This document shows, piece after piece, positions 1-64,000 of a DNA stretch of 64,000 nt. Numbering within the stretch: the first letter of the stretch is position 1; each line of letters begins with the position of its first letter. A program made the position numbers and the translations under genes. Under the pieces are notes generated by a model that worked only from the letters and a program-made list of their open reading frames with translations, was not told the DNA's origin and searched no databases. The stretch spans positions 1-64,000 of IMG/VR virus record IMGVR_UViG_3300042258_000071; one strand, written 5' to 3'. Source of the DNA: a virus. Its lineage: Duplodnaviria > Caudoviricetes.

Positions 1-95
1 GTGGCGGTTATTCCCAGGGTGGGCAACAGCAGGGCACAGGAGGTGGTTCTGGGTCTAGCCCCTCAAGTGCAGTGGCGGATGAGATTCCCTATTAA
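1..95 (+). CDS. 3' end of a gene with a Gly/Gln/Ser-rich tail ending ...AVADEIPY*; by position probably a ChmC-like (phiKZ gp67-position) nucleic-acid-binding protein
   Basis: Frame from nt 3 reads GGYSQGGQQQGTGGGSGSSPSSAVADEIPY then TAA at 93-95, followed by a strong hairpin; lies directly upstream of the gp68-like gene; not the frame called by the ORF track. Confidence 0.6.
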   Translation, partial: GGYSQGGQQQGTGGGSGSSPSSAVADEIPY

Positions 96-108
96 GCTGT
101 TACCTACT

Positions 109-150
109 AAAGGAGGGGAGAGGTGGCGCCTGCCACCTCTCCCCTCCTTT
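109..150. terminator. intrinsic terminator hairpin
   Basis: aaaggaggggagaggtggc-gcct-gccacctctcccctccttt perfect inverted repeat after the stop codon. Confidence 0.85.
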
Positions 151-179
151 ATGTCTCAAAGCCATCGGGTCTCAAAGTA

Positions 180-187
180 TATATTAC
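180..187 (+). promoter_or_regulatory. phiKZ-type early promoter (TATATTAC)
   Basis: TATATTACTAT motif, recurring before + strand transcription units at 9579, 20106, 43895 and 55367; matches the known phiKZ early consensus TATATTAC. Confidence 0.7.
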
Positions 188-247
188 TATGATGATTTCT
201 CCTTGTTAAAATATAAAATATTGACATTAATTATTTGATAGCTTCAC

Positions 248-1912
248 GTGGAGATAGGGAACGTGTCTGTGAAAATTGAACGCAAAGTCGTTTCTGATAT
301 GGGGCCGGAGTATACCGTTGCACATATCAATTTTGAAGGCACCTATAAAGGTGTCTATGCTCAGAAAGGAAAAACATTATCTGTTGATTTTGAGGTTAGG
401 ACTTACAAGGATCTTATGCTGGCTTCTGGTCCTGAACCTTGGAAATATATTTTTGAACATGTTAATGGCATGTTTAAAATGTTCTCTAAAGAAGATCAGG
501 TTAAGATCTATGAGTTCTATATTAAATGTCGCATGATCATTAATAAACTTACATTTGAACGCGTGCAGGAATCTATCTTAGAAATTGCTAATGAAACTAA
601 AATTCTCATCTATGACATCAGGCTTCCAGAAGTTGCGTACGATTATGTTCTTAATCACTCGAAGATTAAACTTCCTAATAAGTTAAAAAGTGTTGGACAT
701 CGTCCGCATGATGTCCCGGAGCTTACGTTCCGAGAACCTGAGTATTGGAAGCTCACAGTCCTTGGGATCATCTGTAAGATGTTCGCACCCATATGGGGAG
801 CCTTTGCAAGGAAAGGGGGCCCCATTGTTAAGAATAAGAATAAAGAATTCTACTGCTACTTGAGCTTTCGTCCTATCTTAGAACATGACATCTTCATGGA
901 TATTCATGAAAAGTTATCCGGGTATATTGAAAACAATATAGATGGATGTCTTAAGAAATCTCGCGCTATGAAAAACCGTAGTTCTTTTGATGTAGATTTT
1001 TCCCTCATTAATAAAGGATTTGGGAAAGATCGATTTAGGGATTATGTGTATGCCACTGTTCTTGTAAAAAAGATCGTTACGTATAATCCTACGACACCAG
1101 AATCTGACATTATGAAATTCTTATATGTGAATATTAATTATTCTTCAAATCAAATGATCACAGGTAAAGCTCCAAGCAATACTGTCACCGTGATGGTGCG
1201 TCGATCTGTTATCGACAGTAATGATGGGGATGAAGATAGTGTAACAGCCCTTGAAAACGAATCTCGCATATCTAAGGTTCCTGCAGATACTCCCATATAC
1301 GCTAAGCTGTGTGTCACATATGCTATCACGCGACTCTTAAAAGAATACAAAATTTCTAAACGACTATTTGACAATGTCAGAGGGTATTACTATAAAAACC
1401 TTATTAAGTTATCCCCCTTTTCAAAGACAATCATTACAACAATGTTTGGTAAAGAGATTGGGGGTGCTAAGACAGTTGAATATCTCACCATCCTCCCTGC
1501 AACTGATTTGATCGCTCTTGCACAGATACGTATGTGTCAGTATGCAGACCCTCAGCTGATCCATATGCTGACCTCAGATTTTCCTGATGAGGATAAAGAT
1601 GAGGTGTACTCATCTATCGATGGACGCATTCGCATACTTTATCCTGAGTCTACGGAGTTTAAAGCTTGCTTATCAACATTTCCACACATGTTAGGGTCTC
1701 ATCTAAATATAACTGAACAGATAAAATCTTGTGCCAATTTTGTTACAGATTATCATCACTTCTATAATACTGCTCCAGATATCTGTGATCTCATCGGTAT
1801 GGATGAACCAGTGTCTCGCCAGGACCGTGTCGTGTATGATGAGTATGTTGTTAATCAACTCTGTGAATTTATCCTATTTCAATCTGAATGTCAGCTTAAT
1901 CACGTTGCTTAG
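248..1912 (+). CDS. non-virion RNA polymerase specificity (sigma-like) subunit, phiKZ gp68-like
   Basis: 554 aa; PEYWKL..K.FAPIWG segment resembles gp68 homologues; position upstream of the nvRNAP beta/beta'/helicase block. Confidence 0.65.
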   Translation: MEIGNVSVKIERKVVSDMGPEYTVAHINFEGTYKGVYAQKGKTLSVDFEVRTYKDLMLASGPEPWKYIFEHVNGMFKMFSKEDQVKIYEFYIKCRMIINKLTFERVQESILEIANETKILIYDIRLPEVAYDYVLNHSKIKLPNKLKSVGHRPHDVPELTFREPEYWKLTVLGIICKMFAPIWGAFARKGGPIVKNKNKEFYCYLSFRPILEHDIFMDIHEKLSGYIENNIDGCLKKSRAMKNRSSFDVDFSLINKGFGKDRFRDYVYATVLVKKIVTYNPTTPESDIMKFLYVNINYSSNQMITGKAPSNTVTVMVRRSVIDSNDGDEDSVTALENESRISKVPADTPIYAKLCVTYAITRLLKEYKISKRLFDNVRGYYYKNLIKLSPFSKTIITTMFGKEIGGAKTVEYLTILPATDLIALAQIRMCQYADPQLIHMLTSDFPDEDKDEVYSSIDGRIRILYPESTEFKACLSTFPHMLGSHLNITEQIKSCANFVTDYHHFYNTAPDICDLIGMDEPVSRQDRVVYDEYVVNQLCEFILFQSECQLNHVA

Positions 1913-1929
1913 TAGTATGAGAGGTATAG

Positions 1930-3066
1930 GTGACCATACACCACATCAATCACTTAAACCGCCATCCAAATATTCCCGCACCTACGTATCTTGATCATAC
2001 GGGTATCATAAACGTTGCATTCCCGCCTAAAGAGAACTGTGATCTATGGTTTCACATGCGATCAACTGATCCCATACGATCGGATGTTATCGTAACAGGG
2101 CGTTCTCTTGAGGTTCCTTCGTACAATGAATATGGGGTGATATCTCCTGAGATTTTTAAGACAGTAGAACTTCTACCTTCTTTAAGATCTACACATATTC
2201 TTGCTGAGCGGTATTTCATTAAATCGAATACTGGGAGTATTCCTTATCGTGTAAAGTATTACTCAGAGAATTGGACCCACAGTCTTCTCTATCTTAAAAA
2301 TCTCGGACGGTTTCATAATGCACTTGCGCACTCCCCTCTTCATACGGCCCTTAGTATGATCGATGAACAAGTGTGGGTTCCCGAGATCCAGAACGCTCTG
2401 CATGATCTTAAGTTGGTCCCCTATCATGATATTTTTACAGAGCAGATCACAAATACAGAAGATACTTCATATTTCATAAACAATATCATACTAGATACCT
2501 TATCACATCCAAATACAACGAGCGTGCTTAAGTATGCAACTCCACACCTCATACCTGAGGATGTTTCCCTTTTAAAATACCCTCACTCTCCATGGCCACC
2601 TTCTGCTTTTAAATGGAATTTTGTTAGAAATCCATTGGTTTATGATGGTCAGTATTTTAATACAGACCTCCTCGAAGATGTATTTATTCAACAAGATCCA
2701 TATTTTTCAAATGTCGCCATGACATTAGATCGACTCCCTTTAACTGATGTCAACTTCGTATATACATTACTTAAAGGTAAGGAGCATCTGGAATTACGAA
2801 GTGCCCTTAATCGATATAAATCTCATACTCGAATGCAGAAGATCGATGTTTCTTTAATCTCTGAATATATTAAATCTTCCCTACATGTGTGGATACATAG
2901 AAATTTTGATGAACATACGGAGTGTGAAGTCCATCTCATTAAAACTTTCAATGATGAAATGTTTGTAATTCGTAGACCTCTTAATGACAGTCAGGGCCCA
3001 GCGACTGTTATACACACAGATATAGCCCTTCTCCACTTATGTGGATTTGGTGCAGTCTTTTCATAA
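1930..3066 (+). CDS. hypothetical protein (378 aa)
   Basis: Long ORF with an SD-like GAGG upstream; no recognised motif. Confidence 0.7.
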   Translation: MTIHHINHLNRHPNIPAPTYLDHTGIINVAFPPKENCDLWFHMRSTDPIRSDVIVTGRSLEVPSYNEYGVISPEIFKTVELLPSLRSTHILAERYFIKSNTGSIPYRVKYYSENWTHSLLYLKNLGRFHNALAHSPLHTALSMIDEQVWVPEIQNALHDLKLVPYHDIFTEQITNTEDTSYFINNIILDTLSHPNTTSVLKYATPHLIPEDVSLLKYPHSPWPPSAFKWNFVRNPLVYDGQYFNTDLLEDVFIQQDPYFSNVAMTLDRLPLTDVNFVYTLLKGKEHLELRSALNRYKSHTRMQKIDVSLISEYIKSSLHVWIHRNFDEHTECEVHLIKTFNDEMFVIRRPLNDSQGPATVIHTDIALLHLCGFGAVFS

Positions 3067-3095
3067 ACATCACCACCGAAAGGAAGAGGGTTACC

Positions 3096-4796
3096 ATGGC
3101 CATACCTCTTTATTCTAACACTCAAAACTCTATGATGGGTATTGATCAAAACCCCAATGGACTTATGAGTGAAACGCACAGAGCTGTTCTTTATGCATTC
3201 TCTCCTAGAAATTATCAAATGGTTGCACGGCGCCCTCTAGTAACTAACTTCAGTCCTCAATTTGCAGCATCTGCTGCTGATATCATCCATGCTGGATCCC
3301 TTCGATCTGGACCAGGGGCTCCCTCTATTCGGGACTTACTTAACAGTCCTCATGCAAGCACAGTCATTAGTCCAACCTTTCAACCAAGAGGGGTTATTCG
3401 TACAGACTATTTGTCTGACTTCTGGACATTTCTTCTTGTTGTTGAAAATGAACAACCTAATTATGCAAACATTGTGCCAGAAGGGCTTCAACAGCAGGCT
3501 GGTGAATTTACCTCTCACTTTGGAGGAGGGAATCGCGCGATTTATAATGGGTATTTCGCAGATGAACCCGTCAATCCAAAGACCATGCATATGACAGCAC
3601 CAACCATCAATGAACAGGCGCGTATGATCATCACGCATAAAACATTGATTACCCAACAACTTGGATTTGGAGCTGGAGGTGTTCAACGAGGTCGAGAATC
3701 TGTAACGGCAGATGTTGACATTGTGGATCCCACGATCACTAAGATTTTATCTGCGGGGGAGGGCGATGTTCGTCTTCATAAAAATACTCCAGATGCTCTG
3801 TTAAGCGCCCGTGAAAGTTATCACCACAATGATACAGGGCAGTTTGTTTCTACTACAAATTTTGGAGAGTCTACAGAACTTAATAAGTTTTCTCCAACCT
3901 CCATTCATACCAAATATTCTGTTCCTAAAACCAATCTTAATGAGATCCTTACAGGTCTCAAAGGTCAAACTGAGGCAATGGAAGCAGAGCTTTATAAGGG
4001 AACCCTAGGGTCGTCACACGATCATCTGTATGACAATTCAAGTGATATGTTCACCGAAGGTTTGAAACGTCGGTGGAGTAATGAATCCCCAACACGCCAT
4101 ATCGGACTCCAAGAACAAGATGTGATTTCGATTGCATCGTGTCATCAACGATATGGCAATTTAAAGATCCAGCCATGGCCAATCACTAAAACGCATCAGA
4201 GTGAATCGGTAGATCAAATGATCAGTTCAGCCTCTAATGTGTACTCATCTTTGTTTCTACAATCTGCACCTTCGATCATGCTCAATCATCGTATTTCCGA
4301 TATCATGTTTATTTACGACTCATCAGAAGATGGGTATGCTCCGGGATCTATCACTTACGGGCTGATCGGTAAAGAAATTACGAATGTTGAAGAAGAAAAG
4401 CGCGTTAATGCCTTTCTATATTCTCTAAAGACAGATCTGTACCCCGTATTGTATCACGGACATGGGCACTTTCACATCTCCGTATCTCTCCAAGTTGGAG
4501 GTGTTAGTAAGTGTATGTTGAATTTCTACGATGACAATGAGAAAGTCACGACACCTTATGAGATGCCGAATATCGTTGGGGGCGCCATTAGTAATATGAT
4601 TGGCGATATTAATGATGTCACGCATAATTCTCAAAATCTTAGTGAACTCATTGATCATGTAGCAGATCACAGAGAAGTTAACTCTTATCCGGCAGTGGAT
4701 TATGGAGGAGCCCATCCTCAGAAAAATGTTTATGAAGACCCTGACGACTGGGAGCAGACAGATCTCGATGTAAACAAAGTATTCCACTATAATTAA
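3096..4796 (+). CDS. putative phage-nucleus import factor PicA/Imp1-like (phiKZ gp69 position)
   Basis: ATG at 3096 after aggaagaggg; size and synteny between gp68-like and gp70-like genes; function inferred from gene order only. Confidence 0.45.
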   Translation: MAIPLYSNTQNSMMGIDQNPNGLMSETHRAVLYAFSPRNYQMVARRPLVTNFSPQFAASAADIIHAGSLRSGPGAPSIRDLLNSPHASTVISPTFQPRGVIRTDYLSDFWTFLLVVENEQPNYANIVPEGLQQQAGEFTSHFGGGNRAIYNGYFADEPVNPKTMHMTAPTINEQARMIITHKTLITQQLGFGAGGVQRGRESVTADVDIVDPTITKILSAGEGDVRLHKNTPDALLSARESYHHNDTGQFVSTTNFGESTELNKFSPTSIHTKYSVPKTNLNEILTGLKGQTEAMEAELYKGTLGSSHDHLYDNSSDMFTEGLKRRWSNESPTRHIGLQEQDVISIASCHQRYGNLKIQPWPITKTHQSESVDQMISSASNVYSSLFLQSAPSIMLNHRISDIMFIYDSSEDGYAPGSITYGLIGKEITNVEEEKRVNAFLYSLKTDLYPVLYHGHGHFHISVSLQVGGVSKCMLNFYDDNEKVTTPYEMPNIVGGAISNMIGDINDVTHNSQNLSELIDHVADHREVNSYPAVDYGGAHPQKNVYEDPDDWEQTDLDVNKVFHYN

Positions 4797-4897
4797 TTAA
4801 AAACCTGTCACTGCAGAAATACATATAGAACGTGTATGGGGATAAGGTCCCCATACACTCTCTTTGGTTGTACCCATAACCCATAAAAGGGCCTCAT

Positions 4898-6157
4898 ATG
4901 ACAGAGATCCAGATTAAAACCAGTGATGTCACAGAGTTTCTAAAACACTGTGTTGACCTCACAATGCACGTCTATACGGTGGATGATGACGGGTATGTCA
5001 TGCTCACATCTGATGACAAGAAAGTTGAACTAGGTTCTGATAAGAAAAACATTGTTCTATATCAAGAGAAGATTGAGGATAACAATGCCTATGTCCTAAA
5101 TCCCTTCTCTGAAGGATTGTCTGACAGTCCTCCAGACCGATGGTTTTATACGACGATGCGGATGAGTCTTGTCCACAGGATTGGGTCAGTTCTTCAAATG
5201 CTCGTGCATATTGCAAATGAAGATCGTAAGTTTTCTGAGTCTACTCAGAAACAAAAGACCCGTCCTCCAAAACATCCTTCAGTCATTAGCCGTATCGCTA
5301 GTAAAATTGTTAAGAATGTTGATGACAAACTCGTTGATGAGACAGACAAATTCGTTTTAAATGCAGATGATGTTCTTAACGTCATTTATAGTAAGCGCCT
5401 CATGGCGCATCGTATTCGAATTCCACTTCTTGAAAATGATGTTGACTTCCCGAAATCAGTTCGTAAACAATCTCAAGAAACTTGGCTTACCATTCTAAAA
5501 CTTTTGTTTGAGATCGACACCACTGAAGATCTTGATAAATATACTGTTAAAGCAAGGGAGGATGCGACTCCTAAGATTGATAGTTTCATGGGGTGCATTT
5601 ATCTGGTTTATAAGCAGTTCAATGAAATCTTCGATGTCTTGAGTGTTGAACAACGCATGTCGGTTGATCTGACAGAATTCAAACATCACATCGATCGCAT
5701 GAGTGCTTATAGTAAAAATGCGAAAGGTATGATTTCTTATGTTGCCACAGCACCAAAAGTGAATACCAACACGCATCCGGCGTCTTCAGTGCCAGTACCG
5801 TCAATGGGACATCTTTCAACAGTCCCATCTGGAGAAGGAGGTACTATCCCTGGAACCACAGTACCGATCCCTCGAGGAGCCGAGGGAGCTTTCTCCCAAC
5901 CTCCCTACAATCCCAATGGATACATGGGGCCACAGCTCCCTGTTCATCATACACCAGGTGGTGTACCTTATGGGGCGTCGATGCATCAGATGAGCCCTCG
6001 GTCACGCGGGTTTGACCCAATCTCAACACCTACGTACAATGTATCAGGACCAGGATTTGAGACTTCACCCTCAAATGGTTCTATGGGGGGGCAGGTTCGT
6101 CTCAATATCGGATCGGTCTCAAATGGGACTCCCGGGATGCCACACCTTCGACGGTAA
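4898..6157 (+). CDS. phiKZ gp70-like conserved protein with a Pro/Gly-rich disordered C-terminus
   Basis: 419 aa; LNPFSEG..SP motif; synteny; low-complexity P/G/S tail. Confidence 0.5.
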   Translation: MTEIQIKTSDVTEFLKHCVDLTMHVYTVDDDGYVMLTSDDKKVELGSDKKNIVLYQEKIEDNNAYVLNPFSEGLSDSPPDRWFYTTMRMSLVHRIGSVLQMLVHIANEDRKFSESTQKQKTRPPKHPSVISRIASKIVKNVDDKLVDETDKFVLNADDVLNVIYSKRLMAHRIRIPLLENDVDFPKSVRKQSQETWLTILKLLFEIDTTEDLDKYTVKAREDATPKIDSFMGCIYLVYKQFNEIFDVLSVEQRMSVDLTEFKHHIDRMSAYSKNAKGMISYVATAPKVNTNTHPASSVPVPSMGHLSTVPSGEGGTIPGTTVPIPRGAEGAFSQPPYNPNGYMGPQLPVHHTPGGVPYGASMHQMSPRSRGFDPISTPTYNVSGPGFETSPSNGSMGGQVRLNIGSVSNGTPGMPHLRR

Positions 6158-6168
6158 CAATATTACAT

Positions 6169-6209
6169 ATAGAGAGATAGGGCACACCCTATCTCTCTAT
6201 CTTTTTTTT
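6169..6209 (+). terminator. intrinsic terminator
   Basis: atagagagataggg-caca-ccctatctctctat followed by a T-run. Confidence 0.85.
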
Positions 6210-6250
6210 GTTAGTTTAGCATCGTCTTAGATGATATACCAAATAGAAGT

Positions 6251-7300
6251 ATGATAAGGTATATCCACATGATCGTATCTCATCACCCCTTAAGACCGAT
6301 ATCTTTCACGCCGGCTTTAAAAGAAGTGATATTATTTAATTCTAACTTTGATCACAGTTCTAATGTATCAGTGGAATTTACTGGTTATAAACTTATTACA
6401 AAAGATTTCTCACAAACACTTCGAGAGACTGTATATATCGAACGATTCGGGTTTATACAAGGTCATCTTTTTTACCCGTTTAAACATAGATATCGGACTG
6501 AAGACACTATTATTACCTCAGTGTTATTTCGATCTGGACTTTCTAAATTGTTTGGAAGTATGGCGACTTCCTCTTTAATTTCATTCTATCAAGTGCATTA
6601 TCCATTTGATCAAGACGATAAAGGAATTTCTGAAAAGATTCTTTTTTCAGAATGTCTACAGTGTACACACCTTGGTATCTATCCAGACATTTTAAAGACT
6701 TCTCATGTAGAACTCTTGGAGACCACTAAAGATCTCTCTCCAAAACAATTAGGAACTTTCTTTAAGGATACCTATTGGGCGTCAGACATTCCTGTTGCAG
6801 ACATTCTTTCTTTACCTGCTATGAAAAACCTTTCTTATGAAATTAACCTTAAAAATGTTCGTAATATGGTACATCTTGACCCTCTTATATCGTTGAAAAC
6901 AACCCATAGGGATACCTACCCGTCTGTTGAAAATGTTGACATATTAGAAGATGACTATAGATTTTTTATTGAAACGATAAACATGTCTGAATATGAATCT
7001 TTTGACTTCACTGTAAGGTGGTCAAAAGAGGATGGGTATCATCATTTTAAAATAGACCATTTTTTAAATCCTTATAACTGTGTTGTAACAAAAGATCCTC
7101 AGATTGCAAACATCCTTATGCAAACATTTCCAATTAAAACATATACCTATCTAACAGATGCTTTAGAAGTGCGGGTTATAAGAACCAGGTGGGATGATGT
7201 CTATATTTATATAACAGGACTGCCATTTCAGGATGATATAGATAGTTATCACATCAACCTCACAGGTATATCACTCCACAGCTACGGCTATAGGGTTTAA
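6251..7300 (+). CDS. hypothetical protein (349 aa)
   Basis: Long ORF, no recognised motif. Confidence 0.65.
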   Translation: MIRYIHMIVSHHPLRPISFTPALKEVILFNSNFDHSSNVSVEFTGYKLITKDFSQTLRETVYIERFGFIQGHLFYPFKHRYRTEDTIITSVLFRSGLSKLFGSMATSSLISFYQVHYPFDQDDKGISEKILFSECLQCTHLGIYPDILKTSHVELLETTKDLSPKQLGTFFKDTYWASDIPVADILSLPAMKNLSYEINLKNVRNMVHLDPLISLKTTHRDTYPSVENVDILEDDYRFFIETINMSEYESFDFTVRWSKEDGYHHFKIDHFLNPYNCVVTKDPQIANILMQTFPIKTYTYLTDALEVRVIRTRWDDVYIYITGLPFQDDIDSYHINLTGISLHSYGYRV

Positions 7301-7326
7301 TTTTTTAAGAGAAGAGAGTTGTCATC

Positions 7327-8460
7327 ATGATACCAGTGTCAAGTTTTAATGGGACTAAAATTAAAGTATGGGTGGGTCGCGTTCTTGAAGATAAGGTTCT
7401 TCATAGCACAGAACTTAAAGTTTTCATACCTGAACTCTTCCCAGATGCATCTGGTATGGTAGCTCCTGCGGAGGAGTCTTCCATCATTACAACCCAGAAT
7501 CCAGATGGGTCTAAAGAGGATGTTTCTTCAACAACTTCAAATTACATCACATGTTCTTGGCTGGGGGGTGGGGATGATTTTTATGCCCCATGGGTTAGGA
7601 AGGGCGAGCAAGTTCTTATTTATCAATTTAATGACAGTAAGGGTAAATATCTCTGGAGTCGGATGGAGCGAGATCGTGAAGTTCGAAAGACAGACATTAA
7701 GCGTATTTATGTGTCTGCTAAATCAACACTTCATGAAGATCTTGATGATGGTAATATTTACTTCTTTGAATTAAATAGTTATGACCAAACTGTTACACTT
7801 AAAACCTCTAAGGCTAATGGTGAAACAGTACGGTATGCCATGACATTTGACTGTAAAGATGGGACTTTTGTACTTGTAGATGATTATGAGAATTCTATCT
7901 ACCTTAATTCTAAAGAGAAGATTTTAAGTTTAACGAATGCTGATAAAAGTACTTTCACTCTGCAAGGAGAAGATGCTTTTATTTCAGCTGTTCGAGATCT
8001 TACTCTAAAAAGTGGACGTCAGACAGTATTAGATACCCCTATACTTACAACTCGGAATAGTAGTGGTTCTGGTATTACAAAGATGCAGTTTAAAGAACTT
8101 TCATTAGAAGGACAATCTTTAACACTAGATGCCCCTATTCTAGGTCTTAATGGTCAAGTAACCACCTCATCATCTCTTCTTGTTGGTGGAGGTGTTTTTG
8201 CACAAGGATATAGTGTTGGGACAGGTGTTACTTATACGCCAGCAACAACAAATATCGAAGAAGGTACGGGGTTAAGTGGTAAGAACACCCCTAATGTTCC
8301 GGAGGATGCCGGTGGGTTGAGACATACTACTGCACATGAAGATTTCCTCGAATGCATTACCGCCATTCAAGTTCAACTTGAAGCTCTAAATGCACCAGAC
8401 CCAAATTCTATCATGCCACCTGCCACCGCAGCTTTCATGCCTAAAAATAAAGGAGAGTAA
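7327..8460 (+). CDS. baseplate central spike (gp5/VgrG/gpV-like OB-fold plus beta-helix; phiKZ gp164-like)
   Basis: NYITCSWLG...APWVRKGEQVLIYQF..KYLW OB-fold motif followed by repeating short beta-strand pattern. Confidence 0.75.
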   Translation: MIPVSSFNGTKIKVWVGRVLEDKVLHSTELKVFIPELFPDASGMVAPAEESSIITTQNPDGSKEDVSSTTSNYITCSWLGGGDDFYAPWVRKGEQVLIYQFNDSKGKYLWSRMERDREVRKTDIKRIYVSAKSTLHEDLDDGNIYFFELNSYDQTVTLKTSKANGETVRYAMTFDCKDGTFVLVDDYENSIYLNSKEKILSLTNADKSTFTLQGEDAFISAVRDLTLKSGRQTVLDTPILTTRNSSGSGITKMQFKELSLEGQSLTLDAPILGLNGQVTTSSSLLVGGGVFAQGYSVGTGVTYTPATTNIEEGTGLSGKNTPNVPEDAGGLRHTTAHEDFLECITAIQVQLEALNAPDPNSIMPPATAAFMPKNKGE

Positions 8461-8466
8461 ACTTGT

Positions 8467-9015
8467 ATGTCACTATTTAAAAAAGAATATATATACATCA
8501 CAAACAAACCTTTCATACAGACCCTCTCTAAAGATACTTCTTACTCAAAAAAGATGACGACTCAAGATCTTCATATGCAAAATCTTATGTTCGATTATGT
8601 TGATACCTGGTGTCGAAGTCAAGGATGGATTGAGGAGAATGACACTATTCTTGTTTCAGCAGATAGAGAGTTTTATGATGTCAAATCTATGGTGGGCGGA
8701 TTTCTCTATAGAGACATGCTCCTAGAAGACTATCGAACATCCATATTACGACTACTTGTAGATACTGAAATTGATCATACCACATCACGTGTCTTAAACC
8801 TTCATCTCTCCATCATCTCTCTAATTGATACTTCGTATCTAGATATGTATATAAATCGTCTTTATAAAGGTCTTGAAATAACAGAAGAACCTCAAGGTCA
8901 AGATACAGATATGACCTGGAAACAGTTCCATTTAAATTATCCATACTTCTGGGTATTTTTCTTATTACAATCCACCCTTCACAAATATCCCTTTACCTTT
9001 ACTAAAGAGAAATGA
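8467..9015 (+). CDS. hypothetical protein (182 aa)
   Basis: ORF with AGGAG SD, closely following the spike gene. Confidence 0.7.
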   Translation: MSLFKKEYIYITNKPFIQTLSKDTSYSKKMTTQDLHMQNLMFDYVDTWCRSQGWIEENDTILVSADREFYDVKSMVGGFLYRDMLLEDYRTSILRLLVDTEIDHTTSRVLNLHLSIISLIDTSYLDMYINRLYKGLEITEEPQGQDTDMTWKQFHLNYPYFWVFFLLQSTLHKYPFTFTKEK

Positions 9016-9025
9016 TAAATATATC

Positions 9026-9063
9026 ATATACTAAGAGAGGGGAACTCCCCTCTCTTAGTATAT
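9026..9063. terminator. bidirectional terminator hairpin
   Basis: atatactaagagagggg-aact-cccctctcttagtatat between convergent genes. Confidence 0.85.
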
Positions 9064-9076
9064 ATTTTACAAAAAG

Positions 9077-9451
9077 TTATCTGTCGATCACACGTTGGGT
9101 GCTTTTATAAGTAACAAAAAGTGTTGACATAAACTCATTTGTTGGAATGTAGATATAATTAACATTATCTGCAACGAATGTCATATCTGTAAAATGATCA
9201 TTAATAAATTCAATAACCCAAGTATATTTTAATGTGTAATTGTTCTGTCTTAGAAATCTCTTTAAGTTATGTCTTACTTCATTAAAAACGTCTCTTGAAA
9301 TGGTCATATAGGAACTATTTTCTCTAATATAATTTTTATGATCAGATACAAACTGATACCATCCCGGGTTACGATTTGGGTCCGTTTCAAAAGCTAATCC
9401 GTTAGATGTTGTATCGTTCAATCTAAACAACATAGAAGGTTCTACTGTCAT
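9077..9451 (-). CDS. hypothetical protein, possibly a small baseplate component
   Basis: 124 aa ORF with an SD; function not established. Confidence 0.6.
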   Translation of the reverse strand: MTVEPSMLFRLNDTTSNGLAFETDPNRNPGWYQFVSDHKNYIRENSSYMTISRDVFNEVRHNLKRFLRQNNYTLKYTWVIEFINDHFTDMTFVADNVNYIYIPTNEFMSTLFVTYKSTQRVIDR

Positions 9452-9578
9452 AGAAACTATCCCTTCCTTTTTTATAATAACATCTCACCAGATGCTATGT
9501 CTGTTGATCTATACATAACACTAAATGTATCATACTGTTTTATCTAAGTTGTGTAAAACCTCATAAGCCTGTCAGCTA

Positions 9579-9586
9579 TATATTAC
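9579..9586 (+). promoter_or_regulatory. phiKZ-type early promoter upstream of nvRNAP beta
   Basis: tatatattactatattga. Confidence 0.7.
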
Positions 9587-9688
9587 TATATTGAACGTTT
9601 CATAAGAGGAATGTGAATATGATAAACGTGGTTAAATCATTAGACACTAACGAGTCATAAACAACCCATAACACTCGGAGATGTAAGA

Positions 9689-10921
9689 GTGAGTAAAAAA
9701 CTCCCTAGCAAAAACCGCCACCCCAGGAAGAAGGATCCTAAGTATCCATACATGGACAATCTTCGTATGGACCCACGACTTCTTTCATCACCACATTGTC
9801 TTGTACCTTTTTCTGAAAAAGTATCCTCTTCTCGGTTAGACATGTTTCGTTCTCAGACAGGTCAGACACTTATCATAGATGGTGCAGAGTTCCCTCAGAT
9901 CTTTACAGGGTTTGAATGGGACACTGGACATTATGAGATGTCTGGAACAACCCGCCATCAAGACATGCATATCCTTGAAGTTATCCCAAAATATATGATC
10001 CGTGCGATCGATGGGAAGATGACTAAAAATCCTACCCGTACAGTAATCTGTCGAGGGATTAAAGACAAGAAACTTCACTACTTTAATCTCAACAGTTACT
10101 ACATGGGGAGCGACGGATTTGGGTATGAAACTCAATTCAAAAATGAACATCTCCTTTTAAAAGATTCCCTTCTTGAGAAAGATGTCACTCTTGCACATTC
10201 TAAAGCTCGTCAAGGTGAGAAGTATTGCATGGGGACAAATCTTAATACAGCATACATTACCATCCCAGAAACGATTGAAGATGCCCTCATTATTTCAGAG
10301 TCAGCAGCAGATAAACTCACTTCAACAGCAATCAATGAAATTACCATCAATATCAAACCAAACGAACACCCTATCAATCTCTATGGAGATCATGAGACGT
10401 ATAAATTTCTTCCTGATATTGGGGAGAAAGTTGGTGAAGATGGTATCCTATTTGCATTGAGATATGTCGATAATAACAGTTTTGCTTCAGATATGCAGCC
10501 TTCTGAAATGAAGACGATTCAAGCAATGCATGACTACCCCATCCGAACCCCTCCAGGTGCAGAGATTCTTGATATTGATTTCTTCCCATGCCCCCGAAGC
10601 AAAGACAGAATTCCGTGGTCTATCTTTGCTCAAGCAGAACCCTATCTTGAAGCCTCTCGTCAATACTGGGAACGGATCATTGCGATCTATGAACAGTATG
10701 GTTCTAAATATGGTCTAAGTTCTTCGTTTAACACTCTTGTTACAGACGCATATATGTACGCATCAGCATATGGCGCACGTATTCGCGACATACCTCATCG
10801 TAAAATTCAGTTCGTAGATCGTAAAGAAGAGACTGTTGAGTTTCTTCAGATCAGAATCGTCTATAAATATAAACGTCGTCCAGGAGAACCTGGGTTTAAA
10901 TTGGCAGATCGTTTTGGTACT
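9689..10921 (+). CDS. non-virion RNAP beta-like subunit (phiKZ gp71/73-like), exon 1
   Basis: SSSRLDMF..Q, GTNLNTAY..ETIEDALIISES and FLPDIGEKV..DGIL motifs; ends GFKLADRFGT, the first half of the GDKxxxRHGNKG motif; 411 codons. Confidence 0.9.
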
Positions 10922-11364
10922 TTTCAATATCTAACTATACGTGGACTTAATATTAAGAGTTATTGCGAACACGCTAAAGTTAGATAAGATAGGTCGCTTA
11001 GATAGAAATATTTAAGTGAGCGCTCCTTAATTGACGGGGACCTCCTAAAGCCAAATCCACCAACCATATCTAGTGATAGAGTATGGGGCCAACTGTAATG
11101 GGTTGGGTAAGGTAAAAGAGATTTGGATACATGGACGATCCGCAGCGAAGCACCTCACACCTGTCGGGATGACAGCGATGAGATGAACGTTCAACGACTA
11201 AGGGATTCACCACCCTGTAGGGCCAAGGGGCTCGAAATAGGAGCAACCTTATCATCTCCCCTTTACGAGATGAAGGTTAAGATATAGTCTCGGCATCTGG
11301 GGAAATCCCAGAGCAGCACGTTATTGTGCGGGTAGAGAACTACCGAACTCTACTGAAGACACCG
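10922..11364 (+). ncRNA. group I intron (443 nt, no homing endonuclease ORF) in nvRNAP beta
   Basis: Core elements P TTGACGGGGA, Q GATCCGCAGC, R GTTCAACGACTA, S AAGATATAGTC; 5' exon ends in U (ACU pairs with GGU guide); terminal G at 11364; removal restores in-frame DRFGT|KGIECQVVPDEHMP. Confidence 0.92.
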
Positions 11365-12471
11365 AAAGGTATCGAATGTCAAGTTGTGCCCGATGAACAT
11401 ATGCCTGTCGATGAACAAGGCTTTCGAGCTGACGTTGTTGTCCATCCAGGGTCCGTTGTTGCCCGTATGAACCCAGGTCAGTTATATGAACAATTTATCA
11501 ACAGATGTTCAGAATTTGTACGTCGTAAACTTGAAAAGGTATATCCTACAAATCCTGATCTTGCTTTTGATCTTCTTATGGATTATTTTGGGGATATCAA
11601 TCCTAACTATCGTGACCTTGTGTTATCTGTTCGAAACACTCAAGAAGAACGTCATCTTCTTATTAGAGAATGTATCGAGGATAAAATCTATATAAACTGC
11701 CCACCTTCTCTAGATACAATGTATGACGACTACACCTATGAACGCGTCATGGCGAGACATCTTAAGGAGAACCCTGAACGTGCAACGGAGATGCTTGCAG
11801 AGAAAGGGTATGAACCTAACGACATTTTAGATGAATCACAATACACTGAAAATCTCATCTTAAAACTAAGTCAGAAATGGGGGTATGCTGAATCTCCTGT
11901 AACCTACACGATCCATGATGAACAAGGTATCCCTAAGACCTTTAAAACTATGAAGAATGTGTGCATCGGACCTCGGTACACATATATTCTATACAAAATT
12001 CCCTCTCCATCCTCCCCAGGTGTTGCGTATGTCTCACATTACGGTATCCCGATGAAGGGACCTTCTAGTGCTAAGATGGCTACAATGGCAGCACCAACCG
12101 CTATTCGAGAAGGGGAGGATGAGCTTCGCATCCTCTTACATGACATTCCTTCTGAAGACATGCTTAGATTTACAGGTCTTCAATCGGCTTCTCTTACAGC
12201 TGTTAATAAAGTTATCGAAGAACTCTTAGTCTCTGAACACCCAATGAACATCGATCGGTTTAACATTTCAACTGAAGAGATTCGCAATACACATGCTCCC
12301 ATCAACCTATTACGTCACATGATGGCAACAATCGGTGTTGACATTGTAGATACCTGTGCCACCGATGCCGATGTTCCTGACTTTATGAGGGGAGATTATT
12401 CTGAGGAAGATGATATCGATGCTGAAGATGAGATTAAAATAAGGGATGTTCTAGATGAAAAGAATCAGTAG
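11365..12471 (+). CDS. non-virion RNAP beta-like subunit, exon 2 (spliced product ~779 aa)
   Basis: KGI..VVPDEHMPVD..G.RADVVVHPGSVVARMNPGQLYE, IGPRY..LYK and REGEDE beta motifs. Confidence 0.9.
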   Translation, partial: KGIECQVVPDEHMPVDEQGFRADVVVHPGSVVARMNPGQLYEQFINRCSEFVRRKLEKVYPTNPDLAFDLLMDYFGDINPNYRDLVLSVRNTQEERHLLIRECIEDKIYINCPPSLDTMYDDYTYERVMARHLKENPERATEMLAEKGYEPNDILDESQYTENLILKLSQKWGYAESPVTYTIHDEQGIPKTFKTMKNVCIGPRYTYILYKIPSPSSPGVAYVSHYGIPMKGPSSAKMATMAAPTAIREGEDELRILLHDIPSEDMLRFTGLQSASLTAVNKVIEELLVSEHPMNIDRFNISTEEIRNTHAPINLLRHMMATIGVDIVDTCATDADVPDFMRGDYSEEDDIDAEDEIKIRDVLDEKNQ

Positions 12472-14401
12472 TCTTCAGTCAATTATTTCTGATCCAAATT
12501 ACATCGATGTGCTCGTTGAGCGCAAAACAGACTTGTATGAAATTCCTCTTGCAGAAGGCCCTTTCAAGATTGAGGCGAATTGGCTTCTTATAAATATAAT
12601 TATGTGGAACCCTTTCATTGTGAGAGGGTATCCTATTAAAAGGGAATATCTTCTGTATGATGAGGATATCGTAAAATCTAGTCTTCAACGTATTCACAAC
12701 AACATGTGGTTTGATGCAGATTTGGTACCTGGAATGGAGGCAGATCTTCTAAAAGAAGAAATGGCCTTTTGCCATAATGCAGCTTTTAATATCGCATTCA
12801 CACACCTGGGAAGTTATCACACATCGATCTCGTTATATGAGATCGAACAGTCTATGACACATCCGGAACTTGCACAAGCTACACATCTAAAATTTATAGC
12901 AGATGAGAGTATCAATGAGGTTGAGAAGCGTCTTGAGAAGGAATCCTCTAAGCTTTTAGAGGTATTCTCTGATCCTAAATATAAACATCTAAATTGTCTA
13001 TATCCCTACATCCGTCTTGGTGTTGCATCCAAACAGCAGATTCCACAAGTTCTACTTGCTGTGGGAACTAAGACGGATGTGAATGATTCTATGGTGCACC
13101 TTCCAATCGAGGGATCTTATTTACGAGGGATGAATAATATTCTTGAAGCAGCTGTTGATGCTTTAAGTGCTAAGAAGTCTGTTGGGTATAATAAATCGAA
13201 TCTTCCAAAGGCACAGTATACCAACCGACGTGCTCAGATCCTTGCATCTGTGATTCGAACCTTGCATCCTGGAGATTGTGGAACTCAGTTAACAACACCT
13301 TTCCTCTTAACTGCTCGGAAAGCAAAACATGCTAAAGGCATGTACATAAAGCAGCATGGTACGCTCATTGAACTGTCCTCACATAATCTCTCTGATTACA
13401 TTGGGAAGGTTGTAAATCTTAGATCTCCTTTAACCTGTCGACACACCGATGGGGTATGCGAAGCATGCTCTGGTCGTCTAGCACGCAATATGCATCCAAA
13501 TATGGTGATAGGGCTTGCATCTGTTATTGAGACAATATCTCCTATTGGTCAACTTCTTTTATCTAATAAACATTTCTCACAAACCTCTACTGTAACCTAC
13601 AACATGCCGCAAGTTGCAGATCTTATGTTCAGGGTTGATCGAGATAGAATTTATCTTAGGGAAAATCTTATCGATCATCAAATGCACCTACATGCTGTTA
13701 TACCGTTCATGTATTTCTCCCGCATCACGGATTTATCAGTAATAGATGACGATGCTCAGATCAACGACGCTGATTTCTCAGATGTTAGAGAACTTGCAAT
13801 CATAGACGATCGGTACGACGAGAACCCTCTCCCTCCAACGATCATGCTAGATGATAATAAAACGTCTCCTTACTTCACTAAAGAATTCTTACTCTATATC
13901 AAAAATAACCAAGACATGCTTACGATCACAGAAAGTGAAATTGTTGTCTCATTAGGTAAATGGGACGTACATGAAGCTATCATGGGATATGTCATGGAGA
14001 ATGCCTCCATGCCTCGTTTCGTGGATCGTATTACACGACTCTTTATGAAAGACATTCAAGACTATACATCTATTGAAGACGTTCTTAAAGATTTCACAGA
14101 TATCATTTACACCAAAGTTGAACCACATCTCTATCATATTTGTGTTGCACTGAAAGCTTGTATGGTAGTCTCCAATAATGATTATAGAGTTCCTTGTGTG
14201 ACAGATATTAATAATGTTAAATTCAGACCCCTCCTACACTCTATTCCGCAAAGATCTATTGGAGCCCAACTTGCGTTCGAAAGGACTGAAGGGTATCTTC
14301 AAAACCCTCGCGCATATACGATCCCTAAGATCAATGGTCCGTTCGATGCTTATGTGGGAATGATGGATTCTGATTATAAAACCTCAAGGAGAGGCGTATG
14401 A
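12455..14401 (+). CDS. non-virion RNAP beta'-like subunit, C-terminal part (phiKZ gp74-like)
   Basis: GDCGT, LRSPLTCRHTDGVCEACSG zinc site, QLLLSNKHF trigger-loop-like motif. Confidence 0.9.
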   Translation: MKRISSLQSIISDPNYIDVLVERKTDLYEIPLAEGPFKIEANWLLINIIMWNPFIVRGYPIKREYLLYDEDIVKSSLQRIHNNMWFDADLVPGMEADLLKEEMAFCHNAAFNIAFTHLGSYHTSISLYEIEQSMTHPELAQATHLKFIADESINEVEKRLEKESSKLLEVFSDPKYKHLNCLYPYIRLGVASKQQIPQVLLAVGTKTDVNDSMVHLPIEGSYLRGMNNILEAAVDALSAKKSVGYNKSNLPKAQYTNRRAQILASVIRTLHPGDCGTQLTTPFLLTARKAKHAKGMYIKQHGTLIELSSHNLSDYIGKVVNLRSPLTCRHTDGVCEACSGRLARNMHPNMVIGLASVIETISPIGQLLLSNKHFSQTSTVTYNMPQVADLMFRVDRDRIYLRENLIDHQMHLHAVIPFMYFSRITDLSVIDDDAQINDADFSDVRELAIIDDRYDENPLPPTIMLDDNKTSPYFTKEFLLYIKNNQDMLTITESEIVVSLGKWDVHEAIMGYVMENASMPRFVDRITRLFMKDIQDYTSIEDVLKDFTDIIYTKVEPHLYHICVALKACMVVSNNDYRVPCVTDINNVKFRPLLHSIPQRSIGAQLAFERTEGYLQNPRAYTIPKINGPFDAYVGMMDSDYKTSRRGV

Positions 14402-14745
14402 CAACCACCAATGCTCTTCTTCTTGCAGATGAGGCTGTGAACCTTCTTATATCCAAACTTGAGAAGACAGACAATCTAAAAATTGTAAACAAAGATGATA
14501 TCGTGGTATCCCTTTCTAAATATCGACACTTTCTATTCGTACAACTGCATTACGATGGTAGAGTGAGACATGGGAAGTGGTTGATACAAAATAATCTCTT
14601 AAAAAAATTCCATGCTTCCAGACGAGAATACAAAGACATCATGCGTCATCTCAAACTTGATGTGGGATTATCCCCTGTTGAAATAAGCTGTCTTCTAAAT
14701 ACTTCCATTGAAAAAGTTCATTGGAACATCTCAAAGTTAGAATAA
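14398..14745 (+). CDS. small protein with a C-terminal sigma-region-4/LuxR-like HTH
   Basis: GLSPVEISCLLNTSIEKVHWNISK; ATGA overlap with the beta' stop. Confidence 0.5.
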   Translation: MTTTNALLLADEAVNLLISKLEKTDNLKIVNKDDIVVSLSKYRHFLFVQLHYDGRVRHGKWLIQNNLLKKFHASRREYKDIMRHLKLDVGLSPVEISCLLNTSIEKVHWNISKLE

Positions 14746-14758
14746 TGCTATCGTCAAC

Positions 14759-14792
14759 AAGAGAGAAGGGAGCATTCGCTCCCTTCTCTCTT
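14759..14792. terminator. intrinsic terminator
   Basis: aagagagaagggagc-attc-gctcccttctctctt. Confidence 0.85.
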
Positions 14793-14911
14793 ATATCTAT
14801 ATTTCTTTTTATTTTAGGTTTTAGGCTATCTTATAAGGGATGTTTAAGTGCATACCCTTGTAAAAGAGGTTATATGTCGACGTAGCCATATTTCCATTAA
14901 ATCATTTTAAT

Positions 14912-16444
14912 ATGACCATCGGAAGGGTCTCTAACATGATTTTAGTTGAGAGAACACCTTTTAGTTTCAGGGTAAAAATTGATTACAAAGGTTGTCTGTA
15001 TGGAACAGATATTTTTATTCGAAAATATCAAAACAGTTTCACAAGGTGGGGGTTTGATCCTAAGTTAAATCGAGGGGTCCCAAAGGAGAAATATTTCTTT
15101 ATAGATAAAAAAAGAAACGTCGTATATTTCCCACGATATGATCTTAATCGATTTGTTCAACTCATTGAATCTGAAGGTGAAAGCATTCGATTTAAAGACC
15201 TCCCTTTATGTGAAGGTGCTGATATTGATATTTCTTTAAAATCTGGTATTCAAGATCAGAGTACTTTACAGACAGATGCCTTAGAATATTTAACAGGTCC
15301 TTTTGAACCTCTTAAAGGCATATCTCTTCAAACGGGGAAGGGTAAAAGTTATGTCGCCATTAAATACTGTGTTCTTCGTAAAAAAAGGGTAATGATTGGA
15401 TGTAAAGGACTTGTTGACCAATGGGTTGATGAAATCTTTGCATTTACAGATGCTAAAAAAGAGGATGTGTATATCATCCAAGGTCAAGATAGTCTCATCA
15501 AACTTCTAGATGGCATAGATAAAACAATCTTCCCCAAGTTTATTGTGTATTCCATTCCGACATTAAGACCTTATGCATTTGATGCGGATAATTATGAGGG
15601 CTCCCCTCTATTTGATGATCTCCCTCAGCTCTTAAATGTAGGGCTTAGAATTACAGATGAAGCACATCTTAATTTCCACTGCAACTATGTGATGGATCTG
15701 CGATTGTGTGTAAATCAGCTTATTCCTCTCACAGCAACTTTTGATGTCTCAGATAGCACTGTTAAACGTATCTTTGATGGACACTATCCCCCATGCGTTC
15801 GATTTGGAGAAGACATCCTTGATAAATATATTGATGTCTATGCCTACGGGTGTCGTTCTGGACATGGGGATATCCCAAGATATGCATATCAGACCCCTAG
15901 AGGATATAGCCACGTCATGTACGAAAAATGGCTTCTCACAAGAGCGAAATGGAAGCTTGAGTGGTTATGGTCAAGTGTTTACAGACTTATCATTAATGAA
16001 CAATATATTTCTAAATTTCCTAAACCTGGGCAAAAGTTACTCATCTTGTGTGAAACAAAAAATATGTGCAATTGGATCTCTGAGAGATTCAAAAGGGAAT
16101 ACCCTCAGTATAAAGACTCGACAGGACAGTTTCTACATGGGGACGATAAAGATCTCTTAAAAACTTTAAGTGTCATTGTTTCAACACCAAAGTCTTGTGG
16201 GACTGGTAAAGATATCAAGAGACTTATGTCAACACTAAACACTATATCGATTCGGAGTGAACCTTTAAACATTCAAATACTGGGACGTATACGAAAACCT
16301 AAACATCCTGGAGATAGTAAACAGGTTCAAATGTCATATGTCTTTAATAAATCTATTATGCCACAAGTGGATCATCATCACTTGCGAGAACGCATCTACA
16401 AACCAAGGGCAAAATCTTTTACAACTTACAACCTTCATAATTAA
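14912..16444 (+). CDS. SF2 (UvsW/Rad25-like) helicase, phiKZ gp75-like
   Basis: Motif I LQTGKGKS, II DEAH, III TAT, V GTGKDI, VI QILGRIR. Confidence 0.9.
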   Translation: MTIGRVSNMILVERTPFSFRVKIDYKGCLYGTDIFIRKYQNSFTRWGFDPKLNRGVPKEKYFFIDKKRNVVYFPRYDLNRFVQLIESEGESIRFKDLPLCEGADIDISLKSGIQDQSTLQTDALEYLTGPFEPLKGISLQTGKGKSYVAIKYCVLRKKRVMIGCKGLVDQWVDEIFAFTDAKKEDVYIIQGQDSLIKLLDGIDKTIFPKFIVYSIPTLRPYAFDADNYEGSPLFDDLPQLLNVGLRITDEAHLNFHCNYVMDLRLCVNQLIPLTATFDVSDSTVKRIFDGHYPPCVRFGEDILDKYIDVYAYGCRSGHGDIPRYAYQTPRGYSHVMYEKWLLTRAKWKLEWLWSSVYRLIINEQYISKFPKPGQKLLILCETKNMCNWISERFKREYPQYKDSTGQFLHGDDKDLLKTLSVIVSTPKSCGTGKDIKRLMSTLNTISIRSEPLNIQILGRIRKPKHPGDSKQVQMSYVFNKSIMPQVDHHHLRERIYKPRAKSFTTYNLHN

Positions 16445-16550
16445 CCATACCAACCTTATAAGAGGAGAGGGTTCGAACCCTCTTCTCTTATATTCTATTA
16501 TCTGAAAACGTTATATGATATGAAAAAATAGCATAAAAGGATTCTCCTCT

Positions 16551-17294
16551 ATGGAAGTTATTTTACAGACAATTGGGGATAAAACCAATCAATTCCCAGA
16601 ATATCAGTTTAATGTTTTCTACCCTATCGCCATTATGTATCAAGATCCAAAATCTGAGAATGTTTATTTTAAATTTGTTGAACCCCTATCGCTTGTAGAT
16701 GGATCTACCCTTGGTCTTAAATCTAAAACACCTTTTCTCTTAGCAGTTGATTTTGTAACACGAGAAGAGTATCATATTAATCTTCGACGGTTAAGGTATG
16801 TATTTCCGATAACCAAAGAATCGTTAGATGCGATCGCACTTGCAAATTCTAAAGAGACAATTTTTGAAGCAGGTGTTATACTTGAAAGCCTCTTTACTAA
16901 AGAATCTGTGAATATTGCAAATATTGATGGTTTTGGGTTTAATTATATTGCTAAGTATAATGATCTCCTTGAGAAGTTTAAAACCATTAAATTTTCAGCA
17001 GATGCTAATATTCTAGATCATGAAAATACATCAGATGAATTCTCACGGGGAGTCTCTAAGTTTGCAGAAGTTCTTAGACAAATTGTTGCAACCTCAGATC
17101 TCCCCGCCCCTCAAAAAGATCACATGCATGAAATGGTTGCAGAAGCATATCACGCTGCCCCTTATGCATACTCAAAAGATATTCGTATTAAAGAAGTTGT
17201 TACTAAGGTAAACTTCTTATCCCGGCAAAATGCTGAGCTCATCACGCGATGTGCTAAAAATGGTATCGATGTTTCAGATATTACCACACCTTAA
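16551..17294 (+). CDS. hypothetical protein (247 aa)
   Basis: ORF with SD; no recognised motif. Confidence 0.7.
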   Translation: MEVILQTIGDKTNQFPEYQFNVFYPIAIMYQDPKSENVYFKFVEPLSLVDGSTLGLKSKTPFLLAVDFVTREEYHINLRRLRYVFPITKESLDAIALANSKETIFEAGVILESLFTKESVNIANIDGFGFNYIAKYNDLLEKFKTIKFSADANILDHENTSDEFSRGVSKFAEVLRQIVATSDLPAPQKDHMHEMVAEAYHAAPYAYSKDIRIKEVVTKVNFLSRQNAELITRCAKNGIDVSDITTP

Positions 17295-17306
17295 ATGAGG
17301 ATATAG

Positions 17307-17594
17307 ATGGCTAAAAATGACATCCTTAAAACTCTTGAGAAAACTCTTTCTCAGGATCTCCACATGCAACATGTTTCTAACGGTTTGGGATTTGAAGATT
17401 ACATCCCATACCTAAAAGGTACTTATCTCCCACAACGTAATGTGGGTCTTCGTAAGTTCTCCATATTAACATCCATTGAGAAGCCTCGTCTTAAGAAGAT
17501 TCTTCAGGGAACGGAATACGCCACAAATGATGAAGTGGATAAATTGCGAGCGGCTGTTGAGAGTATAGAGTCTAAATATAAACGTTTTAAATAA
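17307..17594 (+). CDS. small XRE-like HTH protein
   Basis: NVGLRKFSILTSIEKPRLKKILQG..ATNDEVDKL pattern; GAGG SD. Confidence 0.45.
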   Translation: MAKNDILKTLEKTLSQDLHMQHVSNGLGFEDYIPYLKGTYLPQRNVGLRKFSILTSIEKPRLKKILQGTEYATNDEVDKLRAAVESIESKYKRFK

Positions 17595-17681
17595 CAACAA
17601 GAGAGAGGTGGGATTTACCCACCTCTCTCTTGATCTTATGAGTTATTTTTTTACATCTCCTAGCTAAAGGATAATGTTACA

Positions 17682-18752
17682 ATGTTAGATGATGATAATG
17701 TATCGGTAGAAGATTTCTATCTAGATTTAGATATGGAAGATCAAAATATTCATAATGCCTTCTTAGATTTAAGAAAACTTGACTATGAAATCGATGAAAT
17801 GATTTCGTTAGGAGAGACTATTTCCACCCATGGTATCTCTCCTTCACTACTATATGTTATCTCTTCTAAAGAGTCTCTTTATAAAACAACAACTCTTAAC
17901 ACTGTAAATATGGAGTCTTTAAAGGAGGGGTGGCGACCTAATGACCCCAGAGTTAAGATAGCTGTTGAAGCTGTGGGTACCGCCCTTGGGCGTGTTATTA
18001 CATCTTTTATCGGTAAAGCATCTGGAGTACTAACAGCGATCGGATCGCGTATCCTTAAAGTTTTAACAGGGGGTGTAAAACTACTTACAAGTCCTCTAAC
18101 ATTACTCACGGCGGCTATTGGTGCAGGGGTCGTTACAACTTCAGATGTCATAACAGCTCATCCCTGGCAGACAGTTATGATGGCAGCTTCTGCAATGGCA
18201 GGATTTCCTGCATTAATCGCTCTTGTCACGCGAACATCTCTCCCCTCCTCTATGATTGCCATGCGTATGTGGTATAAACTCATTGCAGATGGAATCTCTA
18301 AAGCTCCCTTAGGGAAATTCTTTTCGGTAAAAGTTCATAAAGAGGGCTTGAAACTTGTAAGAATTGTGAAAGAACCTGTTACAGCAGCTGCCTCACGTCT
18401 TGGATATCAGGGCTCTGTTGTTCAACGTGTTGTTAAAAGTGTTATAGGGCTGTTTGGTAAAAATGGTCCTATTATGCAATCTTTTGGGATTCTCAAAACT
18501 TGGATTGGTAAAGCATTCTCCTCTCTTAAGACCCTAGATAAATCTCTTATGGCCCCTAAGAAGACCGCTATTGGTAAAGTTTTACGATTCTCCTGGGACA
18601 TGTTTCGCTCTTCATTCACAACACCTCTTGGTCTTCTAATGACTTCGGTTAGTCAATTCTCAAAAGCTCTAAAGAAGTCTAAACTTAAAGAAGATGATGC
18701 TGAAATTGAAAAACATAATGAAGAACAGAAATCACAAGAGAAGACAGGATAG
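17682..18752 (+). CDS. internal head (ejection/inner-body type) protein with acidic propeptide
   Basis: Acidic N-terminus with S/A-x-E sites (SVE, SKE, AVE) typical of phiKZ gp175 protease substrates; basic amphipathic C-terminal part; shares GISPSL with the next gene. Confidence 0.65.
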   Translation: MLDDDNVSVEDFYLDLDMEDQNIHNAFLDLRKLDYEIDEMISLGETISTHGISPSLLYVISSKESLYKTTTLNTVNMESLKEGWRPNDPRVKIAVEAVGTALGRVITSFIGKASGVLTAIGSRILKVLTGGVKLLTSPLTLLTAAIGAGVVTTSDVITAHPWQTVMMAASAMAGFPALIALVTRTSLPSSMIAMRMWYKLIADGISKAPLGKFFSVKVHKEGLKLVRIVKEPVTAAASRLGYQGSVVQRVVKSVIGLFGKNGPIMQSFGILKTWIGKAFSSLKTLDKSLMAPKKTAIGKVLRFSWDMFRSSFTTPLGLLMTSVSQFSKALKKSKLKEDDAEIEKHNEEQKSQEKTG

Positions 18753-18855
18753 ATACACCATTATATGCATTACCTCATTTAGGTTATGTAATTTGTTATG
18801 TGTGAGGAAGCATATTTTAACTCACACATGTTGATACTGTACCTTTGCGCAAAGG

Positions 18856-19998
18856 ATGCCAAAAATGTTTGACAGTTTGCAAACTGCCGTAGAAGATCTT
18901 GATATCTTCATCGATGCCGATGATGACTATGATGCCGTTGAAACCGATCTTGAGATTCAGGAAGCTGAAGCTGAGCTTTCTGCACTTGAAGATTTGGATA
19001 AAACCATCTCCGATCTTGATAATCTGTCAGGTGCCATCGAGAAATATGGTATCTCCCCGAGCCTCGTTGCCTTTGCTGACAAAGGTGGGCTTCTGTCTAG
19101 TGCTGCACTTCTCCCGTCACTAGAATCCGTTGGTACTGAATCGTATGGTTCAGATCATACAGAGTCGGTTGCCGCCATGGAATCGATTGGTGAGAAGATC
19201 AAAGAAATGGCTGCGGCTTTCATCGGCAAAATTTCTGCTGCGGGTCAGAAAGTGTACTCCGCCGTCATGGGGTTCTTTAAAGGCATTTATACCAAAGTAT
19301 CAGGAATGCTGGGTCGTTCCAGTAAAGCTGAAGAAACAACCACCGAATTGAAGGCAGGTGTAACTTATGGAATTGCCGCTGCAGCGGTCGCTGCGCTGGT
19401 CATGCTTCCAGGTGCAATCGCAACTGTGGTTTCTGTGAAAGCTGGGATGGGTAAGACTACCCTTGAGGCAACCAAAATTGTCCTTAAAGGTGCCCTTGGA
19501 AAAATTGGTAAAATTCCAGGAGCGACGCTATCTCTGGCACGCTCTGGTGCCGTCAAAGTAGGTAAGGCTGCTGTTGAAACCAAGACTGCCACCTTGAAGG
19601 CCCTTGGGTGGTCCAAGAGCAAACTCGTAGACATCCTTAAGAAATGCGCCGATGCATTCCGCCCGGGCGGTATTCTTGCCAAAGCAGCTGCGACCACATT
19701 AAACTGGATTAAATCGCTGGTGGGTTCTGTACAAACTGGTGCTAAAGCGGTTGGGAGTGCTGTAAAAACTGGTTCTGGTAAAGTAGCAGCTGGTGCTAAA
19801 GCGGTCGGTGAAACTCTTAGTCAGAAATTTTCCATCTGGCGCGCCAGTGTTGGTATCTCGTTGCGTTTCTGCTGGTCGATGTTGCGGTCGGTTGCGGGAT
19901 CTATCTGGTCTATGATCACTCGCGCAGTGTCGTCTGTTAGCGCTGGGTTCAAAGGCTTCACGTCGGGTGTTAAAGGTGGTGCCAGCGCCGCTGCATAA
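18856..19998 (+). CDS. internal head protein paralogue
   Basis: AVE, ALE, AIE, SLE and AME sites in an acidic N-terminus; Lys/Ala/Gly-rich mature region with a hydrophobic segment. Confidence 0.7.
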   Translation: MPKMFDSLQTAVEDLDIFIDADDDYDAVETDLEIQEAEAELSALEDLDKTISDLDNLSGAIEKYGISPSLVAFADKGGLLSSAALLPSLESVGTESYGSDHTESVAAMESIGEKIKEMAAAFIGKISAAGQKVYSAVMGFFKGIYTKVSGMLGRSSKAEETTTELKAGVTYGIAAAAVAALVMLPGAIATVVSVKAGMGKTTLEATKIVLKGALGKIGKIPGATLSLARSGAVKVGKAAVETKTATLKALGWSKSKLVDILKKCADAFRPGGILAKAAATTLNWIKSLVGSVQTGAKAVGSAVKTGSGKVAAGAKAVGETLSQKFSIWRASVGISLRFCWSMLRSVAGSIWSMITRAVSSVSAGFKGFTSGVKGGASAAA

Positions 19999-20026
19999 GA
20001 CCCCTTTCTACCAACTAGTTTAACAG

Positions 20027-20058
20027 ATAAGAGGGAGGGGTTAACCCCTCCCTCTTAT
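20027..20058. terminator. intrinsic terminator
   Basis: ataagagggagggg-ttaa-cccctccctcttat plus T-run. Confidence 0.85.
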
Positions 20059-20105
20059 TTTTGTATGTTTGAAAATGATGGGTAGATTCAAGAGAGTTAC
20101 AACTA

Positions 20106-20113
20106 TATATTAC
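20106..20113 (+). promoter_or_regulatory. phiKZ-type early promoter
   Basis: tatatattactattttga. Confidence 0.75.
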
Positions 20114-20170
20114 TATTTTGAATCTAATTGTTAGATTTAAGTGCCAGTAATAGTACAAGATAGGTTAAAC

Positions 20171-20350
20171 ATGTATAAGTTTTCAGACACCGATAAAGAC
20201 GATGATGATCTTGACTCGCTATTTCCACAGGATGAATTCACCTCAGATACAGTGTCCAACCCTTTAGATGAAGGCGGGGATGGTCTTGATGAAGATCTCT
20301 TTGATAGCGACTCTGAGGAGTTAGATGAGCTCTATGGAGAAGATCGTTAA
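20171..20350 (+). CDS. small highly acidic early protein
   Basis: 59 aa from ATG 20171 with 24 Asp/Glu; first ORF after the early promoter. Confidence 0.6.
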   Translation: MYKFSDTDKDDDDLDSLFPQDEFTSDTVSNPLDEGGDGLDEDLFDSDSEELDELYGEDR

Positions 20351-20417
20351 TATTCTTTTTATTAATTTCTTTTTAGACACGTTTATATGTACACTATGCA
20401 TATAGGAGTTTCTTTAA

Positions 20418-20630
20418 ATGTTTCTAAACTTCAGAATATGGCTTATTAAAAAGCTTATTAGAACACACCCCTTCATGGCGAATGTTGTCGTCTATGAAGG
20501 GCGTGTCAGTAACTCTGTAGCAACCTATGGGGTTACGGAATGTGTGAACGATCCTTCTATTGAAGGTGTCACTATCGAACCTGTTAAATATCCATCTGAT
20601 CTACAAGCCGATATCGTTTTAGGTATCTAG
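20418..20630 (+). CDS. hypothetical protein (70 aa)
   Basis: AGGAG SD, ATG start. Confidence 0.6.
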   Translation: MFLNFRIWLIKKLIRTHPFMANVVVYEGRVSNSVATYGVTECVNDPSIEGVTIEPVKYPSDLQADIVLGI

Positions 20631-20654
20631 TCTCAACACCATAAGAACATAGGG

Positions 20655-21527
20655 GTGTTTCTTATGAATCACATCGTGACATTATCTGATTTTATTACAA
20701 AAATGAAAAATGCAGAGGGAAAGCTGCTAGAAGATTTTAAATGTTTCACAGAACCTAAGAAACTTAAAATGGTTCCTAAAGGATCTCGAAGTATTGGTCA
20801 GGCATGTTTTCAATCTCCAGACCGCCCAATGCAACGACAATGTTCTGATGAGAAAATAGGGGTGTCTCCGTCATATCCCTTTGTTCAGATTTTTCTAAAT
20901 AAGGATCTTACTCAGATAGAAGGCCCTTATGCTGAACTAGGGGGTTATCAGGAAGATTCTTCATCTAAAACCACCCTCCCATGTATTGTCATCTCAGAGC
21001 CTCTCTTAGAGATGATTCTCTCTCAGGACTTTTCAGCGGATTTATATCTATCATCCGTTATTGGGGAATATCTTAGCTATAAGATCGATCGTCCAGTGTC
21101 TCTTACGAAACATTTAGAAAAAACAGTAACAGTAGAATCTGTTGCAACGTCCCTTTATAAGGGCGGGTATGTTCGTGAGTGGATGGAGGCAGACACTTTA
21201 GCATGTCGCTATGGTGATGGGGATGAGATTATTGCGATGCATGAACAAACTCTTGCTACACTGAACACCGTCTGGCGGAAGAGGGAGTTGTCTAATCGAC
21301 TTAATAAACTCAAAAGGAGCGTCGAGTTTATTAACAAAATGAGACGATCTCATTATTTTGCGATCCGCTATGGATATGAATCATCTTTAACCTATGTTGT
21401 GTCAGACTATCGACCAGCAGCATTCATTAAAGAGACAGTGGATCGTGTGTTGGGAGGTGGGGGTACCTTACCAGGTCATCGGAAGAACTCCTTCCTTAGT
21501 AACAACAATGCCATATATAACGGATAA
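20655..21527 (+). CDS. hypothetical protein with a degenerate zinc-peptidase-like region
   Basis: EWMEADTLACRYGDG resembles the ExEADxxA motif, but no HExxH (VIGEYLS at the expected place). Confidence 0.5.
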   Translation: MFLMNHIVTLSDFITKMKNAEGKLLEDFKCFTEPKKLKMVPKGSRSIGQACFQSPDRPMQRQCSDEKIGVSPSYPFVQIFLNKDLTQIEGPYAELGGYQEDSSSKTTLPCIVISEPLLEMILSQDFSADLYLSSVIGEYLSYKIDRPVSLTKHLEKTVTVESVATSLYKGGYVREWMEADTLACRYGDGDEIIAMHEQTLATLNTVWRKRELSNRLNKLKRSVEFINKMRRSHYFAIRYGYESSLTYVVSDYRPAAFIKETVDRVLGGGGTLPGHRKNSFLSNNNAIYNG

Positions 21528-22212
21528 CTTTAACATGCTACAGCATCATCGAATGTCTATGATTGATATTCCGGCAGGTCGGATCGTGGACGAAGACATC
21601 GTTCGACTGTGTTCCGACATGGAAATGATTACACCATTTTCTGACACCATCCAAAATGCCGTACAAGGCCATGATGGCGCTTCTATTAAGCAAGTGTCAT
21701 ATGGGGTGTCATCAGCTGGTTACGATTTTCGGCTCTCCCCATACATTCTTGTTTCTAACCGGACAGTGCATCAAATTGCAGAGCATACTGAATTCTTTAA
21801 TAACCGGTATCCAACGTTTGATGTAAAGAACGTCTCAGAGATTGATCATTTTACAAGGATTGATCTGCGTAAAGAACCTGATTATAAACTTCCACCTCAT
21901 CGGTTCATGCTGGGATGCACCATGGAAGACATCTGGCTTCCTGATGATGTCATTGTGGAATTTACTGGAAAATCAACCTGGGCACGGGCAGGTCTTATGG
22001 TATTCCCAACACCAGTTGAACCTTCCTTTAAAGGATCTATCACCTTGGAATTCTTCAATGCAAATTCTGATCCATTACAATTGTATCATGGTGAGGGGAT
22101 TTGTCAAGGGATGTTTTATAAACTTCCAAAACGCCCTGCTGTGACCTACAGTGATCGGAGTGGGAAATATATGAATCAAGCCTCTGGACAACCAACTCTT
22201 CCGCGTGTATAG
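21508..22212 (+). CDS. dcd: dCTP deaminase
   Basis: SYGVSSAGYDFRL, GKSTWARAG, TPVEPSFKGSITLE, GEGICQ and Y.DR.GKY..Q motifs; start uncertain (21394, 21508 or 21535). Confidence 0.92.
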   Translation: MPYITDNFNMLQHHRMSMIDIPAGRIVDEDIVRLCSDMEMITPFSDTIQNAVQGHDGASIKQVSYGVSSAGYDFRLSPYILVSNRTVHQIAEHTEFFNNRYPTFDVKNVSEIDHFTRIDLRKEPDYKLPPHRFMLGCTMEDIWLPDDVIVEFTGKSTWARAGLMVFPTPVEPSFKGSITLEFFNANSDPLQLYHGEGICQGMFYKLPKRPAVTYSDRSGKYMNQASGQPTLPRV

Positions 22213-22277
22213 AGTGTGTTCTAAGAGAGAGCGTGGGATATCCCACGCTCTCTCTATTACTTGAATAGGGATGTGCG

Positions 22278-22676
22278 ATGTCAATGTCACAAACTTTTAA
22301 TCTAGGATCTACCGTTGTTATAAAAGATCCTTCTACAGACAGTTCTATGTCACAGGATCACCTCTCTCGTATACTTGACATTTTTAGAAGATACAGTATC
22401 TCTCAATATACAAACTATCTTCTAACAGCGGTTACTTTCAATCTATCAGAGGATAGATTTCTTCATCAAGAGTTAGAAACATCTGAATTCTCATATACAT
22501 TTAGTTCAACACTTACTCCAGATGGCATGGCGTTTATTGTTGAAGCTCAAATTTCTGTAATAGCAACTTCTCAAGATGAAGAAGATTTTGAATACCTTAT
22601 TTCTTTTCAATATTTTAATGGATCTGCCGGATGTCAAGATATTAAACTAAGTATCCCTAATAATGGGGGTATGTGA
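22278..22676 (+). CDS. hypothetical protein (132 aa)
   Basis: ORF with an SD-like sequence. Confidence 0.6.
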   Translation: MSMSQTFNLGSTVVIKDPSTDSSMSQDHLSRILDIFRRYSISQYTNYLLTAVTFNLSEDRFLHQELETSEFSYTFSSTLTPDGMAFIVEAQISVIATSQDEEDFEYLISFQYFNGSAGCQDIKLSIPNNGGM

Positions 22677-22919
22677 CAAGTCTATGGATGTATATTTTCC
22701 AATCATATTTGTGTAAAATATATCCTACGGAAAAAGTATTACAGTATGTAGTTAAGGGTGAACCCTTAAAAGTTAGAAAGTCATTCGCATGGTAGAATAT
22801 CTCGTATAACACTTATATCTACCTCATGAACTAAACTATCACAAATTCCAACGTCGGTTTTGTTTTGATTACTTATTAGGGAATGCAGTATTCCCTCCAA
22901 AATTCTAGGAGTTATTTTT

Positions 22920-23405
22920 ATGAATGAACTACAATTCAAAACTATTTCAAATGAAATGAAAGTAGAACCTATTACGGCTCTTTTTCCAGATGAAGTGGTT
23001 TATGCTGTTGTCATCGAATTATTTCATGACAATATTGATCCGTCTCCTGAGGGTGATGAATTCTACAGTCGCATCTCATTTTTCTCGACATGTTTTCGCG
23101 ACTGGTCTCTTCCAATGGTCTTTGCTCAGATTCAAGACGATGCAACTCTCTATTACAACAATGTTGACATGACTCTTCGTATTGTCTCTATAGTGAAATG
23201 TGAATACGTCATGATTCATGATTTCCCCAACGATGAATTTAAAATTCAGATGTCACGATCGATTTATCAGATGGGAACATTGTCTTCACTTATGTCTTCA
23301 CTAAATGTAATACAACCAGATGGTACCATTCAAGAAGAAGCGCGTGATCAATTCTTCATCCCTTTTATAGGGCAAGATCTTTCTCCAAAACAGGTTCCTA
23401 GTTGA
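22920..23405 (+). CDS. hypothetical protein (161 aa)
   Basis: AGGAG SD; followed by a terminator hairpin near 23428-23453. Confidence 0.7.
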   Translation: MNELQFKTISNEMKVEPITALFPDEVVYAVVIELFHDNIDPSPEGDEFYSRISFFSTCFRDWSLPMVFAQIQDDATLYYNNVDMTLRIVSIVKCEYVMIHDFPNDEFKIQMSRSIYQMGTLSSLMSSLNVIQPDGTIQEEARDQFFIPFIGQDLSPKQVPS

Positions 23406-23593
23406 ACCGTCCTAATGTCAAATAAGGAGAAGCAGGGTAGGTACCCTGCTTCTCTATTTTTCTAAGTATTAGACGTATAAAAAATCACTCATGCTGAGCA
23501 TTTTGAGTACAAATTCTTATAGTAATGGATAATGTTGTTCATAATACTTTAACGATATATAACTATTTTAGTATTTCATATCTAGGGGATCTA

Positions 23594-24025
23594 ATGATGG
23601 ATAAAATCATCTCACGTCTTATAATGCTTATTGCGATTATAGGACTATTCGTTGCACCCATGCTTGTTCAGGGTGGAACAATTGATAACCTGAAATTCAA
23701 TCAAGACAAAGATATTGATTGCTGGGAAATTCCAATCGACACGATGCCTCGGTTGAGATGTACTACTAAGAATAATGCCAGGTTTGAAGAATGGCTGACA
23801 ACACTGGCTCAACCTAACATGTGGGATGAAGGTGAGCCCCTCAATTTTAAAGAACCCATCTGGCAACACGAGTTTAGCTTCTGTATACTGGGGCTTCCAG
23901 ATGACAGTGCCATTAAACGCACGGTGCTTAAATCTGAGTGCTATGGGTATATCCTTCGAGCACAAATTCTTTACATTCTCGAGCGGGTAACTCCTAAAGA
24001 GTTTATTCTCGAAAATAAAAAGTGA
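23594..24025 (+). CDS. putative exported or membrane-anchored protein
   Basis: MMDKIISRLIMLIAIIGLFVAPMLVQG signal-peptide-like N-terminus after a GGGG SD. Confidence 0.6.
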   Translation: MMDKIISRLIMLIAIIGLFVAPMLVQGGTIDNLKFNQDKDIDCWEIPIDTMPRLRCTTKNNARFEEWLTTLAQPNMWDEGEPLNFKEPIWQHEFSFCILGLPDDSAIKRTVLKSECYGYILRAQILYILERVTPKEFILENKK

Positions 24026-24088
24026 ACCGTTACAAGCTATACTCATGCTTGTAGTAAGACTGCAAACTTCATCTCGTGAGGCAGTATA

Positions 24089-24715
24089 ATGACCCAACAA
24101 AAGATTAAAAACCCTATCAAGACGGTCTACCGAGCAGATCGACAAGGTCTAAATATCGAAAACCCCGGAACCTTCATTCAGGGCTGGTTTGAGAAAGACA
24201 GTTTTTTTAGTCTCATCAACTTTTGTATCAACAATGATATCCCAAGATACTGCAAACCTCCATATAGCCAGTTCCACCTCTCTATGTTACGGACGCCAAA
24301 AACTGTTAATTTTAAAACAGAAAGCTACTGTAAACCCATCACAGTTAAAGCATCTGATATCAGTCTCAATGCCAATCCTCGTGGGGACAAGATGTGGCAG
24401 TTAAGACTCGATCTTAAATCTGAGATACTGAGTCAACGAATTACTTATCTTAGATTTAAAGCTGGTATGGCAGATCATAGAGACATTCTTTCTAAAAAAG
24501 GCATGGACATGTCACATCTCCATGTCACGCTATCGTACGCCGTTGATGAGGTATGGCTTCGACAATTTGCAGTAAAAGACGTTAAGTTCAAACAAGACTT
24601 AACTATTGTTGGGGAGAAAGTCTTTGCCATGGGGGGTGCTAAGGTTGATCCTGAGAGACGCATGAATCATTATAATGCGGAGGTTGCGAACCTCAAAAGA
24701 CGAGGGTACTTCTAA
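24089..24715 (+). CDS. 2H phosphoesterase, Acb1 (T4 57B)-like candidate anti-CBASS nuclease
   Basis: Two Hx(S/T) motifs about 80 aa apart (FHLSML and LHVTLSY); HxTLSY resembles the second motif of Acb1. Confidence 0.6.
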   Translation: MTQQKIKNPIKTVYRADRQGLNIENPGTFIQGWFEKDSFFSLINFCINNDIPRYCKPPYSQFHLSMLRTPKTVNFKTESYCKPITVKASDISLNANPRGDKMWQLRLDLKSEILSQRITYLRFKAGMADHRDILSKKGMDMSHLHVTLSYAVDEVWLRQFAVKDVKFKQDLTIVGEKVFAMGGAKVDPERRMNHYNAEVANLKRRGYF

Positions 24716-24781
24716 CCAGTTTTAATATGAGGGGTGAACATATGTGTTCACCCTTTTATTTTTTTATAGGAATATATTTAG

Positions 24782-25363
24782 ATGCATCTCGACATCGACA
24801 TGTCAGATCTTACATCCCCTTGTTCTGTTATATTTGATACGTCAGATGTTTTAATGAACCCCACTTTATCTCAAAAATATTTAAATATTCACCCTCATCA
24901 ACATGCCTGTATTCGTCTGTTACCTAAACAGTGGGAAGATCATAAAGAATTATCTCTTGTAACAACGTTCTTTTATCCTTTTGGTAAGGTGAATATTTTA
25001 GGGAAATCTATAGACAACTTAAAAGACGTCATTAAACAGAACTTCCATCATCAGATGATCCCGTTAAAATATGAAAATGATCTCTTAACAAAAGAACGCC
25101 TTTTGGCAACATTAACCGATTTGGTAAGTGCAAAACCTTCTGATAAAATTATAACTTTAAAGCATACCTCAAAATTAACAGATAAGGTAACTGAGCACAT
25201 ATTTTTACATGGGTGCTTAACGACTCATCGTAAGTTTATCCAGTATCAATACACTAATAATGATGCAACAGGGTTGTTTCATCGATATCAAATTCTATCT
25301 CAGAACAGTGAAGGTAAAATTCATGTAGGTACTTACACTCTTAGAAAACTTTTAAAGTATTAA
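24782..25363 (+). CDS. hypothetical protein (193 aa)
   Basis: ORF, no recognised motif. Confidence 0.6.
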   Translation: MHLDIDMSDLTSPCSVIFDTSDVLMNPTLSQKYLNIHPHQHACIRLLPKQWEDHKELSLVTTFFYPFGKVNILGKSIDNLKDVIKQNFHHQMIPLKYENDLLTKERLLATLTDLVSAKPSDKIITLKHTSKLTDKVTEHIFLHGCLTTHRKFIQYQYTNNDATGLFHRYQILSQNSEGKIHVGTYTLRKLLKY

Positions 25364-25650
25364 TGTTATGGACATTTCAGTTTTTCATGTTGGTTTTCCT
25401 GATATGTCTTTCCTCCCTCAAGAGTATATTCTAATTGATAGACACTGGTGATGCATATGTCTCTTAGAGTGTATTCTACCTTGTTCTTGTATAGTGAGAA
25501 CCCATGAGAGGTCCCTTAAGGGACCTCTCATGGTTATTTTGTGTGTTTTAATGCCGTAAAGGTATAGATTGTTTTTCTAACAGATATTTCATAATGTGTT
25601 ATGACTAAGGAGGAGGTATCAGGACTTTAAGGGTATCTGGATATCATTAG
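25361..25650 (+). ncRNA. candidate structured non-coding RNA
   Basis: Long-range pairing of 25397-25416 with 25609-25624 encloses several hairpins, including a 14-bp stem with 3 G-U pairs (25421-25434/25464-25477). Confidence 0.35.
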
Positions 25651-25661
25651 ATGCGGAGAAG

Positions 25662-25692
25662 TAAGAGGAAGGGGAGACTCCCCTTCCTCTTA
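25662..25692. terminator. bidirectional terminator at the end of the tail operon
   Basis: taagaggaagggga-gac-tccccttcctctta plus T-run. Confidence 0.85.
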
Positions 25693-25710
25693 TTATTTTT
25701 TTTTGTTAAT

Positions 25711-26160
25711 TCACAGAGTAGATGCTTCAATAAAGAGGTTATCGATGTCTTGACTTGTTAAAGAGAGTTCGTCTCCAACCAAAGAAATCCATTCCCAGTT
25801 ACGCCAAATCTCTGTTGCGTATTCCCAATCGATTTTAACTTTGGCTTTAAGAGTAACATCTTCAATATTGTCAATAATGGTTTCAGTAGATGCTAGAAGA
25901 TCGTGATTTAAAAGAACCGTACGAGCTTGTCGCATAGAGATTTTGGTGGGGACTACAATTGGAGGAACCGGATATGTCTCTCGGATAAAGTATTTAGCCC
26001 CGTCCCAAATAGCAACTTGTGTCCCCGTCAAAGAAGGTGGTACATGTCTTACCCAGTTAGGTTTACGTCCTTGTTTCGGATCATACTCTTTAAAATTTCC
26101 TGTATAAATATTTTTATCATCAAGTTCATAAATGTAAATGACTTCTATTTCTTCAACCAT
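25711..26160 (-). CDS. tail fibre assembly chaperone-like protein
   Basis: IYELD..NIYTG N-terminus; ISMRQAR..L, WEYATEIWRN and LTSQDIDNLFIEA motifs; directly downstream of the collar-domain genes. Confidence 0.75.
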   Translation of the reverse strand: MVEEIEVIYIYELDDKNIYTGNFKEYDPKQGRKPNWVRHVPPSLTGTQVAIWDGAKYFIRETYPVPPIVVPTKISMRQARTVLLNHDLLASTETIIDNIEDVTLKAKVKIDWEYATEIWRNWEWISLVGDELSLTSQDIDNLFIEASTL

Positions 26161-28004
26161 GCTTTTACACCTTCATCAAAAGTTGTTGTATCATAATTAG
26201 GGAGTTTAAATTCAGTAGATTCATTATACGAGTAACTTACACTTTTAGATATAAGAGTGAAATAGGGAGAATCATAATGAGCGGTAGCTAATAACGCCCC
26301 ATCCGGGGAGAATGCACATCCATATCCCGTAAACGGTAATATAGGTGTTCCACTCACCACACTCCAGTCTGAAGTGTTGAGAATCGTTAAATATGGAGAA
26401 CCAGTGTGCCCTATAGCTAAATAGTTACCATCTGGAGAAAAAGAGCATTTTCTCCCAATACCTGCTAAAGTAGGTGTTCCACTTACTATACTCCAGTCAA
26501 AGGTATTGAGAATTGTTAAATATGGTGAGGAGTTGAAGCCTATAGCTAAGTAAGTTCCATCAGGGGAGAATGCGCATCCATTCCCATAACCGGATAAAGT
26601 AGGTGTTCCACTCACTGTTGACCAGTCTGAGGTGTTAAGGATGGTGATGTATGGTGACCCTCCATGCGCTATAGCTAATAATGTTCCATCTGGAGAAAAT
26701 TTTATACTTCTCCCAATACCGGCTAAAGTAGGTGTTCCACTCACCACACTCCAATCGGAGGTGTTTAAGATGGTTAAATATGGTGAGGAATTGAAGCCTA
26801 CAGCTAAATAATTCCCATCTGGTGAAAAAGAGCATCCCCCCCCATAACCGGATAAAGTAGGTGTTCCACTTACTATTGACCAATCTGAAGTATTAAGGAT
26901 AGTTAGATAAGGAGAAACACTGTGTGTCACAGCTAGTAATGTCCCATCCGGGGAGAACGATGGCATCGATCCAATATATGCTAAAGTAGGTGTTCCACTT
27001 ACTATACTCCAGTCAGAAGTGTTTAAGATGGTTAAACCTGGGGGACCATCAAGAGCTACAGCTAATAACGCCCCATCTGAGGAGAATACGCATCCGTATC
27101 CATCATCCGGTAACGTAGGTGTTCCACTCACCACCTCAGTTGGCGCACTACTTACCCCACCAATTAACCCAACCTGAGCATATAGATCAGGTGCTTGGGA
27201 TTGCAGTAAAATGGTACCATCTGCATTCACATATCCTTTAGATGATAGATTATCTGTGGAATATAGTAAATCGCCAGTCTTAATAGGTCGACCATAAGGT
27301 CCATCAGATTTAATAATGTCATGTCCAGAGATGGCTTTTGAGAACATACCAATTTGTAGGTTCCACACCATTCGACCAGGAGCTTTGACATTTATGGGTC
27401 CCGTGGAAGGAGATGTGAGATAAGTATGTATTTCTTTAACTCTACGTCCTTCAGAAATATCACGAACATTAGCAGTTAATTGAATTGACGCACCATTCCA
27501 ACCGCTAGTACTTGTAACAGTACCAACAGGAAACATACTAGGGTACAGGTTGTTTACAACTGATACCGATGTAAAATCACTATCATAAGCATAAGGAACC
27601 TCTAGATGTTTAAAGGTAAAAACATACGTACTATCATCTTCAAATACTAGTCTCAGCTGGACGTTCCGGTCAGGTTTTCCATCGTCCAAGTCAGGATCTG
27701 CAGTTGTACCACTTGCTGAGTCAGCATCAAACCCTATAATACTGATTTCTTCCGGAGTATCAAACCTCCATGCAGGACTTATAGTTCTACTTAAGGGATT
27801 TCTCGAAAATTCCAATTCTAAAGGGACTCTGTACCCTGCAAACGGGGAATACACCATTGGTTGATACACCGATTCTGTAATATAAGCAACCCCAGGATCG
27901 ATGCGAGTGAGTATTCCTTTACTTGTTGTTGAAGTTTCCAGTAGATCATCTAATTCAAGATCAGAACCTTTAGGTGTAAGATCACCAATCGTCACATCAG
28001 CCAT
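26145..28004 (-). CDS. tail-collar/7-bladed beta-propeller receptor-binding protein 3 (with an extra ~190-aa beta-rich domain)
   Basis: Collar halves GDLLYS...GYVNADGTILLQSQAPDLYAQVG and TEFKLPNY flank seven 43-aa FSPDG repeats. Confidence 0.8.
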   Translation of the reverse strand: MADVTIGDLTPKGSDLELDDLLETSTTSKGILTRIDPGVAYITESVYQPMVYSPFAGYRVPLELEFSRNPLSRTISPAWRFDTPEEISIIGFDADSASGTTADPDLDDGKPDRNVQLRLVFEDDSTYVFTFKHLEVPYAYDSDFTSVSVVNNLYPSMFPVGTVTSTSGWNGASIQLTANVRDISEGRRVKEIHTYLTSPSTGPINVKAPGRMVWNLQIGMFSKAISGHDIIKSDGPYGRPIKTGDLLYSTDNLSSKGYVNADGTILLQSQAPDLYAQVGLIGGVSSAPTEVVSGTPTLPDDGYGCVFSSDGALLAVALDGPPGLTILNTSDWSIVSGTPTLAYIGSMPSFSPDGTLLAVTHSVSPYLTILNTSDWSIVSGTPTLSGYGGGCSFSPDGNYLAVGFNSSPYLTILNTSDWSVVSGTPTLAGIGRSIKFSPDGTLLAIAHGGSPYITILNTSDWSTVSGTPTLSGYGNGCAFSPDGTYLAIGFNSSPYLTILNTFDWSIVSGTPTLAGIGRKCSFSPDGNYLAIGHTGSPYLTILNTSDWSVVSGTPILPFTGYGCAFSPDGALLATAHYDSPYFTLISKSVSYSYNESTEFKLPNYDTTTFDEGVKAWLKK

Positions 28005-30385
28005 ATTCTACATACCTTTATCATGGAGATGGATCTGCTTGTATCCATGGTTTAACAGAAGTGTCAAATTCATCTGCATCTAAATAGTTAGGAAGTTTAA
28101 ACTCAGTAGATTCATCATAAGAGTATTCTACACTCCTAGTTATAAGAGTGAAATAGGGAGAACCCGTATGTCCAACAGTTAGATACATCCCATTGGGAGA
28201 GAATGCTGCATTCCTTCCATGGCTCACTAACGTAGGTGTTCCACTCACCACACTCCAATCGGAGGTGTTAAGTATCATTAAGTATGGAGACGCGTCGTGT
28301 CCTATAGCTAGCAATGTCCCATCTTGGGAAAATGCGACCCCCCGACCAAACCCTGCTAAAGGTGGTGTTCCACTCACAACAGACCAGTCAGAGGTATTGA
28401 GAACTGTTAAATATGGAGTACCCGCATGTCCTATAGCTAGCAATGTCCCATCTGGGGAGAATACGCAGCTATGGCCATTACCCGGTAGAGTAGATACACC
28501 ACTCACAACACTCCAGTCAGACGTGTTAAGTATGGTAACATAAGGGGACCCATAATACGCTACAGCTAAATAATTACCATCTGGAGAAAAGGAGGAGCTA
28601 ACTCCAATACCAGACAATACAGGTGTCCCACCAACCACACTCCAATCGGAGGTGTTAAGTATCATTAAGTATGGAGACGCGTCGTGTCCTATAGCTAGCA
28701 ATGTCCCATCTGGGGAGAATGTAACGCCACGACCATAGTAGACTAAAGTAGGTGTTCCACTCACAACACTCCAGTCAGAAGTGTTAAAGATGGTTAAATA
28801 TGGTGAACCGTTATGTCCAACGGCTAAATAGTTTCCATCTGGGGAGAATGCTGCGCCATACCCAGTGTATGGTAACGTTGGTGTCCCACTTACAACAGAC
28901 CAGTCTGAAGTATTAAGGATGGTGAGATAGGGCGAGACGTCATGCGCTATAGCTAAATAGGTTCCATTAGGTGAGAAGGAGCATCCATATCCAGTACCTG
29001 TTAAAGTAGGTGTTCCACTTACAACTTCTGTATGCGTTCCAAATATTCCACCTATAAGTCCAACTTTACTATAGAGTTGAGGATATGTAGATTGAAGATA
29101 GATAGTACCATCAGGTAAAAGATAGTCTAACGCACTTAAATCACGTACACTATATTTAACAGAACCTACGCCAACTAAGGAAAGGTTCGTAATAATGCCT
29201 GATAAGAATTGTTCTCCCGTAATAGATCTTGAAGCAAGTGATTCTCCAACAGTTGTTGTAACTTCTAGAAGATCTGTAGAAGATAAATTCGATCCCTTAG
29301 GTGTGAGTGTTGTGAGTTTAGCATCTGCCATAATAAAATCCTTTTTAAACGGCTCTTATCCAAGGTTTAATTTTAAGATAATCCCCAAAATGGACTGAAG
29401 CAGTATTCCATGTCGGGAGTTTAAACTCAGTAGCTTCATTATAAGAATATTCTACACTTTTAGATATGATAGTTAAACATGTGGAGCCCCCATGCCCAAC
29501 AGCTAAATAGTTTCCATCTTGGGTAAATGAACAGCTTTGTCCAGCAGACTGAAATACAGTTGCCCCACTCACATCCAGTATTGGCGTACCACTTACCACG
29601 CTCCAATCTGAGGTGTTAAGGATCGTTAAGTAGGGTGAATATAGATGCCCAACAGCTAAATAGTTTCCATCTGATGAAAAAGAACATCCAAATCCATTCC
29701 CCGGTAATGTAGGTGTTCCACTTACTATGCTCCAGTCTGAGAGGTTGATGATAGTTAAGTATGGAGAACTCTCAGAAACTACAGCTAACAAGGTCCCATC
29801 TGGTGAAAAAGAACAACTAACGCCAATACCCGGTAATGTAGGTGTTCCACTCACTACACTCCAGTCTGAAGTATTAAGAACGGTTAGATATGGGGAACCC
29901 GCATGCCCTATGGCTAAATAATTACCATCTGGTGAGAATGAACAACAACGTGCAGCACTAACCGTGGTTGGCACTCCGCTCACCACAGACCAGTCTGAGG
30001 TGTTAAGGATGGAGAACCCTGGTGAAGTTCCATAAGCTAAAGCTAATAATGCCCCATCTGGTGAGAATGCGCACCCATATACTCTGTCTGGTAACGTGGG
30101 TGTTCCACTCACTACACTCCAGTCAGAAGTGTTAAGGATCATTAAACAAGGTGAATCTATATGCCCAATGGAAAGTAAAGATCCATCTGGTGAGAATGTA
30201 CAACTGAGTCCGGCAAATGCCAACGTGGGTGTTCCACTCACTACACTCCAGTCAGAAGTGTTGAGGATGGTTAAATGTGCCGATCCTGACCCGTCATGTG
30301 CTGTAGCCAGCAATGTCCCATCTGGTGAGAATGCGCACTCATATACAGTACCGGGTAATGCTGGTGTTCCACTTACAACCTCCGT
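26250..30385 (-). repeat. three arrays of seven ~129-bp coding tandem repeats (21 units)
   Basis: taggtgttccact recurs at 26342, 26471, 26600, 26729, 26858, 26987 and 27116 (129-bp period); same unit in 28140-29025 and 29460-30385. Confidence 0.95.
28021..29331 (-). CDS. tail-collar/7-bladed beta-propeller receptor-binding protein 2
   Basis: VGSVKYS...YLLPDGTIYLQSTYPQLYSKVG, then 7 repeats, then TEFKLPNY. Confidence 0.8.
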   Translation of the reverse strand: MADAKLTTLTPKGSNLSSTDLLEVTTTVGESLASRSITGEQFLSGIITNLSLVGVGSVKYSVRDLSALDYLLPDGTIYLQSTYPQLYSKVGLIGGIFGTHTEVVSGTPTLTGTGYGCSFSPNGTYLAIAHDVSPYLTILNTSDWSVVSGTPTLPYTGYGAAFSPDGNYLAVGHNGSPYLTIFNTSDWSVVSGTPTLVYYGRGVTFSPDGTLLAIGHDASPYLMILNTSDWSVVGGTPVLSGIGVSSSFSPDGNYLAVAYYGSPYVTILNTSDWSVVSGVSTLPGNGHSCVFSPDGTLLAIGHAGTPYLTVLNTSDWSVVSGTPPLAGFGRGVAFSQDGTLLAIGHDASPYLMILNTSDWSVVSGTPTLVSHGRNAAFSPNGMYLTVGHTGSPYFTLITRSVEYSYDESTEFKLPNYLDADEFDTSVKPWIQADPSP

Positions 30386-30682
30386 GTGATCACCAAATAG
30401 TCCACCCAGTAACCCAACTTGAGCATATAGATCGGGGTAGACTGGCTGCTCTAATATTCTCCCATCCACTTCAAAGTAGATTGGGTCCGCTGTAAGATCC
30501 TCATGCGTGAAAATGATATCTCCAATCTTAACACCTTCAGTGGATAAATTACTATTAATAGCATTTAAAACATTAGCACCTGTAACAGATTTAGAAACAC
30601 TAGAGTCTTCAATTTCAAAAATGTCAGCTTCAAGAATGGAAGTACTTTTAGGAGTCATTTCAGATATTTTAAGGTCCGCCAT
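29345..30682 (-). CDS. tail-collar/7-bladed beta-propeller receptor-binding protein 1
   Basis: IGDIIFT...YFEVDGRILEQPVYPDLYAQVG, then 7 repeats, then TEFKLPTW. Confidence 0.8.
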   Translation of the reverse strand: MADLKISEMTPKSTSILEADIFEIEDSSVSKSVTGANVLNAINSNLSTEGVKIGDIIFTHEDLTADPIYFEVDGRILEQPVYPDLYAQVGLLGGLFGDHTEVVSGTPALPGTVYECAFSPDGTLLATAHDGSGSAHLTILNTSDWSVVSGTPTLAFAGLSCTFSPDGSLLSIGHIDSPCLMILNTSDWSVVSGTPTLPDRVYGCAFSPDGALLALAYGTSPGFSILNTSDWSVVSGVPTTVSAARCCSFSPDGNYLAIGHAGSPYLTVLNTSDWSVVSGTPTLPGIGVSCSFSPDGTLLAVVSESSPYLTIINLSDWSIVSGTPTLPGNGFGCSFSSDGNYLAVGHLYSPYLTILNTSDWSVVSGTPILDVSGATVFQSAGQSCSFTQDGNYLAVGHGGSTCLTIISKSVEYSYNEATEFKLPTWNTASVHFGDYLKIKPWIRAV

Positions 30683-30727
30683 GAAAAAATCACCTTCTTA
30701 TGTTAAATCAATAAATCATAAAATAAG

Positions 30728-30759
30728 AGTTAAGGGGTGAGATTTCTCACCCCTTAACT
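30728..30759. terminator. terminator hairpin between tail sub-operons
   Basis: agttaaggggtgag-attt-ctcaccccttaact. Confidence 0.8.
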
Positions 30760-30776
30760 TATATGTTACACCCTCT

Positions 30777-33218
30777 TTATCCTATCCTAGTCCATCGTCC
30801 AGAAATCTTCTTATAAGCACCTGCAACAGTCATCCAGTTACCGTTATATTTAGCAAATATAGTGGGGTTGGATGCTGAAGAGTTGACTTCTGTTACACGA
30901 ACATCTTGATCTGTTGTAACACGCACATCCCCATCTTCAGTTACACGATACGTGTGAGCTGTCCAGGAACCATTTAATTTAACACTGATATTGGGTTTAA
31001 AGGGGATGACATCTGCTATAGGGATGAGGATACCTTCAGACTGTAAAGCTACCTCTAAGAAGGGGTTAAAGGTGTCTGTAATAAGAATATCGCTAACACC
31101 TTCAAACTCCATAGAGAGATGTGCGATATTTATCACTGTAGACTGTATAGTACCAGAGCCTTCAAGGTCAGCCCAGTTCTCAATGAGAAGAGCAGGACGT
31201 GCAAGAACACTTCCTTCTCCAAAAAGAATCGTGAACCCAAATGAAGAGATATTTGAAATAGCAGGTTCGACAATAAGATTACCTTGAAGAGACACGCGCC
31301 CATTAAGAATGGTAGCCGGATTAGGTTTACTTATATCTGAAGAAGCAGTAAGCGTTGCAAATGCTTCAATGTAAACATCGGCATAAGGAGGGTCTAGATA
31401 TGACGCACCCGATAAGGTAGCTCTTGCAAAAGTCGTTCGTTCCCCTACAAGTAGGGTACCTCCATTGCCTCGTAAAGTTGTGGCGTTATACATCTGTAAG
31501 GCACATTTGGCCTCAAGAGTGCTAGTACCATTCCCTATAAAGAATTCAGAATACCCATATCCCATGATAGGTAGAAGGGTCCCCACACCTTGTAATATTT
31601 CAACTTCTGGGGGGTTCATATGGACAGTGTAGTGGGGTAGTTTTGCAAAAGATCCTTCAGCTTCAAAAGATATATGTCCAAGCATATAGAAGACTGAAGA
31701 GTTTAGAAAGGACGATGTCGTAGTAAGTGTTGAGAATGCTTTTGTAGTCCGGTATGCTTCTGAGAGGAAGGTGCTTGTACTAGAAAGCGTACTTCGACCC
31801 CAAGTGGTTCGTTCACCTGCAAGAATAACAGACCCATCATTAACAAGTGTCGTTTTTGCAATGACATTTAAACTGGGGCTAGAGAAAAGAGTGGTGTCCC
31901 CTGCGAAGGTTATAGTATCAAAGTTAATACTTGTACCTATAGCAGTAAGAGTTCCTTCACACGAGAATGTGCCAGATGCGTATGTTAATCGGTCTGCTGC
32001 TGCAGACTGAGATCCTGATCCAGATAAAATGGAAGATGCTAGTGTAACCCTGTCCCCACTAGAGGTAAGGTCACTTGACGCTATAAATTCTGCAGATTCA
32101 TTAGCGTGCAAGGTTTCAAGATAGACTGCATCACTAACCCCTTCAAACACTCCTCTTTGGGGGATTAAAAGGGTACAGATAGCAGTTATAGAACTTTCTG
32201 ATGTGAGAGTAGCTGAAGGGAATTGTGTTCTCTCAGCGGCGGTTATAACCCCCCCGTCAGCACTAAGGTTTGCAGCGGCATACCCAATCCAATTTACATG
32301 AGCATACCACTGACTAGAACCTTGTAGCTGAACTTGTGTAGAGGTAGAGTTCATATTAGAAATCGCAGATAGGAAAGAAGTGCCTTCTAATGAGACAGAA
32401 CTTTCTTTAAAAATGTAACCATTAGAGACGAGAACTCCTGCACCTGCTAGAAATATCGCACCTCGTAAGTTTATAGTGCCAGCTAGAGTTAGAGAGGACG
32501 CCCCCTCTAAAGATGCCTGACCTTCTTTAGTGATAACACCTCCATTAAGAAGACTGCTTTCACCAAGAAGAGTTACTCCTGCAAAGGTTTCTCTATGGGA
32601 GATACCTGTAAGAGATCCAACCCCCTGTAATACAAGAGCTGGGTACTTAAAGACCTCTCCATCAGAAACAAGAGTGCTCTCTCCAGAAAGACTTACTCCT
32701 GAGAAAGTTGTTCTAGATGCCTCTACAGAGAAAGTAGAAACTCCATCTAGGACAGATATCGCACGGGTTGTACGAGTACCTTCTGTTAAAAGAGTGCTGC
32801 CACCTGTTAGATTGACATTAGCGGGTGTCACTCTGGAGGCATTTACAGATAGGGTCGTATCGCCTTCGAATGAAGCTGATCCGCCCTTAAAGATATGTCC
32901 ACTGATGGACAGTGTCGATTCACCAATGAAGATCCCTACAGAAGCTAAAATAAGATCAGAGGATGCATAAACAGAAGCAATACCCTCTAATGAAGATGAT
33001 GCTTCCTTAGTGATGTCACCACTGGCTAAAAGTGTTCCTTCACCAGAGAAAATAGAATACCCTGGGCGGACAACGCCGCCCAGAGCATTTATAGTGGCAA
33101 CACCGTCTAATACGCAACCCGCATCAATAACTGGAGTACTGGATTCTGTTACACGGACGGTCGCATCCGTTGTAACTCGCCGGTCTCCATTTTCTGTTAT
33201 ACGAGGCGTATAGGCCAT
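30777..33218 (-). CDS. beta-rich repetitive tail fibre/appendage protein (813 aa)
   Basis: Degenerate ~20-aa repeats (L.G.S.L); R(I/V)TE(N/D)GD.RVTTD..VRVTE motif at both termini; C-terminal K.NG.W / K.SG.W repeats. Confidence 0.65.
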   Translation of the reverse strand: MAYTPRITENGDRRVTTDATVRVTESSTPVIDAGCVLDGVATINALGGVVRPGYSIFSGEGTLLASGDITKEASSSLEGIASVYASSDLILASVGIFIGESTLSISGHIFKGGSASFEGDTTLSVNASRVTPANVNLTGGSTLLTEGTRTTRAISVLDGVSTFSVEASRTTFSGVSLSGESTLVSDGEVFKYPALVLQGVGSLTGISHRETFAGVTLLGESSLLNGGVITKEGQASLEGASSLTLAGTINLRGAIFLAGAGVLVSNGYIFKESSVSLEGTSFLSAISNMNSTSTQVQLQGSSQWYAHVNWIGYAAANLSADGGVITAAERTQFPSATLTSESSITAICTLLIPQRGVFEGVSDAVYLETLHANESAEFIASSDLTSSGDRVTLASSILSGSGSQSAAADRLTYASGTFSCEGTLTAIGTSINFDTITFAGDTTLFSSPSLNVIAKTTLVNDGSVILAGERTTWGRSTLSSTSTFLSEAYRTTKAFSTLTTTSSFLNSSVFYMLGHISFEAEGSFAKLPHYTVHMNPPEVEILQGVGTLLPIMGYGYSEFFIGNGTSTLEAKCALQMYNATTLRGNGGTLLVGERTTFARATLSGASYLDPPYADVYIEAFATLTASSDISKPNPATILNGRVSLQGNLIVEPAISNISSFGFTILFGEGSVLARPALLIENWADLEGSGTIQSTVINIAHLSMEFEGVSDILITDTFNPFLEVALQSEGILIPIADVIPFKPNISVKLNGSWTAHTYRVTEDGDVRVTTDQDVRVTEVNSSASNPTIFAKYNGNWMTVAGAYKKISGRWTRIG

Positions 33219-33223
33219 GGGAG

Positions 33224-33619
33224 TTACGCCAGGCTAATAGAGATGTTACCGATCGCAAACGTTAAAGTATCGCCGTCGTTCACAATACGTTCAACTTGGA
33301 GAGGACCGTGCCATAGCAGATTCCCTCCCGTTGCAGCAGTGTAAATGCCAATATGGGTCAGGGTTCCCCAGTTCCCACCGGCAGCTGTGAACGATACTGG
33401 GTTTTGATTCTCAGTGGTCCCGGCAGGCGATGTTGCAGCTGCAAAAGCCACAGACTCACGTGCGTATCCATTACCCACTGGCTCAGTAATTGTGGTTCCG
33501 GTATCTGAGGAGGCTGTCGAGGAGAGCCCAATGTACCACTGGGTTGGACGCGTCACAGTCTCCGCCGTCATCAGGTAGTCGAGTAGAAGCTTTTCACTAT
33601 AATCTGAAAGTGCACTCAT
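33224..33619 (-). CDS. small conserved phage tail-fibre-associated protein
   Basis: SDYSEKLLLD..WYIGL..GYAR..V.F..WGTLTHIGIYTAATGGNLLWHGPL..GDTLTF pattern, a widespread ~130-aa family. Confidence 0.7.
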   Translation of the reverse strand: MSALSDYSEKLLLDYLMTAETVTRPTQWYIGLSSTASSDTGTTITEPVGNGYARESVAFAAATSPAGTTENQNPVSFTAAGGNWGTLTHIGIYTAATGGNLLWHGPLQVERIVNDGDTLTFAIGNISISLA

Positions 33620-33647
33620 TATTAAAATCCTTTAATCAAAGTTTGCA

Positions 33648-34016
33648 TTAAACCCGGAACCAGATATCACCATCAGAACCCCCGGAAGGTCCTTGGTTAG
33701 AGACAGTAATTTTATTGTTAAGGGCGGTTGTTGCAGCAGTGGCTGCGTTAGATGCAGCTTGCTGGGCATCTAGAGCTGCTTGTTCTGCGGCCTCACGGTT
33801 GACTATAATATTTCCGGTCTCCGTAGACAAAGCAGTATCAAAGAGGTTTTTAATGTCTTTAATGGCTTTTGCAACAGAAGGAACATTTCCACTTTCAGTT
33901 GAGATTTCAGTGGCATCATCACTATGAATGATACTGTGAAAAATTGCTTCATCTGCCGCATATAAGTCTGCAGTCTCTCGGATATATTGATCAAGAATTT
34001 CATCATAACTTGGCAT
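33648..34016 (-). CDS. short tail-fibre-related protein
   Basis: TESGNVPSVAKAI motif, Ala-rich coiled coil and C-terminal PSGGSDGDIWF motif. Confidence 0.6.
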   Translation of the reverse strand: MPSYDEILDQYIRETADLYAADEAIFHSIIHSDDATEISTESGNVPSVAKAIKDIKNLFDTALSTETGNIIVNREAAEQAALDAQQAASNAATAATTALNNKITVSNQGPSGGSDGDIWFRV

Positions 34017-34031
34017 CTGAGGTATCCTTAC

Positions 34032-34346
34032 TTATAATCTGTGACGGGCAGAAGTGTAATGTAGAATTCTATGAAAATAAAACATAGCATCTATGAGATT
34101 TTCACGATATTCAAATTGTGAGAGATCTGTAAGAGAACCAATCTCACGAGAGAGTGTTCCATCTGATAAGATGCGATATCGGCGATAGTATCTTTTAAAA
34201 GTCTCAATATGATACTCATCATAAAACACAGATCTATCAAGATATTTTTTAAAAGGATTACCCCGATATTGTTCGAACTCCCTAGGGAGGGACGGGGCAT
34301 AATACCCCGTTACTCGATTGGCTCCATCAATGTCAATGATGAACAT
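34032..34346 (-). CDS. hypothetical protein (104 aa) in the structural operon
   Basis: Tightly packed in the minus-strand operon. Confidence 0.6.
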   Translation of the reverse strand: MFIIDIDGANRVTGYYAPSLPREFEQYRGNPFKKYLDRSVFYDEYHIETFKRYYRRYRILSDGTLSREIGSLTDLSQFEYRENLIDAMFYFHRILHYTSARHRL

Positions 34347-34351
34347 ACATG

Positions 34352-36226
34352 TTAAACTTCAGCTAGAACGTAATTTAGATCAAAATTCACAGACGGTGGC
34401 ATGTTGTTACCGTCAGAAGTTCCAACTTTAAGAACCCCATCATCCGTAATTTTAACTTTTAAATAAAGACCAACGTCAGAGACAGCTGCCTGTCCTGTTA
34501 CCCCATTAGAAATGGCTGCTACTGGAATGTCAACATAAAGAGGAACAGAATTTGCATCTGTTAGATACAAGCGAACTTTTGTAATATCTTCTACTCGAAA
34601 ATGGGACGGGAGACGCGTTGTAAGATCTTGACTAAAACTATAAGTCATAAGTGGATTACCAGCTTCAAATACAAGATAAGGAACGTGGGGTGTTGGGATC
34701 ATTTTTGTGAACCATTTTGAGTCACTGTTAAACTCATCCCATGTCTGATCTCCACTTGGGAGAGCGACATTACTATCATTGGGCGTTGTGACGACAACAT
34801 CGCTCCCCATAAGAAGTTTCCAACAAGACTCTCGTCCAGAGAGATCTTCTATCGCAACGACTTCTTCAAGACCGATTACGGGCATACCAATTTGAAGATA
34901 TGCTCCCGATAAATATGAGCCATCACCATCATTGTAGATCACTCGAAGTTGGGGAGCGACAGAATATTGTGCATCTGACTCCCCCATGAGATCATACCCC
35001 ATGTCTTGTTGTCGAACATCACATGCAACAACAAACGGGTCACGCTCTGCAGTGAGATCAACAGATGCCGTAATATCCATCATGATTTTAGAGTGAACAA
35101 GTTTTATACGAAACTTAACCCGATCAGATACAACAACAGAAGGATTAGCACCTTCTTCTGCCGTATAGAGTTTGAAAATATTCCACCAGTGGAGCTGGGT
35201 ATCTACAGTGGTGAACGTACGACGAACGGAAGTCCCATTCCCTGTAACATCACCATATTGAGCGTTATTAAGAAGAATGCGCATAGCGTCCTCGACTCCC
35301 GTTAAACGGTTAAAGACCCCCCTCATGAGAGGACTTGTTGTAAGAGTATATTCTGTTAGGAAACTTTTATTTCCAAGATACTGAAGAATGTTATTAACTT
35401 CATCTGAAAGTTCTTTTACATCAAGATGATTGATCGTCCCACCGTACGCATGATAGGACATTTCGATCTCACCAGTGTATTCTTTCAAAATAAGAATATA
35501 TCGATACACTCCTGAAGTTTCAGAAGTTGTCTCTGTTCGATCAAGATCGCATCCAAAAATAACATAATCTGTATTTTGAACAAATGGAACACCGGTCGCT
35601 TTATCTCTTAATGAAAAAGAGGATCTAAAAAAAGCTCCATATGCAGGCGCTAAAATAGAGAGATTATCAAAGGTATTTACAAGTTGAACTTCATTTTCAA
35701 TGACATTATTAGAATTTGTCATATGTTGGTCAACATCAAGGGTTCTGACCGTCACATCATTTGGGATGATAGCATTCCCAATATTCGATGCAAGTATATT
35801 TTTAAGATGTGCAACATCCCCAACCAATTCCTCCATCATGGCAGGAGAGAGCTGGATCTGACCTCCTGAGGTATTATATTTTACCTGTACAGGGTAGAGT
35901 TGTTGATAGGATATACGAACAGGGATATTAATAAGAATTTCTTTAGTGATACGGATGCTTTTAACGAGACGTTCGTTAAAACTTCCATCGACCCCTTTCA
36001 TGAGGGCCATAGATGTTTCATCGACATCTAAGTCTTGCTGAACCTCCCATCCTCCGACACCTGGATTAATAATGGAATTGGCATCTGCAAGAAGTGACAT
36101 GACAATAGATGACTCATAAACAGGTGTTCCAAATTCAATAATTTGACCTGTTCGAAAGAGTGTAAGTGTTACACTATTTTTATAGTCAGGATCTTGTCCT
36201 GACAAGTCTGGTGTATAGTAACCCAC
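34352..36226 (-). CDS. putative baseplate/virion structural protein
   Basis: 624 aa; N.IENE...AP.YGAFF..S..L...DY..G segment resembles phiKZ-like baseplate proteins; AGGAG SD with GTG start. Confidence 0.55.
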   Translation of the reverse strand: MGYYTPDLSGQDPDYKNSVTLTLFRTGQIIEFGTPVYESSIVMSLLADANSIINPGVGGWEVQQDLDVDETSMALMKGVDGSFNERLVKSIRITKEILINIPVRISYQQLYPVQVKYNTSGGQIQLSPAMMEELVGDVAHLKNILASNIGNAIIPNDVTVRTLDVDQHMTNSNNVIENEVQLVNTFDNLSILAPAYGAFFRSSFSLRDKATGVPFVQNTDYVIFGCDLDRTETTSETSGVYRYILILKEYTGEIEMSYHAYGGTINHLDVKELSDEVNNILQYLGNKSFLTEYTLTTSPLMRGVFNRLTGVEDAMRILLNNAQYGDVTGNGTSVRRTFTTVDTQLHWWNIFKLYTAEEGANPSVVVSDRVKFRIKLVHSKIMMDITASVDLTAERDPFVVACDVRQQDMGYDLMGESDAQYSVAPQLRVIYNDGDGSYLSGAYLQIGMPVIGLEEVVAIEDLSGRESCWKLLMGSDVVVTTPNDSNVALPSGDQTWDEFNSDSKWFTKMIPTPHVPYLVFEAGNPLMTYSFSQDLTTRLPSHFRVEDITKVRLYLTDANSVPLYVDIPVAAISNGVTGQAAVSDVGLYLKVKITDDGVLKVGTSDGNNMPPSVNFDLNYVLAEV

Positions 36227-36243
36227 AAAAGGTCTCCTACAAT

Positions 36244-36864
36244 TTAAGGCGTTTGCGATAGTGCAATAATTTTCTCTTCATATTTTTGAACCTTAGTTTG
36301 AAGAGACGTAATAAGAGTGTTTAAATCCTGAATCTTTTTAGACTGTAAATCCATGTTTTGAATATTAGCTTGTCGAGCTTGTTCGATGACATCCCACTCA
36401 GTCTGGGTCATCCATTTAACTTGAGGACTAAACAACTTACAGGTCTTATCAGTACCTGTTGATCCTGCTACAAAATCATTAAGCTCATTTACAATCCATG
36501 TAATTTTAGAAGGATCTTGAAAAACACCTAAACTCACACGAAGCGTCATGTCATAAGCTTTAATAATTTGAGGATCCGGTACCTCATCAATAAGTCGTGA
36601 AGGGACAAATATGACACGGTCAGGATCTTCGATGGAGGCTAGTTTTAAGACTTGGTCTTCTTTATAGTTCTTCCAGTCTGATGCAAAAGATTCATCAGGG
36701 TCGGAGTATGCCGTGTATGAATAGAGGTAATCAACAAAGTTAACACCATCATCAATGGCCGATTCAAAAGAGACCAGGTGCGTTAAGGTGTAGATCCCAT
36801 TAAGAACATTGAAAGGGGAAACAAATATAAATTTTGCAGTGGTACCAATGGATGGGACTATCAC
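36244..36864 (-). CDS. putative virion structural protein with a C-terminal coiled coil
   Basis: 206 aa; P.IGT..F....PF N-terminus and VSLGVF motif; operon context. Confidence 0.5.
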   Translation of the reverse strand: MIVPSIGTTAKFIFVSPFNVLNGIYTLTHLVSFESAIDDGVNFVDYLYSYTAYSDPDESFASDWKNYKEDQVLKLASIEDPDRVIFVPSRLIDEVPDPQIIKAYDMTLRVSLGVFQDPSKITWIVNELNDFVAGSTGTDKTCKLFSPQVKWMTQTEWDVIEQARQANIQNMDLQSKKIQDLNTLITSLQTKVQKYEEKIIALSQTP

Positions 36865-36867
36865 GTA

Positions 36868-38244
36868 TTATGCTCCAACTTGATTTAAGAAACTGTCCTT
36901 TGTCATAACGTAATATTCCGTCGTCCCAACAATAAACGGAATATAAATAGAACCGTTCTCAATACGCTGAGGATAAAGTTCATTACTTACAGCGCCCGAT
37001 GCAACAGCAGCTGCCTCATTCAATCTTTGAGAGAAGAGTTTTGTATGTTGTTCCATGTTCGCATAACCAGGTTCCGATGAGGAATAGCTCTGATATGTTG
37101 GATGAATAGATTGTACAGAAGTATATGTTAAATTGACTTCATTTGGAACAGCTGTTAAGGTTAGCTGATCATAAGCCGCCCCCATAACTTCGATATTTTC
37201 TTCAATATAAGTCGGTGAATAAAAGGGGAGTGCAAGACGTGTGTTTTGGATCATCTTCCCGATCGGGCCCACATTAGGATAAGTGATCCCATCAGGTCTG
37301 ACTGCGGTAATGTTCCACTGAGGAATGAGGTAGAACTGATCCACAATGAACAATTCTGGAGCACGATCTCTCCAGTTCTGCTCCGTTCCAACTCCAGAAC
37401 CTAAGACTTCTTCACGAATGATGTTTCGAATATCAAGAATGCTTGGAACACGACCTTTATGAAGAATACCAAAAGGGAAATTTCTGATGTTATTTAGAGT
37501 GTCATGCATCTTAACATCATGAAGATAAAGGCCTGTTAAATTATCAATACTTAACTTAGGTGTGATAATGTCTCTAATACGTTCAGCGGCTTCCTTTGAA
37601 GGGTCAAACACATTATACCCGCCACCTGTCAGGGGGTTATTAAGAATGACCGGGTAAGAAAGAAGGGGTACCATCTCAACGATAGTGGAGAGAGGATATT
37701 CTTCCTTAAACTCAGCATCCCCGACCCAAATCTTAAAATCATACTCAACTGTATCAACACCATTGTTAGACGCAATTGTAAATCCAGCCCAAGTAGGAAC
37801 TTCAACAAGCGTCCCACCTGCACTGTATACAACAGCTTCTTTTCGCGTTGAAGACAGCGTTAGAGAACCTGCTTTAAAAATAGAATATGTATTTTGAAGG
37901 GTCGTATCAAGATTACTTACAGACTCAGAAGGTTCTGATAAGATAAAAACGCGATCAAGGATATTGAAGAAAGCATCTCTATCTGCAGAAGGAATGGTTT
38001 CAAAATCTCCTAAAAATGTAGGATATTCGTTACCATCAACCAGGAGATATGGTGCGGTATTAGAAATGTATCCATCGAACCATGTACGCGATGTCCGTCC
38101 GTCTTGAAGAGACTTTGTGTTGTTAAAATAAGAGGAAGATCCAACAGAAGGGATGAACATCCCCTCCGACACATACTGATCAACAACTGTCTCAGAAGGA
38201 AGAAAGGCGCGATCTTTATAAAAACCGTAAATAACGTCGGCCAT
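36868..38244 (-). CDS. putative virion structural (baseplate) protein
   Basis: 458 aa; F..EYP, W....PELF....F..IP.W motifs reminiscent of phiKZ-like structural proteins; a minus-strand TATG lies upstream near 38280. Confidence 0.55.
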   Translation of the reverse strand: MADVIYGFYKDRAFLPSETVVDQYVSEGMFIPSVGSSSYFNNTKSLQDGRTSRTWFDGYISNTAPYLLVDGNEYPTFLGDFETIPSADRDAFFNILDRVFILSEPSESVSNLDTTLQNTYSIFKAGSLTLSSTRKEAVVYSAGGTLVEVPTWAGFTIASNNGVDTVEYDFKIWVGDAEFKEEYPLSTIVEMVPLLSYPVILNNPLTGGGYNVFDPSKEAAERIRDIITPKLSIDNLTGLYLHDVKMHDTLNNIRNFPFGILHKGRVPSILDIRNIIREEVLGSGVGTEQNWRDRAPELFIVDQFYLIPQWNITAVRPDGITYPNVGPIGKMIQNTRLALPFYSPTYIEENIEVMGAAYDQLTLTAVPNEVNLTYTSVQSIHPTYQSYSSSEPGYANMEQHTKLFSQRLNEAAAVASGAVSNELYPQRIENGSIYIPFIVGTTEYYVMTKDSFLNQVGA

Positions 38245-38322
38245 TCGTGGCTCCTTTTGGGTTATAATTAAATAAAAATCATACTATCTCGGGGGTATCA
38301 GGGTTCAACACCCATTGACATA

Positions 38323-38330
38323 TATATTTC
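38323..38330 (+). promoter_or_regulatory. early promoter variant (TATATTTC)
   Basis: tatatatttctattttga, one mismatch to the 18-nt consensus. Confidence 0.6.
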
Positions 38331-38368
38331 TATTTTGATAACTATAACCTTAATCTCAGGGGATTTAA

Positions 38369-39067
38369 ATGTTTGGCGATTATCTTTTTATTACCATGTC
38401 TGGTGCACTGTTTGTTGCAATTATAGCAGCTAGTACTGCATGGTGCTCTTGTGGGATTAAATGTCTTCAGAAATATACACACTTAACCTCCAAAGACACC
38501 TTCATCATTTGGTTTGGGAGTAAACTTCTTGCAGTCATATTTACAGTGATTGGGGTTGTGATGTATAATCACATACCTGAACATATGCAAGGATCTTTTG
38601 TCTCTGAAGGTATTTCAGTGGTATCAGTCTTAATCTTAACCTGTCCTTATTATACTACACTGATACGAAGTGCATTTCATATAAGTATTTCATCTGACGA
38701 GCGTGCGGTCTTAGGAACTACACTTAAACAATACACTTTTCAAAAAGGAGATCGCGTATTTATGATTGCACGTCATATTCTAGGTATAACGATCATGCAA
38801 CTTTTTGTGGTCTTACTTCCAGCCTCCTCTTTACAGTACTTACCTTATATATACGGGAGTATAATCTTTAGTATATTCATCTCATATGTAGGGTATGCCT
38901 TCTTTCTAATCAATTATAAAGAGTGGCTCTCTGAGAGTGTCCTCACTTCTAAAAATATTTTCAAACATAAACAACTCGAAGGTTATCGCCGATTCTTCAC
39001 ATTGACATATACAGTGTCCCTTTTAAATGTATATTTCTTTATGGTGGCGAACCTTATAAACTTCTAA
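38369..39067 (+). CDS. multi-pass membrane protein (~6 TM)
   Basis: Several 18-22 aa hydrophobic stretches. Confidence 0.75.
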   Translation: MFGDYLFITMSGALFVAIIAASTAWCSCGIKCLQKYTHLTSKDTFIIWFGSKLLAVIFTVIGVVMYNHIPEHMQGSFVSEGISVVSVLILTCPYYTTLIRSAFHISISSDERAVLGTTLKQYTFQKGDRVFMIARHILGITIMQLFVVLLPASSLQYLPYIYGSIIFSIFISYVGYAFFLINYKEWLSESVLTSKNIFKHKQLEGYRRFFTLTYTVSLLNVYFFMVANLINF

Positions 39068-39167
39068 ATGTAAAAGGTATGTGTTAAAATAGTATGATCA
39101 GGGTGGGATAGAATCTCACTCTTATCATACCTTATGTGTCATACGGTCCAATAAGTATAGGTGCGCT

Positions 39168-39539
39168 ATGAAAGTGTATACAACACCCAATAACAATAGA
39201 ACACATATTCCTAAAAAATATACTATCTTAGATGTCACCCTTGAAACTGGTGACCCTTCTTTTATACCTTCTCAAGACATTCGCGATCGATATAAAAGTG
39301 GGGCTATTGATCAGATGAAATATGTCGATCTTTATTACTCTGAAATGCGGACAAGTTTTGACACGTGTAAAAACAACTGGAAGAGTATTCTTGGGGAAAA
39401 AGATGTTGTGATCATTTACCCTGACCACCCTTCTGATGCAGTGCACCTCGATGCACTGATACAGATCATCAGTAAAATCTGCACGTATCTTGGTGTACAT
39501 TTTGAAGATGAGGGAGAACTTCAGAGTGTCACATCTTAA
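39168..39539 (+). CDS. DUF488-like phage protein
   Basis: LDVT..TGD.SF.P....YKSG.I....Y...Y..EMR.S.....W pattern. Confidence 0.5.
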   Translation: MKVYTTPNNNRTHIPKKYTILDVTLETGDPSFIPSQDIRDRYKSGAIDQMKYVDLYYSEMRTSFDTCKNNWKSILGEKDVVIIYPDHPSDAVHLDALIQIISKICTYLGVHFEDEGELQSVTS

Positions 39540-39679
39540 CATTAACCCTAACACCACCCCATAAGGGAGAGTCGCTCCATGCGACTCTCCCTTATTATAG
39601 TCTGTATATTTTTTATTTTACCATCGTATAGTTGTTATTTTATTTATTTTTTAAGTAAAAGATAGAGGATATTAAAATC

Positions 39680-40165
39680 ATGTTAGTGTATTTTACAAAG
39701 CCTATTTGGGATCAACTTCACGCCCTGTTTCGAAGTGATAAAAATATAACACTTTCAATTATGGAAGAGAAAGATTTCCGACATGGGTATGATACGATTT
39801 TATATGGACACACTGAATTTGTAGAATTTATAAAAAAAGCATCTATTTACAAATCTAAAGAGTCGCATGAAGGTCTTAGAACATTCTGGGCACATTATCA
39901 TTCGAGTGATATTGAATTCAGGTTTGTATGTCATGAGGATATTTTAAGAGACATCGTTAAAGAAGCTTCTAATAGAAATGGCTCCCTGACATCCTTGTAC
40001 TTCGATTTTGCACACGATCAAATCTTGAAATACATTGAGCGGTATAAAAAAGAGCTTCTAAGACAGATCCTCATACATGCCGAAGTTTACGTAACACCAA
40101 CTTTAATACTAACAGTGGACAACACCATGGAAGTTACCTTCCCTCCGATAATACTGGTCTCGTAA
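39680..40165 (+). CDS. hypothetical protein (161 aa)
   Basis: GAGG SD; ORF. Confidence 0.65.
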   Translation: MLVYFTKPIWDQLHALFRSDKNITLSIMEEKDFRHGYDTILYGHTEFVEFIKKASIYKSKESHEGLRTFWAHYHSSDIEFRFVCHEDILRDIVKEASNRNGSLTSLYFDFAHDQILKYIERYKKELLRQILIHAEVYVTPTLILTVDNTMEVTFPPIILVS

Positions 40166-40190
40166 ACCCACATAACAAAAGGACACGAGC

Positions 40191-40754
40191 ATGTTCCTCT
40201 TAGGATGCGGAACCATTATCACCTCCACACTTTTGGTACTTATAGGAAAACTAATACAGCATAAATATGTATTCCCTCTTTTTAGGTCTAAACGAGATAT
40301 GTGTTTCATATTTTATTTTGTATCAACCCTCCTTCCCTGGGTTATCTTCTGGGATGGATGGGATCTTTACTACTCTATTCGATATGAAATAATCCTAAAG
40401 TTAATGCTATCACTTGTATTAACATATGGCGTTGTCATAGGAACTTGCATTCTTGTGAGTTATATCCATTTTAAAATCATCTTACATAAAAGTATACACC
40501 ATCATTTAAAAACGATGGCTAATAGATATTTTTATCTGTCACTGTGTATCTGTTGGTCAATATATCTAGGGGTTATCCCGAATCTACTCATCTTCAGTCT
40601 CACAGTCCTTTCTATTCTTCCTTATTTCTTAAAATATCTTCCAACTGTTAGAACTATGTCGAGTAGATATGTCGACACTCTATATTGTGTTTTTTATCAG
40701 ACTTGTTACACCACTCTTGTCTTAACACTTCTTATTCTTGAAAATACACTCTAG
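40191..40754 (+). CDS. multi-pass membrane protein
   Basis: 5-6 hydrophobic segments. Confidence 0.7.
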   Translation: MFLLGCGTIITSTLLVLIGKLIQHKYVFPLFRSKRDMCFIFYFVSTLLPWVIFWDGWDLYYSIRYEIILKLMLSLVLTYGVVIGTCILVSYIHFKIILHKSIHHHLKTMANRYFYLSLCICWSIYLGVIPNLLIFSLTVLSILPYFLKYLPTVRTMSSRYVDTLYCVFYQTCYTTLVLTLLILENTL

Positions 40755-40845
40755 AAGGATATGCTGGATATATCAGAGAGTGGGTATAAGCCCCACTCTC
40801 TGATATACTTATGACCACTCCACTAGGATTCGGGGACAGATATAC

Positions 40846-41403
40846 ATGACTTGGGATTTCCAATTTATTGTCTTATTTTTTAGCTTTATGATCGGATATA
40901 TGACAACGTCTGATTACGGGAAATATGTGGTCTTTACAAGGATATTGTCATATTTCTCATGGGGGATAGTTAACATCTTGTTCATCCTTGCGATCATGCT
41001 TGATAAGGGAGAGCATGTGTATCGCGGGGTTGCATTGATTGCACTGTTTTTAGTTCTATTTACAAGCACTTTCCCTTATAAGAAATCCTCTCTCGCGTCT
41101 CACATCCATTATACGAAGATCGTTCCATCACATCATCACAGAGTCATCATAGGACTCCTTATCATACATGGAAGTATTCCTCTTCTTTTAATGATGATTT
41201 TAAAATATTTATTTGGGTTTACACTTATCCCTTATCTTTATTTCATATATCCCGTTATGATTACAGGTATCTATATTCTAAGCTATCATAGAAACAGAGC
41301 CCCTCAAAATGTTCCGTCTTGGATATACGGAAGACTCACAGATGGACTATCTACTATGATGTTCGGATACGCTATCTATGAGACTCTATTTTCAACACCT
41401 TAA
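40846..41403 (+). CDS. multi-pass membrane protein
   Basis: 5-6 hydrophobic segments. Confidence 0.7.
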   Translation: MTWDFQFIVLFFSFMIGYMTTSDYGKYVVFTRILSYFSWGIVNILFILAIMLDKGEHVYRGVALIALFLVLFTSTFPYKKSSLASHIHYTKIVPSHHHRVIIGLLIIHGSIPLLLMMILKYLFGFTLIPYLYFIYPVMITGIYILSYHRNRAPQNVPSWIYGRLTDGLSTMMFGYAIYETLFSTP

Positions 41404-41430
41404 CCAACCCTCCACTAGGGGAGTTAGATT

Positions 41431-42009
41431 ATGAATGACTTTACATATTACACCATCCTGGGACTCTTTACCCTAGCTCAAATATGTCGAGGACACATCT
41501 CTTTACAATACTGGACAGGCATCAGAACACAAGTTGAAACAGTACACTATTCAGGATGGATCATAACGTCATTTTTATTATGGTGTATTATCCTCTTTAA
41601 CTATGAACCAACCTTTACATATGTTGCTATTATCATAGCAAGTATTAGCACGTTTACATCTCTCCCCTTAAAAGTCTTTAAAGAACTCTATGATGATCAG
41701 TATTTTTATCCTTCAAGAAAGTATATCTATTTAAAACTCACAATGATAAATGTCACGATTTCAGGGATGTTAAGTATTTTTATTGACATATCAACCCATA
41801 GAGCTTTAACCTATCACATCTTAATAACACCTGTTGCAATATTCACATATTTAATACTGCTATTCTTCTATCTACATAAGAGACATCTAAAAAAATATGT
41901 CCCTAAATCTACAATTTATACATCGATATCTCTTTATCATCTTATCACAGCGTATAGTTATTATTATTTAATTCACTATACAGATCCTTTTGTTATTTTA
42001 AGAGGCTAA
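41431..42009 (+). CDS. multi-pass membrane protein
   Basis: 5-6 hydrophobic segments; GGGGAG SD; followed by hairpin 42019-42052. Confidence 0.7.
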   Translation: MNDFTYYTILGLFTLAQICRGHISLQYWTGIRTQVETVHYSGWIITSFLLWCIILFNYEPTFTYVAIIIASISTFTSLPLKVFKELYDDQYFYPSRKYIYLKLTMINVTISGMLSIFIDISTHRALTYHILITPVAIFTYLILLFFYLHKRHLKKYVPKSTIYTSISLYHLITAYSYYYLIHYTDPFVILRG

Positions 42010-42064
42010 CATATAACAAGGTAAGAGGATGGGGATCCCCATCCTCTTACCTCTATAGGTATTT

Positions 42065-42709
42065 TCATTTAGAAAGGTGAGAGAGTTTCTCTTTAGAAAA
42101 TAATGATATCTCATGTTCTAAAATTTCCTTAATACTAACAGGTGTATTATACAGTGTGACTTTTGAATTTAAAAGAGACTTAGAAAACAAATGTTCGATG
42201 ATAAGATATGGATTTACATATCTGTTAGATAAGATAGATTTAACACATTTCTCAAAAGATAACCTACCTGATGATACAATGAGATATTCAAACTTCTGTG
42301 AAAAATCTTTAACATCACATGCATGTAAATCTTCTTGTGATTTAATACCGTCAAGCACAGATACAAGATCATTTAAAGAGTCTTCTGGAAGTATACTGTG
42401 GAGTTTATACTTGTCATATGCATCTTTTAGTACATTAAGATAAAATGACTTATCACATTCATTTTCAATAAATTGTGTTGCTATAAAAGAACATCTTTGA
42501 TTGAACTTATGTACATAATCAACATTAAAATCCGATAAGTAATGATAAGACATAAAACACGGAAAGAATATGTCAAATAAAAAATTAGAGAAGTCAAAAT
42601 ACCGATTACCATAATACTCTCTCAAACTACAATAATGTCTATACATATTTTCAGGAGAAGAATTTTCATCTGTGATAGATTTTATAAATTCAATTTTAAC
42701 TATATTCAT
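42065..42709 (-). CDS. hypothetical AT-rich protein (214 aa)
   Basis: Isolated minus-strand ORF bracketed by hairpins at ~42019 and ~42793. Confidence 0.65.
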   Translation of the reverse strand: MNIVKIEFIKSITDENSSPENMYRHYCSLREYYGNRYFDFSNFLFDIFFPCFMSYHYLSDFNVDYVHKFNQRCSFIATQFIENECDKSFYLNVLKDAYDKYKLHSILPEDSLNDLVSVLDGIKSQEDLHACDVKDFSQKFEYLIVSSGRLSFEKCVKSILSNRYVNPYLIIEHLFSKSLLNSKVTLYNTPVSIKEILEHEISLFSKEKLSHLSK

Positions 42710-42829
42710 ATCCGATTCCCTTCTACTACGTATTTGGTATATGGTAATTCCTATATTACATTTAGTATTTTAAATCTCTAGATATACAAAATGATAGTTA
42801 GGAGAGGGGTTCCCCTCTCCTAACTATCT

Positions 42830-43270
42830 AATGCTTTACTATAAGATAACTCTTATATTTTATCTATTATTTCCAATTAAATTTTTTAAATCATACACTT
42901 TTAAAAGGTTTCATTAAAAATTTCTTATAGAGTACTGCGTTGATTTTTGATTTGAAATTAATTTGAATTTGTAATTTTATTATTTTGAATTTTGGTTTTG
43001 AAATTTGTATAGAGTTATATCTAGTATAATTATTATAACATAGTTATGTCTTCGAATATATTAAATAATTAAAGTAACCGTCGCTTGACGTTTTAGAGGT
43101 TTTGAAAAATAATGAAAAATCCCCTAATAATAATTTAAATTATACATTTGTATTATTATATTTAAACATTCACTCATTTAGAGGTGTTTTATCTTCAAAT
43201 TTCTAAAATATATATTTCATGAAAGTGAAGCTTAGTATAGAGACTGTAAGTTGAAATGAGAGAAAGTATT
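42830..43270. other. very AT-rich non-coding region with clustered TTTGA-like motifs
   Basis: Visibly more AT-rich than its flanks, no credible ORF. Confidence 0.6.
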
Positions 43271-43274
43271 TAAA

Positions 43275-43841
43275 ATGAAAGACATTTCTAAAGGACATTA
43301 TTTTGGAATATGTGCAAGAGTTAATTGTCATCACGAATATGCTATCTGGAAGAATAAACATACTAACACGTATTATTGTTCTAGATGTGCAGAGCATCTT
43401 AATGAAGATATCACTACCAAGAAAGATGCTAGGAGACTATATACAACACCTAACATGTTTCATCTTGACATCCCACCTAGTGGATATGCTTTATATGTTG
43501 GAAAGCAGTATTCTACTTGTTTAGAATCTATATATACAAAAGTAACAACACTAGAAGAGATTTCTCATATCTTTAAATTACGGGGATGTCCGGATGTCAT
43601 TGACATTGACTGGGATTTTACATCTGTTGTAGACCTTCTAGATCTTATCATACAGACACATTCTAACGACACATCTTTTAGTATGAAGGAATTTCCACTA
43701 CTCATTTTCATCACCTGTAAAATCAATAATGTTCTCACGTGTAAATTATCGAATATAGCTGTTAATAATTATCATGAAACTGTAACACGAATTAGTGTCA
43801 CTGAGCTTAAGAGACGCTACCGGGAACTTATGGAGTATTGA
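43275..43841 (+). CDS. Zn-finger protein with a degenerate receiver-like domain
   Basis: CARVNC and YYCSRC; TTLEEI...RGCPDVIDIDWD resembles cyclic-phosphate-processing receiver domains. Confidence 0.45.
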   Translation: MKDISKGHYFGICARVNCHHEYAIWKNKHTNTYYCSRCAEHLNEDITTKKDARRLYTTPNMFHLDIPPSGYALYVGKQYSTCLESIYTKVTTLEEISHIFKLRGCPDVIDIDWDFTSVVDLLDLIIQTHSNDTSFSMKEFPLLIFITCKINNVLTCKLSNIAVNNYHETVTRISVTELKRRYRELMEY

Positions 43842-43894
43842 CAGATGTTTTATGAACATATCTAAGGTGGGATTTCCCACCTTAGATATAGATA

Positions 43895-43902
43895 TATATT
43901 AC
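43895..43902 (+). promoter_or_regulatory. phiKZ-type early promoter
   Basis: tatatattactattttga directly after hairpin 43858-43889. Confidence 0.75.
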
Positions 43903-43939
43903 TATTTTGAATCTTCTTATAATCTGGAGACGTTCTCTT

Positions 43940-44461
43940 ATGGCCATTATTAAATATGAAGCTGGTAAAATATTAACGTGGGAGGATGACCGAAATATCC
44001 CAGGCACACGTTATTGTCTTAACTGTAAACAAATGCATGACCGTGAGATCCATGATGATCAGGTTGTTGTATATTCAACTCATGACCGTACATTAGATTT
44101 TGAGGCAAGGTATCTTGGAGATCCTATCTATGTTGTTGCAGGATTCTTAGGTCGTCATTATTCGGATGTAACACCCACCATTGTTAAATACCTCTCCACA
44201 GGGATTGAACTGACAACTATTGTAGATGTTCTTAAGCTTGTTAAAGATCCTATTACAGAAACATCTTGGGAGATCTTACTTATTACCCAATACGGCGTTC
44301 GTAGAATTATCTATACACCAGATAAAGGGCTTCGAATTGTCTCAAATCTACATGCTGTGACAGAAACATTGTATTCTGGAATGGGAATCTCTTCTCTAGA
44401 GGATGTGTCAACCCATCCCTACACAAAACACACAGTCTCACGATGTGTGTTGCAACCTTAG
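43940..44461 (+). CDS. hypothetical early protein with CxxC
   Basis: ATG at 43940 after GGAG; RYCLNCKQMH. Confidence 0.6.
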   Translation: MAIIKYEAGKILTWEDDRNIPGTRYCLNCKQMHDREIHDDQVVVYSTHDRTLDFEARYLGDPIYVVAGFLGRHYSDVTPTIVKYLSTGIELTTIVDVLKLVKDPITETSWEILLITQYGVRRIIYTPDKGLRIVSNLHAVTETLYSGMGISSLEDVSTHPYTKHTVSRCVLQP

Positions 44462-44699
44462 AGGGTTACGAATTATGATTATGAATGATAAGATACAGAG
44501 ATATAAATATCTTCATCGAAAGGTATACCCCTTCATTCGGGTACCTAAGATTACAATGGGATCTGACGATGGAGATGTGGTGTTTAACATAGAGTATCGT
44601 CCATATACTCTCCAAGAGATCGATGACCTTATCAAAGGTCTTGAAGGCGCGTTGCGCGTATCTTCTAAAAACAGACGGTCTAACAAGGTCATGTCGTAA
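44403..44699 (+). CDS. hypothetical protein (true start probably ~44475)
   Basis: GAGG upstream of the internal ATG. Confidence 0.5.
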   Translation: MCQPIPTQNTQSHDVCCNLRGLRIMIMNDKIQRYKYLHRKVYPFIRVPKITMGSDDGDVVFNIEYRPYTLQEIDDLIKGLEGALRVSSKNRRSNKVMS

Positions 44700-44836
44700 A
44701 GAGACAGATCTCTTCAACATGATTTTTCATGACTTAAATGTTCACTATGTGTGTACTTTTAATGTTCTGATATTTGTAGTTAAGGGGGTGTGCGTATACC
44801 TACCTTGACCCTGTACATTTGTCCCTATAACGAGGT

Positions 44837-45667
44837 GTGTGTAACATGAAAAATAGCTTATTTAAATTTCTAACTCAGAAATCAACTTCTAAGAGAAACG
44901 ATCTTGAATCTAAAGATCATAAATTTAACCTTAAGACGTACTTGGAAGATATTACAAGTGAAGAATCTCTTAATGATCTTAAGAAAGACGTTGTATTAGA
45001 AGCTTTAAAAACTCCTCCCGATGAGAGACTCTCTCTTGTGCGGGTCCATGTCCCGGTACAGGGAGTTTTCCCATACACCCTCCAACGTACGACTGATGGG
45101 TTTGGCCTTATCGATTCAGAAGCCCATGGAGGAGAGAGGTATCATGAGTGGTACGATAGACAATCCTCCCTTTTTGCCTCTCACATTCTTCAACACCCAA
45201 CATTATGTAAACGATGGCAACATACTTTTCCAGGGAGTGGCCTGGTGTATGAGGTATTCTATTCATACATAGCTCAAACTTTTAAAATAATGATCGCTTT
45301 CATAGGGAACCCGGTCGGCCCTTCTGAACATTATACCTATATCCTAAATCCCGGTAGTTTGATGTATGAATTTATTGGTGAGGTACCTTTATCTGTGTAT
45401 GGTGTACCTACAAAACGTGAACTCGCAATATACACAGATTGGTTATCTCGTAGAATGTTAAATACTGCATCTGCAGCTATGGTTCTTGTGAATCACGAGC
45501 TTCAAATGCAGCAAGAAGATCGTGATACAACAAATCGTGTAGGGGTACTTCAATGTACGGAAGTTCCTTTAAGTCCAGACGCTCATCCTTCAAGCGTTTA
45601 CGCTATCCATAAACAACTGTCAACATCTCTTCTGTCAGATTTTCTAAAACACCTATCGAACCCTTAA
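44837..45667 (+). CDS. hypothetical protein (276 aa)
   Basis: GAGG SD; long ORF. Confidence 0.7.
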   Translation: MCNMKNSLFKFLTQKSTSKRNDLESKDHKFNLKTYLEDITSEESLNDLKKDVVLEALKTPPDERLSLVRVHVPVQGVFPYTLQRTTDGFGLIDSEAHGGERYHEWYDRQSSLFASHILQHPTLCKRWQHTFPGSGLVYEVFYSYIAQTFKIMIAFIGNPVGPSEHYTYILNPGSLMYEFIGEVPLSVYGVPTKRELAIYTDWLSRRMLNTASAAMVLVNHELQMQQEDRDTTNRVGVLQCTEVPLSPDAHPSSVYAIHKQLSTSLLSDFLKHLSNP

Positions 45668-45683
45668 ACAGGGAACTATTCAC

Positions 45684-45890
45684 ATGGCACTTAACGTACT
45701 ATCCGACACAGAAGTTGAAGCAACTTCTCATCCGGTAAAGGATGTGATGAACAATCTTTTTAGTGGTGAGCTTCTTTCTTCTAAAGTTAAGCTCTTAGAA
45801 GAGAAAGTTAAATCAGATTCTACTATATTTTCACATACGACATTACGGATGTTGCACCAGTGTTGGGAACTCGATTCCTTACAACCGTAA
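45684..45890 (+). CDS. hypothetical protein (68 aa)
   Basis: ORF in operon context. Confidence 0.5.
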   Translation: MALNVLSDTEVEATSHPVKDVMNNLFSGELLSSKVKLLEEKVKSDSTIFSHTTLRMLHQCWELDSLQP

Positions 45891-46207
45891 TCACCAATGC
45901 TCTTAAATTCTCTTTAGGAAAAGAATATTGGACTTCTCCTAGAAATCAAAATCATGGTGACAAAATACTTGTTTATATCCATGCGAAAAAACAATTTGCT
46001 AAAATACCCTGTCAAATGTTAACGTACACCATAAAAAATAAAGATGGAGCCACAGAAGATACATATATCGTATGTAAAGATATGGTTGATGCATTCAACT
46101 CTCTTCTCCTTGTCAGTATGCAAACCGATCAAACTGTTTCTTCATGGTCAATCAGTGAAGTTAAACATGCATCAGACCCTCAATGGTTAGACAATTCTTC
46201 AATTTAA
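45860..46207 (+). CDS. hypothetical protein (115 aa)
   Basis: ORF followed by hairpin 46217-46252. Confidence 0.5.
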   Translation: MLGTRFLTTVITNALKFSLGKEYWTSPRNQNHGDKILVYIHAKKQFAKIPCQMLTYTIKNKDGATEDTYIVCKDMVDAFNSLLLVSMQTDQTVSSWSISEVKHASDPQWLDNSSI

Positions 46208-46260
46208 AAATATACAAGATAAGAGGGTGGGGTAATCCCCACCCTCTTATCTCTATGTGT

Positions 46261-47358
46261 TTATTTTTTGAGTTTAAGTTCTTTAGCAATCTGAGATCCG
46301 AGCTCTACGAAGAGAGAACCCTGGCTTAGAACAATGTAGGGCATGCGGATATTTGCAAGTGTTATATATGCGCGAAGGTTCAAAATATGATCGCGCCCGA
46401 CCCCATCTAAGAGGAACGTGATCCAACGATTCATGGAGAAAACACTATCCTTATCAGCCCCATTTGTAATCATTTGATCACGCTTGGCTGTGAGTTCCAT
46501 ATGTGTGTCGAGAAACCTGATGAAATCGTCTTCAAGTTTAGGAAGTCGTTGAAGTTCTTTAAGTATAGATTTATAGTTGTTAACATCGTGATATCCAAGC
46601 TCCGTCAAAGAACCTGAATACTCCATGATCCAGAAGCGGGGGCCAAGTTTATATTGACCCTTAGCAGGGTCTAGTATGAGATATTGTTCAAGTGGTTTCG
46701 TAATATCTTTAACTTTCTTAAAGTTCTCTTCAAGGTCCCCCCGATTTGTAGGAGGGGCTATTTCAAGAATCTGTTTAGGGATACCACTGCCATTTGCAAA
46801 ATCGTTAAGGGACTTAACGATATCTTTCATGCTACCAACACTGTGGAGGCTAAATCCTTTGGCATATTCCGTATTGAATACAGAATTAGAGGTCTTTCGC
46901 TTAAAGACCTCTATGACATTCTCAATATCACTATCTACAGCACGAACATAATTACCCATCTCCATCTGTTCGTTATCAGAGAGACTTCCTTTATTGCGAT
47001 CTTTAAACCAATTAGAAATATTTTTTATAATACCTGCTAAAAACTCTTGTGCAACTTGCGGATTATAGGTAACATCAGAAGATGTGAGGCCTTCAACTGA
47101 TGCAGATACAAAAGAGGCAAGAGCTCTTTCTCCACCGAACTGTTCAACCGCTGCTTTTAACGCGACAGATTCACAATACGTTTGAACCTGACGTTCATGT
47201 TCTCGTAACGTTTCAAGAGCACGTTCAAACATGAGAAATTTAGAGGTAAGATCAGATAATGTGGTCGTCCCTGTAAGAGCCGTGTTAAGACGTGCATGCG
47301 TAGAGGTGTCTTCTAAAATATTTTCAGGTGAAAGCTGCGTTTGAAGAGCGTCGAACAT
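46261..47358 (-). CDS. internal head protein (protease-matured family)
   Basis: N-terminus MFDALQT resembles MFDSLQT of 18856; ALE, AVE, SVE and AQE sites then LAGIIKNISNWF. Confidence 0.6.
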   Translation of the reverse strand: MFDALQTQLSPENILEDTSTHARLNTALTGTTTLSDLTSKFLMFERALETLREHERQVQTYCESVALKAAVEQFGGERALASFVSASVEGLTSSDVTYNPQVAQEFLAGIIKNISNWFKDRNKGSLSDNEQMEMGNYVRAVDSDIENVIEVFKRKTSNSVFNTEYAKGFSLHSVGSMKDIVKSLNDFANGSGIPKQILEIAPPTNRGDLEENFKKVKDITKPLEQYLILDPAKGQYKLGPRFWIMEYSGSLTELGYHDVNNYKSILKELQRLPKLEDDFIRFLDTHMELTAKRDQMITNGADKDSVFSMNRWITFLLDGVGRDHILNLRAYITLANIRMPYIVLSQGSLFVELGSQIAKELKLKK

Positions 47359-47387
47359 GTGGCGTATCCTTTTACATGTAATTGGTT

Positions 47388-48158
47388 CTACCGTAAAGAG
47401 TGTATAAACTCTTCAAAGCTTCGAATACTTGAAGATTTTAAAGCATCATATGATTTGTTTACAAGAGACATGATTGTCCCAGTAAGGGTTTTCATATTTG
47501 CTTTTAAGAATCCCTGTGTGGTATTATGCACATACGTTTCATGATAGACAACATGATCGTAAATGCACTGTAAAATACTCCCAATCGTTTGTTCATCCTT
47601 TATGGAGACGGGGACGAATTCAGAGATAGTCGCTACTCGAATAAATAATTCATCACATAATGTTCTAAAGTCTTCTATCTCAGAAGTCTCAAAAGGGAGA
47701 TATCCTGTGTGTTCAAGGGATTCTGAGAGAGGGTAGAGTGTAAATTTAGGGAGAGAATGCCCTGTGTAGATGTAAAACGATCCCTTCCTCTTAAGTCCAC
47801 TCATGTTATTTTGACTTAAATATTTAGAAGCATTATTAAGATATATAAGGATATGATCATCTGATAAATGACTTGGAAATCTCTTTAAGATTTGAAGAAC
47901 AAGAAATAACGACCCACCCTCCTTGTGAAGGAGTGATGTGTAAACATCTATGGGGAGCGTTTCAATTTCAAGTTCTTCCGTCTCCCCTCGTGAGGTATAT
48001 GGGGTATTTCGGATCGTGTGATGTAAATCTTTAAGATAACAAGAGGGTTCTATCATCAGGCTATCTTCAATGGATCTGCTATTTTGTAAGTCCCCAAGAT
48101 TCTGTAGGAGCTTTTTGAACAATGAGTCTTCTATATGCGCGGTGGTCATGGTGGACAT
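47388..48158 (-). CDS. hypothetical protein (256 aa)
   Basis: GGAG SD; ORF. Confidence 0.65.
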   Translation of the reverse strand: MSTMTTAHIEDSLFKKLLQNLGDLQNSRSIEDSLMIEPSCYLKDLHHTIRNTPYTSRGETEELEIETLPIDVYTSLLHKEGGSLFLVLQILKRFPSHLSDDHILIYLNNASKYLSQNNMSGLKRKGSFYIYTGHSLPKFTLYPLSESLEHTGYLPFETSEIEDFRTLCDELFIRVATISEFVPVSIKDEQTIGSILQCIYDHVVYHETYVHNTTQGFLKANMKTLTGTIMSLVNKSYDALKSSSIRSFEEFIHSLR

Positions 48159-48327
48159 TTATAACTCCAGGTGGTGGATGGTGGAAATATCGGACATACC
48201 TCCTACCACTTGCTCACAGCGTGTACCCCAATTTATCCCCTTAATATATGGGAATTTAAAGTCCATATCATGAAAACGCTAATCTGCTGAAGATTTAGAG
48301 TAATAATGCTCATAGTTCTATCATCTA

Positions 48328-48335
48328 TATATTCC
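48328..48335 (+). promoter_or_regulatory. early promoter variant (TATATTCC)
   Basis: tatatattcctatt upstream of the Nudix gene. Confidence 0.45.
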
Positions 48336-48374
48336 TATTAGGATTAATAATAATGACCTTTATGGAGGTTTAAC

Positions 48375-48935
48375 ATGGCTAAATATCTTCAACGTGTAAG
48401 GATCATTCCTATCTGTAAGGAACACCCAAGTAATTTCTATATCGGGTATGGAAAAATGATTCCTTCCGAGAGTGTGTGTTACTGGCAACTCGCAGGTGGG
48501 AAAGTCGAATCTGGTGAGACCATCATTGATGCAGCTTATCGGGAGCTAAAGGAAGAATTCGGCATTTCACCAAACCCAGAATCTGATCCTTATCCTTGGA
48601 CGGCGATTCTTACAGGGACCTCCTTTAAGACTGAATATAATTTAAAGTGTGACCCCTCAAAATTATCAAAAGAACAGCTTCGCCGACGTAAGGAATATTG
48701 TGGTGTTGAAACTCACGTCGTAAGTCTTTTCATAGATCGCAATGCATTCATAGCAGCGACTCGTGAGGTAACTGAGGTTGCAACTGTGAATATTCAAGTG
48801 TTCGAGTTGCTTACAATTAAAAATCCAGAAGCAATGCAATCTGAACATCGAGAAGCATTCACTAGTATGTATCGTGAAGTACTTCGTGTAATGGGTGCCG
48901 ATGGTCAACCTTCTTTTATATCTCTGGAGACGTGA
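48375..48935 (+). CDS. Nudix hydrolase
   Basis: Complete Nudix box GGKVESGETIIDAAYRELKEEFG; GGAGGT SD. Confidence 0.9.
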   Translation: MAKYLQRVRIIPICKEHPSNFYIGYGKMIPSESVCYWQLAGGKVESGETIIDAAYRELKEEFGISPNPESDPYPWTAILTGTSFKTEYNLKCDPSKLSKEQLRRRKEYCGVETHVVSLFIDRNAFIAATREVTEVATVNIQVFELLTIKNPEAMQSEHREAFTSMYREVLRVMGADGQPSFISLET

Positions 48936-49874
48936 ATGTTAGATAGTTCTTATCATGAAGAGGCTAAAAAAGATTTTCTTAATGGAGGATCTTGTCTTAA
49001 ATTCTATCGGAAATATTTAGGATTGTCACAACATGCATTTATGGACAGTGTCGATGACCCAATCTCACAACCGGCATATTCTACAATGGAACTGTACTCT
49101 ACTTTAAACTACTTTGAATGTCAGACATACTCCTCATCCTACACCTTAGGTAGTATAAATAGATGGGCAAGATCACATGGTCTGTCCCTCTCAGATATCA
49201 TTCCAATGTTTGATGAAATCATGGAGACCCGAAGAAAGTATGGGGAACATCCACTTCGGCAAATTCGAACTCTAAAGGGGTTAGATCAACCTCAGCTCTC
49301 TGAAACTTCAGGAGTACATCGGTGTGTTATATCTGGCATTGAGATGCACATGACGGGAGGTTTGGGTTTAGACAACAATTCCTTAGAGATACTTTCTGAT
49401 GCAATGAGTGTTCCATTTGAAAGTGTCCGATTTGATGCTAAGAAATATGGTGTAAAGACACATTTTGAGGAGCATATGTCCATCCAGGGTCACACATCTG
49501 GGTCCTTAGGTGTAGAGTTAGATATTGATTACCACATTGTAGTGTCTATCGTTCGATGTAAATCGATTTACCACCTGTTCAATCAACTACCCGTTATAAA
49601 AAGAATGGCAGAATACTTGATGCTTTCAGTAGAGGATTTGGTCCCTGATATAGCCTCGTTTCACAATGTTCTTCTCAAGAGAGGTTACTCTCCAATTTAT
49701 GTGAATCAAATATTGCAAGGGAAGAGTATCTGCGATATCTTGAAAGAAACTGGCCTTTCAAAATCACACCTCTCAAAGGTCATTAATCGGGGTGCATTTT
49801 GCAGTTCTGATGTTGCATTTAAGATTGCAAAATGCCTTAATATAAAGCCTTCTCTTATTCTAAATCATGGATAA
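48936..49874 (+). CDS. multi-HTH (tandem XRE/Cro-like) DNA-binding protein
   Basis: About four HTH units: LKFYRKYLGLSQ, LRQIRTLKGLDQPQLSETSGV..ISGIE, QGHTSGSLGVELDI and QGKSICDILKETGLSKSHLSKVIN. Confidence 0.75.
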   Translation: MLDSSYHEEAKKDFLNGGSCLKFYRKYLGLSQHAFMDSVDDPISQPAYSTMELYSTLNYFECQTYSSSYTLGSINRWARSHGLSLSDIIPMFDEIMETRRKYGEHPLRQIRTLKGLDQPQLSETSGVHRCVISGIEMHMTGGLGLDNNSLEILSDAMSVPFESVRFDAKKYGVKTHFEEHMSIQGHTSGSLGVELDIDYHIVVSIVRCKSIYHLFNQLPVIKRMAEYLMLSVEDLVPDIASFHNVLLKRGYSPIYVNQILQGKSICDILKETGLSKSHLSKVINRGAFCSSDVAFKIAKCLNIKPSLILNHG

Positions 49875-49888
49875 CTTGGAGATCTCTT

Positions 49889-50227
49889 ATGACGCCTCAT
49901 TTAGACAAAGGATCGTTTACACATCTTGGATGTGAATATGATCTAAATATTCTACTTGAAAATGTCGCTGGTCGTCAGACCGTAGAAGTTCCTGTATCTG
50001 AGCTCATATGGATCTTTAAGTATGATACGAATGTTGATTCTGTGAAGACGAATGTGGATCGATCAAAACCGATACTCATCCATGAGGATCCTACCAGTGG
50101 TAAACTGGTTACGATCGATGGACTACATCGATTAACATTGGCTGCTCAGCTTGGTGACTATGTCATTCAAAGCATCTTTGTTTCGGACGATGATTTAAAA
50201 GATGCTGCATATAAAAATAGCGTGTGA
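49889..50227 (+). CDS. stand-alone ParB/Srx N-terminal-like domain protein
   Basis: PILI.......LVTIDGLHRLTLA motif. Confidence 0.75.
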   Translation: MTPHLDKGSFTHLGCEYDLNILLENVAGRQTVEVPVSELIWIFKYDTNVDSVKTNVDRSKPILIHEDPTSGKLVTIDGLHRLTLAAQLGDYVIQSIFVSDDDLKDAAYKNSV

Positions 50228-50232
50228 TATAA

Positions 50233-50282
50233 ATAGAAGGTGGGTCCCATGTGGGACCCACCTTCCTCTTCTATTTTTTTTT
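50233..50282. terminator. bidirectional terminator
   Basis: gaaggtgggtccca-tg-tgggacccaccttc plus T-run, between convergent genes. Confidence 0.8.
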
Positions 50283-50294
50283 GTTAGAATAGGT

Positions 50295-51740
50295 TTAAGT
50301 ATCAAAATACATGGAGACGACTTCATCCTCAAGAGTGTGCATAACGCGTTCACCAACTCCCATCACAAATGGAGAGTAGATGATACGGTCATTCACAGCA
50401 GTCGCTCCAAAGAACATATCAATATCATCCCCACTCTCTGTCTTGGCCTGACTTGGCATGATAGCCCCGATAACAGTCTTAGCTTGTGCACCAATAACAA
50501 GTTTATCCCCAGGGCCACATTGAAGATCTTCATCGATCATGATCGTGATCATGACTGTATCTTCTTCAAAGTCTACACCCTGATACTTAGTCCCTACAGG
50601 GATACGGTGTGGGGGAAGGTATTGACGTTCTTTAGACGTTCCACGTACCTCTTTACTTTTCTTTAAGAGTTGAGATGATGTTTTCTTAACAAGCTCTTGA
50701 ATAGAAGGGTGTAAGTCTTCAAAGGGACATGCATGATAGACACGGATAGCTGCGATCGTTCCATGATACTTAGCAGTTGGCATGGAGCGGTTAAGGGATG
50801 CTAGGAATTCCATGGTCTCGGGATCATCGATACTGTCCATAGAATTCAAATCTCCCTCCTCCATGATCATCAAATAATCTGTTGTTTCAACAACATCCCC
50901 AACCTTCACGATGTTAGTAAGCAGGGTATTATTTGTAATTGAAATAGTACGAAGATGTGCAGGTGACATGTGAAGACGTTTAGAAAAGTTAGAAGATATT
51001 TCACAAGAATCTTCAATTGTTTCAGATTTCTCAATAAGAGCAATTTTTGCTGTAAGACCATGTTTCCAGTTCACCTGTTTAGAATCAGGATCTTTCTCAA
51101 AGAACCCACTGTTGTAAACGAGGATATCACCCTTCTTAAACTTCTCACCCTCTTTAACATTGAGGACATTGGTCTGTTTAAGATAGGTTCCAGAAACACT
51201 TGTAAAGGATTCCCCAAAGGAGAAGATTTCAAATTGTTCAGATTCTTTATGTTTCTTAGGTGACAGTCTAATGTAAACAACAGGGCCTTCTTTGAGTTCT
51301 CGAAACTCTTTCTGTGTTAACATTGATGTGTCAGGGACATCTTCAAGTGATTTAAAGGGAAGTTTCTCAACAACTTCAAAAGGTGAAGTGTCATTTACAT
51401 TGACAACATTTCCCTGTTTAATCTTAGAAGCATCTTTGTCAGAACGAATCATGTAGATGAAGGTGTTGTTATCATAAGCTTTTTTTATATCGTCTTTCTT
51501 GATATTTAAAGATACTTCTTTAGAAGTTTTAATTTGTTCAAGATCATATTCTAATTTAAGAAGACCTAGCTTCTCATTAATACCAATAACTTTCCCATTA
51601 CGCTTAGCAGCGCATGCAAAATTCTCAGATGGGTAATGTGCAATAACTTGCTCCATACCCGTTCTGATTCGAAGAGTTTCACCTTCTTGAGATGGTACAT
51701 GATGAGAGAGCTGGATAGAACAAAATGACAGGCGTTTCCC
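50295..51740 (-). CDS. virion RNAP beta-like subunit (phiKZ gp178-like), exon 2
   Basis: GKRLSFCSIQ..H, IRTGME, ETIEDSCEIS, GDKLVIGAQAKTV, DIDMFF..NDRI. Confidence 0.9.
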   Translation of the reverse strand, partial: GKRLSFCSIQLSHHVPSQEGETLRIRTGMEQVIAHYPSENFACAAKRNGKVIGINEKLGLLKLEYDLEQIKTSKEVSLNIKKDDIKKAYDNNTFIYMIRSDKDASKIKQGNVVNVNDTSPFEVVEKLPFKSLEDVPDTSMLTQKEFRELKEGPVVYIRLSPKKHKESEQFEIFSFGESFTSVSGTYLKQTNVLNVKEGEKFKKGDILVYNSGFFEKDPDSKQVNWKHGLTAKIALIEKSETIEDSCEISSNFSKRLHMSPAHLRTISITNNTLLTNIVKVGDVVETTDYLMIMEEGDLNSMDSIDDPETMEFLASLNRSMPTAKYHGTIAAIRVYHACPFEDLHPSIQELVKKTSSQLLKKSKEVRGTSKERQYLPPHRIPVGTKYQGVDFEEDTVMITIMIDEDLQCGPGDKLVIGAQAKTVIGAIMPSQAKTESGDDIDMFFGATAVNDRIIYSPFVMGVGERVMHTLEDEVVSMYFDT

Positions 51741-52095
51741 CGTACTATTCCATAAAGGTTCGGTATCTCCTTCATGCGCAGCATAACCTGCAGCTATGGC
51801 TTTCACCATAGACTAGATCATATCTTTACCTTGAGTCATATGACTGTTAGGTAACTCCCATTTCGAGACCCCTTGGTCCTACAGGCTGACAAAGCCTTGA
51901 TCGTTGAACGTTCATCTTAAGGATGTCTCACGACAGTCTTAAGACACTTCGCTGCTGGTTGCCCAATCTTCACATTTTTCAAACTATCACGCTTGTCGTT
52001 ACCAACTACGTTGTAGTATGTAAAGCTCTAAGGGGGTTCTAGCAATTAGAGAGCATTCACTTAAAACTTTTCAGTTAAAAGCGGACAAATAGTTT
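51741..52095 (-). ncRNA. group I intron (355 nt, no ORF) in vRNAP beta
   Basis: P1 GAU|AAA-cua-UUUGUC; R GUUCAACGAUCA and S AAGAUAUGAUC; terminal G; removal gives in-frame TQDD|GKRLSFCSIQ. Confidence 0.92.
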
Positions 52096-55000
52096 ATCGT
52101 CTTGAGTGCCACCTGGCATAAGAAGAGCTGGTGTACTTAGAATGTTAGAAGGTTCTAAATCGCTAGAAGCCTGCTGTTCACCATACATCCCTCGGGTGTT
52201 AATAATGCGAGGGTTTGCAGACATGTAGGCATTAAAAGCAACTTTTCCAGAATCAGGTACAGACTCAGAAAGAATTCCTACACCATCTTTAGGATACTGA
52301 CGATCCGTAATCACAAATGATTGTTGCGACCGACCACCGGCACCCCCATATGTTGTTTGTGTTTTAGATTTGATATCATGAATGGGGTTAATACTGTCAA
52401 CTGGTTGTAGAGTAGGATCTTGAACAATAGATAGGAAAACTGCTTCAGGGTTGATAGAGAAACTCTTATTAGGATCACGACTAGCTTGATATCGAGCAAA
52501 TTCACGTGCCATAGCGTTATAAACGAAATATGGGAATCGTTCATATCCGCGTGTTCTAAAGTTTTCTAAACTAGAAGCATCTTTTGCTTCCACTGTTGAG
52601 AGCATTTCTGTTGCTCGATACAGGAGACCCTTAACTGTAGTAGGTTCCCCCATGCTAATCAAAACTTCCCGTGTAATAGGATCTACAAATAGATCAAAAA
52701 AACTGTTGATCCCTTTTAGAATATTTGTAGAGTGACCTGCATCAGAGAGTAGTGTGAAGTAAGTATCGACGATATCAAAATCGTCAAGATTCCAAGCTCT
52801 CGTTTCAAAGCGCTTAAGGCCACTTAAAATAAGAGACCCTGTAAGAGGGTATCTTGAAAAGACAAGTTTCCCATCTTTAAAGGGGATCATGATGTCATCT
52901 AGTTTAACAATAGCCCGTTTACCTGTTGGGTAAAACCTATAGGGGTGTTTAATATCTTTAAGAAGTGTTGAGAGACCAAATCGATATCCTAAGAAAAATG
53001 CAATCGGCCATGATTTATCTTGAAGTTTAATCTCAACCCATTCAGAAGGTGTTTTAGAAAGAGGAATCTGATCCCCATACAAAGTATTTAGAAGCTCTCG
53101 TATGGTAAACATCTCAACTGGGTGATCTTTGTCTTTGACACTGATAACGCGAATGATGTTATCTTTACCATAGAACATACTGTCACCATTCTTCTCACCA
53201 CAGAAAACCCCATATTTTTCTTCTAGAGGTTCACGGTACTTTTGAAGGAGACTACTTTGGTCTATTGCTTCAGTTGCAAGTTGAAGAGTTGTTGCAGTAA
53301 GACGATTTTTATAATTAAATGTGAAATGATAATCGTTTAATTTAAGACGACCATAACTCCCCATGAGGACCCCATAATCATACGGGACCTTATCTTCGGT
53401 AGAACTTGTTCCAAATTCAAGATAAATAAGACCTGCCTTCTTAAGAGAGGAGATGTATTTCTTGATACTAGATTTAAAGCTATATGCTGCGCGTTGAGTT
53501 CTTTCTACAAGTGCTTTATTAAAATTAGATGAAAGGTTAACACGATGAGGACTTACTTTGCAGATCGGTAGATTGATCTGTTGCTTCGTCATTCGATAGT
53601 CCACCCCATTGACCCTAATGGTTCCTTCCGGACTCACAATAGGTAGTCTAAAACGACACGTATGTCGCTTTCCCTTGGGATCTTTAAAAGTTATGGTGTA
53701 ATGCCTAATATAATTAAACTCAGTAATTTCATCTTCTTCTTTAACGTCTTGAAGTATCATCCCAACGCCACTAAAAGAAGATAAAACAAGGGCAACATCT
53801 CGGTTGAGAGATTCTCGAATATAAACATTGTCAAAATCCATAATAGAAGATTTCGTCATGGATTTATCTTCAACATAATCTTCTAAGAAAGAGAGTTCTA
53901 CTGATGGATCAGTGTTAGGTTCCGTGTTGAGATATGACGCAATGCTTCTACCAGCAAGATCGATATTGGCATAATGGTTCTCAGCTTCTAAGACCGTTTC
54001 TTTCTGTTTAGAAGTGAGGTTAAGATTCGGATCATTTAAGATGCTTTTAAGTGATGTTGAAATATATTCATTGTGGTCTGGAGCATCCACATAAGAACTT
54101 ACAGGAAGAGGGTCTTCTGGGAGTAAAGATTTAGTGTCAATTGTTGAGAGGTCTGTACTTTGATAAAGAGTGTGTTCAATGGGGAGATCTGTTGGGTCTA
54201 CCGGAACATCTTCTACGTCATCGGCGTCCTCCATGACATCCGTTAAAGTAGAAGTTACACTATCTGCAAATTTATCAATATCTTCATCTGTAAAGTCATC
54301 GTCTAAATTTTGAGTAGTGTCGTCCTCATTTCTAGGTTCAGATTGATTATCTTTCTTTTCTTTAAGGTCTTCAAGAAGGTCAGCTGCTTTAAACTTCATG
54401 ACGTTAACATGTCGAATCATCATGATGTTGTCAGTTTTATTAGGCAACATTAAAGGGAGATCACCAAGATTATAGATGATACCATCTGATGACTGTCCAC
54501 ATGTTAAAATGACATGGATGCGATCAAGATGATCTTTTATATCAGGAATCTTAAAAAGGGAGGTTGTAGCATTCTGAGTTACAATCCCTAGCAAATGGAT
54601 CATGTAGTAATACGAGGGATCCCCTACAACCTTAAGGGATGCAGGCGTAATTTCCTCAAAAGCTCTTAGGAACTGTTCACGTTTAAGGGGTTCTGCTGAA
54701 ATAGGAATTTGAATGAACTGGAGTTTCTCAGGATGACTTTCTGCAATTTTAAGTATTTGATACAACATGGATTTCAAAAGAAGATCCATCTTACGATAAG
54801 CTACAAGTCGACCTGTCATGTAAGTATACAAGAGCGGGTTGTAACTAAAAATGGATAATGCATTTTTACGAGATAAGATCTGTTTTACATCTGTCATACG
54901 TTTTGTAAGTTTACTTGTCTGATTGAATTTTTGAATTTGACTGTTAAATTTTACAGCATTGTGAATGTAGTTTCCAATTGGTGCTAACTGTTTATCATCT

Positions 55001-55275
55001 TTTGGAGGGAGTTCTGTTACATGATGGGCATAGACCGGAAATTCTTCATTTACAATAAAGGGATTAGAAACATCGATTGAGATAGCGCCAGACTCGGTTA
55101 AAAACAATTTATCTGCAATATGCAGTACACTATCAAAGGGAAGTTGTGCATTGCTAAAGTCTGAGATTTTCTTAGGAAGATCCGATCTCCGCCACGCCAT
55201 ATACCCCCTACGAAACACTGGGTACTGCATTCTTTCTTGTGCGATCTGATCACGTTCTAAAATGTTGTCATCCAT
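52096..55275 (-). CDS. virion RNAP beta-like subunit, exon 1 (spliced product ~1541 aa)
   Basis: Start MDDNILER after AGGAG; LPIV..EG.IRVNG, R.RGYER, GAGGRS and GILSESVPDSGKVA motifs. Confidence 0.9.
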
Positions 55276-55366
55276 AGTTATACTCCTATTAAAATATATA
55301 CCTACACATAAAAGTATAGGGGAAGCATCATACCATACATCGGTGCGTGTCATCTATATTTAGATA

Positions 55367-55374
55367 TATATTAC
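55367..55374 (+). promoter_or_regulatory. phiKZ-type early promoter
   Basis: tatatattactattttga. Confidence 0.75.
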
Positions 55375-55403
55375 TATTTTGAATTGTCGCAAGGAGACTG
55401 ACA

Positions 55404-55967
55404 ATGAACGTTTGGAATTGGATTAAATCTTTCACTAAACAAAATGAGGGGGTCCCAAAATTTATCGCTAATCCTCATAACCAAAAAGTTCCTGAGCAAG
55501 AAATTTTTCAGGAACTTGAGGCCGTAACTTCTCAGTTCCCACTAATACTCAAAGCCGATGGTGATGTTTCAAAACGTTCACCGATATATCTCACTCTTCA
55601 ACAGGCGAATTTTACTGAAGATGATCTTGGAAATCCTGTATCTTCCAGTGTGATCTTGGAAAAGATGGGGAGGGTCCCTATTTTAAATATATTTGATCAA
55701 ACAGATATAATCATTTCCAAAAATTACCTCAAGATTGGAAAGTTGGCAAATGATTCATTGCTTATTCGAGTCAATTGCCGAATCAAACTTGAGGGTTCTA
55801 ATGAAGACATGTCTGATCACCTTACGATGGTGGTCCCTCCCTCCCGTAAAGAGGACGTGCACGATGTTCTCATTACATATGCCGGTAAGCATCTGGAAGG
55901 TGGAATCTCCGACATCAAATGGGAAAAACGCGTTCTTAACGTTCTTAAAGCATTACCCACAACTTGA
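55404..55967 (+). CDS. hypothetical early protein (187 aa)
   Basis: AAGGAG SD; followed by hairpin ~55971-56004. Confidence 0.75.
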   Translation: MNVWNWIKSFTKQNEGVPKFIANPHNQKVPEQEIFQELEAVTSQFPLILKADGDVSKRSPIYLTLQQANFTEDDLGNPVSSSVILEKMGRVPILNIFDQTDIIISKNYLKIGKLANDSLLIRVNCRIKLEGSNEDMSDHLTMVVPPSRKEDVHDVLITYAGKHLEGGISDIKWEKRVLNVLKALPTT

Positions 55968-56000
55968 AACATACAAGCATGGTGGGATTTCCCACCATGC

Positions 56001-56300
56001 TTGTATTTATGCATTTGCAGCACCAATGACGTATGGAGAACTATGGGTTTAATGTCATATAAGGAGAGTGACTCAACAGACTCTGATAGTTATGACCTTA
56101 ACTTGAGGATATCTGAGCTTATATTGTTTTACAAATTTTTAATGAAATATCCAACACTAAACCCTTCCATTGATCAGTATATCCATGATTGTGAAAGGAT
56201 CGACTCTTTGAAATTTATCATCCCATCTGAACTCTATAATCATGCGACAGCCATATTAAATAACGTGGCGCAGGAACATGGGTTCTTCTTCGAAAGGTAA
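56001..56300 (+). CDS. hypothetical protein (true start probably ~56043)
   Basis: GGAG upstream of ATG 56043. Confidence 0.55.
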   Translation: MYLCICSTNDVWRTMGLMSYKESDSTDSDSYDLNLRISELILFYKFLMKYPTLNPSIDQYIHDCERIDSLKFIIPSELYNHATAILNNVAQEHGFFFER

Positions 56301-56306
56301 TCTCTT

Positions 56307-57224
56307 ATGTCAGCATTTTCAACCATGTCTAAAGTAGCAGCTGGTGCAACCGCATTCACCGGGGTCTATTATGGCTTCAAAGTCGGAAGTTATATTTTTA
56401 AAGAAAATACGTTCCGGAGTATGTCAAATGAAATATACTGGGAGAATCTTAAGAAAATATTAACAATAATATTTTCCGCATCATCTCGCACGGGGGTGAC
56501 TCTTCCCGATGGATTATGGGTTGAAACCATCAAACTTGCGTGGATAAGGAGTCTTGGAGATGGATTTGCGCCTAAAACCAACCCGTCAGTGCAAGAACAG
56601 CGGGTAATTGCGGTTACGCTCGTCGAGGAAATCTTCGAGAAAATCATCGAGAAAATTGAGCTTAAGAGTGCATATGAGAAAATCAGTTATGCCCATAAGG
56701 GTCTCTCTAACACATCGTGCCCAGCACCCCATGGGTGGCAGGGTTTCATCGATGAGTTCTTTACCGAGAAGGGTTATGAGATTCCTGTAAATGAGCAAGG
56801 CCCTTATTGGGGGCAGCTTGAGTTCATTTATGAGATCCTTGTAGCTGCAACACCGCGTTCGCAGGTCGTGCTAAACGATGGTGCTTGGGAGGGGATCTTG
56901 GGTATGGTTCTTGAAAATATGACACCTGAAGATCAGGAACTTCATGCCGATCCAAGGAGTCATCGATTGCTCCACATTGCTCTTATTGAGCATGTCTACG
57001 AACGCTTGATCAAAAATGTCGGTCTCAATGTTGCGTATAACCGAATTTGCTATGCGCATAAAAATCTTAATGACAAGTCTTGTCCGGCACATTGCGGCTG
57101 GGATAAGTTTATCGAAACCTTCTTTGAAGAGAAAGGTTTGAAATTCGAATCTGACGACGACATATCACCCCCATCAAACAAAGGTCTTCATGAGACCGTA
57201 TCACGAGGAGGTTCCTCATCATGA
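56307..57224 (+). CDS. protein with an N-terminal hydrophobic segment and two tandem ~120-aa homologous domains
   Basis: YW..L...R..V.L.DG.W ... AY..I.YAHK.L...SCPA..GW..FI..FF.EKG occurs twice. Confidence 0.8.
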   Translation: MSAFSTMSKVAAGATAFTGVYYGFKVGSYIFKENTFRSMSNEIYWENLKKILTIIFSASSRTGVTLPDGLWVETIKLAWIRSLGDGFAPKTNPSVQEQRVIAVTLVEEIFEKIIEKIELKSAYEKISYAHKGLSNTSCPAPHGWQGFIDEFFTEKGYEIPVNEQGPYWGQLEFIYEILVAATPRSQVVLNDGAWEGILGMVLENMTPEDQELHADPRSHRLLHIALIEHVYERLIKNVGLNVAYNRICYAHKNLNDKSCPAHCGWDKFIETFFEEKGLKFESDDDISPPSNKGLHETVSRGGSSS

Positions 57225-57409
57225 ATTTTGCATTCTGGTTCGTCTTTCTCGGACTGATGCCTGCCCTCGCCATTTTCATCTTTGAGACAGTGTGCTGGGT
57301 ATTGCGGCGCATCAATCGTGACGATGCGAATGACGATGTCGAACATGCCGATGAGGCATATTTAAAAGAGTCCCTACTCTTGAAGAATTCTACGTTCTTC
57401 AGAAAATAG
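57221..57409 (+). CDS. small single-pass membrane protein
   Basis: GGAGG SD, ATGA overlap, hydrophobic N-terminus. Confidence 0.65.
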   Translation: MNFAFWFVFLGLMPALAIFIFETVCWVLRRINRDDANDDVEHADEAYLKESLLLKNSTFFRK

Positions 57410-57418
57410 GGAACCCAT

Positions 57419-57670
57419 ATGGGGGACCCTTTCTTAGGGTCCCCCATATTTTTTTTCAATGGTATGATACGAGAGATGCAGCTCGTCCACTTCTATATGT
57501 ATCGATCCGACATGACACCTCAAATTCTTGCGGTCCATATCGCTTTTATATTGCTGTTTCTAGGATTTATAGGATTCTTTGTAGCAATGATTTTTTACGC
57601 ATATAAGAGCGGTGATATAGAAGAGTTTTACACTGACCTTCTCAAGTTCTTTTTCCTTAGAAAGACATAG
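57419..57670 (+). CDS. small membrane protein (start probably downstream of the hairpin at 57417-57449)
   Basis: ILAVHIAFILLFLGFIGFFVAMIFY hydrophobic helix. Confidence 0.55.
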   Translation: MGDPFLGSPIFFFNGMIREMQLVHFYMYRSDMTPQILAVHIAFILLFLGFIGFFVAMIFYAYKSGDIEEFYTDLLKFFFLRKT

Positions 57671-57672
57671 AG

Positions 57673-57707
57673 ATAGATAAGAGAGGGGGTGCCCCCTCTC
57701 TTATCTC
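57673..57707. terminator. bidirectional terminator
   Basis: agataagagaggggg-tg-ccccctctcttatct between convergent genes. Confidence 0.85.
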
Positions 57708-57709
57708 TA

Positions 57710-57898
57710 TTATACATTTTTAAGAGGATTTTGATAGGTCATCTGAATCATCATAAGGTCTATCATATCACTAAACGTTCCCTTTAAGAACTTACCTTCA
57801 GGAGTTAGAAATGATCTTGGACTTTCCATGTATTCAGACAGTTCACGTGTAGTGTCTTCACCCCAAATGTAATTCACAGATGAAGTATCCCCATCATA
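57710..57898 (-). CDS. virion RNAP beta'-like catalytic subunit (phiKZ gp180-like), exon 2 (absent from the ORF track)
   Basis: Reads YDGDTSSVNYIWGEDTTRELSEYMESPRSFLTPEGKFLKGTFSDMIDLMMIQMTYQNPLKNV*, completing DYDGD. Confidence 0.9.
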   Translation of the reverse strand, partial: YDGDTSSVNYIWGEDTTRELSEYMESPRSFLTPEGKFLKGTFSDMIDLMMIQMTYQNPLKNV

Positions 57899-58261
57899 CC
57901 TTTATATTCCATAAAGGATCGGTCGCCCCTTATGCGCAGCATAACCTGCAGCTATGACTTTCATCATAGAGTAGACTATATCTTCACTATAGGTTGTGTG
58001 GTGTAACCCTTAAGTGTCTCCTATTTCGGGTCCCTTGACCCTACTCCCCGCTACGGGATAGTCGTTGAACGTTCACCATACTACTGTCGTCACGACATGT
58101 ATAAGGCGCTTCGCTGCTGATCATCCATTGTAACATTTGATACCTTTTTGAACTATCACGCTCACCTTTTCAGGTCACGTTGTAGTGTATCAACTTTAGG
58201 ACTTTCCAGCAATTAAGGAGATATCATCTTAGCTATTTCTAACTAAGTGGACTATCAATTA
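57899..58261 (-). ncRNA. group I intron (363 nt, no ORF) splitting the catalytic DxDGD motif
   Basis: P1 GAU|UA-auuga-UAGUC; P UUGCUGGAA, Q GAUCAGCAGC, R GUUCAACGACUA, S AAGAUAUAGUC; terminal G at 57899; spliced LGAD|YDGD. Confidence 0.93.
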
Positions 58262-59818
58262 ATCAGCTCCAAGCCCCCCAAGGGCACTTGTATGAACAAT
58301 CGTACTATCTAAAAATCCGTCATTAGCATCTAAAGATGGATAATGTGGATACTCAGCATCGTCCTCACCTGTAATGAGGTCATACAGTTTAACGGTGCGA
58401 GAGTTGGATGTTGAGTTAAGGTGTATTTTAGCAGGATAACATGATCCATCTTCAATAGCAGGGTACCGCGTCACCATAGCGTATTTATTAAATGTGGCGA
58501 TATACGTTGCAAGATATACGATCTCAGCCCATGTGATGGGGCGGAGTTTTGTACGATCAACTTTTTTACCTAAATTCTTCTCAAGATCGCCAAGACTCCT
58601 AACGATGGAAATTCGATCACCTTGATCATATACCAAGCAAAGGTAGAAAGGTTTCTTATCACGATTATAAATAGTGACAGCTGACCGTCGAACATCTTCA
58701 TTTGAGAACCGAGTTAACCACTTGTTAATACCTGTCCTTGTAACGAATTTATCTTTTTCTAATTGAGAGATTTCTGTATATACAAGATTTAAAGTTTTAG
58801 GATCAGTGAGAGGAACATTAACCTCATCACTCTCTCCTAAGATGGGGGTGAAAAACGCTGTCTTAAGATGGTGGATAACGAAGGGCTCCATCCCTTTGCA
58901 GGATTGATAAAGTCCTACCATAACTTCATCAGGTTTAAGAGACCGTGGATCATCAGGAGAATCCATCACATAACTTGCAGCACTTAGAACATTACGAGTT
59001 CCAAATGCCACTGAACGTGATCCATACCCACCATTTTGCATGAATCCTCGTTTACCAGTTTGGAAGTTCTCAAGGTAATCATAAACTTCAATAGCTTTCT
59101 CTTGAAGTTTATATCGAACTTGATTATAAATAGGGTTAACTGTTTTTTCTGGAATAGATAAACTTAAAGATATCATACTCCGATAGAGCTTGTTTATTTC
59201 ATCTTGCACCATGCGCGCACCAGACTCGATTCGAATATCTCGAAATCCTGCAGGAAGAACGATGTACTTATTAATAAGAGAAACCTCTCGATACTGATTT
59301 AAGAGGGTGACTCGGTTTTCACGTTTGAGGGATTCTGTTAAAGGAAATTCAATTTCATGATAGTGCGATAAGAAGAACGCATAACCTGTTCCGGCATCTT
59401 CAACATCCTCTGGATCCCCAACAACACGTTCAAAATTTTTTATCTCAGAGTTAAATGTTGCATAAACACGCCCTGCTAAAATGTCGTCATACAGAGAACT
59501 TATTTTGATGAGATTTTTATAAATAATAGGAGCGATGATGTTACTGCTTAGAGGGAGGAACCCAAATTTCTTCATGCGATCATCTGAACCCACTGCCCCA
59601 AAGATTTCTTCTGAGAAGAGACCGTCTTTATGAAAGAGCGTTGTTGATGGTTCTAAGACATCAAATGACGTTACCGCTGCAATAATATTTTTCTGAACAA
59701 AGTCATCTACATCCATAACGCGGATGTTAAAAGGTCCATAACCGGAATTTTTCATATTCGATAAATCTTCAAGCCCTTTAGACCGATTCACAATATCGAA
59801 TGGAATTTGCTGTACCAT
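58262..59818 (-). CDS. virion RNAP beta'-like catalytic subunit, exon 1 (spliced product 581 aa)
   Basis: FHKDGLFSEEIFG, VLPAGFRD, GKRGFMQ..GSRSVAFGTRNV and TRYP motifs; ends LGGLGAD. Confidence 0.92.
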
Positions 59819-60032
59819 GAGTCCTCACTTTTAAACGATATGACATGGTCTTTAAGAATATCATCCACTAGTTCACAATTACAACCAATTAGGGGTCCCC
59901 TCGTATGATGGGGTGTAATTGTGCACAATAATATCCCTAAGTATAATCAGACTGGGTTAAAATCATACTATGCAGTTGCCACCTGTGGGAATTCCCTATA
60001 GGAATAAGGTATAAAAATTAAGAGGAATTTTT

Positions 60033-60869
60033 ATGAAAAAAGAAAACTTTTCAGATGAAGAAGTTAAGAATGCAGATTATGAACTTGAACGTTTAAACGA
60101 GTCTGTTATTAAGAACACTCTTATCACTTCAGATCACATTTATTTGGACCTTGCTCTCATTAAAGATCTTGAGATCGGAACAGTTATGGCAATGGCATCT
60201 CAGAGGGATGATGCATTTTGTGCAAATGTTTATAAGAAGATACAAGATGGGCTCCCTGCGTATAATAAACGCGTCTATAGTGATATCACCGGATATATAG
60301 ATCTTCCCTTCTCCCGTGAGGAAATCAATGATTACATGTACGACCCTAAAAACAGTGATCGCATTTTCCTATGTTCACCCTCAACTGCTTTTATTAAAGA
60401 ATTTGGTAAGAATCTCGTTGTCAACATCAACCATTCCTTTGTTGCAGATAAACGAAACATCCCAATTCGAGTACACATTAACACTCACCCTTTAACCTTA
60501 AGTGCAGAGTTTGGGAAAACCTTAACAGGGTTCATCGCGATGACGTTTGATGTGCATGCAACATATTTCTCACAAGACCCCATTGCAATTTCGTACAACC
60601 GATATCAGAAATTTGATGAGTTCTATTTTTATCATTTCTCACAATTTTCATTACATCCTAAGATTCATGAAAAATTAGGCTCTTTTCAAATGTTTGACAA
60701 GTATGTATATGCACTCGCATCTCTGGGACCTGTCATGGGGAAACTCCCTTCAAACCCTAAATATAAAGAAAAGTATGTTACAGAATCCTTCTTAAAGATT
60801 GAATCAGGATTTTTAGCAATTTTTAAACAATTTAAACTTATTAAACCAGAAATGTGCGCCCCTGTGTGA
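60033..60869 (+). CDS. conserved jumbo-phage hypothetical protein
   Basis: 278 aa; IYLDLALIKDLEIGT motif; GAGG SD. Confidence 0.65.
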   Translation: MKKENFSDEEVKNADYELERLNESVIKNTLITSDHIYLDLALIKDLEIGTVMAMASQRDDAFCANVYKKIQDGLPAYNKRVYSDITGYIDLPFSREEINDYMYDPKNSDRIFLCSPSTAFIKEFGKNLVVNINHSFVADKRNIPIRVHINTHPLTLSAEFGKTLTGFIAMTFDVHATYFSQDPIAISYNRYQKFDEFYFYHFSQFSLHPKIHEKLGSFQMFDKYVYALASLGPVMGKLPSNPKYKEKYVTESFLKIESGFLAIFKQFKLIKPEMCAPV

Positions 60870-60896
60870 CACCTTTCATAATAAGAGGTTTTATTT

Positions 60897-63800
60897 ATGG
60901 TAGAGACAGCCCCTAAAACAGCCCTTAAACCTTCCCCGTTAGACAGTCTCCTATCTCGATATACCAATGATACCGTTACTGTCAAAGAACCTCTTAACAG
61001 TGACGGTATTGCAAAAGAGAAATCCGCTAAAACGATCGATGCCGCATCATCTACACGGCGTCGGGATCAGGAACTTAAAAAGTTATCAACAGCCTCTATC
61101 ATCGACATGCAAAAGAATCTCATGAAGGCGGATTCTACGGGTCGCATGTATCAAATGATGGGAGAGTCTTCTCTTGATCGGGAGAATCATCGTCTTGATG
61201 AACTCTTAAGAGATCAGGATCGTGAGAGTCTTACTTCAACACGGTCTTTAGCATCTGGTGTTTTAGATGTTAAAGAAAGTGAGGCAACCCAAGCCATCAC
61301 CAAAGAGATGGAGCAGGTTCTTAAAACACAAGCACTTGCTTCTACTGCAACGTTTAAAGCATCTTCAACAACGAATTCTATTTTAAGAGAGCTCTACAAT
61401 TTCCATCACAGTGTTCAAACACAGTATATGGCAAATTCTTTAGGTCTCCAGTATCAGCAATTATATCTTTCTAAGGCACATGTCAAAGTCACTGAAACCG
61501 TCGGTGAAATGATTGAAGCTAAATTAGAAGCTATCAAACATAATACTGCATCTTCTGAATTGCGCAAACGCAGTGTTCTTGATGTTGCACGTGAGACTGT
61601 CTTAAAGAACATCATATCTAAAGTTGGAGAAAGTGTTTCTGAGAAATTTCTAGATACATTTGGACCTTGGATGCAGGAAAATATTGTTGAACCTGCTCGA
61701 GATATAAGTGCTGCTTATATGGAGTCGAACGTTCTAGGGGCTCAGACTGCGCGGGGCATTAGATCACGTGCTCAAGGAGCAAAAGATCGTCTGTCCCAAG
61801 GACGTGAAAATCTTGCTGAAAGTCTTCGAGCTTCTGGTATGACGGAGTCCGAATATCGAAAAACACGCGCAACAAAAACTCTTAATAATTTTGTAGACAA
61901 GGCCGGGGATATAACGAGTTCTGCTCGTGAGAAATTTAATACCCTTACAGGGCGACCTACAAATACCCCTTCTTCACAGACGGCTTCTTCAGAAGGACCC
62001 CCTGTGGAACGCCTTGGTCTTAAAGATGTCATCTCTTCAGCTAAAACACGTGTAACGGATGCCTACGAGAAAGTATCTGGTTCTGCAAACTCCGTTAGAG
62101 CGTTTGCAGATCAGGCGATGTCAAATTTAAATAAAGAACAATATACCCTTCTTAAAGACCAGATCACTGGTTATTCTAAGCAGCTTCGAGGATATGCTAA
62201 ATCACGAGCTGAACAGCTTAAAGAGGCAGCGCAAGTATTTAACAAACCAAATCTTAAATGGGAAGAACTTCAAGTTCTTAAAGATCATGTTTCTAAATAC
62301 ATTAAAAATACGCCATCGTCTCCTTTAGAACGCGACCCTTCTATACCACCTTATTCACAGGACATGTCTCCTGAGAACAGGATTTCTACATTTGAGGGAT
62401 TCGCAGCTAGTAATGCATCTGAATCTGACTCCTTAAAGAATAGTTGGAATGATCTAGCTGCTTCTGAAAAAGAAGAGTTTCTAAATCGTTTTGGGACGGA
62501 TGTCCCAGAGACACCTTCTCAGGCACCATCTAATTCTGGTAAGATTTCCCCCGATTATGATCTCTATAAGGCAACCTTAGATCCAGGAGCTTTCAACCGT
62601 GAAAGCATGGCTAATTTTGTTTCCGAAAAACATGATCAAAAAGAAGCTTCCCTAAGAGATGGATACGATTCTCTTACAGAAACTTTATCTGATAAACTTA
62701 AGAATGCTAAAATGTTTCAAGAAAGTGATGAGGATCTTAGACGCTCTACAGGGTTCTCGGGATATGATTCAAGTGACATTTTAGATATTCTAAATACTCT
62801 TAATGAAACAACTAAAACGTATGGTCAAGAATCCCTCGATCGTCAAGACAAGATTCTTGAAGTTCTCACCCTTATTGCTGCATCTGGAGGTATGGGATCT
62901 TCTGAGGATGGAGGAGGTTCTGGAACCCCTAACAAGCAAGGACTTCTGTCTAAACTTGGAGGTATCCTTGGAGGCACAGCGCGTTTCACTGGCAGACTCA
63001 CAGGTCTTGCAGCTAAAGGATATATGACTGCAGCAAGAGGTGGGTTATCTCTTAGTCGAGGAGCTCTAAATCTTGCAGCCTCCCCTTTCAGACAGAAGCT
63101 TAAAAATCCTTTCGTGGATGTTTACCGTAAAGATGATGTCCGATTTGGATACCCTTTAATTACATCTAAACAACTTCGTAAAGGACTTGTTTTTGTAGAC
63201 GGGGAACCTGTCGAACATGTTGCCGACATCGATCGTCCGGTTATAGATCCGCAAACACAAACAGTTCTTATTTCTAAAGAAGACATCGATGTTGGATTGG
63301 TAGATGTAAATGGTGTTGATGTTGGAAATCGAACCACTTCAGCTCTTGGAACCATTGGTAATCTTACAGGGTCTCTCTTTAAGACGGGTGGCCGTATGTT
63401 CTCTAATTTCTTCTCTGGTAAGAATCCATTATTTGGACTCTATGGTCAAATCTTTAAATCTGCCGCATCCATTATTGGTACTGTAACACCTGCCCTTACT
63501 AAAGGACTCCTTGGAGCTCTAGGGTTAGGGGTAAAAGCTGTTGGCGGTGTTGGTAAGGGACTTCTAAAACTCGCAGGTCCGCTTCTTGGTACTTACAAGG
63601 ATATGATTGGGGGATTCTTTGGGGGTGTCAAAGGAATTTTTGGAGCCATCTTTGGGGGTGGGAAGAAAGGGGGTATTGCAAAGAAAGATCTTGAAGAAGT
63701 GGTAGGTGATAAACTTATTGCGATCTATGACCTTCTCAATGCAAGACTGCCTAAGCGTATCGCTGGAGATACAGATGACGATGGCTATCGTGAAGGGTCC

Positions 63801-64000
63801 TGGCGGGAGTATCTTAGAGATCAAGAGAAGAAAAAGGAAGAGTCTGATAATCCGGGCGATACAGGGGCTGGTAAAAAAGGTCTCATTGCAGGTGCCCTTG
63901 GTAGTCTCACATCTCTTTTTGGTTCTAAAAAACAACCTTCTGATGCAGAGAGTGATGAAGACGATGATAGTGATTCTGGTATTCTTAAATGGCTAGGGGC
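60897..64000 (+). CDS. large tail protein, phiKZ gp181-like (tape-measure/lytic tail protein), 5' part running off the window
   Basis: ATG at 60897 after GAGG; frame still open at the window end and no terminated ORF in this frame in the track; SLGLQYQQL..KLEAIKHNT, DVYRK...DIDRPVID...ISKEDIDVGL and GDTDDDGYREGSW motifs; adjacent to the gp180-like gene. Confidence 0.8.
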   Translation, partial: MVETAPKTALKPSPLDSLLSRYTNDTVTVKEPLNSDGIAKEKSAKTIDAASSTRRRDQELKKLSTASIIDMQKNLMKADSTGRMYQMMGESSLDRENHRLDELLRDQDRESLTSTRSLASGVLDVKESEATQAITKEMEQVLKTQALASTATFKASSTTNSILRELYNFHHSVQTQYMANSLGLQYQQLYLSKAHVKVTETVGEMIEAKLEAIKHNTASSELRKRSVLDVARETVLKNIISKVGESVSEKFLDTFGPWMQENIVEPARDISAAYMESNVLGAQTARGIRSRAQGAKDRLSQGRENLAESLRASGMTESEYRKTRATKTLNNFVDKAGDITSSAREKFNTLTGRPTNTPSSQTASSEGPPVERLGLKDVISSAKTRVTDAYEKVSGSANSVRAFADQAMSNLNKEQYTLLKDQITGYSKQLRGYAKSRAEQLKEAAQVFNKPNLKWEELQVLKDHVSKYIKNTPSSPLERDPSIPPYSQDMSPENRISTFEGFAASNASESDSLKNSWNDLAASEKEEFLNRFGTDVPETPSQAPSNSGKISPDYDLYKATLDPGAFNRESMANFVSEKHDQKEASLRDGYDSLTETLSDKLKNAKMFQESDEDLRRSTGFSGYDSSDILDILNTLNETTKTYGQESLDRQDKILEVLTLIAASGGMGSSEDGGGSGTPNKQGLLSKLGGILGGTARFTGRLTGLAAKGYMTAARGGLSLSRGALNLAASPFRQKLKNPFVDVYRKDDVRFGYPLITSKQLRKGLVFVDGEPVEHVADIDRPVIDPQTQTVLISKEDIDVGLVDVNGVDVGNRTTSALGTIGNLTGSLFKTGGRMFSNFFSGKNPLFGLYGQIFKSAASIIGTVTPALTKGLLGALGLGVKAVGGVGKGLLKLAGPLLGTYKDMIGGFFGGVKGIFGAIFGGGKKGGIAKKDLEEVVGDKLIAIYDLLNARLPKRIAGDTDDDGYREGSWREYLRDQEKKKEESDNPGDTGAGKKGLIAGALGSLTSLFGSKKQPSDAESDEDDDSDSGILKWLG

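Follow-up and report, generated by a model that had tools for sequence, protein, structure and literature searches.

The closest described counterparts of the introns analyzed here lie in the RNA polymerase genes of phiKZ-like phages. The introns of phiKZ gp72, PhiPA3 gp210, and phiKZ gp179 carry an HNH gene upstream of the core, in the region of the P1 loop. ORF-less introns also occur in cultured phages, at the gp72 codon (site 1) in PhiPA3 (450 nt) and PA7 (307 nt), and at the gp210 codon (site 2) in the EL-like isolate HHBS47_1 (415 nt). The PA7 intron is the phiKZ gp72 intron minus approximately 911 nt of the gene, with an identical core. The PhiPA3, PA7, and HHBS47_1 genomes retain other introns that bear endonucleases. 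In another complete genome (G009), no endonuclease was found in its three introns. Bacillus phage AR9 and the Staphylococcus MarsHill-like jumbo phages are rich in introns, which interrupt RNAP, gyrase, and terminase genes. The vRNAP beta gene of AR9 consists of six exons with one annotated endonuclease. The AR9 genome gives 18 Rfam matches in tandem clusters with many endonucleases, and the 12 introns tested group in a single clade specific to that genome and share long tracts. The T4 nrdB intron (with defunct I-TevIII and trans homing by MobE) and the cyanophage psbA intron (with F-CphI) lack a working endonuclease, and a free-standing one is encoded next to them. Homing introns generally gather at conserved catalytic codons (PMC2988022). 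Splicing of the phiKZ introns was not observed in a long-read study under its conditions (PMC10914365).

We analyzed a window of 64,000 nt, which comprises bases 1-64000 of a complete 236,443-bp phiKZ-like genome. Its three group I introns, I1, I2, and I3, and their host genes are as follows.

9689..10921, + strand: nvRNAP beta C-terminal subunit, exon 1; phiKZ gp71 homolog; ends with DRFGT; phrog_3295 positions 9-403; PDB 7OGP_C, E 5e-30
10922..11364, + strand: intron I1 (IA2, 443 nt, no ORF); RF00028, 70.7 bits; codon shared with the phiKZ gp72 intron and the ORF-less PhiPA3 intron
11365..12471, + strand: nvRNAP beta, exon 2; phiKZ gp73 homolog; starts with KG; phrog_3295 positions 404-533
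52096..55353, - strand: vRNAP beta, exon 1; homolog of phiKZ gp178 and PhiPA3 gp211; ends with QDD; phrog_3148, E 2e-174
51741..52095, - strand: intron I2 (IA2, 355 nt, no ORF); RF00028, 71.3 bits; codon of the PhiPA3 gp210 intron (PMC11620839)
50295..51740, - strand: vRNAP beta, exon 2; PhiPA3 gp209 homolog; starts with GKR; phrog_3148, E 8e-86
58262..59818, - strand: vRNAP beta' N-terminal subunit, exon 1; phiKZ gp180 homolog; ends with GAD; phrog_2986, E 5e-131
57899..58261, - strand: intron I3 (IA2, 363 nt); RF00028, 88.3 bits; within the DxDGD magnesium triad; codon of the phiKZ gp179 intron
57710..57898, - strand: vRNAP beta', exon 2; 62 aa; starts with YDGD; 84% identical to the exon of a sister phage

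An earlier note on this DNA had described a family of three introns, all in phase 0. All three are present at the coordinates it gave and in that phase, with in-frame stops after 21, 6, and 0 codons in I1, I2, and I3, respectively, but the whole genome holds five. The additional introns lie outside the window in gyrase B (I4) and nvRNAP beta' (I5), and Rfam and nhmmer searches of the genome found no sixth. In genome coordinates, the predicted splice junctions of I4 and I5 are 104657/105021 and 231170/231554, respectively. Against the gathering score of 50 for RF00028, these two score 74.5 and 68.8 bits; the three window introns have E-values of 6e-16 to 3e-21. Each window intron is preceded by an exon U and ends with G. 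No stop-free stretch in the window introns exceeds 68 codons in six frames, in agreement with their description as ORF-less, and a blastx search of all five introns detected no endonuclease relic (best E 0.21). None of the five carries a homing endonuclease of its own, as mobile introns do, which sets this genome apart from those of PhiPA3, PA7, and HHBS47_1. The polymerase subunits had been named correctly, as judged by tblastn to phiKZ gp71/73, gp178, and gp180.

Removal of the introns gives open frames of 779 aa (nvRNAP beta), 1567 aa (vRNAP beta), and 581 aa (vRNAP beta'). Across the I1 junction the PHROG profile continues without a gap from position 403 to 404, and the first K of exon 2 aligns with phiKZ K394 (PMC8287921). 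For the I1 and I5 genes, the spliced products align colinearly with intron-less proteins of the sister phage, and alignment of the I1-gene product with its sister protein (779 aa) has a single gap. The gene models of the five host genes, which automatic callers had split, are mended by the intron calls. An assembly artefact was ruled out, as an independent assembly is identical across 21 kb including I4 and every intron joins the correct exons. Elsewhere in the genome, a 540-aa ORF occupies the position of chimallin, a protein encoded by nucleus-forming phages (Chimalliviridae); it had no match in searches, and chimallin was not identified.

The introns have intact P1-P9 cores. Helices of the five introns were assigned by hand, and their pairing was verified by script. 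P3, P4, P7, and P9 are completely paired in all five, and P8 of I3 is paired at five of six positions. In P1 the exon U lies opposite G in every intron, and every intron has a terminal G. The guide and the exon covary, with GGU facing ACU in I1 and GUC facing GAU in the other four. The P1 hairpin of I1 is extended to approximately 70 nt, with U-G at the splice site and a fold z of -2.7. P7 of I2 and I5 carries a double compensatory change, giving the variant GAUCA/UGAUC, which is present in 16 of 177 cores. I3 and the corresponding intron of the sister phage differ by paired changes in P5a, P9, and P9.2. Together, the paired helices, the compensatory P7, the guide covariation, and the paired I3/sister changes suggest that splicing is under purifying selection. 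Long-range pairing between L7.2 and L9.2 is a trait of subgroup IA2, known from T4 sunY and td. In the five introns L7.2 is invariantly AAGG and L9.2 is the complementary CCGA or CCUA, with no covariation between the loops. The subgroup is characterized by P7.1 and P7.2, linked by GUA, between P7 and P3' (PMC3428280); all three elements are found in all five introns.

I1-I3 are most likely homing introns that have lost their endonucleases, because HNH introns share their codons, the ORF-less state is common, and a sister phage carries HNH in the same intron. This sister, SRR22428450, has 77% aa identity to the present phage. Its vRNAP beta' intron of 1497 nt has the same site and terminal bases as I3 and contains a 362-aa NUMOD4-HNH ORF, at L469:11675-12763, within the P1 loop; the two cores are 89% identical by blastn and 94% over the tree columns. 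Endonuclease loss is the simplest account, which was overlooked in the earlier note and of which the sister phage appears to be a direct case. PA7, with its shortened gp72-type intron, provides an example of this step in a cultured phage. The reverse direction, in which the ORF-less state came first and the sister gained its HNH, could also apply. When the I1, I3, and I5 sites were compared, the sister lacked I1 and I5. For I1, I2, I4, and I5, no close relative yielded a precursor with an endonuclease gene, and exon co-conversion beside site 3 was not detected between the two phages. We estimate a probability of about 0.7 that I1-I3 splice themselves in cis as functional group IA2 introns and represent the endonuclease-free stage of an ordinary homing cycle.

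I3 would have arrived by HNH-driven homing, after which the gene was deleted within the P1 loop, and I1 and I2 may, by analogy with I3, have undergone the same arrival and HNH loss. In group I introns, guanosine attacks at the P1 U-G pair and ligation occurs at the terminal G, and each transcript of the host genes would be spliced in this manner. The ribozymes would then be retained because they interrupt catalytic motifs, so that a loss is viable only if the deletion is exact to the base and restores the motif, and because splicing makes the introns nearly harmless. Co-resident cores in a recombination-prone genome would swap segments by gene conversion, which would account for the family likeness of the five introns, and immunity to rival endonucleases would be a by-product. 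The persistence of the introns may be neutral or weakly selected, states that look alike by sequence alone.

The comparison of insertion sites confirmed that I1, I2, and I3 occupy the codons of the phiKZ gp72, PhiPA3 gp210, and phiKZ gp179 introns, with the same core type, although those cores are not close kin of the present ones; grouping of I2 with the PhiPA3 gp210 intron is rejected (p-AU 1e-4). The ORF-less introns of PhiPA3, PA7, and HHBS47_1 likewise share the codon and the U|...G| boundaries. A census of distinct lineages at the exact sites gave ORF-bearing, ORF-less, and empty counts of 3/2/40 at site 1, 17/13/84 at site 2, and 6/3/54 at site 3; near-site low-score calls were excluded as unreliable, and some inserts hold two introns. 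Thus, among 44 occupied lineages, the introns at these three codons are ORF-less in 18, PhiPA3, PA7, and the EL-like isolate among them, so the earlier note had overrated their rarity. An endonuclease-bearing intron was not seen at the exact I4 or I5 codon in the sample surveyed, in which the gyrase part is small; site 4 was barely surveyed because viral contigs gave no relatives of the gyrase gene. The phiKZ gp56 intron was considered as an occupant of the I5 codon and rejected, since it lies approximately 35-40 codons downstream.

These distributions bear on the proposal that the ORF-less introns are retained by selection as shields, breaking the homing sites of HNH nickases from co-infecting relatives. 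Its precondition is borne out: ORF-bearing introns are present at all three codons in relatives, with HNH in seven of the eight ORFs checked by Pfam. The HNH site of the sister, the nearest such phage, shares 36 of 42 nt with the spliced beta' junction of the present phage, and gp210 cripples phiKZ but leaves the intron-plus PhiPA3 unharmed (PMC11620839). Against the proposal, the sites are vacant in most lineages (64-78%), the I4 and I5 codons have the record given above, and known nickases are unlikely threats because 26 of the 42 nt around site 2 differ between phiKZ and the present phage. The presence of an intron does not block the HNH nickases I-HmuI and I-HmuII, which nick intron-plus DNA as well (PMC3428280). 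We thus regard selection for shielding as unlikely and shielding as a plausible by-product. The phage and its sister provide the same intron with and without HNH, which makes the idea directly testable. That intron-plus alleles are immune is a textbook side effect. Spread in trans, also raised in the earlier note, is highly improbable. It would require the free-standing HNH at genome positions 97498-98727 to cut intron-less alleles, as in collaborative homing and in the case of T4 MobE. A search with GIY-YIG, HNH PF01844, LAGLIDADG_3, an HMM, and tblastn of 66 relatives' endonuclease ORFs found this gene, with an apparently intact HNH motif, and no other endonuclease-like gene in the genome. 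However, the polymerase introns are 40, 46, 87, and 103 kb away from this gene, and I4, the nearest, is 6.6 kb away, distances that exceed the co-conversion reach of about 2 kb in T4 (PMC2790892) and differ from the adjacent arrangement at T4 nrdB and cyanophage psbA. Its resemblance to intron-borne HNHs is faint (best E 8e-4), and one enzyme serving five unrelated sites is implausible. Its full-length homolog likewise follows a gp80-like gene, which suggests a target in that neighbor; a gp80-like gene upstream of all three homologs was rejected, as this is true of only one (L131).

The idea that splicing tunes the output of both polymerases and gyrase to the host state is improbable, although slightly less so. 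Dependence on splicing, which the earlier note had suggested, is logically true because the catalytic residues sit in exons and cannot be reached from unspliced RNA, and all five host genes encode core enzymes. Splicing in T4 was reportedly found to be growth-dependent by Sandegren and Sjoberg in 2007. A regulatory role is nevertheless unsupported, since occupancy is patchy, with I1 and I5 missing in the sister and most relatives without these introns, and the cores showed no sensing domain. The placement at catalytic codons is expected of homing introns generally (PMC2988022). A possible, if tentative, alternative to site-by-site homing is the copying of a resident ribozyme to new sites through its GUC guide and the exon GAU, by reverse splicing or relaxed endonuclease cutting. 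The best case is the origin of I5 from I2: the two pair as sisters in each of the three trees (100/98 or better), with 81% identity and the uncommon P7 variant in common. The I5 codon is vacant in 64 lineages and in the sister, and GAT precedes it here but in none of 56 empty alleles. AU tests reject site-wide clades (site 1, p 0.018; site 3, p 0.008), and the AR9 introns also form a single clade. However, a search of the genome for a reverse transcriptase was negative, I3 clusters with the same-site intron of the sister, and most single-pair AU tests are not significant. A single clade of the five introns is not robust across three trees: one supports it at 97/94, another unites four of the five, and in the third three of the five group with the sister. 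Gene conversion alone can explain the I2/I5 likeness, the GAT may be younger than the insertion, and the reverse-splicing pathway has no direct experimental proof (PMC3984707).

Segment exchange among the cores of the present genome is probable. A stretch of 50 nt spanning the variable P8 is identical in I4 and I5 (permutation p 1e-4). Between I3 and the sister intron, 17 of 27 positions differ in P6a and 24 of 327 elsewhere, a contrast whose significance is overstated because the P6a window was picked after the alignment was viewed; the I3 version of P6a is confined to I3, I4, and I5. The shared tracts can also reflect recent common origin rather than exchange. A broader reading is doubtful, in which phiKZ-like ribozyme cores are a recombining pool whose copies at unrelated sites swap helices by gene conversion and the I2 ribozyme recently jumped, independently of an endonuclease, to a new catalytic motif selected by guide-exon pairing, giving rise to I5; if true, it would provide a natural, testable instance of transposition by reverse splicing in a phage. 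Exchange between core segments, if real, would itself make intron trees unreliable as records of past homing. No statement on core exchange in phiKZ-like phages was found in the literature within reach, which left out most subscription papers, including those on the AR9 genome and Twort. The set appears to be an ordinary but clean example of a known selfish element, with segment swapping among copies the less-trodden point. Unlike the clustered AR9 introns, those of the present phage occur singly in their genes, yet the pattern of patch exchange resembles that in phiKZ and AR9. Tracts of at least 40 nt occur in 20 of 198 within-genome pairs versus 2 of 3827 between-lineage pairs, and the phiKZ gp179 and gp56 introns have an 83-nt tract in common.

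The window holds three group I introns of this phage, in genes for its virion and non-virion RNA polymerases (vRNAP, nvRNAP). All three scored above the 50-bit cut-off of the Rfam group I model, in the search called for by the earlier note, and no other match in the 64-kb window reached it. The positions and the lengths of 443, 355 and 363 nt are borne out by these scores, the boundaries and the open spliced frames. The family of three is real in the window, but the complete genome holds five.

Group I introns of the genome
10922-11364, + strand: I1, nvRNAP beta, 443 nt, RF00028 (Rfam group I model) 70.7 bits
52095-51741, - strand: I2, vRNAP beta, 355 nt, Rfam group I model 71.3 bits
58261-57899, - strand: I3, vRNAP beta', 363 nt, Rfam group I model 88.3 bits
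G000:C1:104658-105020 (= L011:14659-15021), outside the window, + strand: I4, gyrase B, 363 nt, no ORF, RF00028 74.5 bits
G000:C1:231171-231553 (= L012:11172-11554), outside the window, + strand: I5, nvRNAP beta' N-subunit, 383 nt, phase 2, RF00028 68.8 bits

In I1-I3, U precedes the intron and G is its final base. Their removal yields open frames of 779, 1567 and 581 aa, which are homologs of phiKZ gp71-73, gp178 and gp180. The longest open stretch within these introns is 68 codons in all frames checked, in keeping with the claim that they encode no ORF. I1 directly precedes the lysine that aligns with phiKZ K394, which belongs to a pair of conserved lysines in the active centre (PMC8287921). 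I2 directly follows a DD pair that is treated in PMC11620839, and I3 interrupts the DxDGD triad. The genome is complete (236,443 bp, with terminal repeats, the window being its first 64 kb), and its nearest cultured phages are distant (36-37% aa to phiKZ-like phages). I4 interrupts the TOPRIM DxD motif between DAD and SHG; its spliced frame is open, and 21 kb that include it match a second, independent assembly exactly. I5 lies in the RNPS motif, between RNPSI and QKG. Three opposite-strand ORFs (55404-57224) lie between the genes for vRNAP beta' and beta; in phiKZ and PhiPA3 these two genes are neighbors. ORF-free gaps at 20007-20631, which begins at a two-way terminator-like hairpin, 25360-25714 and 42769-43260 have no group I match.

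P1-P9 are present in all five introns, together with P9.1 and P9.2. All five also carry P7.1 and P7.2 with a GUA linker, the signature of subgroup IA2 (PMC3428280). The guide matches the exon in each case (GUC with GAU in I2-I5, GGU with ACU in I1), and I2 and I5 both have a double compensatory change in P7. The extra 5' length of I1 and I5 is predicted to fold into P1 extensions (z -2.7 and -4.8). Judged by sequence, I1-I5 are real group IA2 introns. Their P1-P9 cores, guide-exon matches and P7 compensation indicate that selection has probably kept splicing.

Insertion sites were compared across about 300 homologous loci, with insertions called by profiles of both exons and near-identical loci merged into lineages. 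Sites 1, 2 and 3 are the codons holding I1, I2 and I3, and an empty allele is a homologous gene lacking an intron at that codon. At the exact codon, at least 3 ORF-bearing, 2 ORF-less and 40 empty lineages were collected for site 1, 17, 13 and 84 for site 2, and 6, 3 and 54 for site 3, in a sample weighted towards relatives of the queries. Additional introns lie a few bases off these codons. The comparison proposed earlier thus finds ORF-bearing introns of relatives at all three sites, including those of phiKZ gp72 (site 1), PhiPA3 gp210 (site 2) and phiKZ gp179 (site 3); seven of eight intron ORFs checked are HNH by Pfam. Sites 1-3 are known hot spots. Such phages are described as often having RNAP and gyrase genes split by introns (bioRxiv 2020.12.14.422802). 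Group I matches occur in 27/37 related records (maximum 18 per record), and four cores lie within 1.5 kb in G023 (79059-80515). Three vRNAP beta' loci (L162, L170, L171) carry a 750-nt insert in the site-3 region with two back-to-back cores inside the catalytic motif. A site-2 intron contains a NUMOD4-HNH gene antisense to its host gene (L138:8492-9544, Pfam; also L140 and L141), similar-sized ORFs occur in L400, L405, L407, L416 and L429, and antisense ORFs of ~370 aa are found in site-3-region introns of gut phages.

Introns like these add to an already known kind of group IA2 intron. Cultured phages, too, have ORF-less forms. PhiPA3 (L251, L451) has four group I introns, two without a detected endonuclease; one, ORF-less and 450 nt long, is at the I1 codon. 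An EL-like phage has an ORF-less 415-nt intron at site 2, like I2. The gene for vRNAP beta in AR9 is divided into six exons, and a single endonuclease is annotated in it. In PA7 (L238), the gp72 intron lacks ~911 nt of the endonuclease gene of its phiKZ counterpart (L125), with an identical core. The present case is of value for its matched sister pair and its evidence for segment exchange. The sister phage was found by protein searches in run SRR22428450 (74-79% aa). Its site-3 intron (1497 nt) shares the first three and last ten bases with I3 and is 89% identical in the core. A 362-aa NUMOD4-HNH gene occupies its P1 loop, which in I3 has five bases. The simplest reading is that I3 has probably lost this gene; the sister may instead have gained it. 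In the sister, the genes for nvRNAP beta (779 aa) and beta' (494 aa) lack introns, and their alignment runs straight through the I1 and I5 junctions. This confirms these boundaries and shows both introns to be dispensable at this evolutionary distance. We favor, at a probability of roughly 0.7, that I1-I5 are homing introns after endonuclease loss, held in place by the catalytic motifs they interrupt.

The earlier note also proposed that such introns shield homing sites against the endonucleases of rivals. The sites do hold ORF-bearing introns in relatives, and without I3 the sister's enzyme would face a junction identical to its own at 36/42 positions. However, homing-site disruption is a property of any such intron, and selection for it is not readable from sequence; protection is possible as a by-product. 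Intron-plus PhiPA3 escapes damage by gp210 (PMC11620839), but some HNH nickases disregard the intron in their target (PMC3428280). That both polymerases depend on splicing follows from where the introns sit, and nothing points to a regulatory role. Mobilization in trans gains one candidate from the genome search.

G000:C1:97498-98727 (= L009:1249-2478), outside the window, + strand: free-standing HNH gene with HTH repeats, 404-409 aa

This gene lies directly 3' of the gp80-like vRNAP beta' gene, as does one full-length homolog (L131). AR9 has a free-standing endonuclease gene in the same placement (L130:7080-8777), but with no detectable similarity to this HNH. The distances from the HNH gene of this phage, 40-103 kb to the polymerase introns and 6.6 kb to I4, argue against mobilization in trans, as co-conversion in T4 reaches ~2 kb (PMC2790892).

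The cores show signs of exchange with one another. I1-I5 are 59-81% identical, and among 120 introns collected (sister's excluded) the best match of each is another intron of the same genome. The first tree groups all five (97/94), the second I2-I5 (100/99) with I1 unplaced, and the third, with the sister added, joins (I2,I5) and (I3,sister) at 99/83 with I1 and I4 unplaced. Clades uniting all introns of a site are rejected by AU tests at sites 1 and 3, but most single pairings are not. This instability fits mosaic cores. A 50-base stretch across the variable P8 is identical between I4 and I5 (a run of 33 polymorphic columns, p 1e-4) and has no near match among other loci; five of ten intron pairs are significant in the identical-run test after correction. 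I3 differs from the sister at 17/27 positions of P6a, a window picked after inspection, versus 24/327 elsewhere; its P6a is the version of I4 and I5. Identical tracts of at least 40 nt occur in 20/198 within-genome and 2/3827 between-lineage pairs. Tract sharing extends beyond this genome: a tract of 83 nt in the 3' part is identical between the phiKZ gp179 and gp56 introns (L124, L125).

If any of the five is an ectopic copy, I5 is the likeliest. It is 81% identical to I2, its codon is empty in the 64 lineages surveyed and in the sister, and it is preceded by GAT, matching its own guide, which occurs in 0/56 empty alleles. On the other side, no reverse transcriptase was found in the genome search, and mobility by reverse splicing is without direct proof (PMC3984707). 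A 540-aa ORF (G000:C1:228215-229837 = L012:8216-9838) lies just before the gp55 homolog, the place of chimallin in phiKZ. It has no match in PDB, PHROGs or Atlas; L474 has a 541-aa ORF there (sequence uncompared), and same-position homologs are present in L272, L294 and L330.

Follow-up and report, generated by a model that had tools for sequence, protein, structure and literature searches.

DNA copying among the blades of three adjacent WD40-like propeller genes in a phiKZ-like jumbo phage

Introduction

The question raised by this locus is whether three adjacent phage genes with repeated blades form a recombining pool that varies the binding surface of a tail protein. In phage tail genes, DGRs and invertase shufflons leave the scaffold of the tail protein conserved and vary residues on its surface. 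For the genes described here the original prediction had proposed another route, i.e. a pool of interchangeable propeller blades, reshuffled by recombination in the manner of the fungal HET-E/HNWD arrays. The window, which is the whole stretch of DNA that was analysed (64,000 nucleotides), is the start of a complete virus record of 236,443 bp with terminal repeats.

Results

Genomic setting and architecture

The phage occurs in wastewater metagenomes and is assigned to the phiKZ-like jumbo phages because of its split RNA polymerase subunits, a tail sheath, homologs of phiKZ internal proteins and weak matches to OBP/Miami-type virion proteins. Genes A (29345..30682, 445 aa), B (28021..29331, 436 aa) and C (26145..28004, 619 aa) are encoded on the minus strand. 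Upstream of them lies a structural module (30777..38244, minus strand) with an 813-aa repetitive fibre-like gene, a Gp80-like gene (131 aa), a 122-aa tail-fibre-like gene and genes for phiKZ-type virion proteins; its synteny is kept in a sister phage. Gene D (25711..26160, minus strand; 149 aa, phrog_6034) overlaps the end of gene C. A homolog with 32% identity is also located 3' of a propeller gene in an unrelated phage, and the gene D product is a candidate partner or assembly chaperone. Pattern matching alone gave terminator-like hairpins upstream of gene A (30728..30759, minus strand) and downstream of gene D (25660..25694, listed without strand), and a promoter scan gave a result at chance level.

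The three products follow one plan, with a short N-terminal anchor, a collar-like N-half, a seven-bladed propeller and a collar-like C-half; in the product of gene C a beta-rich insert of ~190 aa (about aa 30-220) is added. The propellers, all on the minus strand, comprise blades A1-A7 (29453..30379, aa 102-410), B1-B7 (28129..29025, aa 103-401) and C1-C7 (26238..27134, aa 291-589). Open reading frames and TRF (period 129) confirmed that each of the three adjacent genes has exactly seven repeats with a spacing of 43 aa (129 bp); insertions were found in blades A1 (2 aa) and A7 (8 aa). As to the predicted splitting of a tail-collar domain by the repeats, a collar-like motif stands before the repeats and a short collar-like tail after them, with the propeller interrupting the domain, but Pfam Collar (PF07484) matched the N-half of C (16.5 bits) and B (19.5 bits) under its cut-off of 24 and did not match gene A. 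The only PDB match of the N-half profile was a short tail fibre. Since the Pfam scores are under the cut-off and the PDB match has an E of 0.11, a split collar is likely but falls short of proof; a custom profile, built after joining the two collar halves, gave weak matches only. The best PHROG match of all three genes was phrog_19311 (function not described; E 1e-41 to 1e-49). For the insert of gene C no sequence relative was found except the sister-phage ortholog; its model is of low confidence, and its only structure matches are beta-sandwich domains at a TM of about 0.5. Pfam gave no match to a NACHT NTPase or an N-terminal effector domain, and in A and B the stretch N-terminal of the propeller is only about 100 aa long.

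Fold and variable positions

The AF2 model of the gene B product had a mean pLDDT of 86 (93-99 over the blades). In the model, seven four-stranded blades close a ring, with a TM of 0.91 and a Z of 38 to the seven-bladed WRAP propeller, and the closest structures to the propeller of B are repetitive bacterial WD40 proteins. The propeller of gene B is confidently predicted to be seven-bladed and WD40-like, in agreement with the fold proposed before. Pfam WD40 (PF00400) scored 38-52 bits over the whole proteins at a cut-off of 27, with no single stretch passing. The GH and WD dipeptides and the DHSW tetrad of canonical WD40 repeats are absent from the blade; the linker contains no GH, and the position of the conserved Asp (column 30) is variable.

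Column entropy confirmed a near-invariant framework with two variable windows. It peaked at columns 29 (3.1 bits), 11 (2.9 bits) and 13 (2.8 bits), followed by 9-10, 14 and 30. The loops had been described as rich in Y, H, R, N, D and F; indeed, these residues fill 39% of the loop positions, but Gly and Ser are the commonest. The variable columns were placed by topology, using the register against 2ymu and the rule of PMC3419727: columns 29, 11 and 13 correspond to D-1, R1-2 and R1 on the WD40 top face (PMC3419727), by which such propellers usually contact their partners; this supports a location of the variable residues on one propeller face. Judged by spacing, these three columns also coincide with three of the four HET-E codons under selection (PMC1805685). 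Columns 11, 13 and 29, together with column 30, are likewise the most variable in 32 relatives whose blades are internally similar.

The repeat identity, described as very high, had been overstated. Blades of the same gene share on average 57% (A), 61% (B) and 64% (C) of their amino acids, to be read against the 60% line of PMC9218822 and in all three cases below the 70% line of PMC5587647; their nucleotide identity is 50-88% with a mean of about 65%, and the median pairwise dS is 1.3. The framework has a dN of 0.21 versus a dS of 1.27. For the hot columns, which were picked post hoc and are near saturation, dN/dS was about 1.0-1.4 and pN/pS about 1.0-1.16, a range in which relaxed and positive selection are inseparable.

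DNA copying between blades

A DNA tree of the 21 blades was star-like and grouped them neither by gene nor by position. The blades are therefore not clustered by position across the genes, as had been anticipated, apart from a weak signal at silent sites, where distances were slightly lower in same-position pairs (p 0.003) and also in same-gene pairs (p 0.005). Pairwise distances of blade thirds were uncorrelated, as expected of mosaics; saturation would give the same result.

DNA was copied among the blades within genes. With a null model in which each blade's protein was held fixed and the synonymous codons were shuffled, 0.2 within-gene exact tracts of at least 30 bp were expected and five were observed (p<0.001). 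The longest (78 bp, minus strand like the following) is located in B3 (28634..28711) and, as a copy 387 bp or three blades away, in B6 (28247..28324), and covers codons 19-44 including the second variable loop. The others measure 30-41 bp, among them a 41-bp tract at the A1/A2 junction (30222..30262, partner 30093-30133), a 37-bp tract at the C1/C2 junction (26979..27015, partner 26463-26499) and a 36-bp tract in B3/B5 (28685..28720, partner 28427-28462). These tracts are not assembly errors of the record, since contigs from wastewater runs break at the predicted ends and show no other letters. Copying between genes gave a weaker, modest signal and is moderately supported: 18 tracts of at least 20 bp were observed versus 8.4 expected (p 0.003), and the longest (38 bp, p 0.02-0.04), at the B6/B7 junction (28232..28269, minus strand), has its partner at the C3/C4 junction (26728-26765) and contains framework only. 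At ten columns, all three window genes use the same silent codon; Ser3, for example, is AGT in 19 of 20 cases at a genome frequency of 0.18. Five loop motifs had been reported to recur across the genes. All of them exist as placed, but they recur no more often than chance would allow (p 0.16 and 0.27), and agreement of their silent codons is close to the background of 53%; as proof of shuffling they were rejected.

Age of the triplication

A protein search with a 624-aa neighbour gene identified a sister phage (Logan contig L181) with core genes 63-77% identical and a syntenic trio a, b and c; when viral contigs were scanned with one protein at a time, neither gene B nor a 458-aa neighbour gave a match. 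The non-repeat flanks pair as A-a, B-b and C-c (bootstrap 89-94) and a per-genome clade was rejected (p-AU 0.015), demonstrating that the triplication predates the split from the sister; the insert of gene C is common to C and c. The blades of the window are 61% alike across genes and 41% alike to those of the sister, without matching their orthologs by position, and the sister's own blades are mutually only 33% alike. The difference between 61% and 41%, the missing positional match and the shared silent codons argue for homogenisation between paralogs in the window lineage, i.e. concerted evolution. Four-fold-site identity between genes (45%, 95% CI 35-57) was dropped as a clock because it overlaps with its controls, the flanks (40%) and the core orthologs (35%). 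In the propeller tree, which has no clear topology, the sister rows form long branches.

Present-day variation and recombination genes

Contigs of four wastewater runs, in which rare variants drop out and crossovers inside tracts of at least 31 bp are hidden, contained no SNP, indel or joint at the locus; the runs are possibly dependent, and three runs may be the source. Runs X5 and X6 reach only a small part of the locus and are uninformative on variation. Along 17.9 kb, a JGI contig was 100% identical. Within the limits of contig data, the blade polymorphism envisaged in the original prediction is absent from the four runs; it was seen only in other family members, in part as possible artefacts.

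The absence of a reverse transcriptase and an invertase, first stated for the surroundings of the genes, holds for the complete genome, which has no match to PF00078 (reverse transcriptase) or to PF00239 and PF00589 (serine and tyrosine recombinases). No blade DNA or blade protein match that could be a DGR-type template repeat was found outside 26145-30682, and all blades are in direct orientation without inverted cassettes. A gene for a UvsX-like recombinase was found in the phage genome by PHROGs and missed by Pfam RecA.

The wider blade family

A search of 8,000 candidates gave 1,859 blade matches, and many IMG/VR and prophage-like loci have the blade as well; prophages of Halomonas and Marichromatium are among the members. 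The relatives have a common framework across differing domain settings and GC contents. Unrelated members match the window blades at up to 59%; local exchange is therefore not required for a large part of the similarity at the protein level. Many unrelated members contain exact tracts of 40-118 bp shared between blades. Two ortholog sets (L008/P0011/P0012 and P0079/P0094) have blades fixed by position (82-100%), and other ortholog pairs have lost the positional match with flanks still 83-96% identical. Whole-propeller replacement with conserved flanks was found in L008/L085 and in Marichromatium prophage-like loci (flanks 86-99% and propeller 45-57% identical at the nucleotide level).

An unrelated ~170-kb phage has its own propeller trio. 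Two strains of this phage have an upstream identity of 98-99%, but in one propeller they are only 78-86% identical (14-22% different). That propeller is a mosaic in which pieces of 18-72 bp come from other blades, whereas its paralog stays at 96-100%. A single blade distinguishes two assemblies that are otherwise identical, and each has there an exact copy from the neighbouring paralog. In one of them (L180), a 132-bp piece of the neighbouring paralog's blade was found, and new 25-mers at the junction make it more likely that this copy is real. The other, the whole-blade swap L172/P0055, was set aside as a possible assembler chimera, all 55-mers of L172 being present in the reference. Blade-number variants (P0035; clusters 2, 3, 4 and 8) were not counted because they may reflect collapse, and a ring with fewer than seven blades would also be a poor one; the one-blade deletion in P0035 has 55 bp of microhomology and may be an assembler product. 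The variants in clusters 5-7, which are close to each other, had no focus on the hot columns. In sum, some relatives turn over fast at strain level and others are fixed, and the fast turnover is not seen in the window phage.

Discussion

We consider it probable that the trio is a slow, HET-E-like patchwork of tail propellers, built by occasional gene conversion and point mutation of the top face of a probable attachment protein, with ordinary recombination as the only machinery. A, B and C are old paralogs and would be tail or baseplate accessory proteins, as their genomic context suggests, with the propeller displayed from within a tail-collar-like domain. From the same context, the top face most likely serves to bind the host or the host envelope. 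The 21 in-register direct repeats would allow ordinary homologous recombination, catalysed by the UvsX-like recombinase of the phage or by that of the host, to copy, now and then, pieces of 20-80 bp from blade to blade, in transfers that would often stay inside one gene and more rarely link two; such recombination would suffice to explain the tracts. The copying would keep the frameworks of the three genes alike and move loop variants to new positions, new variants would arise by point mutation at the three or four top-face positions where change is tolerated or favoured, and selection would hold the blade number at seven. The locus may thus represent a slow version of the fungal arrays that needs no dedicated machinery and is presumably adaptive. 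Of the recombining blade pool first proposed, exchange between blades is supported; active reshuffling of freely interchangeable whole blades is not, because exchange is mostly intragenic, no tract has the length of a whole blade, silent sites approach saturation, loop recurrence is at chance level and no variants were seen in the four runs.

Old amplification followed by purifying selection would also yield alike frameworks, with the fold enforcing the consensus, the loops drifting nearly neutrally and the tracts being incidental by-products without a functional role. The median dS of 1.3, a pN/pS of about 1.0-1.16 in the hot columns and a framework found at up to 59% identity in unrelated phages agree with this, as do the chance-level loop recurrences, the lack of variants in the four runs and the ortholog sets fixed by position at 82-100%. 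We regard it nevertheless as unlikely, since silent codons are common to all three old paralogs, the tract excess persists with the proteins held fixed and the 78-bp tract copies a variable loop; moreover, there is no positional diagonal to the sister, and other members lose it with flanks at 83-96%. A one-off renewal, in which a uniform propeller, acquired from another phage or amplified anew from a single blade, replaced all three and then diverged with local duplications only, would account for window blades that are nearer to unrelated phages (up to 59%) than to the sister orthologs (41%); whole-propeller replacement is known from the Marichromatium loci and L008/L085, and re-amplification is common in propellers (PMC9218822). 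However, tracts of differing ages and lengths (20-78 bp) and the uncorrelated blade thirds point to repeated events, and the positional clades expected from triple copying are absent, bar the weak signal. Such a renewal would still require DNA transfer between genes, in which it overlaps with the patchwork reading, and on its own it is quite improbable.

The in-register direct repeats and the star-like tree would also suit dedicated shuffling, i.e. frequent whole-blade exchange within the population that maintains a standing library of receptor specificities as DGRs or shufflons do, and the family offers an inter-gene copy in a related trio (L180) and blade-number variants in several clusters. 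This is the reading to which we give least credence: the complete genome is free of reverse transcriptase and of serine and tyrosine recombinases, the blades are only about 65% identical with a single tract longer than 41 bp, the four runs contain no variants, and the L172 swap and the P0035 deletion are possibly assembler products.

The patchwork reading places the trio close to the HNWD genes (HET-D, HET-E, HET-R; PMC1805685, PMC2873952), in which paralogous WD40-type repeats are exchanged within and between genes, mostly intragenically, and vary at top-face positions in the d-a loop and the b-c turn. Blade exchange and top-face variation support the likeness that had been drawn, and the window trio works like the HNWD arrays but is no member. 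Concerted evolution within genes is common to both, as the excess of exact tracts demonstrates (p<0.001), and between paralogs it has moderate support here, with overlapping site-identity controls. The trio differs from HNWD in its phage structural context without a NACHT or death domain, in repeats that are 42-87% alike (up to 100% in HNWD), in a constant number of seven blades (six of six genes in window and sister) and in a shifted fourth variable site. Positive selection and isolate polymorphism are features of HNWD; here the saturated dN/dS of about 1.0-1.4 would fit relaxed as well as positive selection, and the contigs of the four runs, in which rare variants drop out, contain no variants.

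Repetitive beta-propellers (WRAP 2ymu, PkwA 5yzv; PMC9218822, PMC5587647) have the same fold, give the best structure and sequence matches and share an identity around the 60% line, which puts the window propellers at the edge of the highly repetitive propellers. Unlike those, they lack the GH and WD dipeptides, and their silent sites are old but patched. Repetitive propellers have been attributed to recent amplification in a paper that mentions neither phage nor gene conversion (PMC9218822). The collar-like N-half, the C-terminal strand and the tail-module context are shared with phage tail-collar proteins (PF07484; short tail fibres, e.g. 9cuy chain c), but here a whole propeller is located in the middle of the domain, fibre shaft and needle are missing and the match is under the curated cut-off. 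In combining a conserved tail-protein scaffold with residues that vary at its surface, the trio recalls DGR targets (PMC10743442) and shufflons; however, it has no reverse transcriptase, template repeat, invertase or inverted sites, its change is slow and homology-driven, and it is neither DGR nor shufflon. The same blade type is present in cultured phages as phrog_19311, annotated as hypothetical, e.g. SLPG_00037 of Salicola phage CGphi29, which differs in being a single gene with 30% identity and no described function.

A search of the open literature returned no paper that describes this family or reports conversion between blades in the tail genes of phages. Tentatively, and with more doubt than confidence, we suggest a large family of phage and prophage tail adhesins with a portable, WD40-like variable binding head that sets host specificity and is patched from blades and paralogs without reverse transcriptases or invertases; the window trio would be one of its slower members. 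Concerted evolution of WD repeats is already known from fungi, which makes the finding less of a surprise. In the phiKZ-like phage Goslar, tail fibres and peripheral baseplate proteins could not be assigned by cryo-EM (10.64898/2026.04.21.720040), and candidate attachment proteins for this group are therefore useful. The proposal is directly testable, with three or four known positions per blade, a natural series of strains in a related family member, and lineages of both the fixed and the fast-changing kind for comparison. If the propellers bind hosts, blade patching would be a further route to receptor-binding diversity beside DGRs, shufflons and whole-domain swaps.

Variable genes and repeated DNA in the window phage

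The trio of propeller genes A, B and C differs from its counterpart in the sister phage in the domains added to it. The sister gene b (L181, 16241-18049) carries a C-terminal extension of approximately 150 aa which is missing in the window gene B, and within the window trio an extra domain was found in gene C only. Next to this, a repetitive, fibre-like gene of 813 aa is located at window positions 30777-33218. Its sister ortholog has a length of 586 aa and the repeats are just 25% identical; the neighbouring genes are 63-77% identical to their sister counterparts. Judged by this comparison, the 813-aa gene appears to be a second fast-changing, length-variable fibre-like gene. Distant from the tail module, a fibre-like ORF of 369 aa with imperfect repeats of ~63 aa is encoded at genome positions 167537-168646.

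A 33-bp piece of gene C (window 27302-27334), immediately 5' of the N-terminal half of the collar-like domain, was found as an exact match at genome positions 178028-178060, 150 kb away. This second copy is intergenic, lies upstream of an HTH gene and keeps the coding sense of the gene C piece; wastewater contigs contain both forms. Flanking repeats were not found at the copies, and a search of the piece against Rfam gave nothing above the cut-off. Furthermore, the genome contains five homologous elements of ~250-350 bp with a mutual identity of 70-80% (window 11121-11359, 51741-52090 and 57904-58260; genome 104663-105015 and 231200-231553), and a perfect palindrome of 32 bp (window 25502-25533) is located in the intergenic gap past gene D, the gene overlapping the end of gene C.

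Propellers in related proteins

A separate trio of propeller genes, each with a LamG domain, is located in an unrelated phage of ~170 kb (L178, 3888-10605); in this phage, the propeller of gene b differs by 14-22% between strains, while that of paralog a stays at 96-100% identity. In the Marichromatium prophage-like loci L083 and L177, the propellers share 45-57% nucleotide identity and the flanks 86-99%; the whole propeller has been replaced between conserved flanks. Proteins P0189-P0271, with lengths of 1,000-5,700 aa, contain several such propellers each. In total, 1,382 clusters were matched by the family profile at E<=1e-30, although some of them may be ordinary WD40 proteins. In protein P0113, a different, shorter repeat, which has only the linker in common with the propeller blade, interrupts the collar-like domain at the same place as the propeller elsewhere, which suggests that insertions are generally accommodated in the loop of the collar.

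Follow-up and report, generated by a model that had tools for sequence, protein, structure and literature searches.

Our analysis indicates that in this phage a group I intron without an endonuclease gene splits the gene coding for the beta' N-terminal half of the virion RNA polymerase, and that self-splicing of the intron would restore a 581-aa product with a complete catalytic loop. Splicing is what we infer from the arrangement of the locus, and we put the probability of this reading at about 0.9. The window, that is, the whole stretch of DNA analysed (64,000 nucleotides), covers the opening 64 kb of an IMG/VR record that is complete at 236,443 bp and has direct terminal repeats. A megablast search of the locus against the phage collection gave no match, so the phage has no close cultured relative there.

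The interrupted gene lies on the minus strand. The called ORF (58259-59818) closes with GGA GCT GAT TAA, or ...LGAD*, and its stop codon is the first triplet of the intron, as the first-pass annotation had proposed. Exon 1 (58262..59818, minus strand), defined by the ORF list and PHROG 2986, encodes 519 aa with the C-terminus ...ALGGLGAD and is the source of the first Asp of the DxDGD motif. Exon 2 (57713..57898, minus strand, with the stop codon at 57710-57712), defined by its translation and PHROG 2986, encodes 62 aa starting YDGDTSSVNYIWGEDTTR and provides the second and third catalytic Asp together with the C-terminus (YDGDTSS...). The sole ORF with a start codon in the exon 2 stretch begins with GTG at 57877, on the 3' side of the DGD codons. 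The proposal that two of the three catalytic Asp are placed in an ATG-less exon of 62 aa at 57898-57710 was thus borne out by the translation.

The family profile PHROG 2986 ('RNA polymerase beta subunit') matched both parts of the gene. Exon 1 covered profile positions 6-484 of 539 (E 5.5e-131) and exon 2 covered positions 485-538 of 539 (E 1.5e-6), and the two pieces abut at 484|485 with neither gap nor overlap. When the exons were joined computationally from the window, a product of 581 aa was obtained which reads ...LGADYDGDTSS... and reproduces the junction peptide proposed at first. It is colinear with the uninterrupted homologues, GADYDGDTSS being aligned with GGDFDGDALS in SXP01 and with TADFDGDTVS in PhiPA3 gp212. 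Taken together, these matches go well past anything expected by chance. The complete DxDGD is present solely in the spliced form (GADYDGD), while the unspliced ORF contains the first Asp alone.

No significant Pfam match was found when the two exons and the adjacent beta ORF were searched as single sequences. In the tblastn search, 313 jumbo-phage records, including Goslar, PhiPA3, OBP, N1M2, and SXP01, matched at 30-34% identity, and several of the matches, the best phage ones among them, are annotated as virion-associated RNA polymerase beta' subunit. A profile built from 19 homologues (alignment A1) was then compared with the PDB. It matched the AR9 beta' N-terminal subunit (7S00_d) with an E value of 3e-20, and its positions 476-534 aligned with E. 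coli beta' residues 446-505, which we take to be the stretch with NADFDGD. Because the profile aligns with AR9 beta' and with this E. coli stretch, the interrupted motif corresponds to the catalytic Mg site. The PhiPA3 homologue carries an annotation of similarity to phiKZ gp180, and by homology the gene studied here is assigned as the counterpart of phiKZ gp180, which forms the N-terminal half of that phage's virion polymerase beta'. From this orthology we infer that the enzyme would be packaged in the virion.

A GC-rich palindromic hairpin (57681..57702, minus strand) was found by the terminator scan a few bases past the exon 2 stop. The scan reported a 9-pair stem (5 G-C) on the plus strand and 5-pair forms (57682-57696) on both strands, and the hairpin is likely a two-way transcription terminator closing the beta' gene. 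On the other side of it, two plus-strand ORFs of 187 and 305 aa (55404-57224) were observed between the virion polymerase genes, which are adjacent to each other in phiKZ, PhiPA3, and SXP01. Neither ORF had a PHROG match. The 305-aa protein shows an apparent internal duplication, with a repeated ...AYxxIxYAHKxLxxxSCPAxxGW... segment.

The intervening sequence, here called i1 (57899..58261, minus strand), is 363 nt long, starts with TAA, and has G as its last base. It is situated between the GAT codon of the first Asp and the TAT codon of the x residue of DxDGD. Rfam identified RF00028 at 57952-58270 on the minus strand, scoring 88.3 bits where the cut-off is 50 (E 3.3e-21), and the match extended over model positions 1-253 of 253, which is the whole core from P1 to P9. 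The claim that an intron bisects the motif therefore stands, and by family membership the 363 nt between the exons form a group I intron, for which guanosine-dependent splicing is predicted.

Both splice sites could be placed on the predicted fold. The P1 hairpin (58250..58264, minus strand) contains the 5' splice site. In it, the last three exon bases, GAU (58264-58262), and the first two of the intron, UA, form a helix with intron UAGUC (58254-58250); a U.G wobble thereby falls on the cleavage site, 58262|58261, and GUC (58252-58250) is the guide. The same hairpin is also present in the minimum-free-energy fold. The 3' end reads ...AUAAAGG|UAUGAUGGGGAU at 57899|57898, with the terminal (omega) G right before exon 2. 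Alternative U...G boundaries yielded no family-matching frame, and a one-base shift gave D-C-M-M. The weak points of the fold are P1, which is composed of three exon pairs and two intron pairs, and P10, which has about three pairs.

The fold of i1 had a z-score of -3.2. RNAalifold on 10 related introns, five from this genome and five from the same site in other phages, reported compensatory changes in 49 of 65 pairs, a count obtained from related sequences and with the structure predicted on the same alignment. As modelled, these changes argue for selection on the ribozyme fold.

According to the mechanism we propose, transcription would run through exon 2 to the hairpin behind it. The folded intron, with its guanosine cofactor, would cut after the U of GAU, at the U.G pair in P1; the exons would then be ligated, and the intron would depart with its terminal G. 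The ligated exon junction would read GGAGCTGAT-TATGATGGGGAT. Translation of the unspliced RNA would halt at the TAA and give the 519-aa product, in which a single catalytic Asp out of three is present.

Since stop codons occur in all six frames of its 363 nt, i1 is without an endonuclease gene. A homing intron carries its own endonuclease; i1 has none, and present-day mobility is unsupported. It would most likely have originated as an endonuclease-losing derivative of the mobile HNH-bearing introns at the same site, such as those of phiKZ and of the metagenomic locus L059.

It had been anticipated that standard annotation would report a truncated beta', and this is what the databases hold. The protein on record for this genome (P0002) is the 519-aa ...LGAD form, and its closest database relative (P0003), 77% identical, likewise ends ...LGAD. 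The RefSeq entry of phiKZ gp180 is truncated in the same way, with 490 aa ending ...LAPLGAD*.

The first-pass annotation had also raised the possibility of an intact second copy supplying the function from elsewhere. A second DYDGD does exist in the genome, at 231657-231671 on the plus strand, but it belongs to a divergent paralogous beta' gene, probably of a different enzyme, and would be no spare copy. This second DYDGD came from a motif scan; the search of the genome with exon 1 for a paralogue returned only exon 1 itself at E<=10. The second beta' gene is probably that of the non-virion polymerase.

Rfam found five group I introns in the whole genome, whose boundaries were set by frame and homology. 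Besides i1 (57899-58261, minus strand; GAD|YDGD), i2 (51741-52095, minus strand; 355 nt, Rfam 71.3 bits) interrupts the virion polymerase beta gene, a homologue of phiKZ gp178, at GGTQDD|GKR, and its exon 2 falls in the frame of the ORF 50295-51809. In another polymerase beta-like gene, i3 (10922-11364, plus strand; 443 nt, Rfam 70.7 bits) is located at DRFGT|KG, and the flanking ORFs 9689-10987 and 11326-12471 match adjoining stretches of the PHROG 3295 profile (RNA polymerase beta subunit). The topoisomerase TOPRIM metal-binding motif (L085) is interrupted at IMTDAD|SHGKHI by i4 (104658-105020, plus strand; 363 nt), whose 5' exon ends with GCAGAT, close to the GCTGAT of i1. The second beta'-like gene (L086) contains i5 (231171-231553, plus strand; 383 nt) at RNPSI|QKG, and this intron ends about 100 nt upstream of the intact NGDYDGDE motif.

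All five introns are ORF-less, and they are 59-81% identical to one another in pairs. Four of them, i1, i2, i4, and i5, follow GAU and share the guide GUC. The remaining one, i3, follows ACU and has the guide GGU, a compensatory change matching its exon end. The identity of i1 to its genome-mates is 59-73%, against 48-61% to the same-site introns elsewhere (66.6% locally to that of phiKZ). Because i1 is closer to its genome-mates than to same-site introns of other phages, there is a hint that spread or homogenisation within the genome, and not separate homing events, may account for these endonuclease-free introns. RNA-guided reverse splicing into metal-binding motifs, at their GAU Asp codons, would be a fitting route, as would gene conversion between cores. 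We put this forward tentatively and regard it as somewhat doubtful at present. The sole HNH-domain ORF of the genome (97498-98727, plus strand; HNH_3, 409 aa) stands free about 6 kb upstream of i4 and is a possible free-standing homing endonuclease. No relation between this ORF and phiKZ gp179 was detectable, and the genome gave no Pfam match to GIY-YIG or classical HNH domains.

The maintenance of five paralogous ORF-less introns in catalytic motifs of functionally linked genes could also mean that splicing serves as a control point, with the introns holding back or releasing production of the two polymerases and of the topoisomerase as cellular conditions (GTP, Mg, translation) dictate. This idea would add to the self-splicing reading and would not replace it. 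Each of the five introns has a stop codon at or soon after its 5' splice site, and the discussion section of PMC10914365 describes spliced and unspliced phage intron RNA as coexisting, with an efficiency that depends on conditions. Regulation is, however, indistinguishable here from the mere persistence of selfish elements that can be lost through exact deletion alone, and in other phages the same sites hold introns which do bear endonucleases. We consider a regulatory role unlikely.

It is less probable still that i1 is a dead relic which does not splice, so that the beta' gene would be a pseudogene or would yield the 519-aa protein alone. In favour of this, i1 has no endonuclease, and a long-read transcriptome of phiKZ gave no evidence of the predicted introns being spliced under the conditions used (PMC10914365), a caveat for all inferences of this kind. 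However, every core helix of i1 is present, its covariance-model score is high, and the compensatory substitutions across the family imply selection on the fold. Exon 2 has stayed open over 62 codons with the family-specific residues retained, and the four other paralogous introns likewise interrupt conserved catalytic motifs, in genes for polymerases and a topoisomerase. The packaged polymerase is moreover thought to be necessary for early transcription in phiKZ-like phages (PMC10612078), which by extension would apply to the present phage.

A truly split gene, with exon 2 translated separately as a small subunit and no RNA splicing, has a precedent of a kind in that the RNA polymerase subunits of this phage family are already divided into several polypeptides (PMC2919709), and a GTG-initiated ORF of 55 aa is available at 57710-57877. 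Yet this ORF begins after the YDGD codons, which would leave both Asp untranslated, and no start codon precedes YDGD; the 363-nt gap is a complete ribozyme, for which an unspliced spacer would have no need. Of the explanations that we weighed, this one is the least probable. Translational bypass of the T4 gene 60 type was rejected on the ground that what separates the exons is a complete 363-nt ribozyme.

We then surveyed the site in 80 IMG/VR loci, which were retrieved with alignment A1 (19 homologues), whereas a single-protein query retrieved none. The 15 nt coding for DxDGD were intact in 56 loci, and in the other 24 (30%) the gene was interrupted within this stretch or just after it. The break lay between the first Asp and DGD in 18 of the 24; three were broken after DxDGD, and three had long in-frame insertions. 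Ten loci (L006, L009, L010, L031, L046, L052, L055, L056, L059, and L070) break at the same GAT| point as i1. The break is one base further in at L036, L043, L044, L074, and L078, where that junction alone restores DFD/DYD, and apparently also at L041, for which no exon 2 was found. At L035 it is two bases further in; L060 is broken after the second Asp codon, with no GD codons found beside its exon 2; and the junction of L039 is ambiguous. An HMM of intact C-termini recovered exon 2 downstream in 22 of the 24 interrupted loci. At the gathering threshold, Rfam recognised the element in 5 of the 16 interrupted loci tested.

The elements at this site are of more than one type. The intron ORF of L059 is a homologue of phiKZ gp179 (28% identity, E 7e-22). 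LAGLIDADG domains were identified in the long in-frame insertion of L028 (5369-7042) and in the second insertion of L010 (5864-7495), and the former also had an intein-splicing domain match below the Pfam cut-off. These two insertions are inteins. L010 apparently has an intron after the first Asp plus an intein after the motif. The short in-frame inserts of L007 (5462-6226) and L008 look intein-like, starting with CLIG and ending with VVVYD|T, with Asn where the third Asp is expected; they had no Pfam match. In L005, the nearest IMG/VR relative of the beta' gene (45% identity), the site used by i1 is uninterrupted and a 1.8-kb insertion (5461-7301) is found directly after DYDGD. This insertion was not recognised by Rfam at the gathering threshold.

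Among 120 database homologues, many end inside the motif or right after it. A FastTree phylogeny of the exon 1 proteins required at least 12 changes between the intact and interrupted states, 7 of them forced by well-supported branches, and close sister pairs differ in the type of element, as for L007 (intein-like) and L009 (intron). Patchiness of this kind would be expected if elements were repeatedly gained and lost through homing. The 15 nt coding for DxDGD are a crowded homing hotspot, in which introns and inteins occupy several distinct nucleotide positions.

A truncated beta' without two of its catalytic Asp is now on record for the present phage, for phiKZ in RefSeq, and for a sizeable share of the sampled metagenomic homologues. 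Genes of such phages should be called with exons in mind before a working virion polymerase is declared missing. The present locus adds an endonuclease-free member to the intron family in the polymerase genes of phiKZ-like phages. The survey shows the DxDGD stretch to be a heavily contested landing site for selfish elements, and it thereby offers a natural series of alleles (occupied, empty, and differently occupied) for studies of homing and turnover. The first-pass annotation missed that phiKZ has the same junction occupied, which makes the case less novel than it seemed at first; what our analysis adds is the evidence for a crowded hotspot and the five-member intron family in one genome.

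The T4 td, nrdB, and sunY introns and those of SPO1 and Twort are self-splicing, lie at conserved sites of essential genes, and often occur in one genome as several related copies. Some of these classical introns are ORF-less, and early stop codons are found inside them. Part of this background is given in the review text of PMC12908238. The classical introns are found in genes of nucleotide metabolism or DNA polymerase, whereas i1 is inserted in a multisubunit RNA polymerase, within the metal-binding loop itself. Conserved positions in active sites are known insertion points of introns and inteins (Swithers et al. 2009, PMC2814812), and inteins occur in eukaryotic RNA polymerase genes (PMC1635734). 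The DxDGD-coding stretch is in this respect a typical homing target, like the active-site insertion points of known introns and inteins. No published survey of the DxDGD site in jumbo-phage polymerases was found in a literature search of limited extent.

The PhiPA3 gp210 intron is a close parallel that has been examined in detail (Birkholz et al. 2024, PMC11620839). It lies in the virion polymerase beta gene gp211/209 and encodes a nicking HNH endonuclease whose action against phiKZ was demonstrated, the intron thus serving as a weapon between co-infecting phages. Like i1, it is a group I intron of a phiKZ-like phage and interrupts a virion RNA polymerase gene at an Asp motif of the catalytic site. 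Unlike i1, it is located in the beta subunit and not in beta', and it has an endonuclease. Its site is exactly that of i2, ...SMNDD| in PhiPA3 and ...QDD|GKR in the present genome.

The nearest comparison is with phiKZ itself. The portion of PMC11512511 dealing with its introns, citing Ceyssens 2014 and Mesyanzhinov 2002, places introns in gp55 and gp180 and lists gp56, gp72, and gp179 as endonucleases, and phiKZ Gp180 is reported to contain DFDGD (PMC10612078). In the phiKZ genome (NC_004629) the same gene is interrupted at the identical junction, GAT|TAATTG after the first Asp, so that the intron begins with a stop codon there too. Downstream, gp180 is followed by PHIKZ179 and by a group I core (Rfam 92.2 bits), beyond which, just before gp178, exon 2 lies as an unannotated frame of about 61 aa starting FDGDTVSFNAVYSEEAIAETD (FDGDTVSF), with an xDGDT start as here. 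The 3' part of the phiKZ intron, the ribozyme core, is 66.6% identical to i1 over 326 nt. The two introns differ in that the phiKZ one is 1443 nt long and has the 357-aa HNH endonuclease gp179 near its 5' end, whereas i1 is 363 nt long and ORF-less. The intron i1 is thus an additional, endonuclease-free member of the kind of intron already known at the same site in phiKZ.
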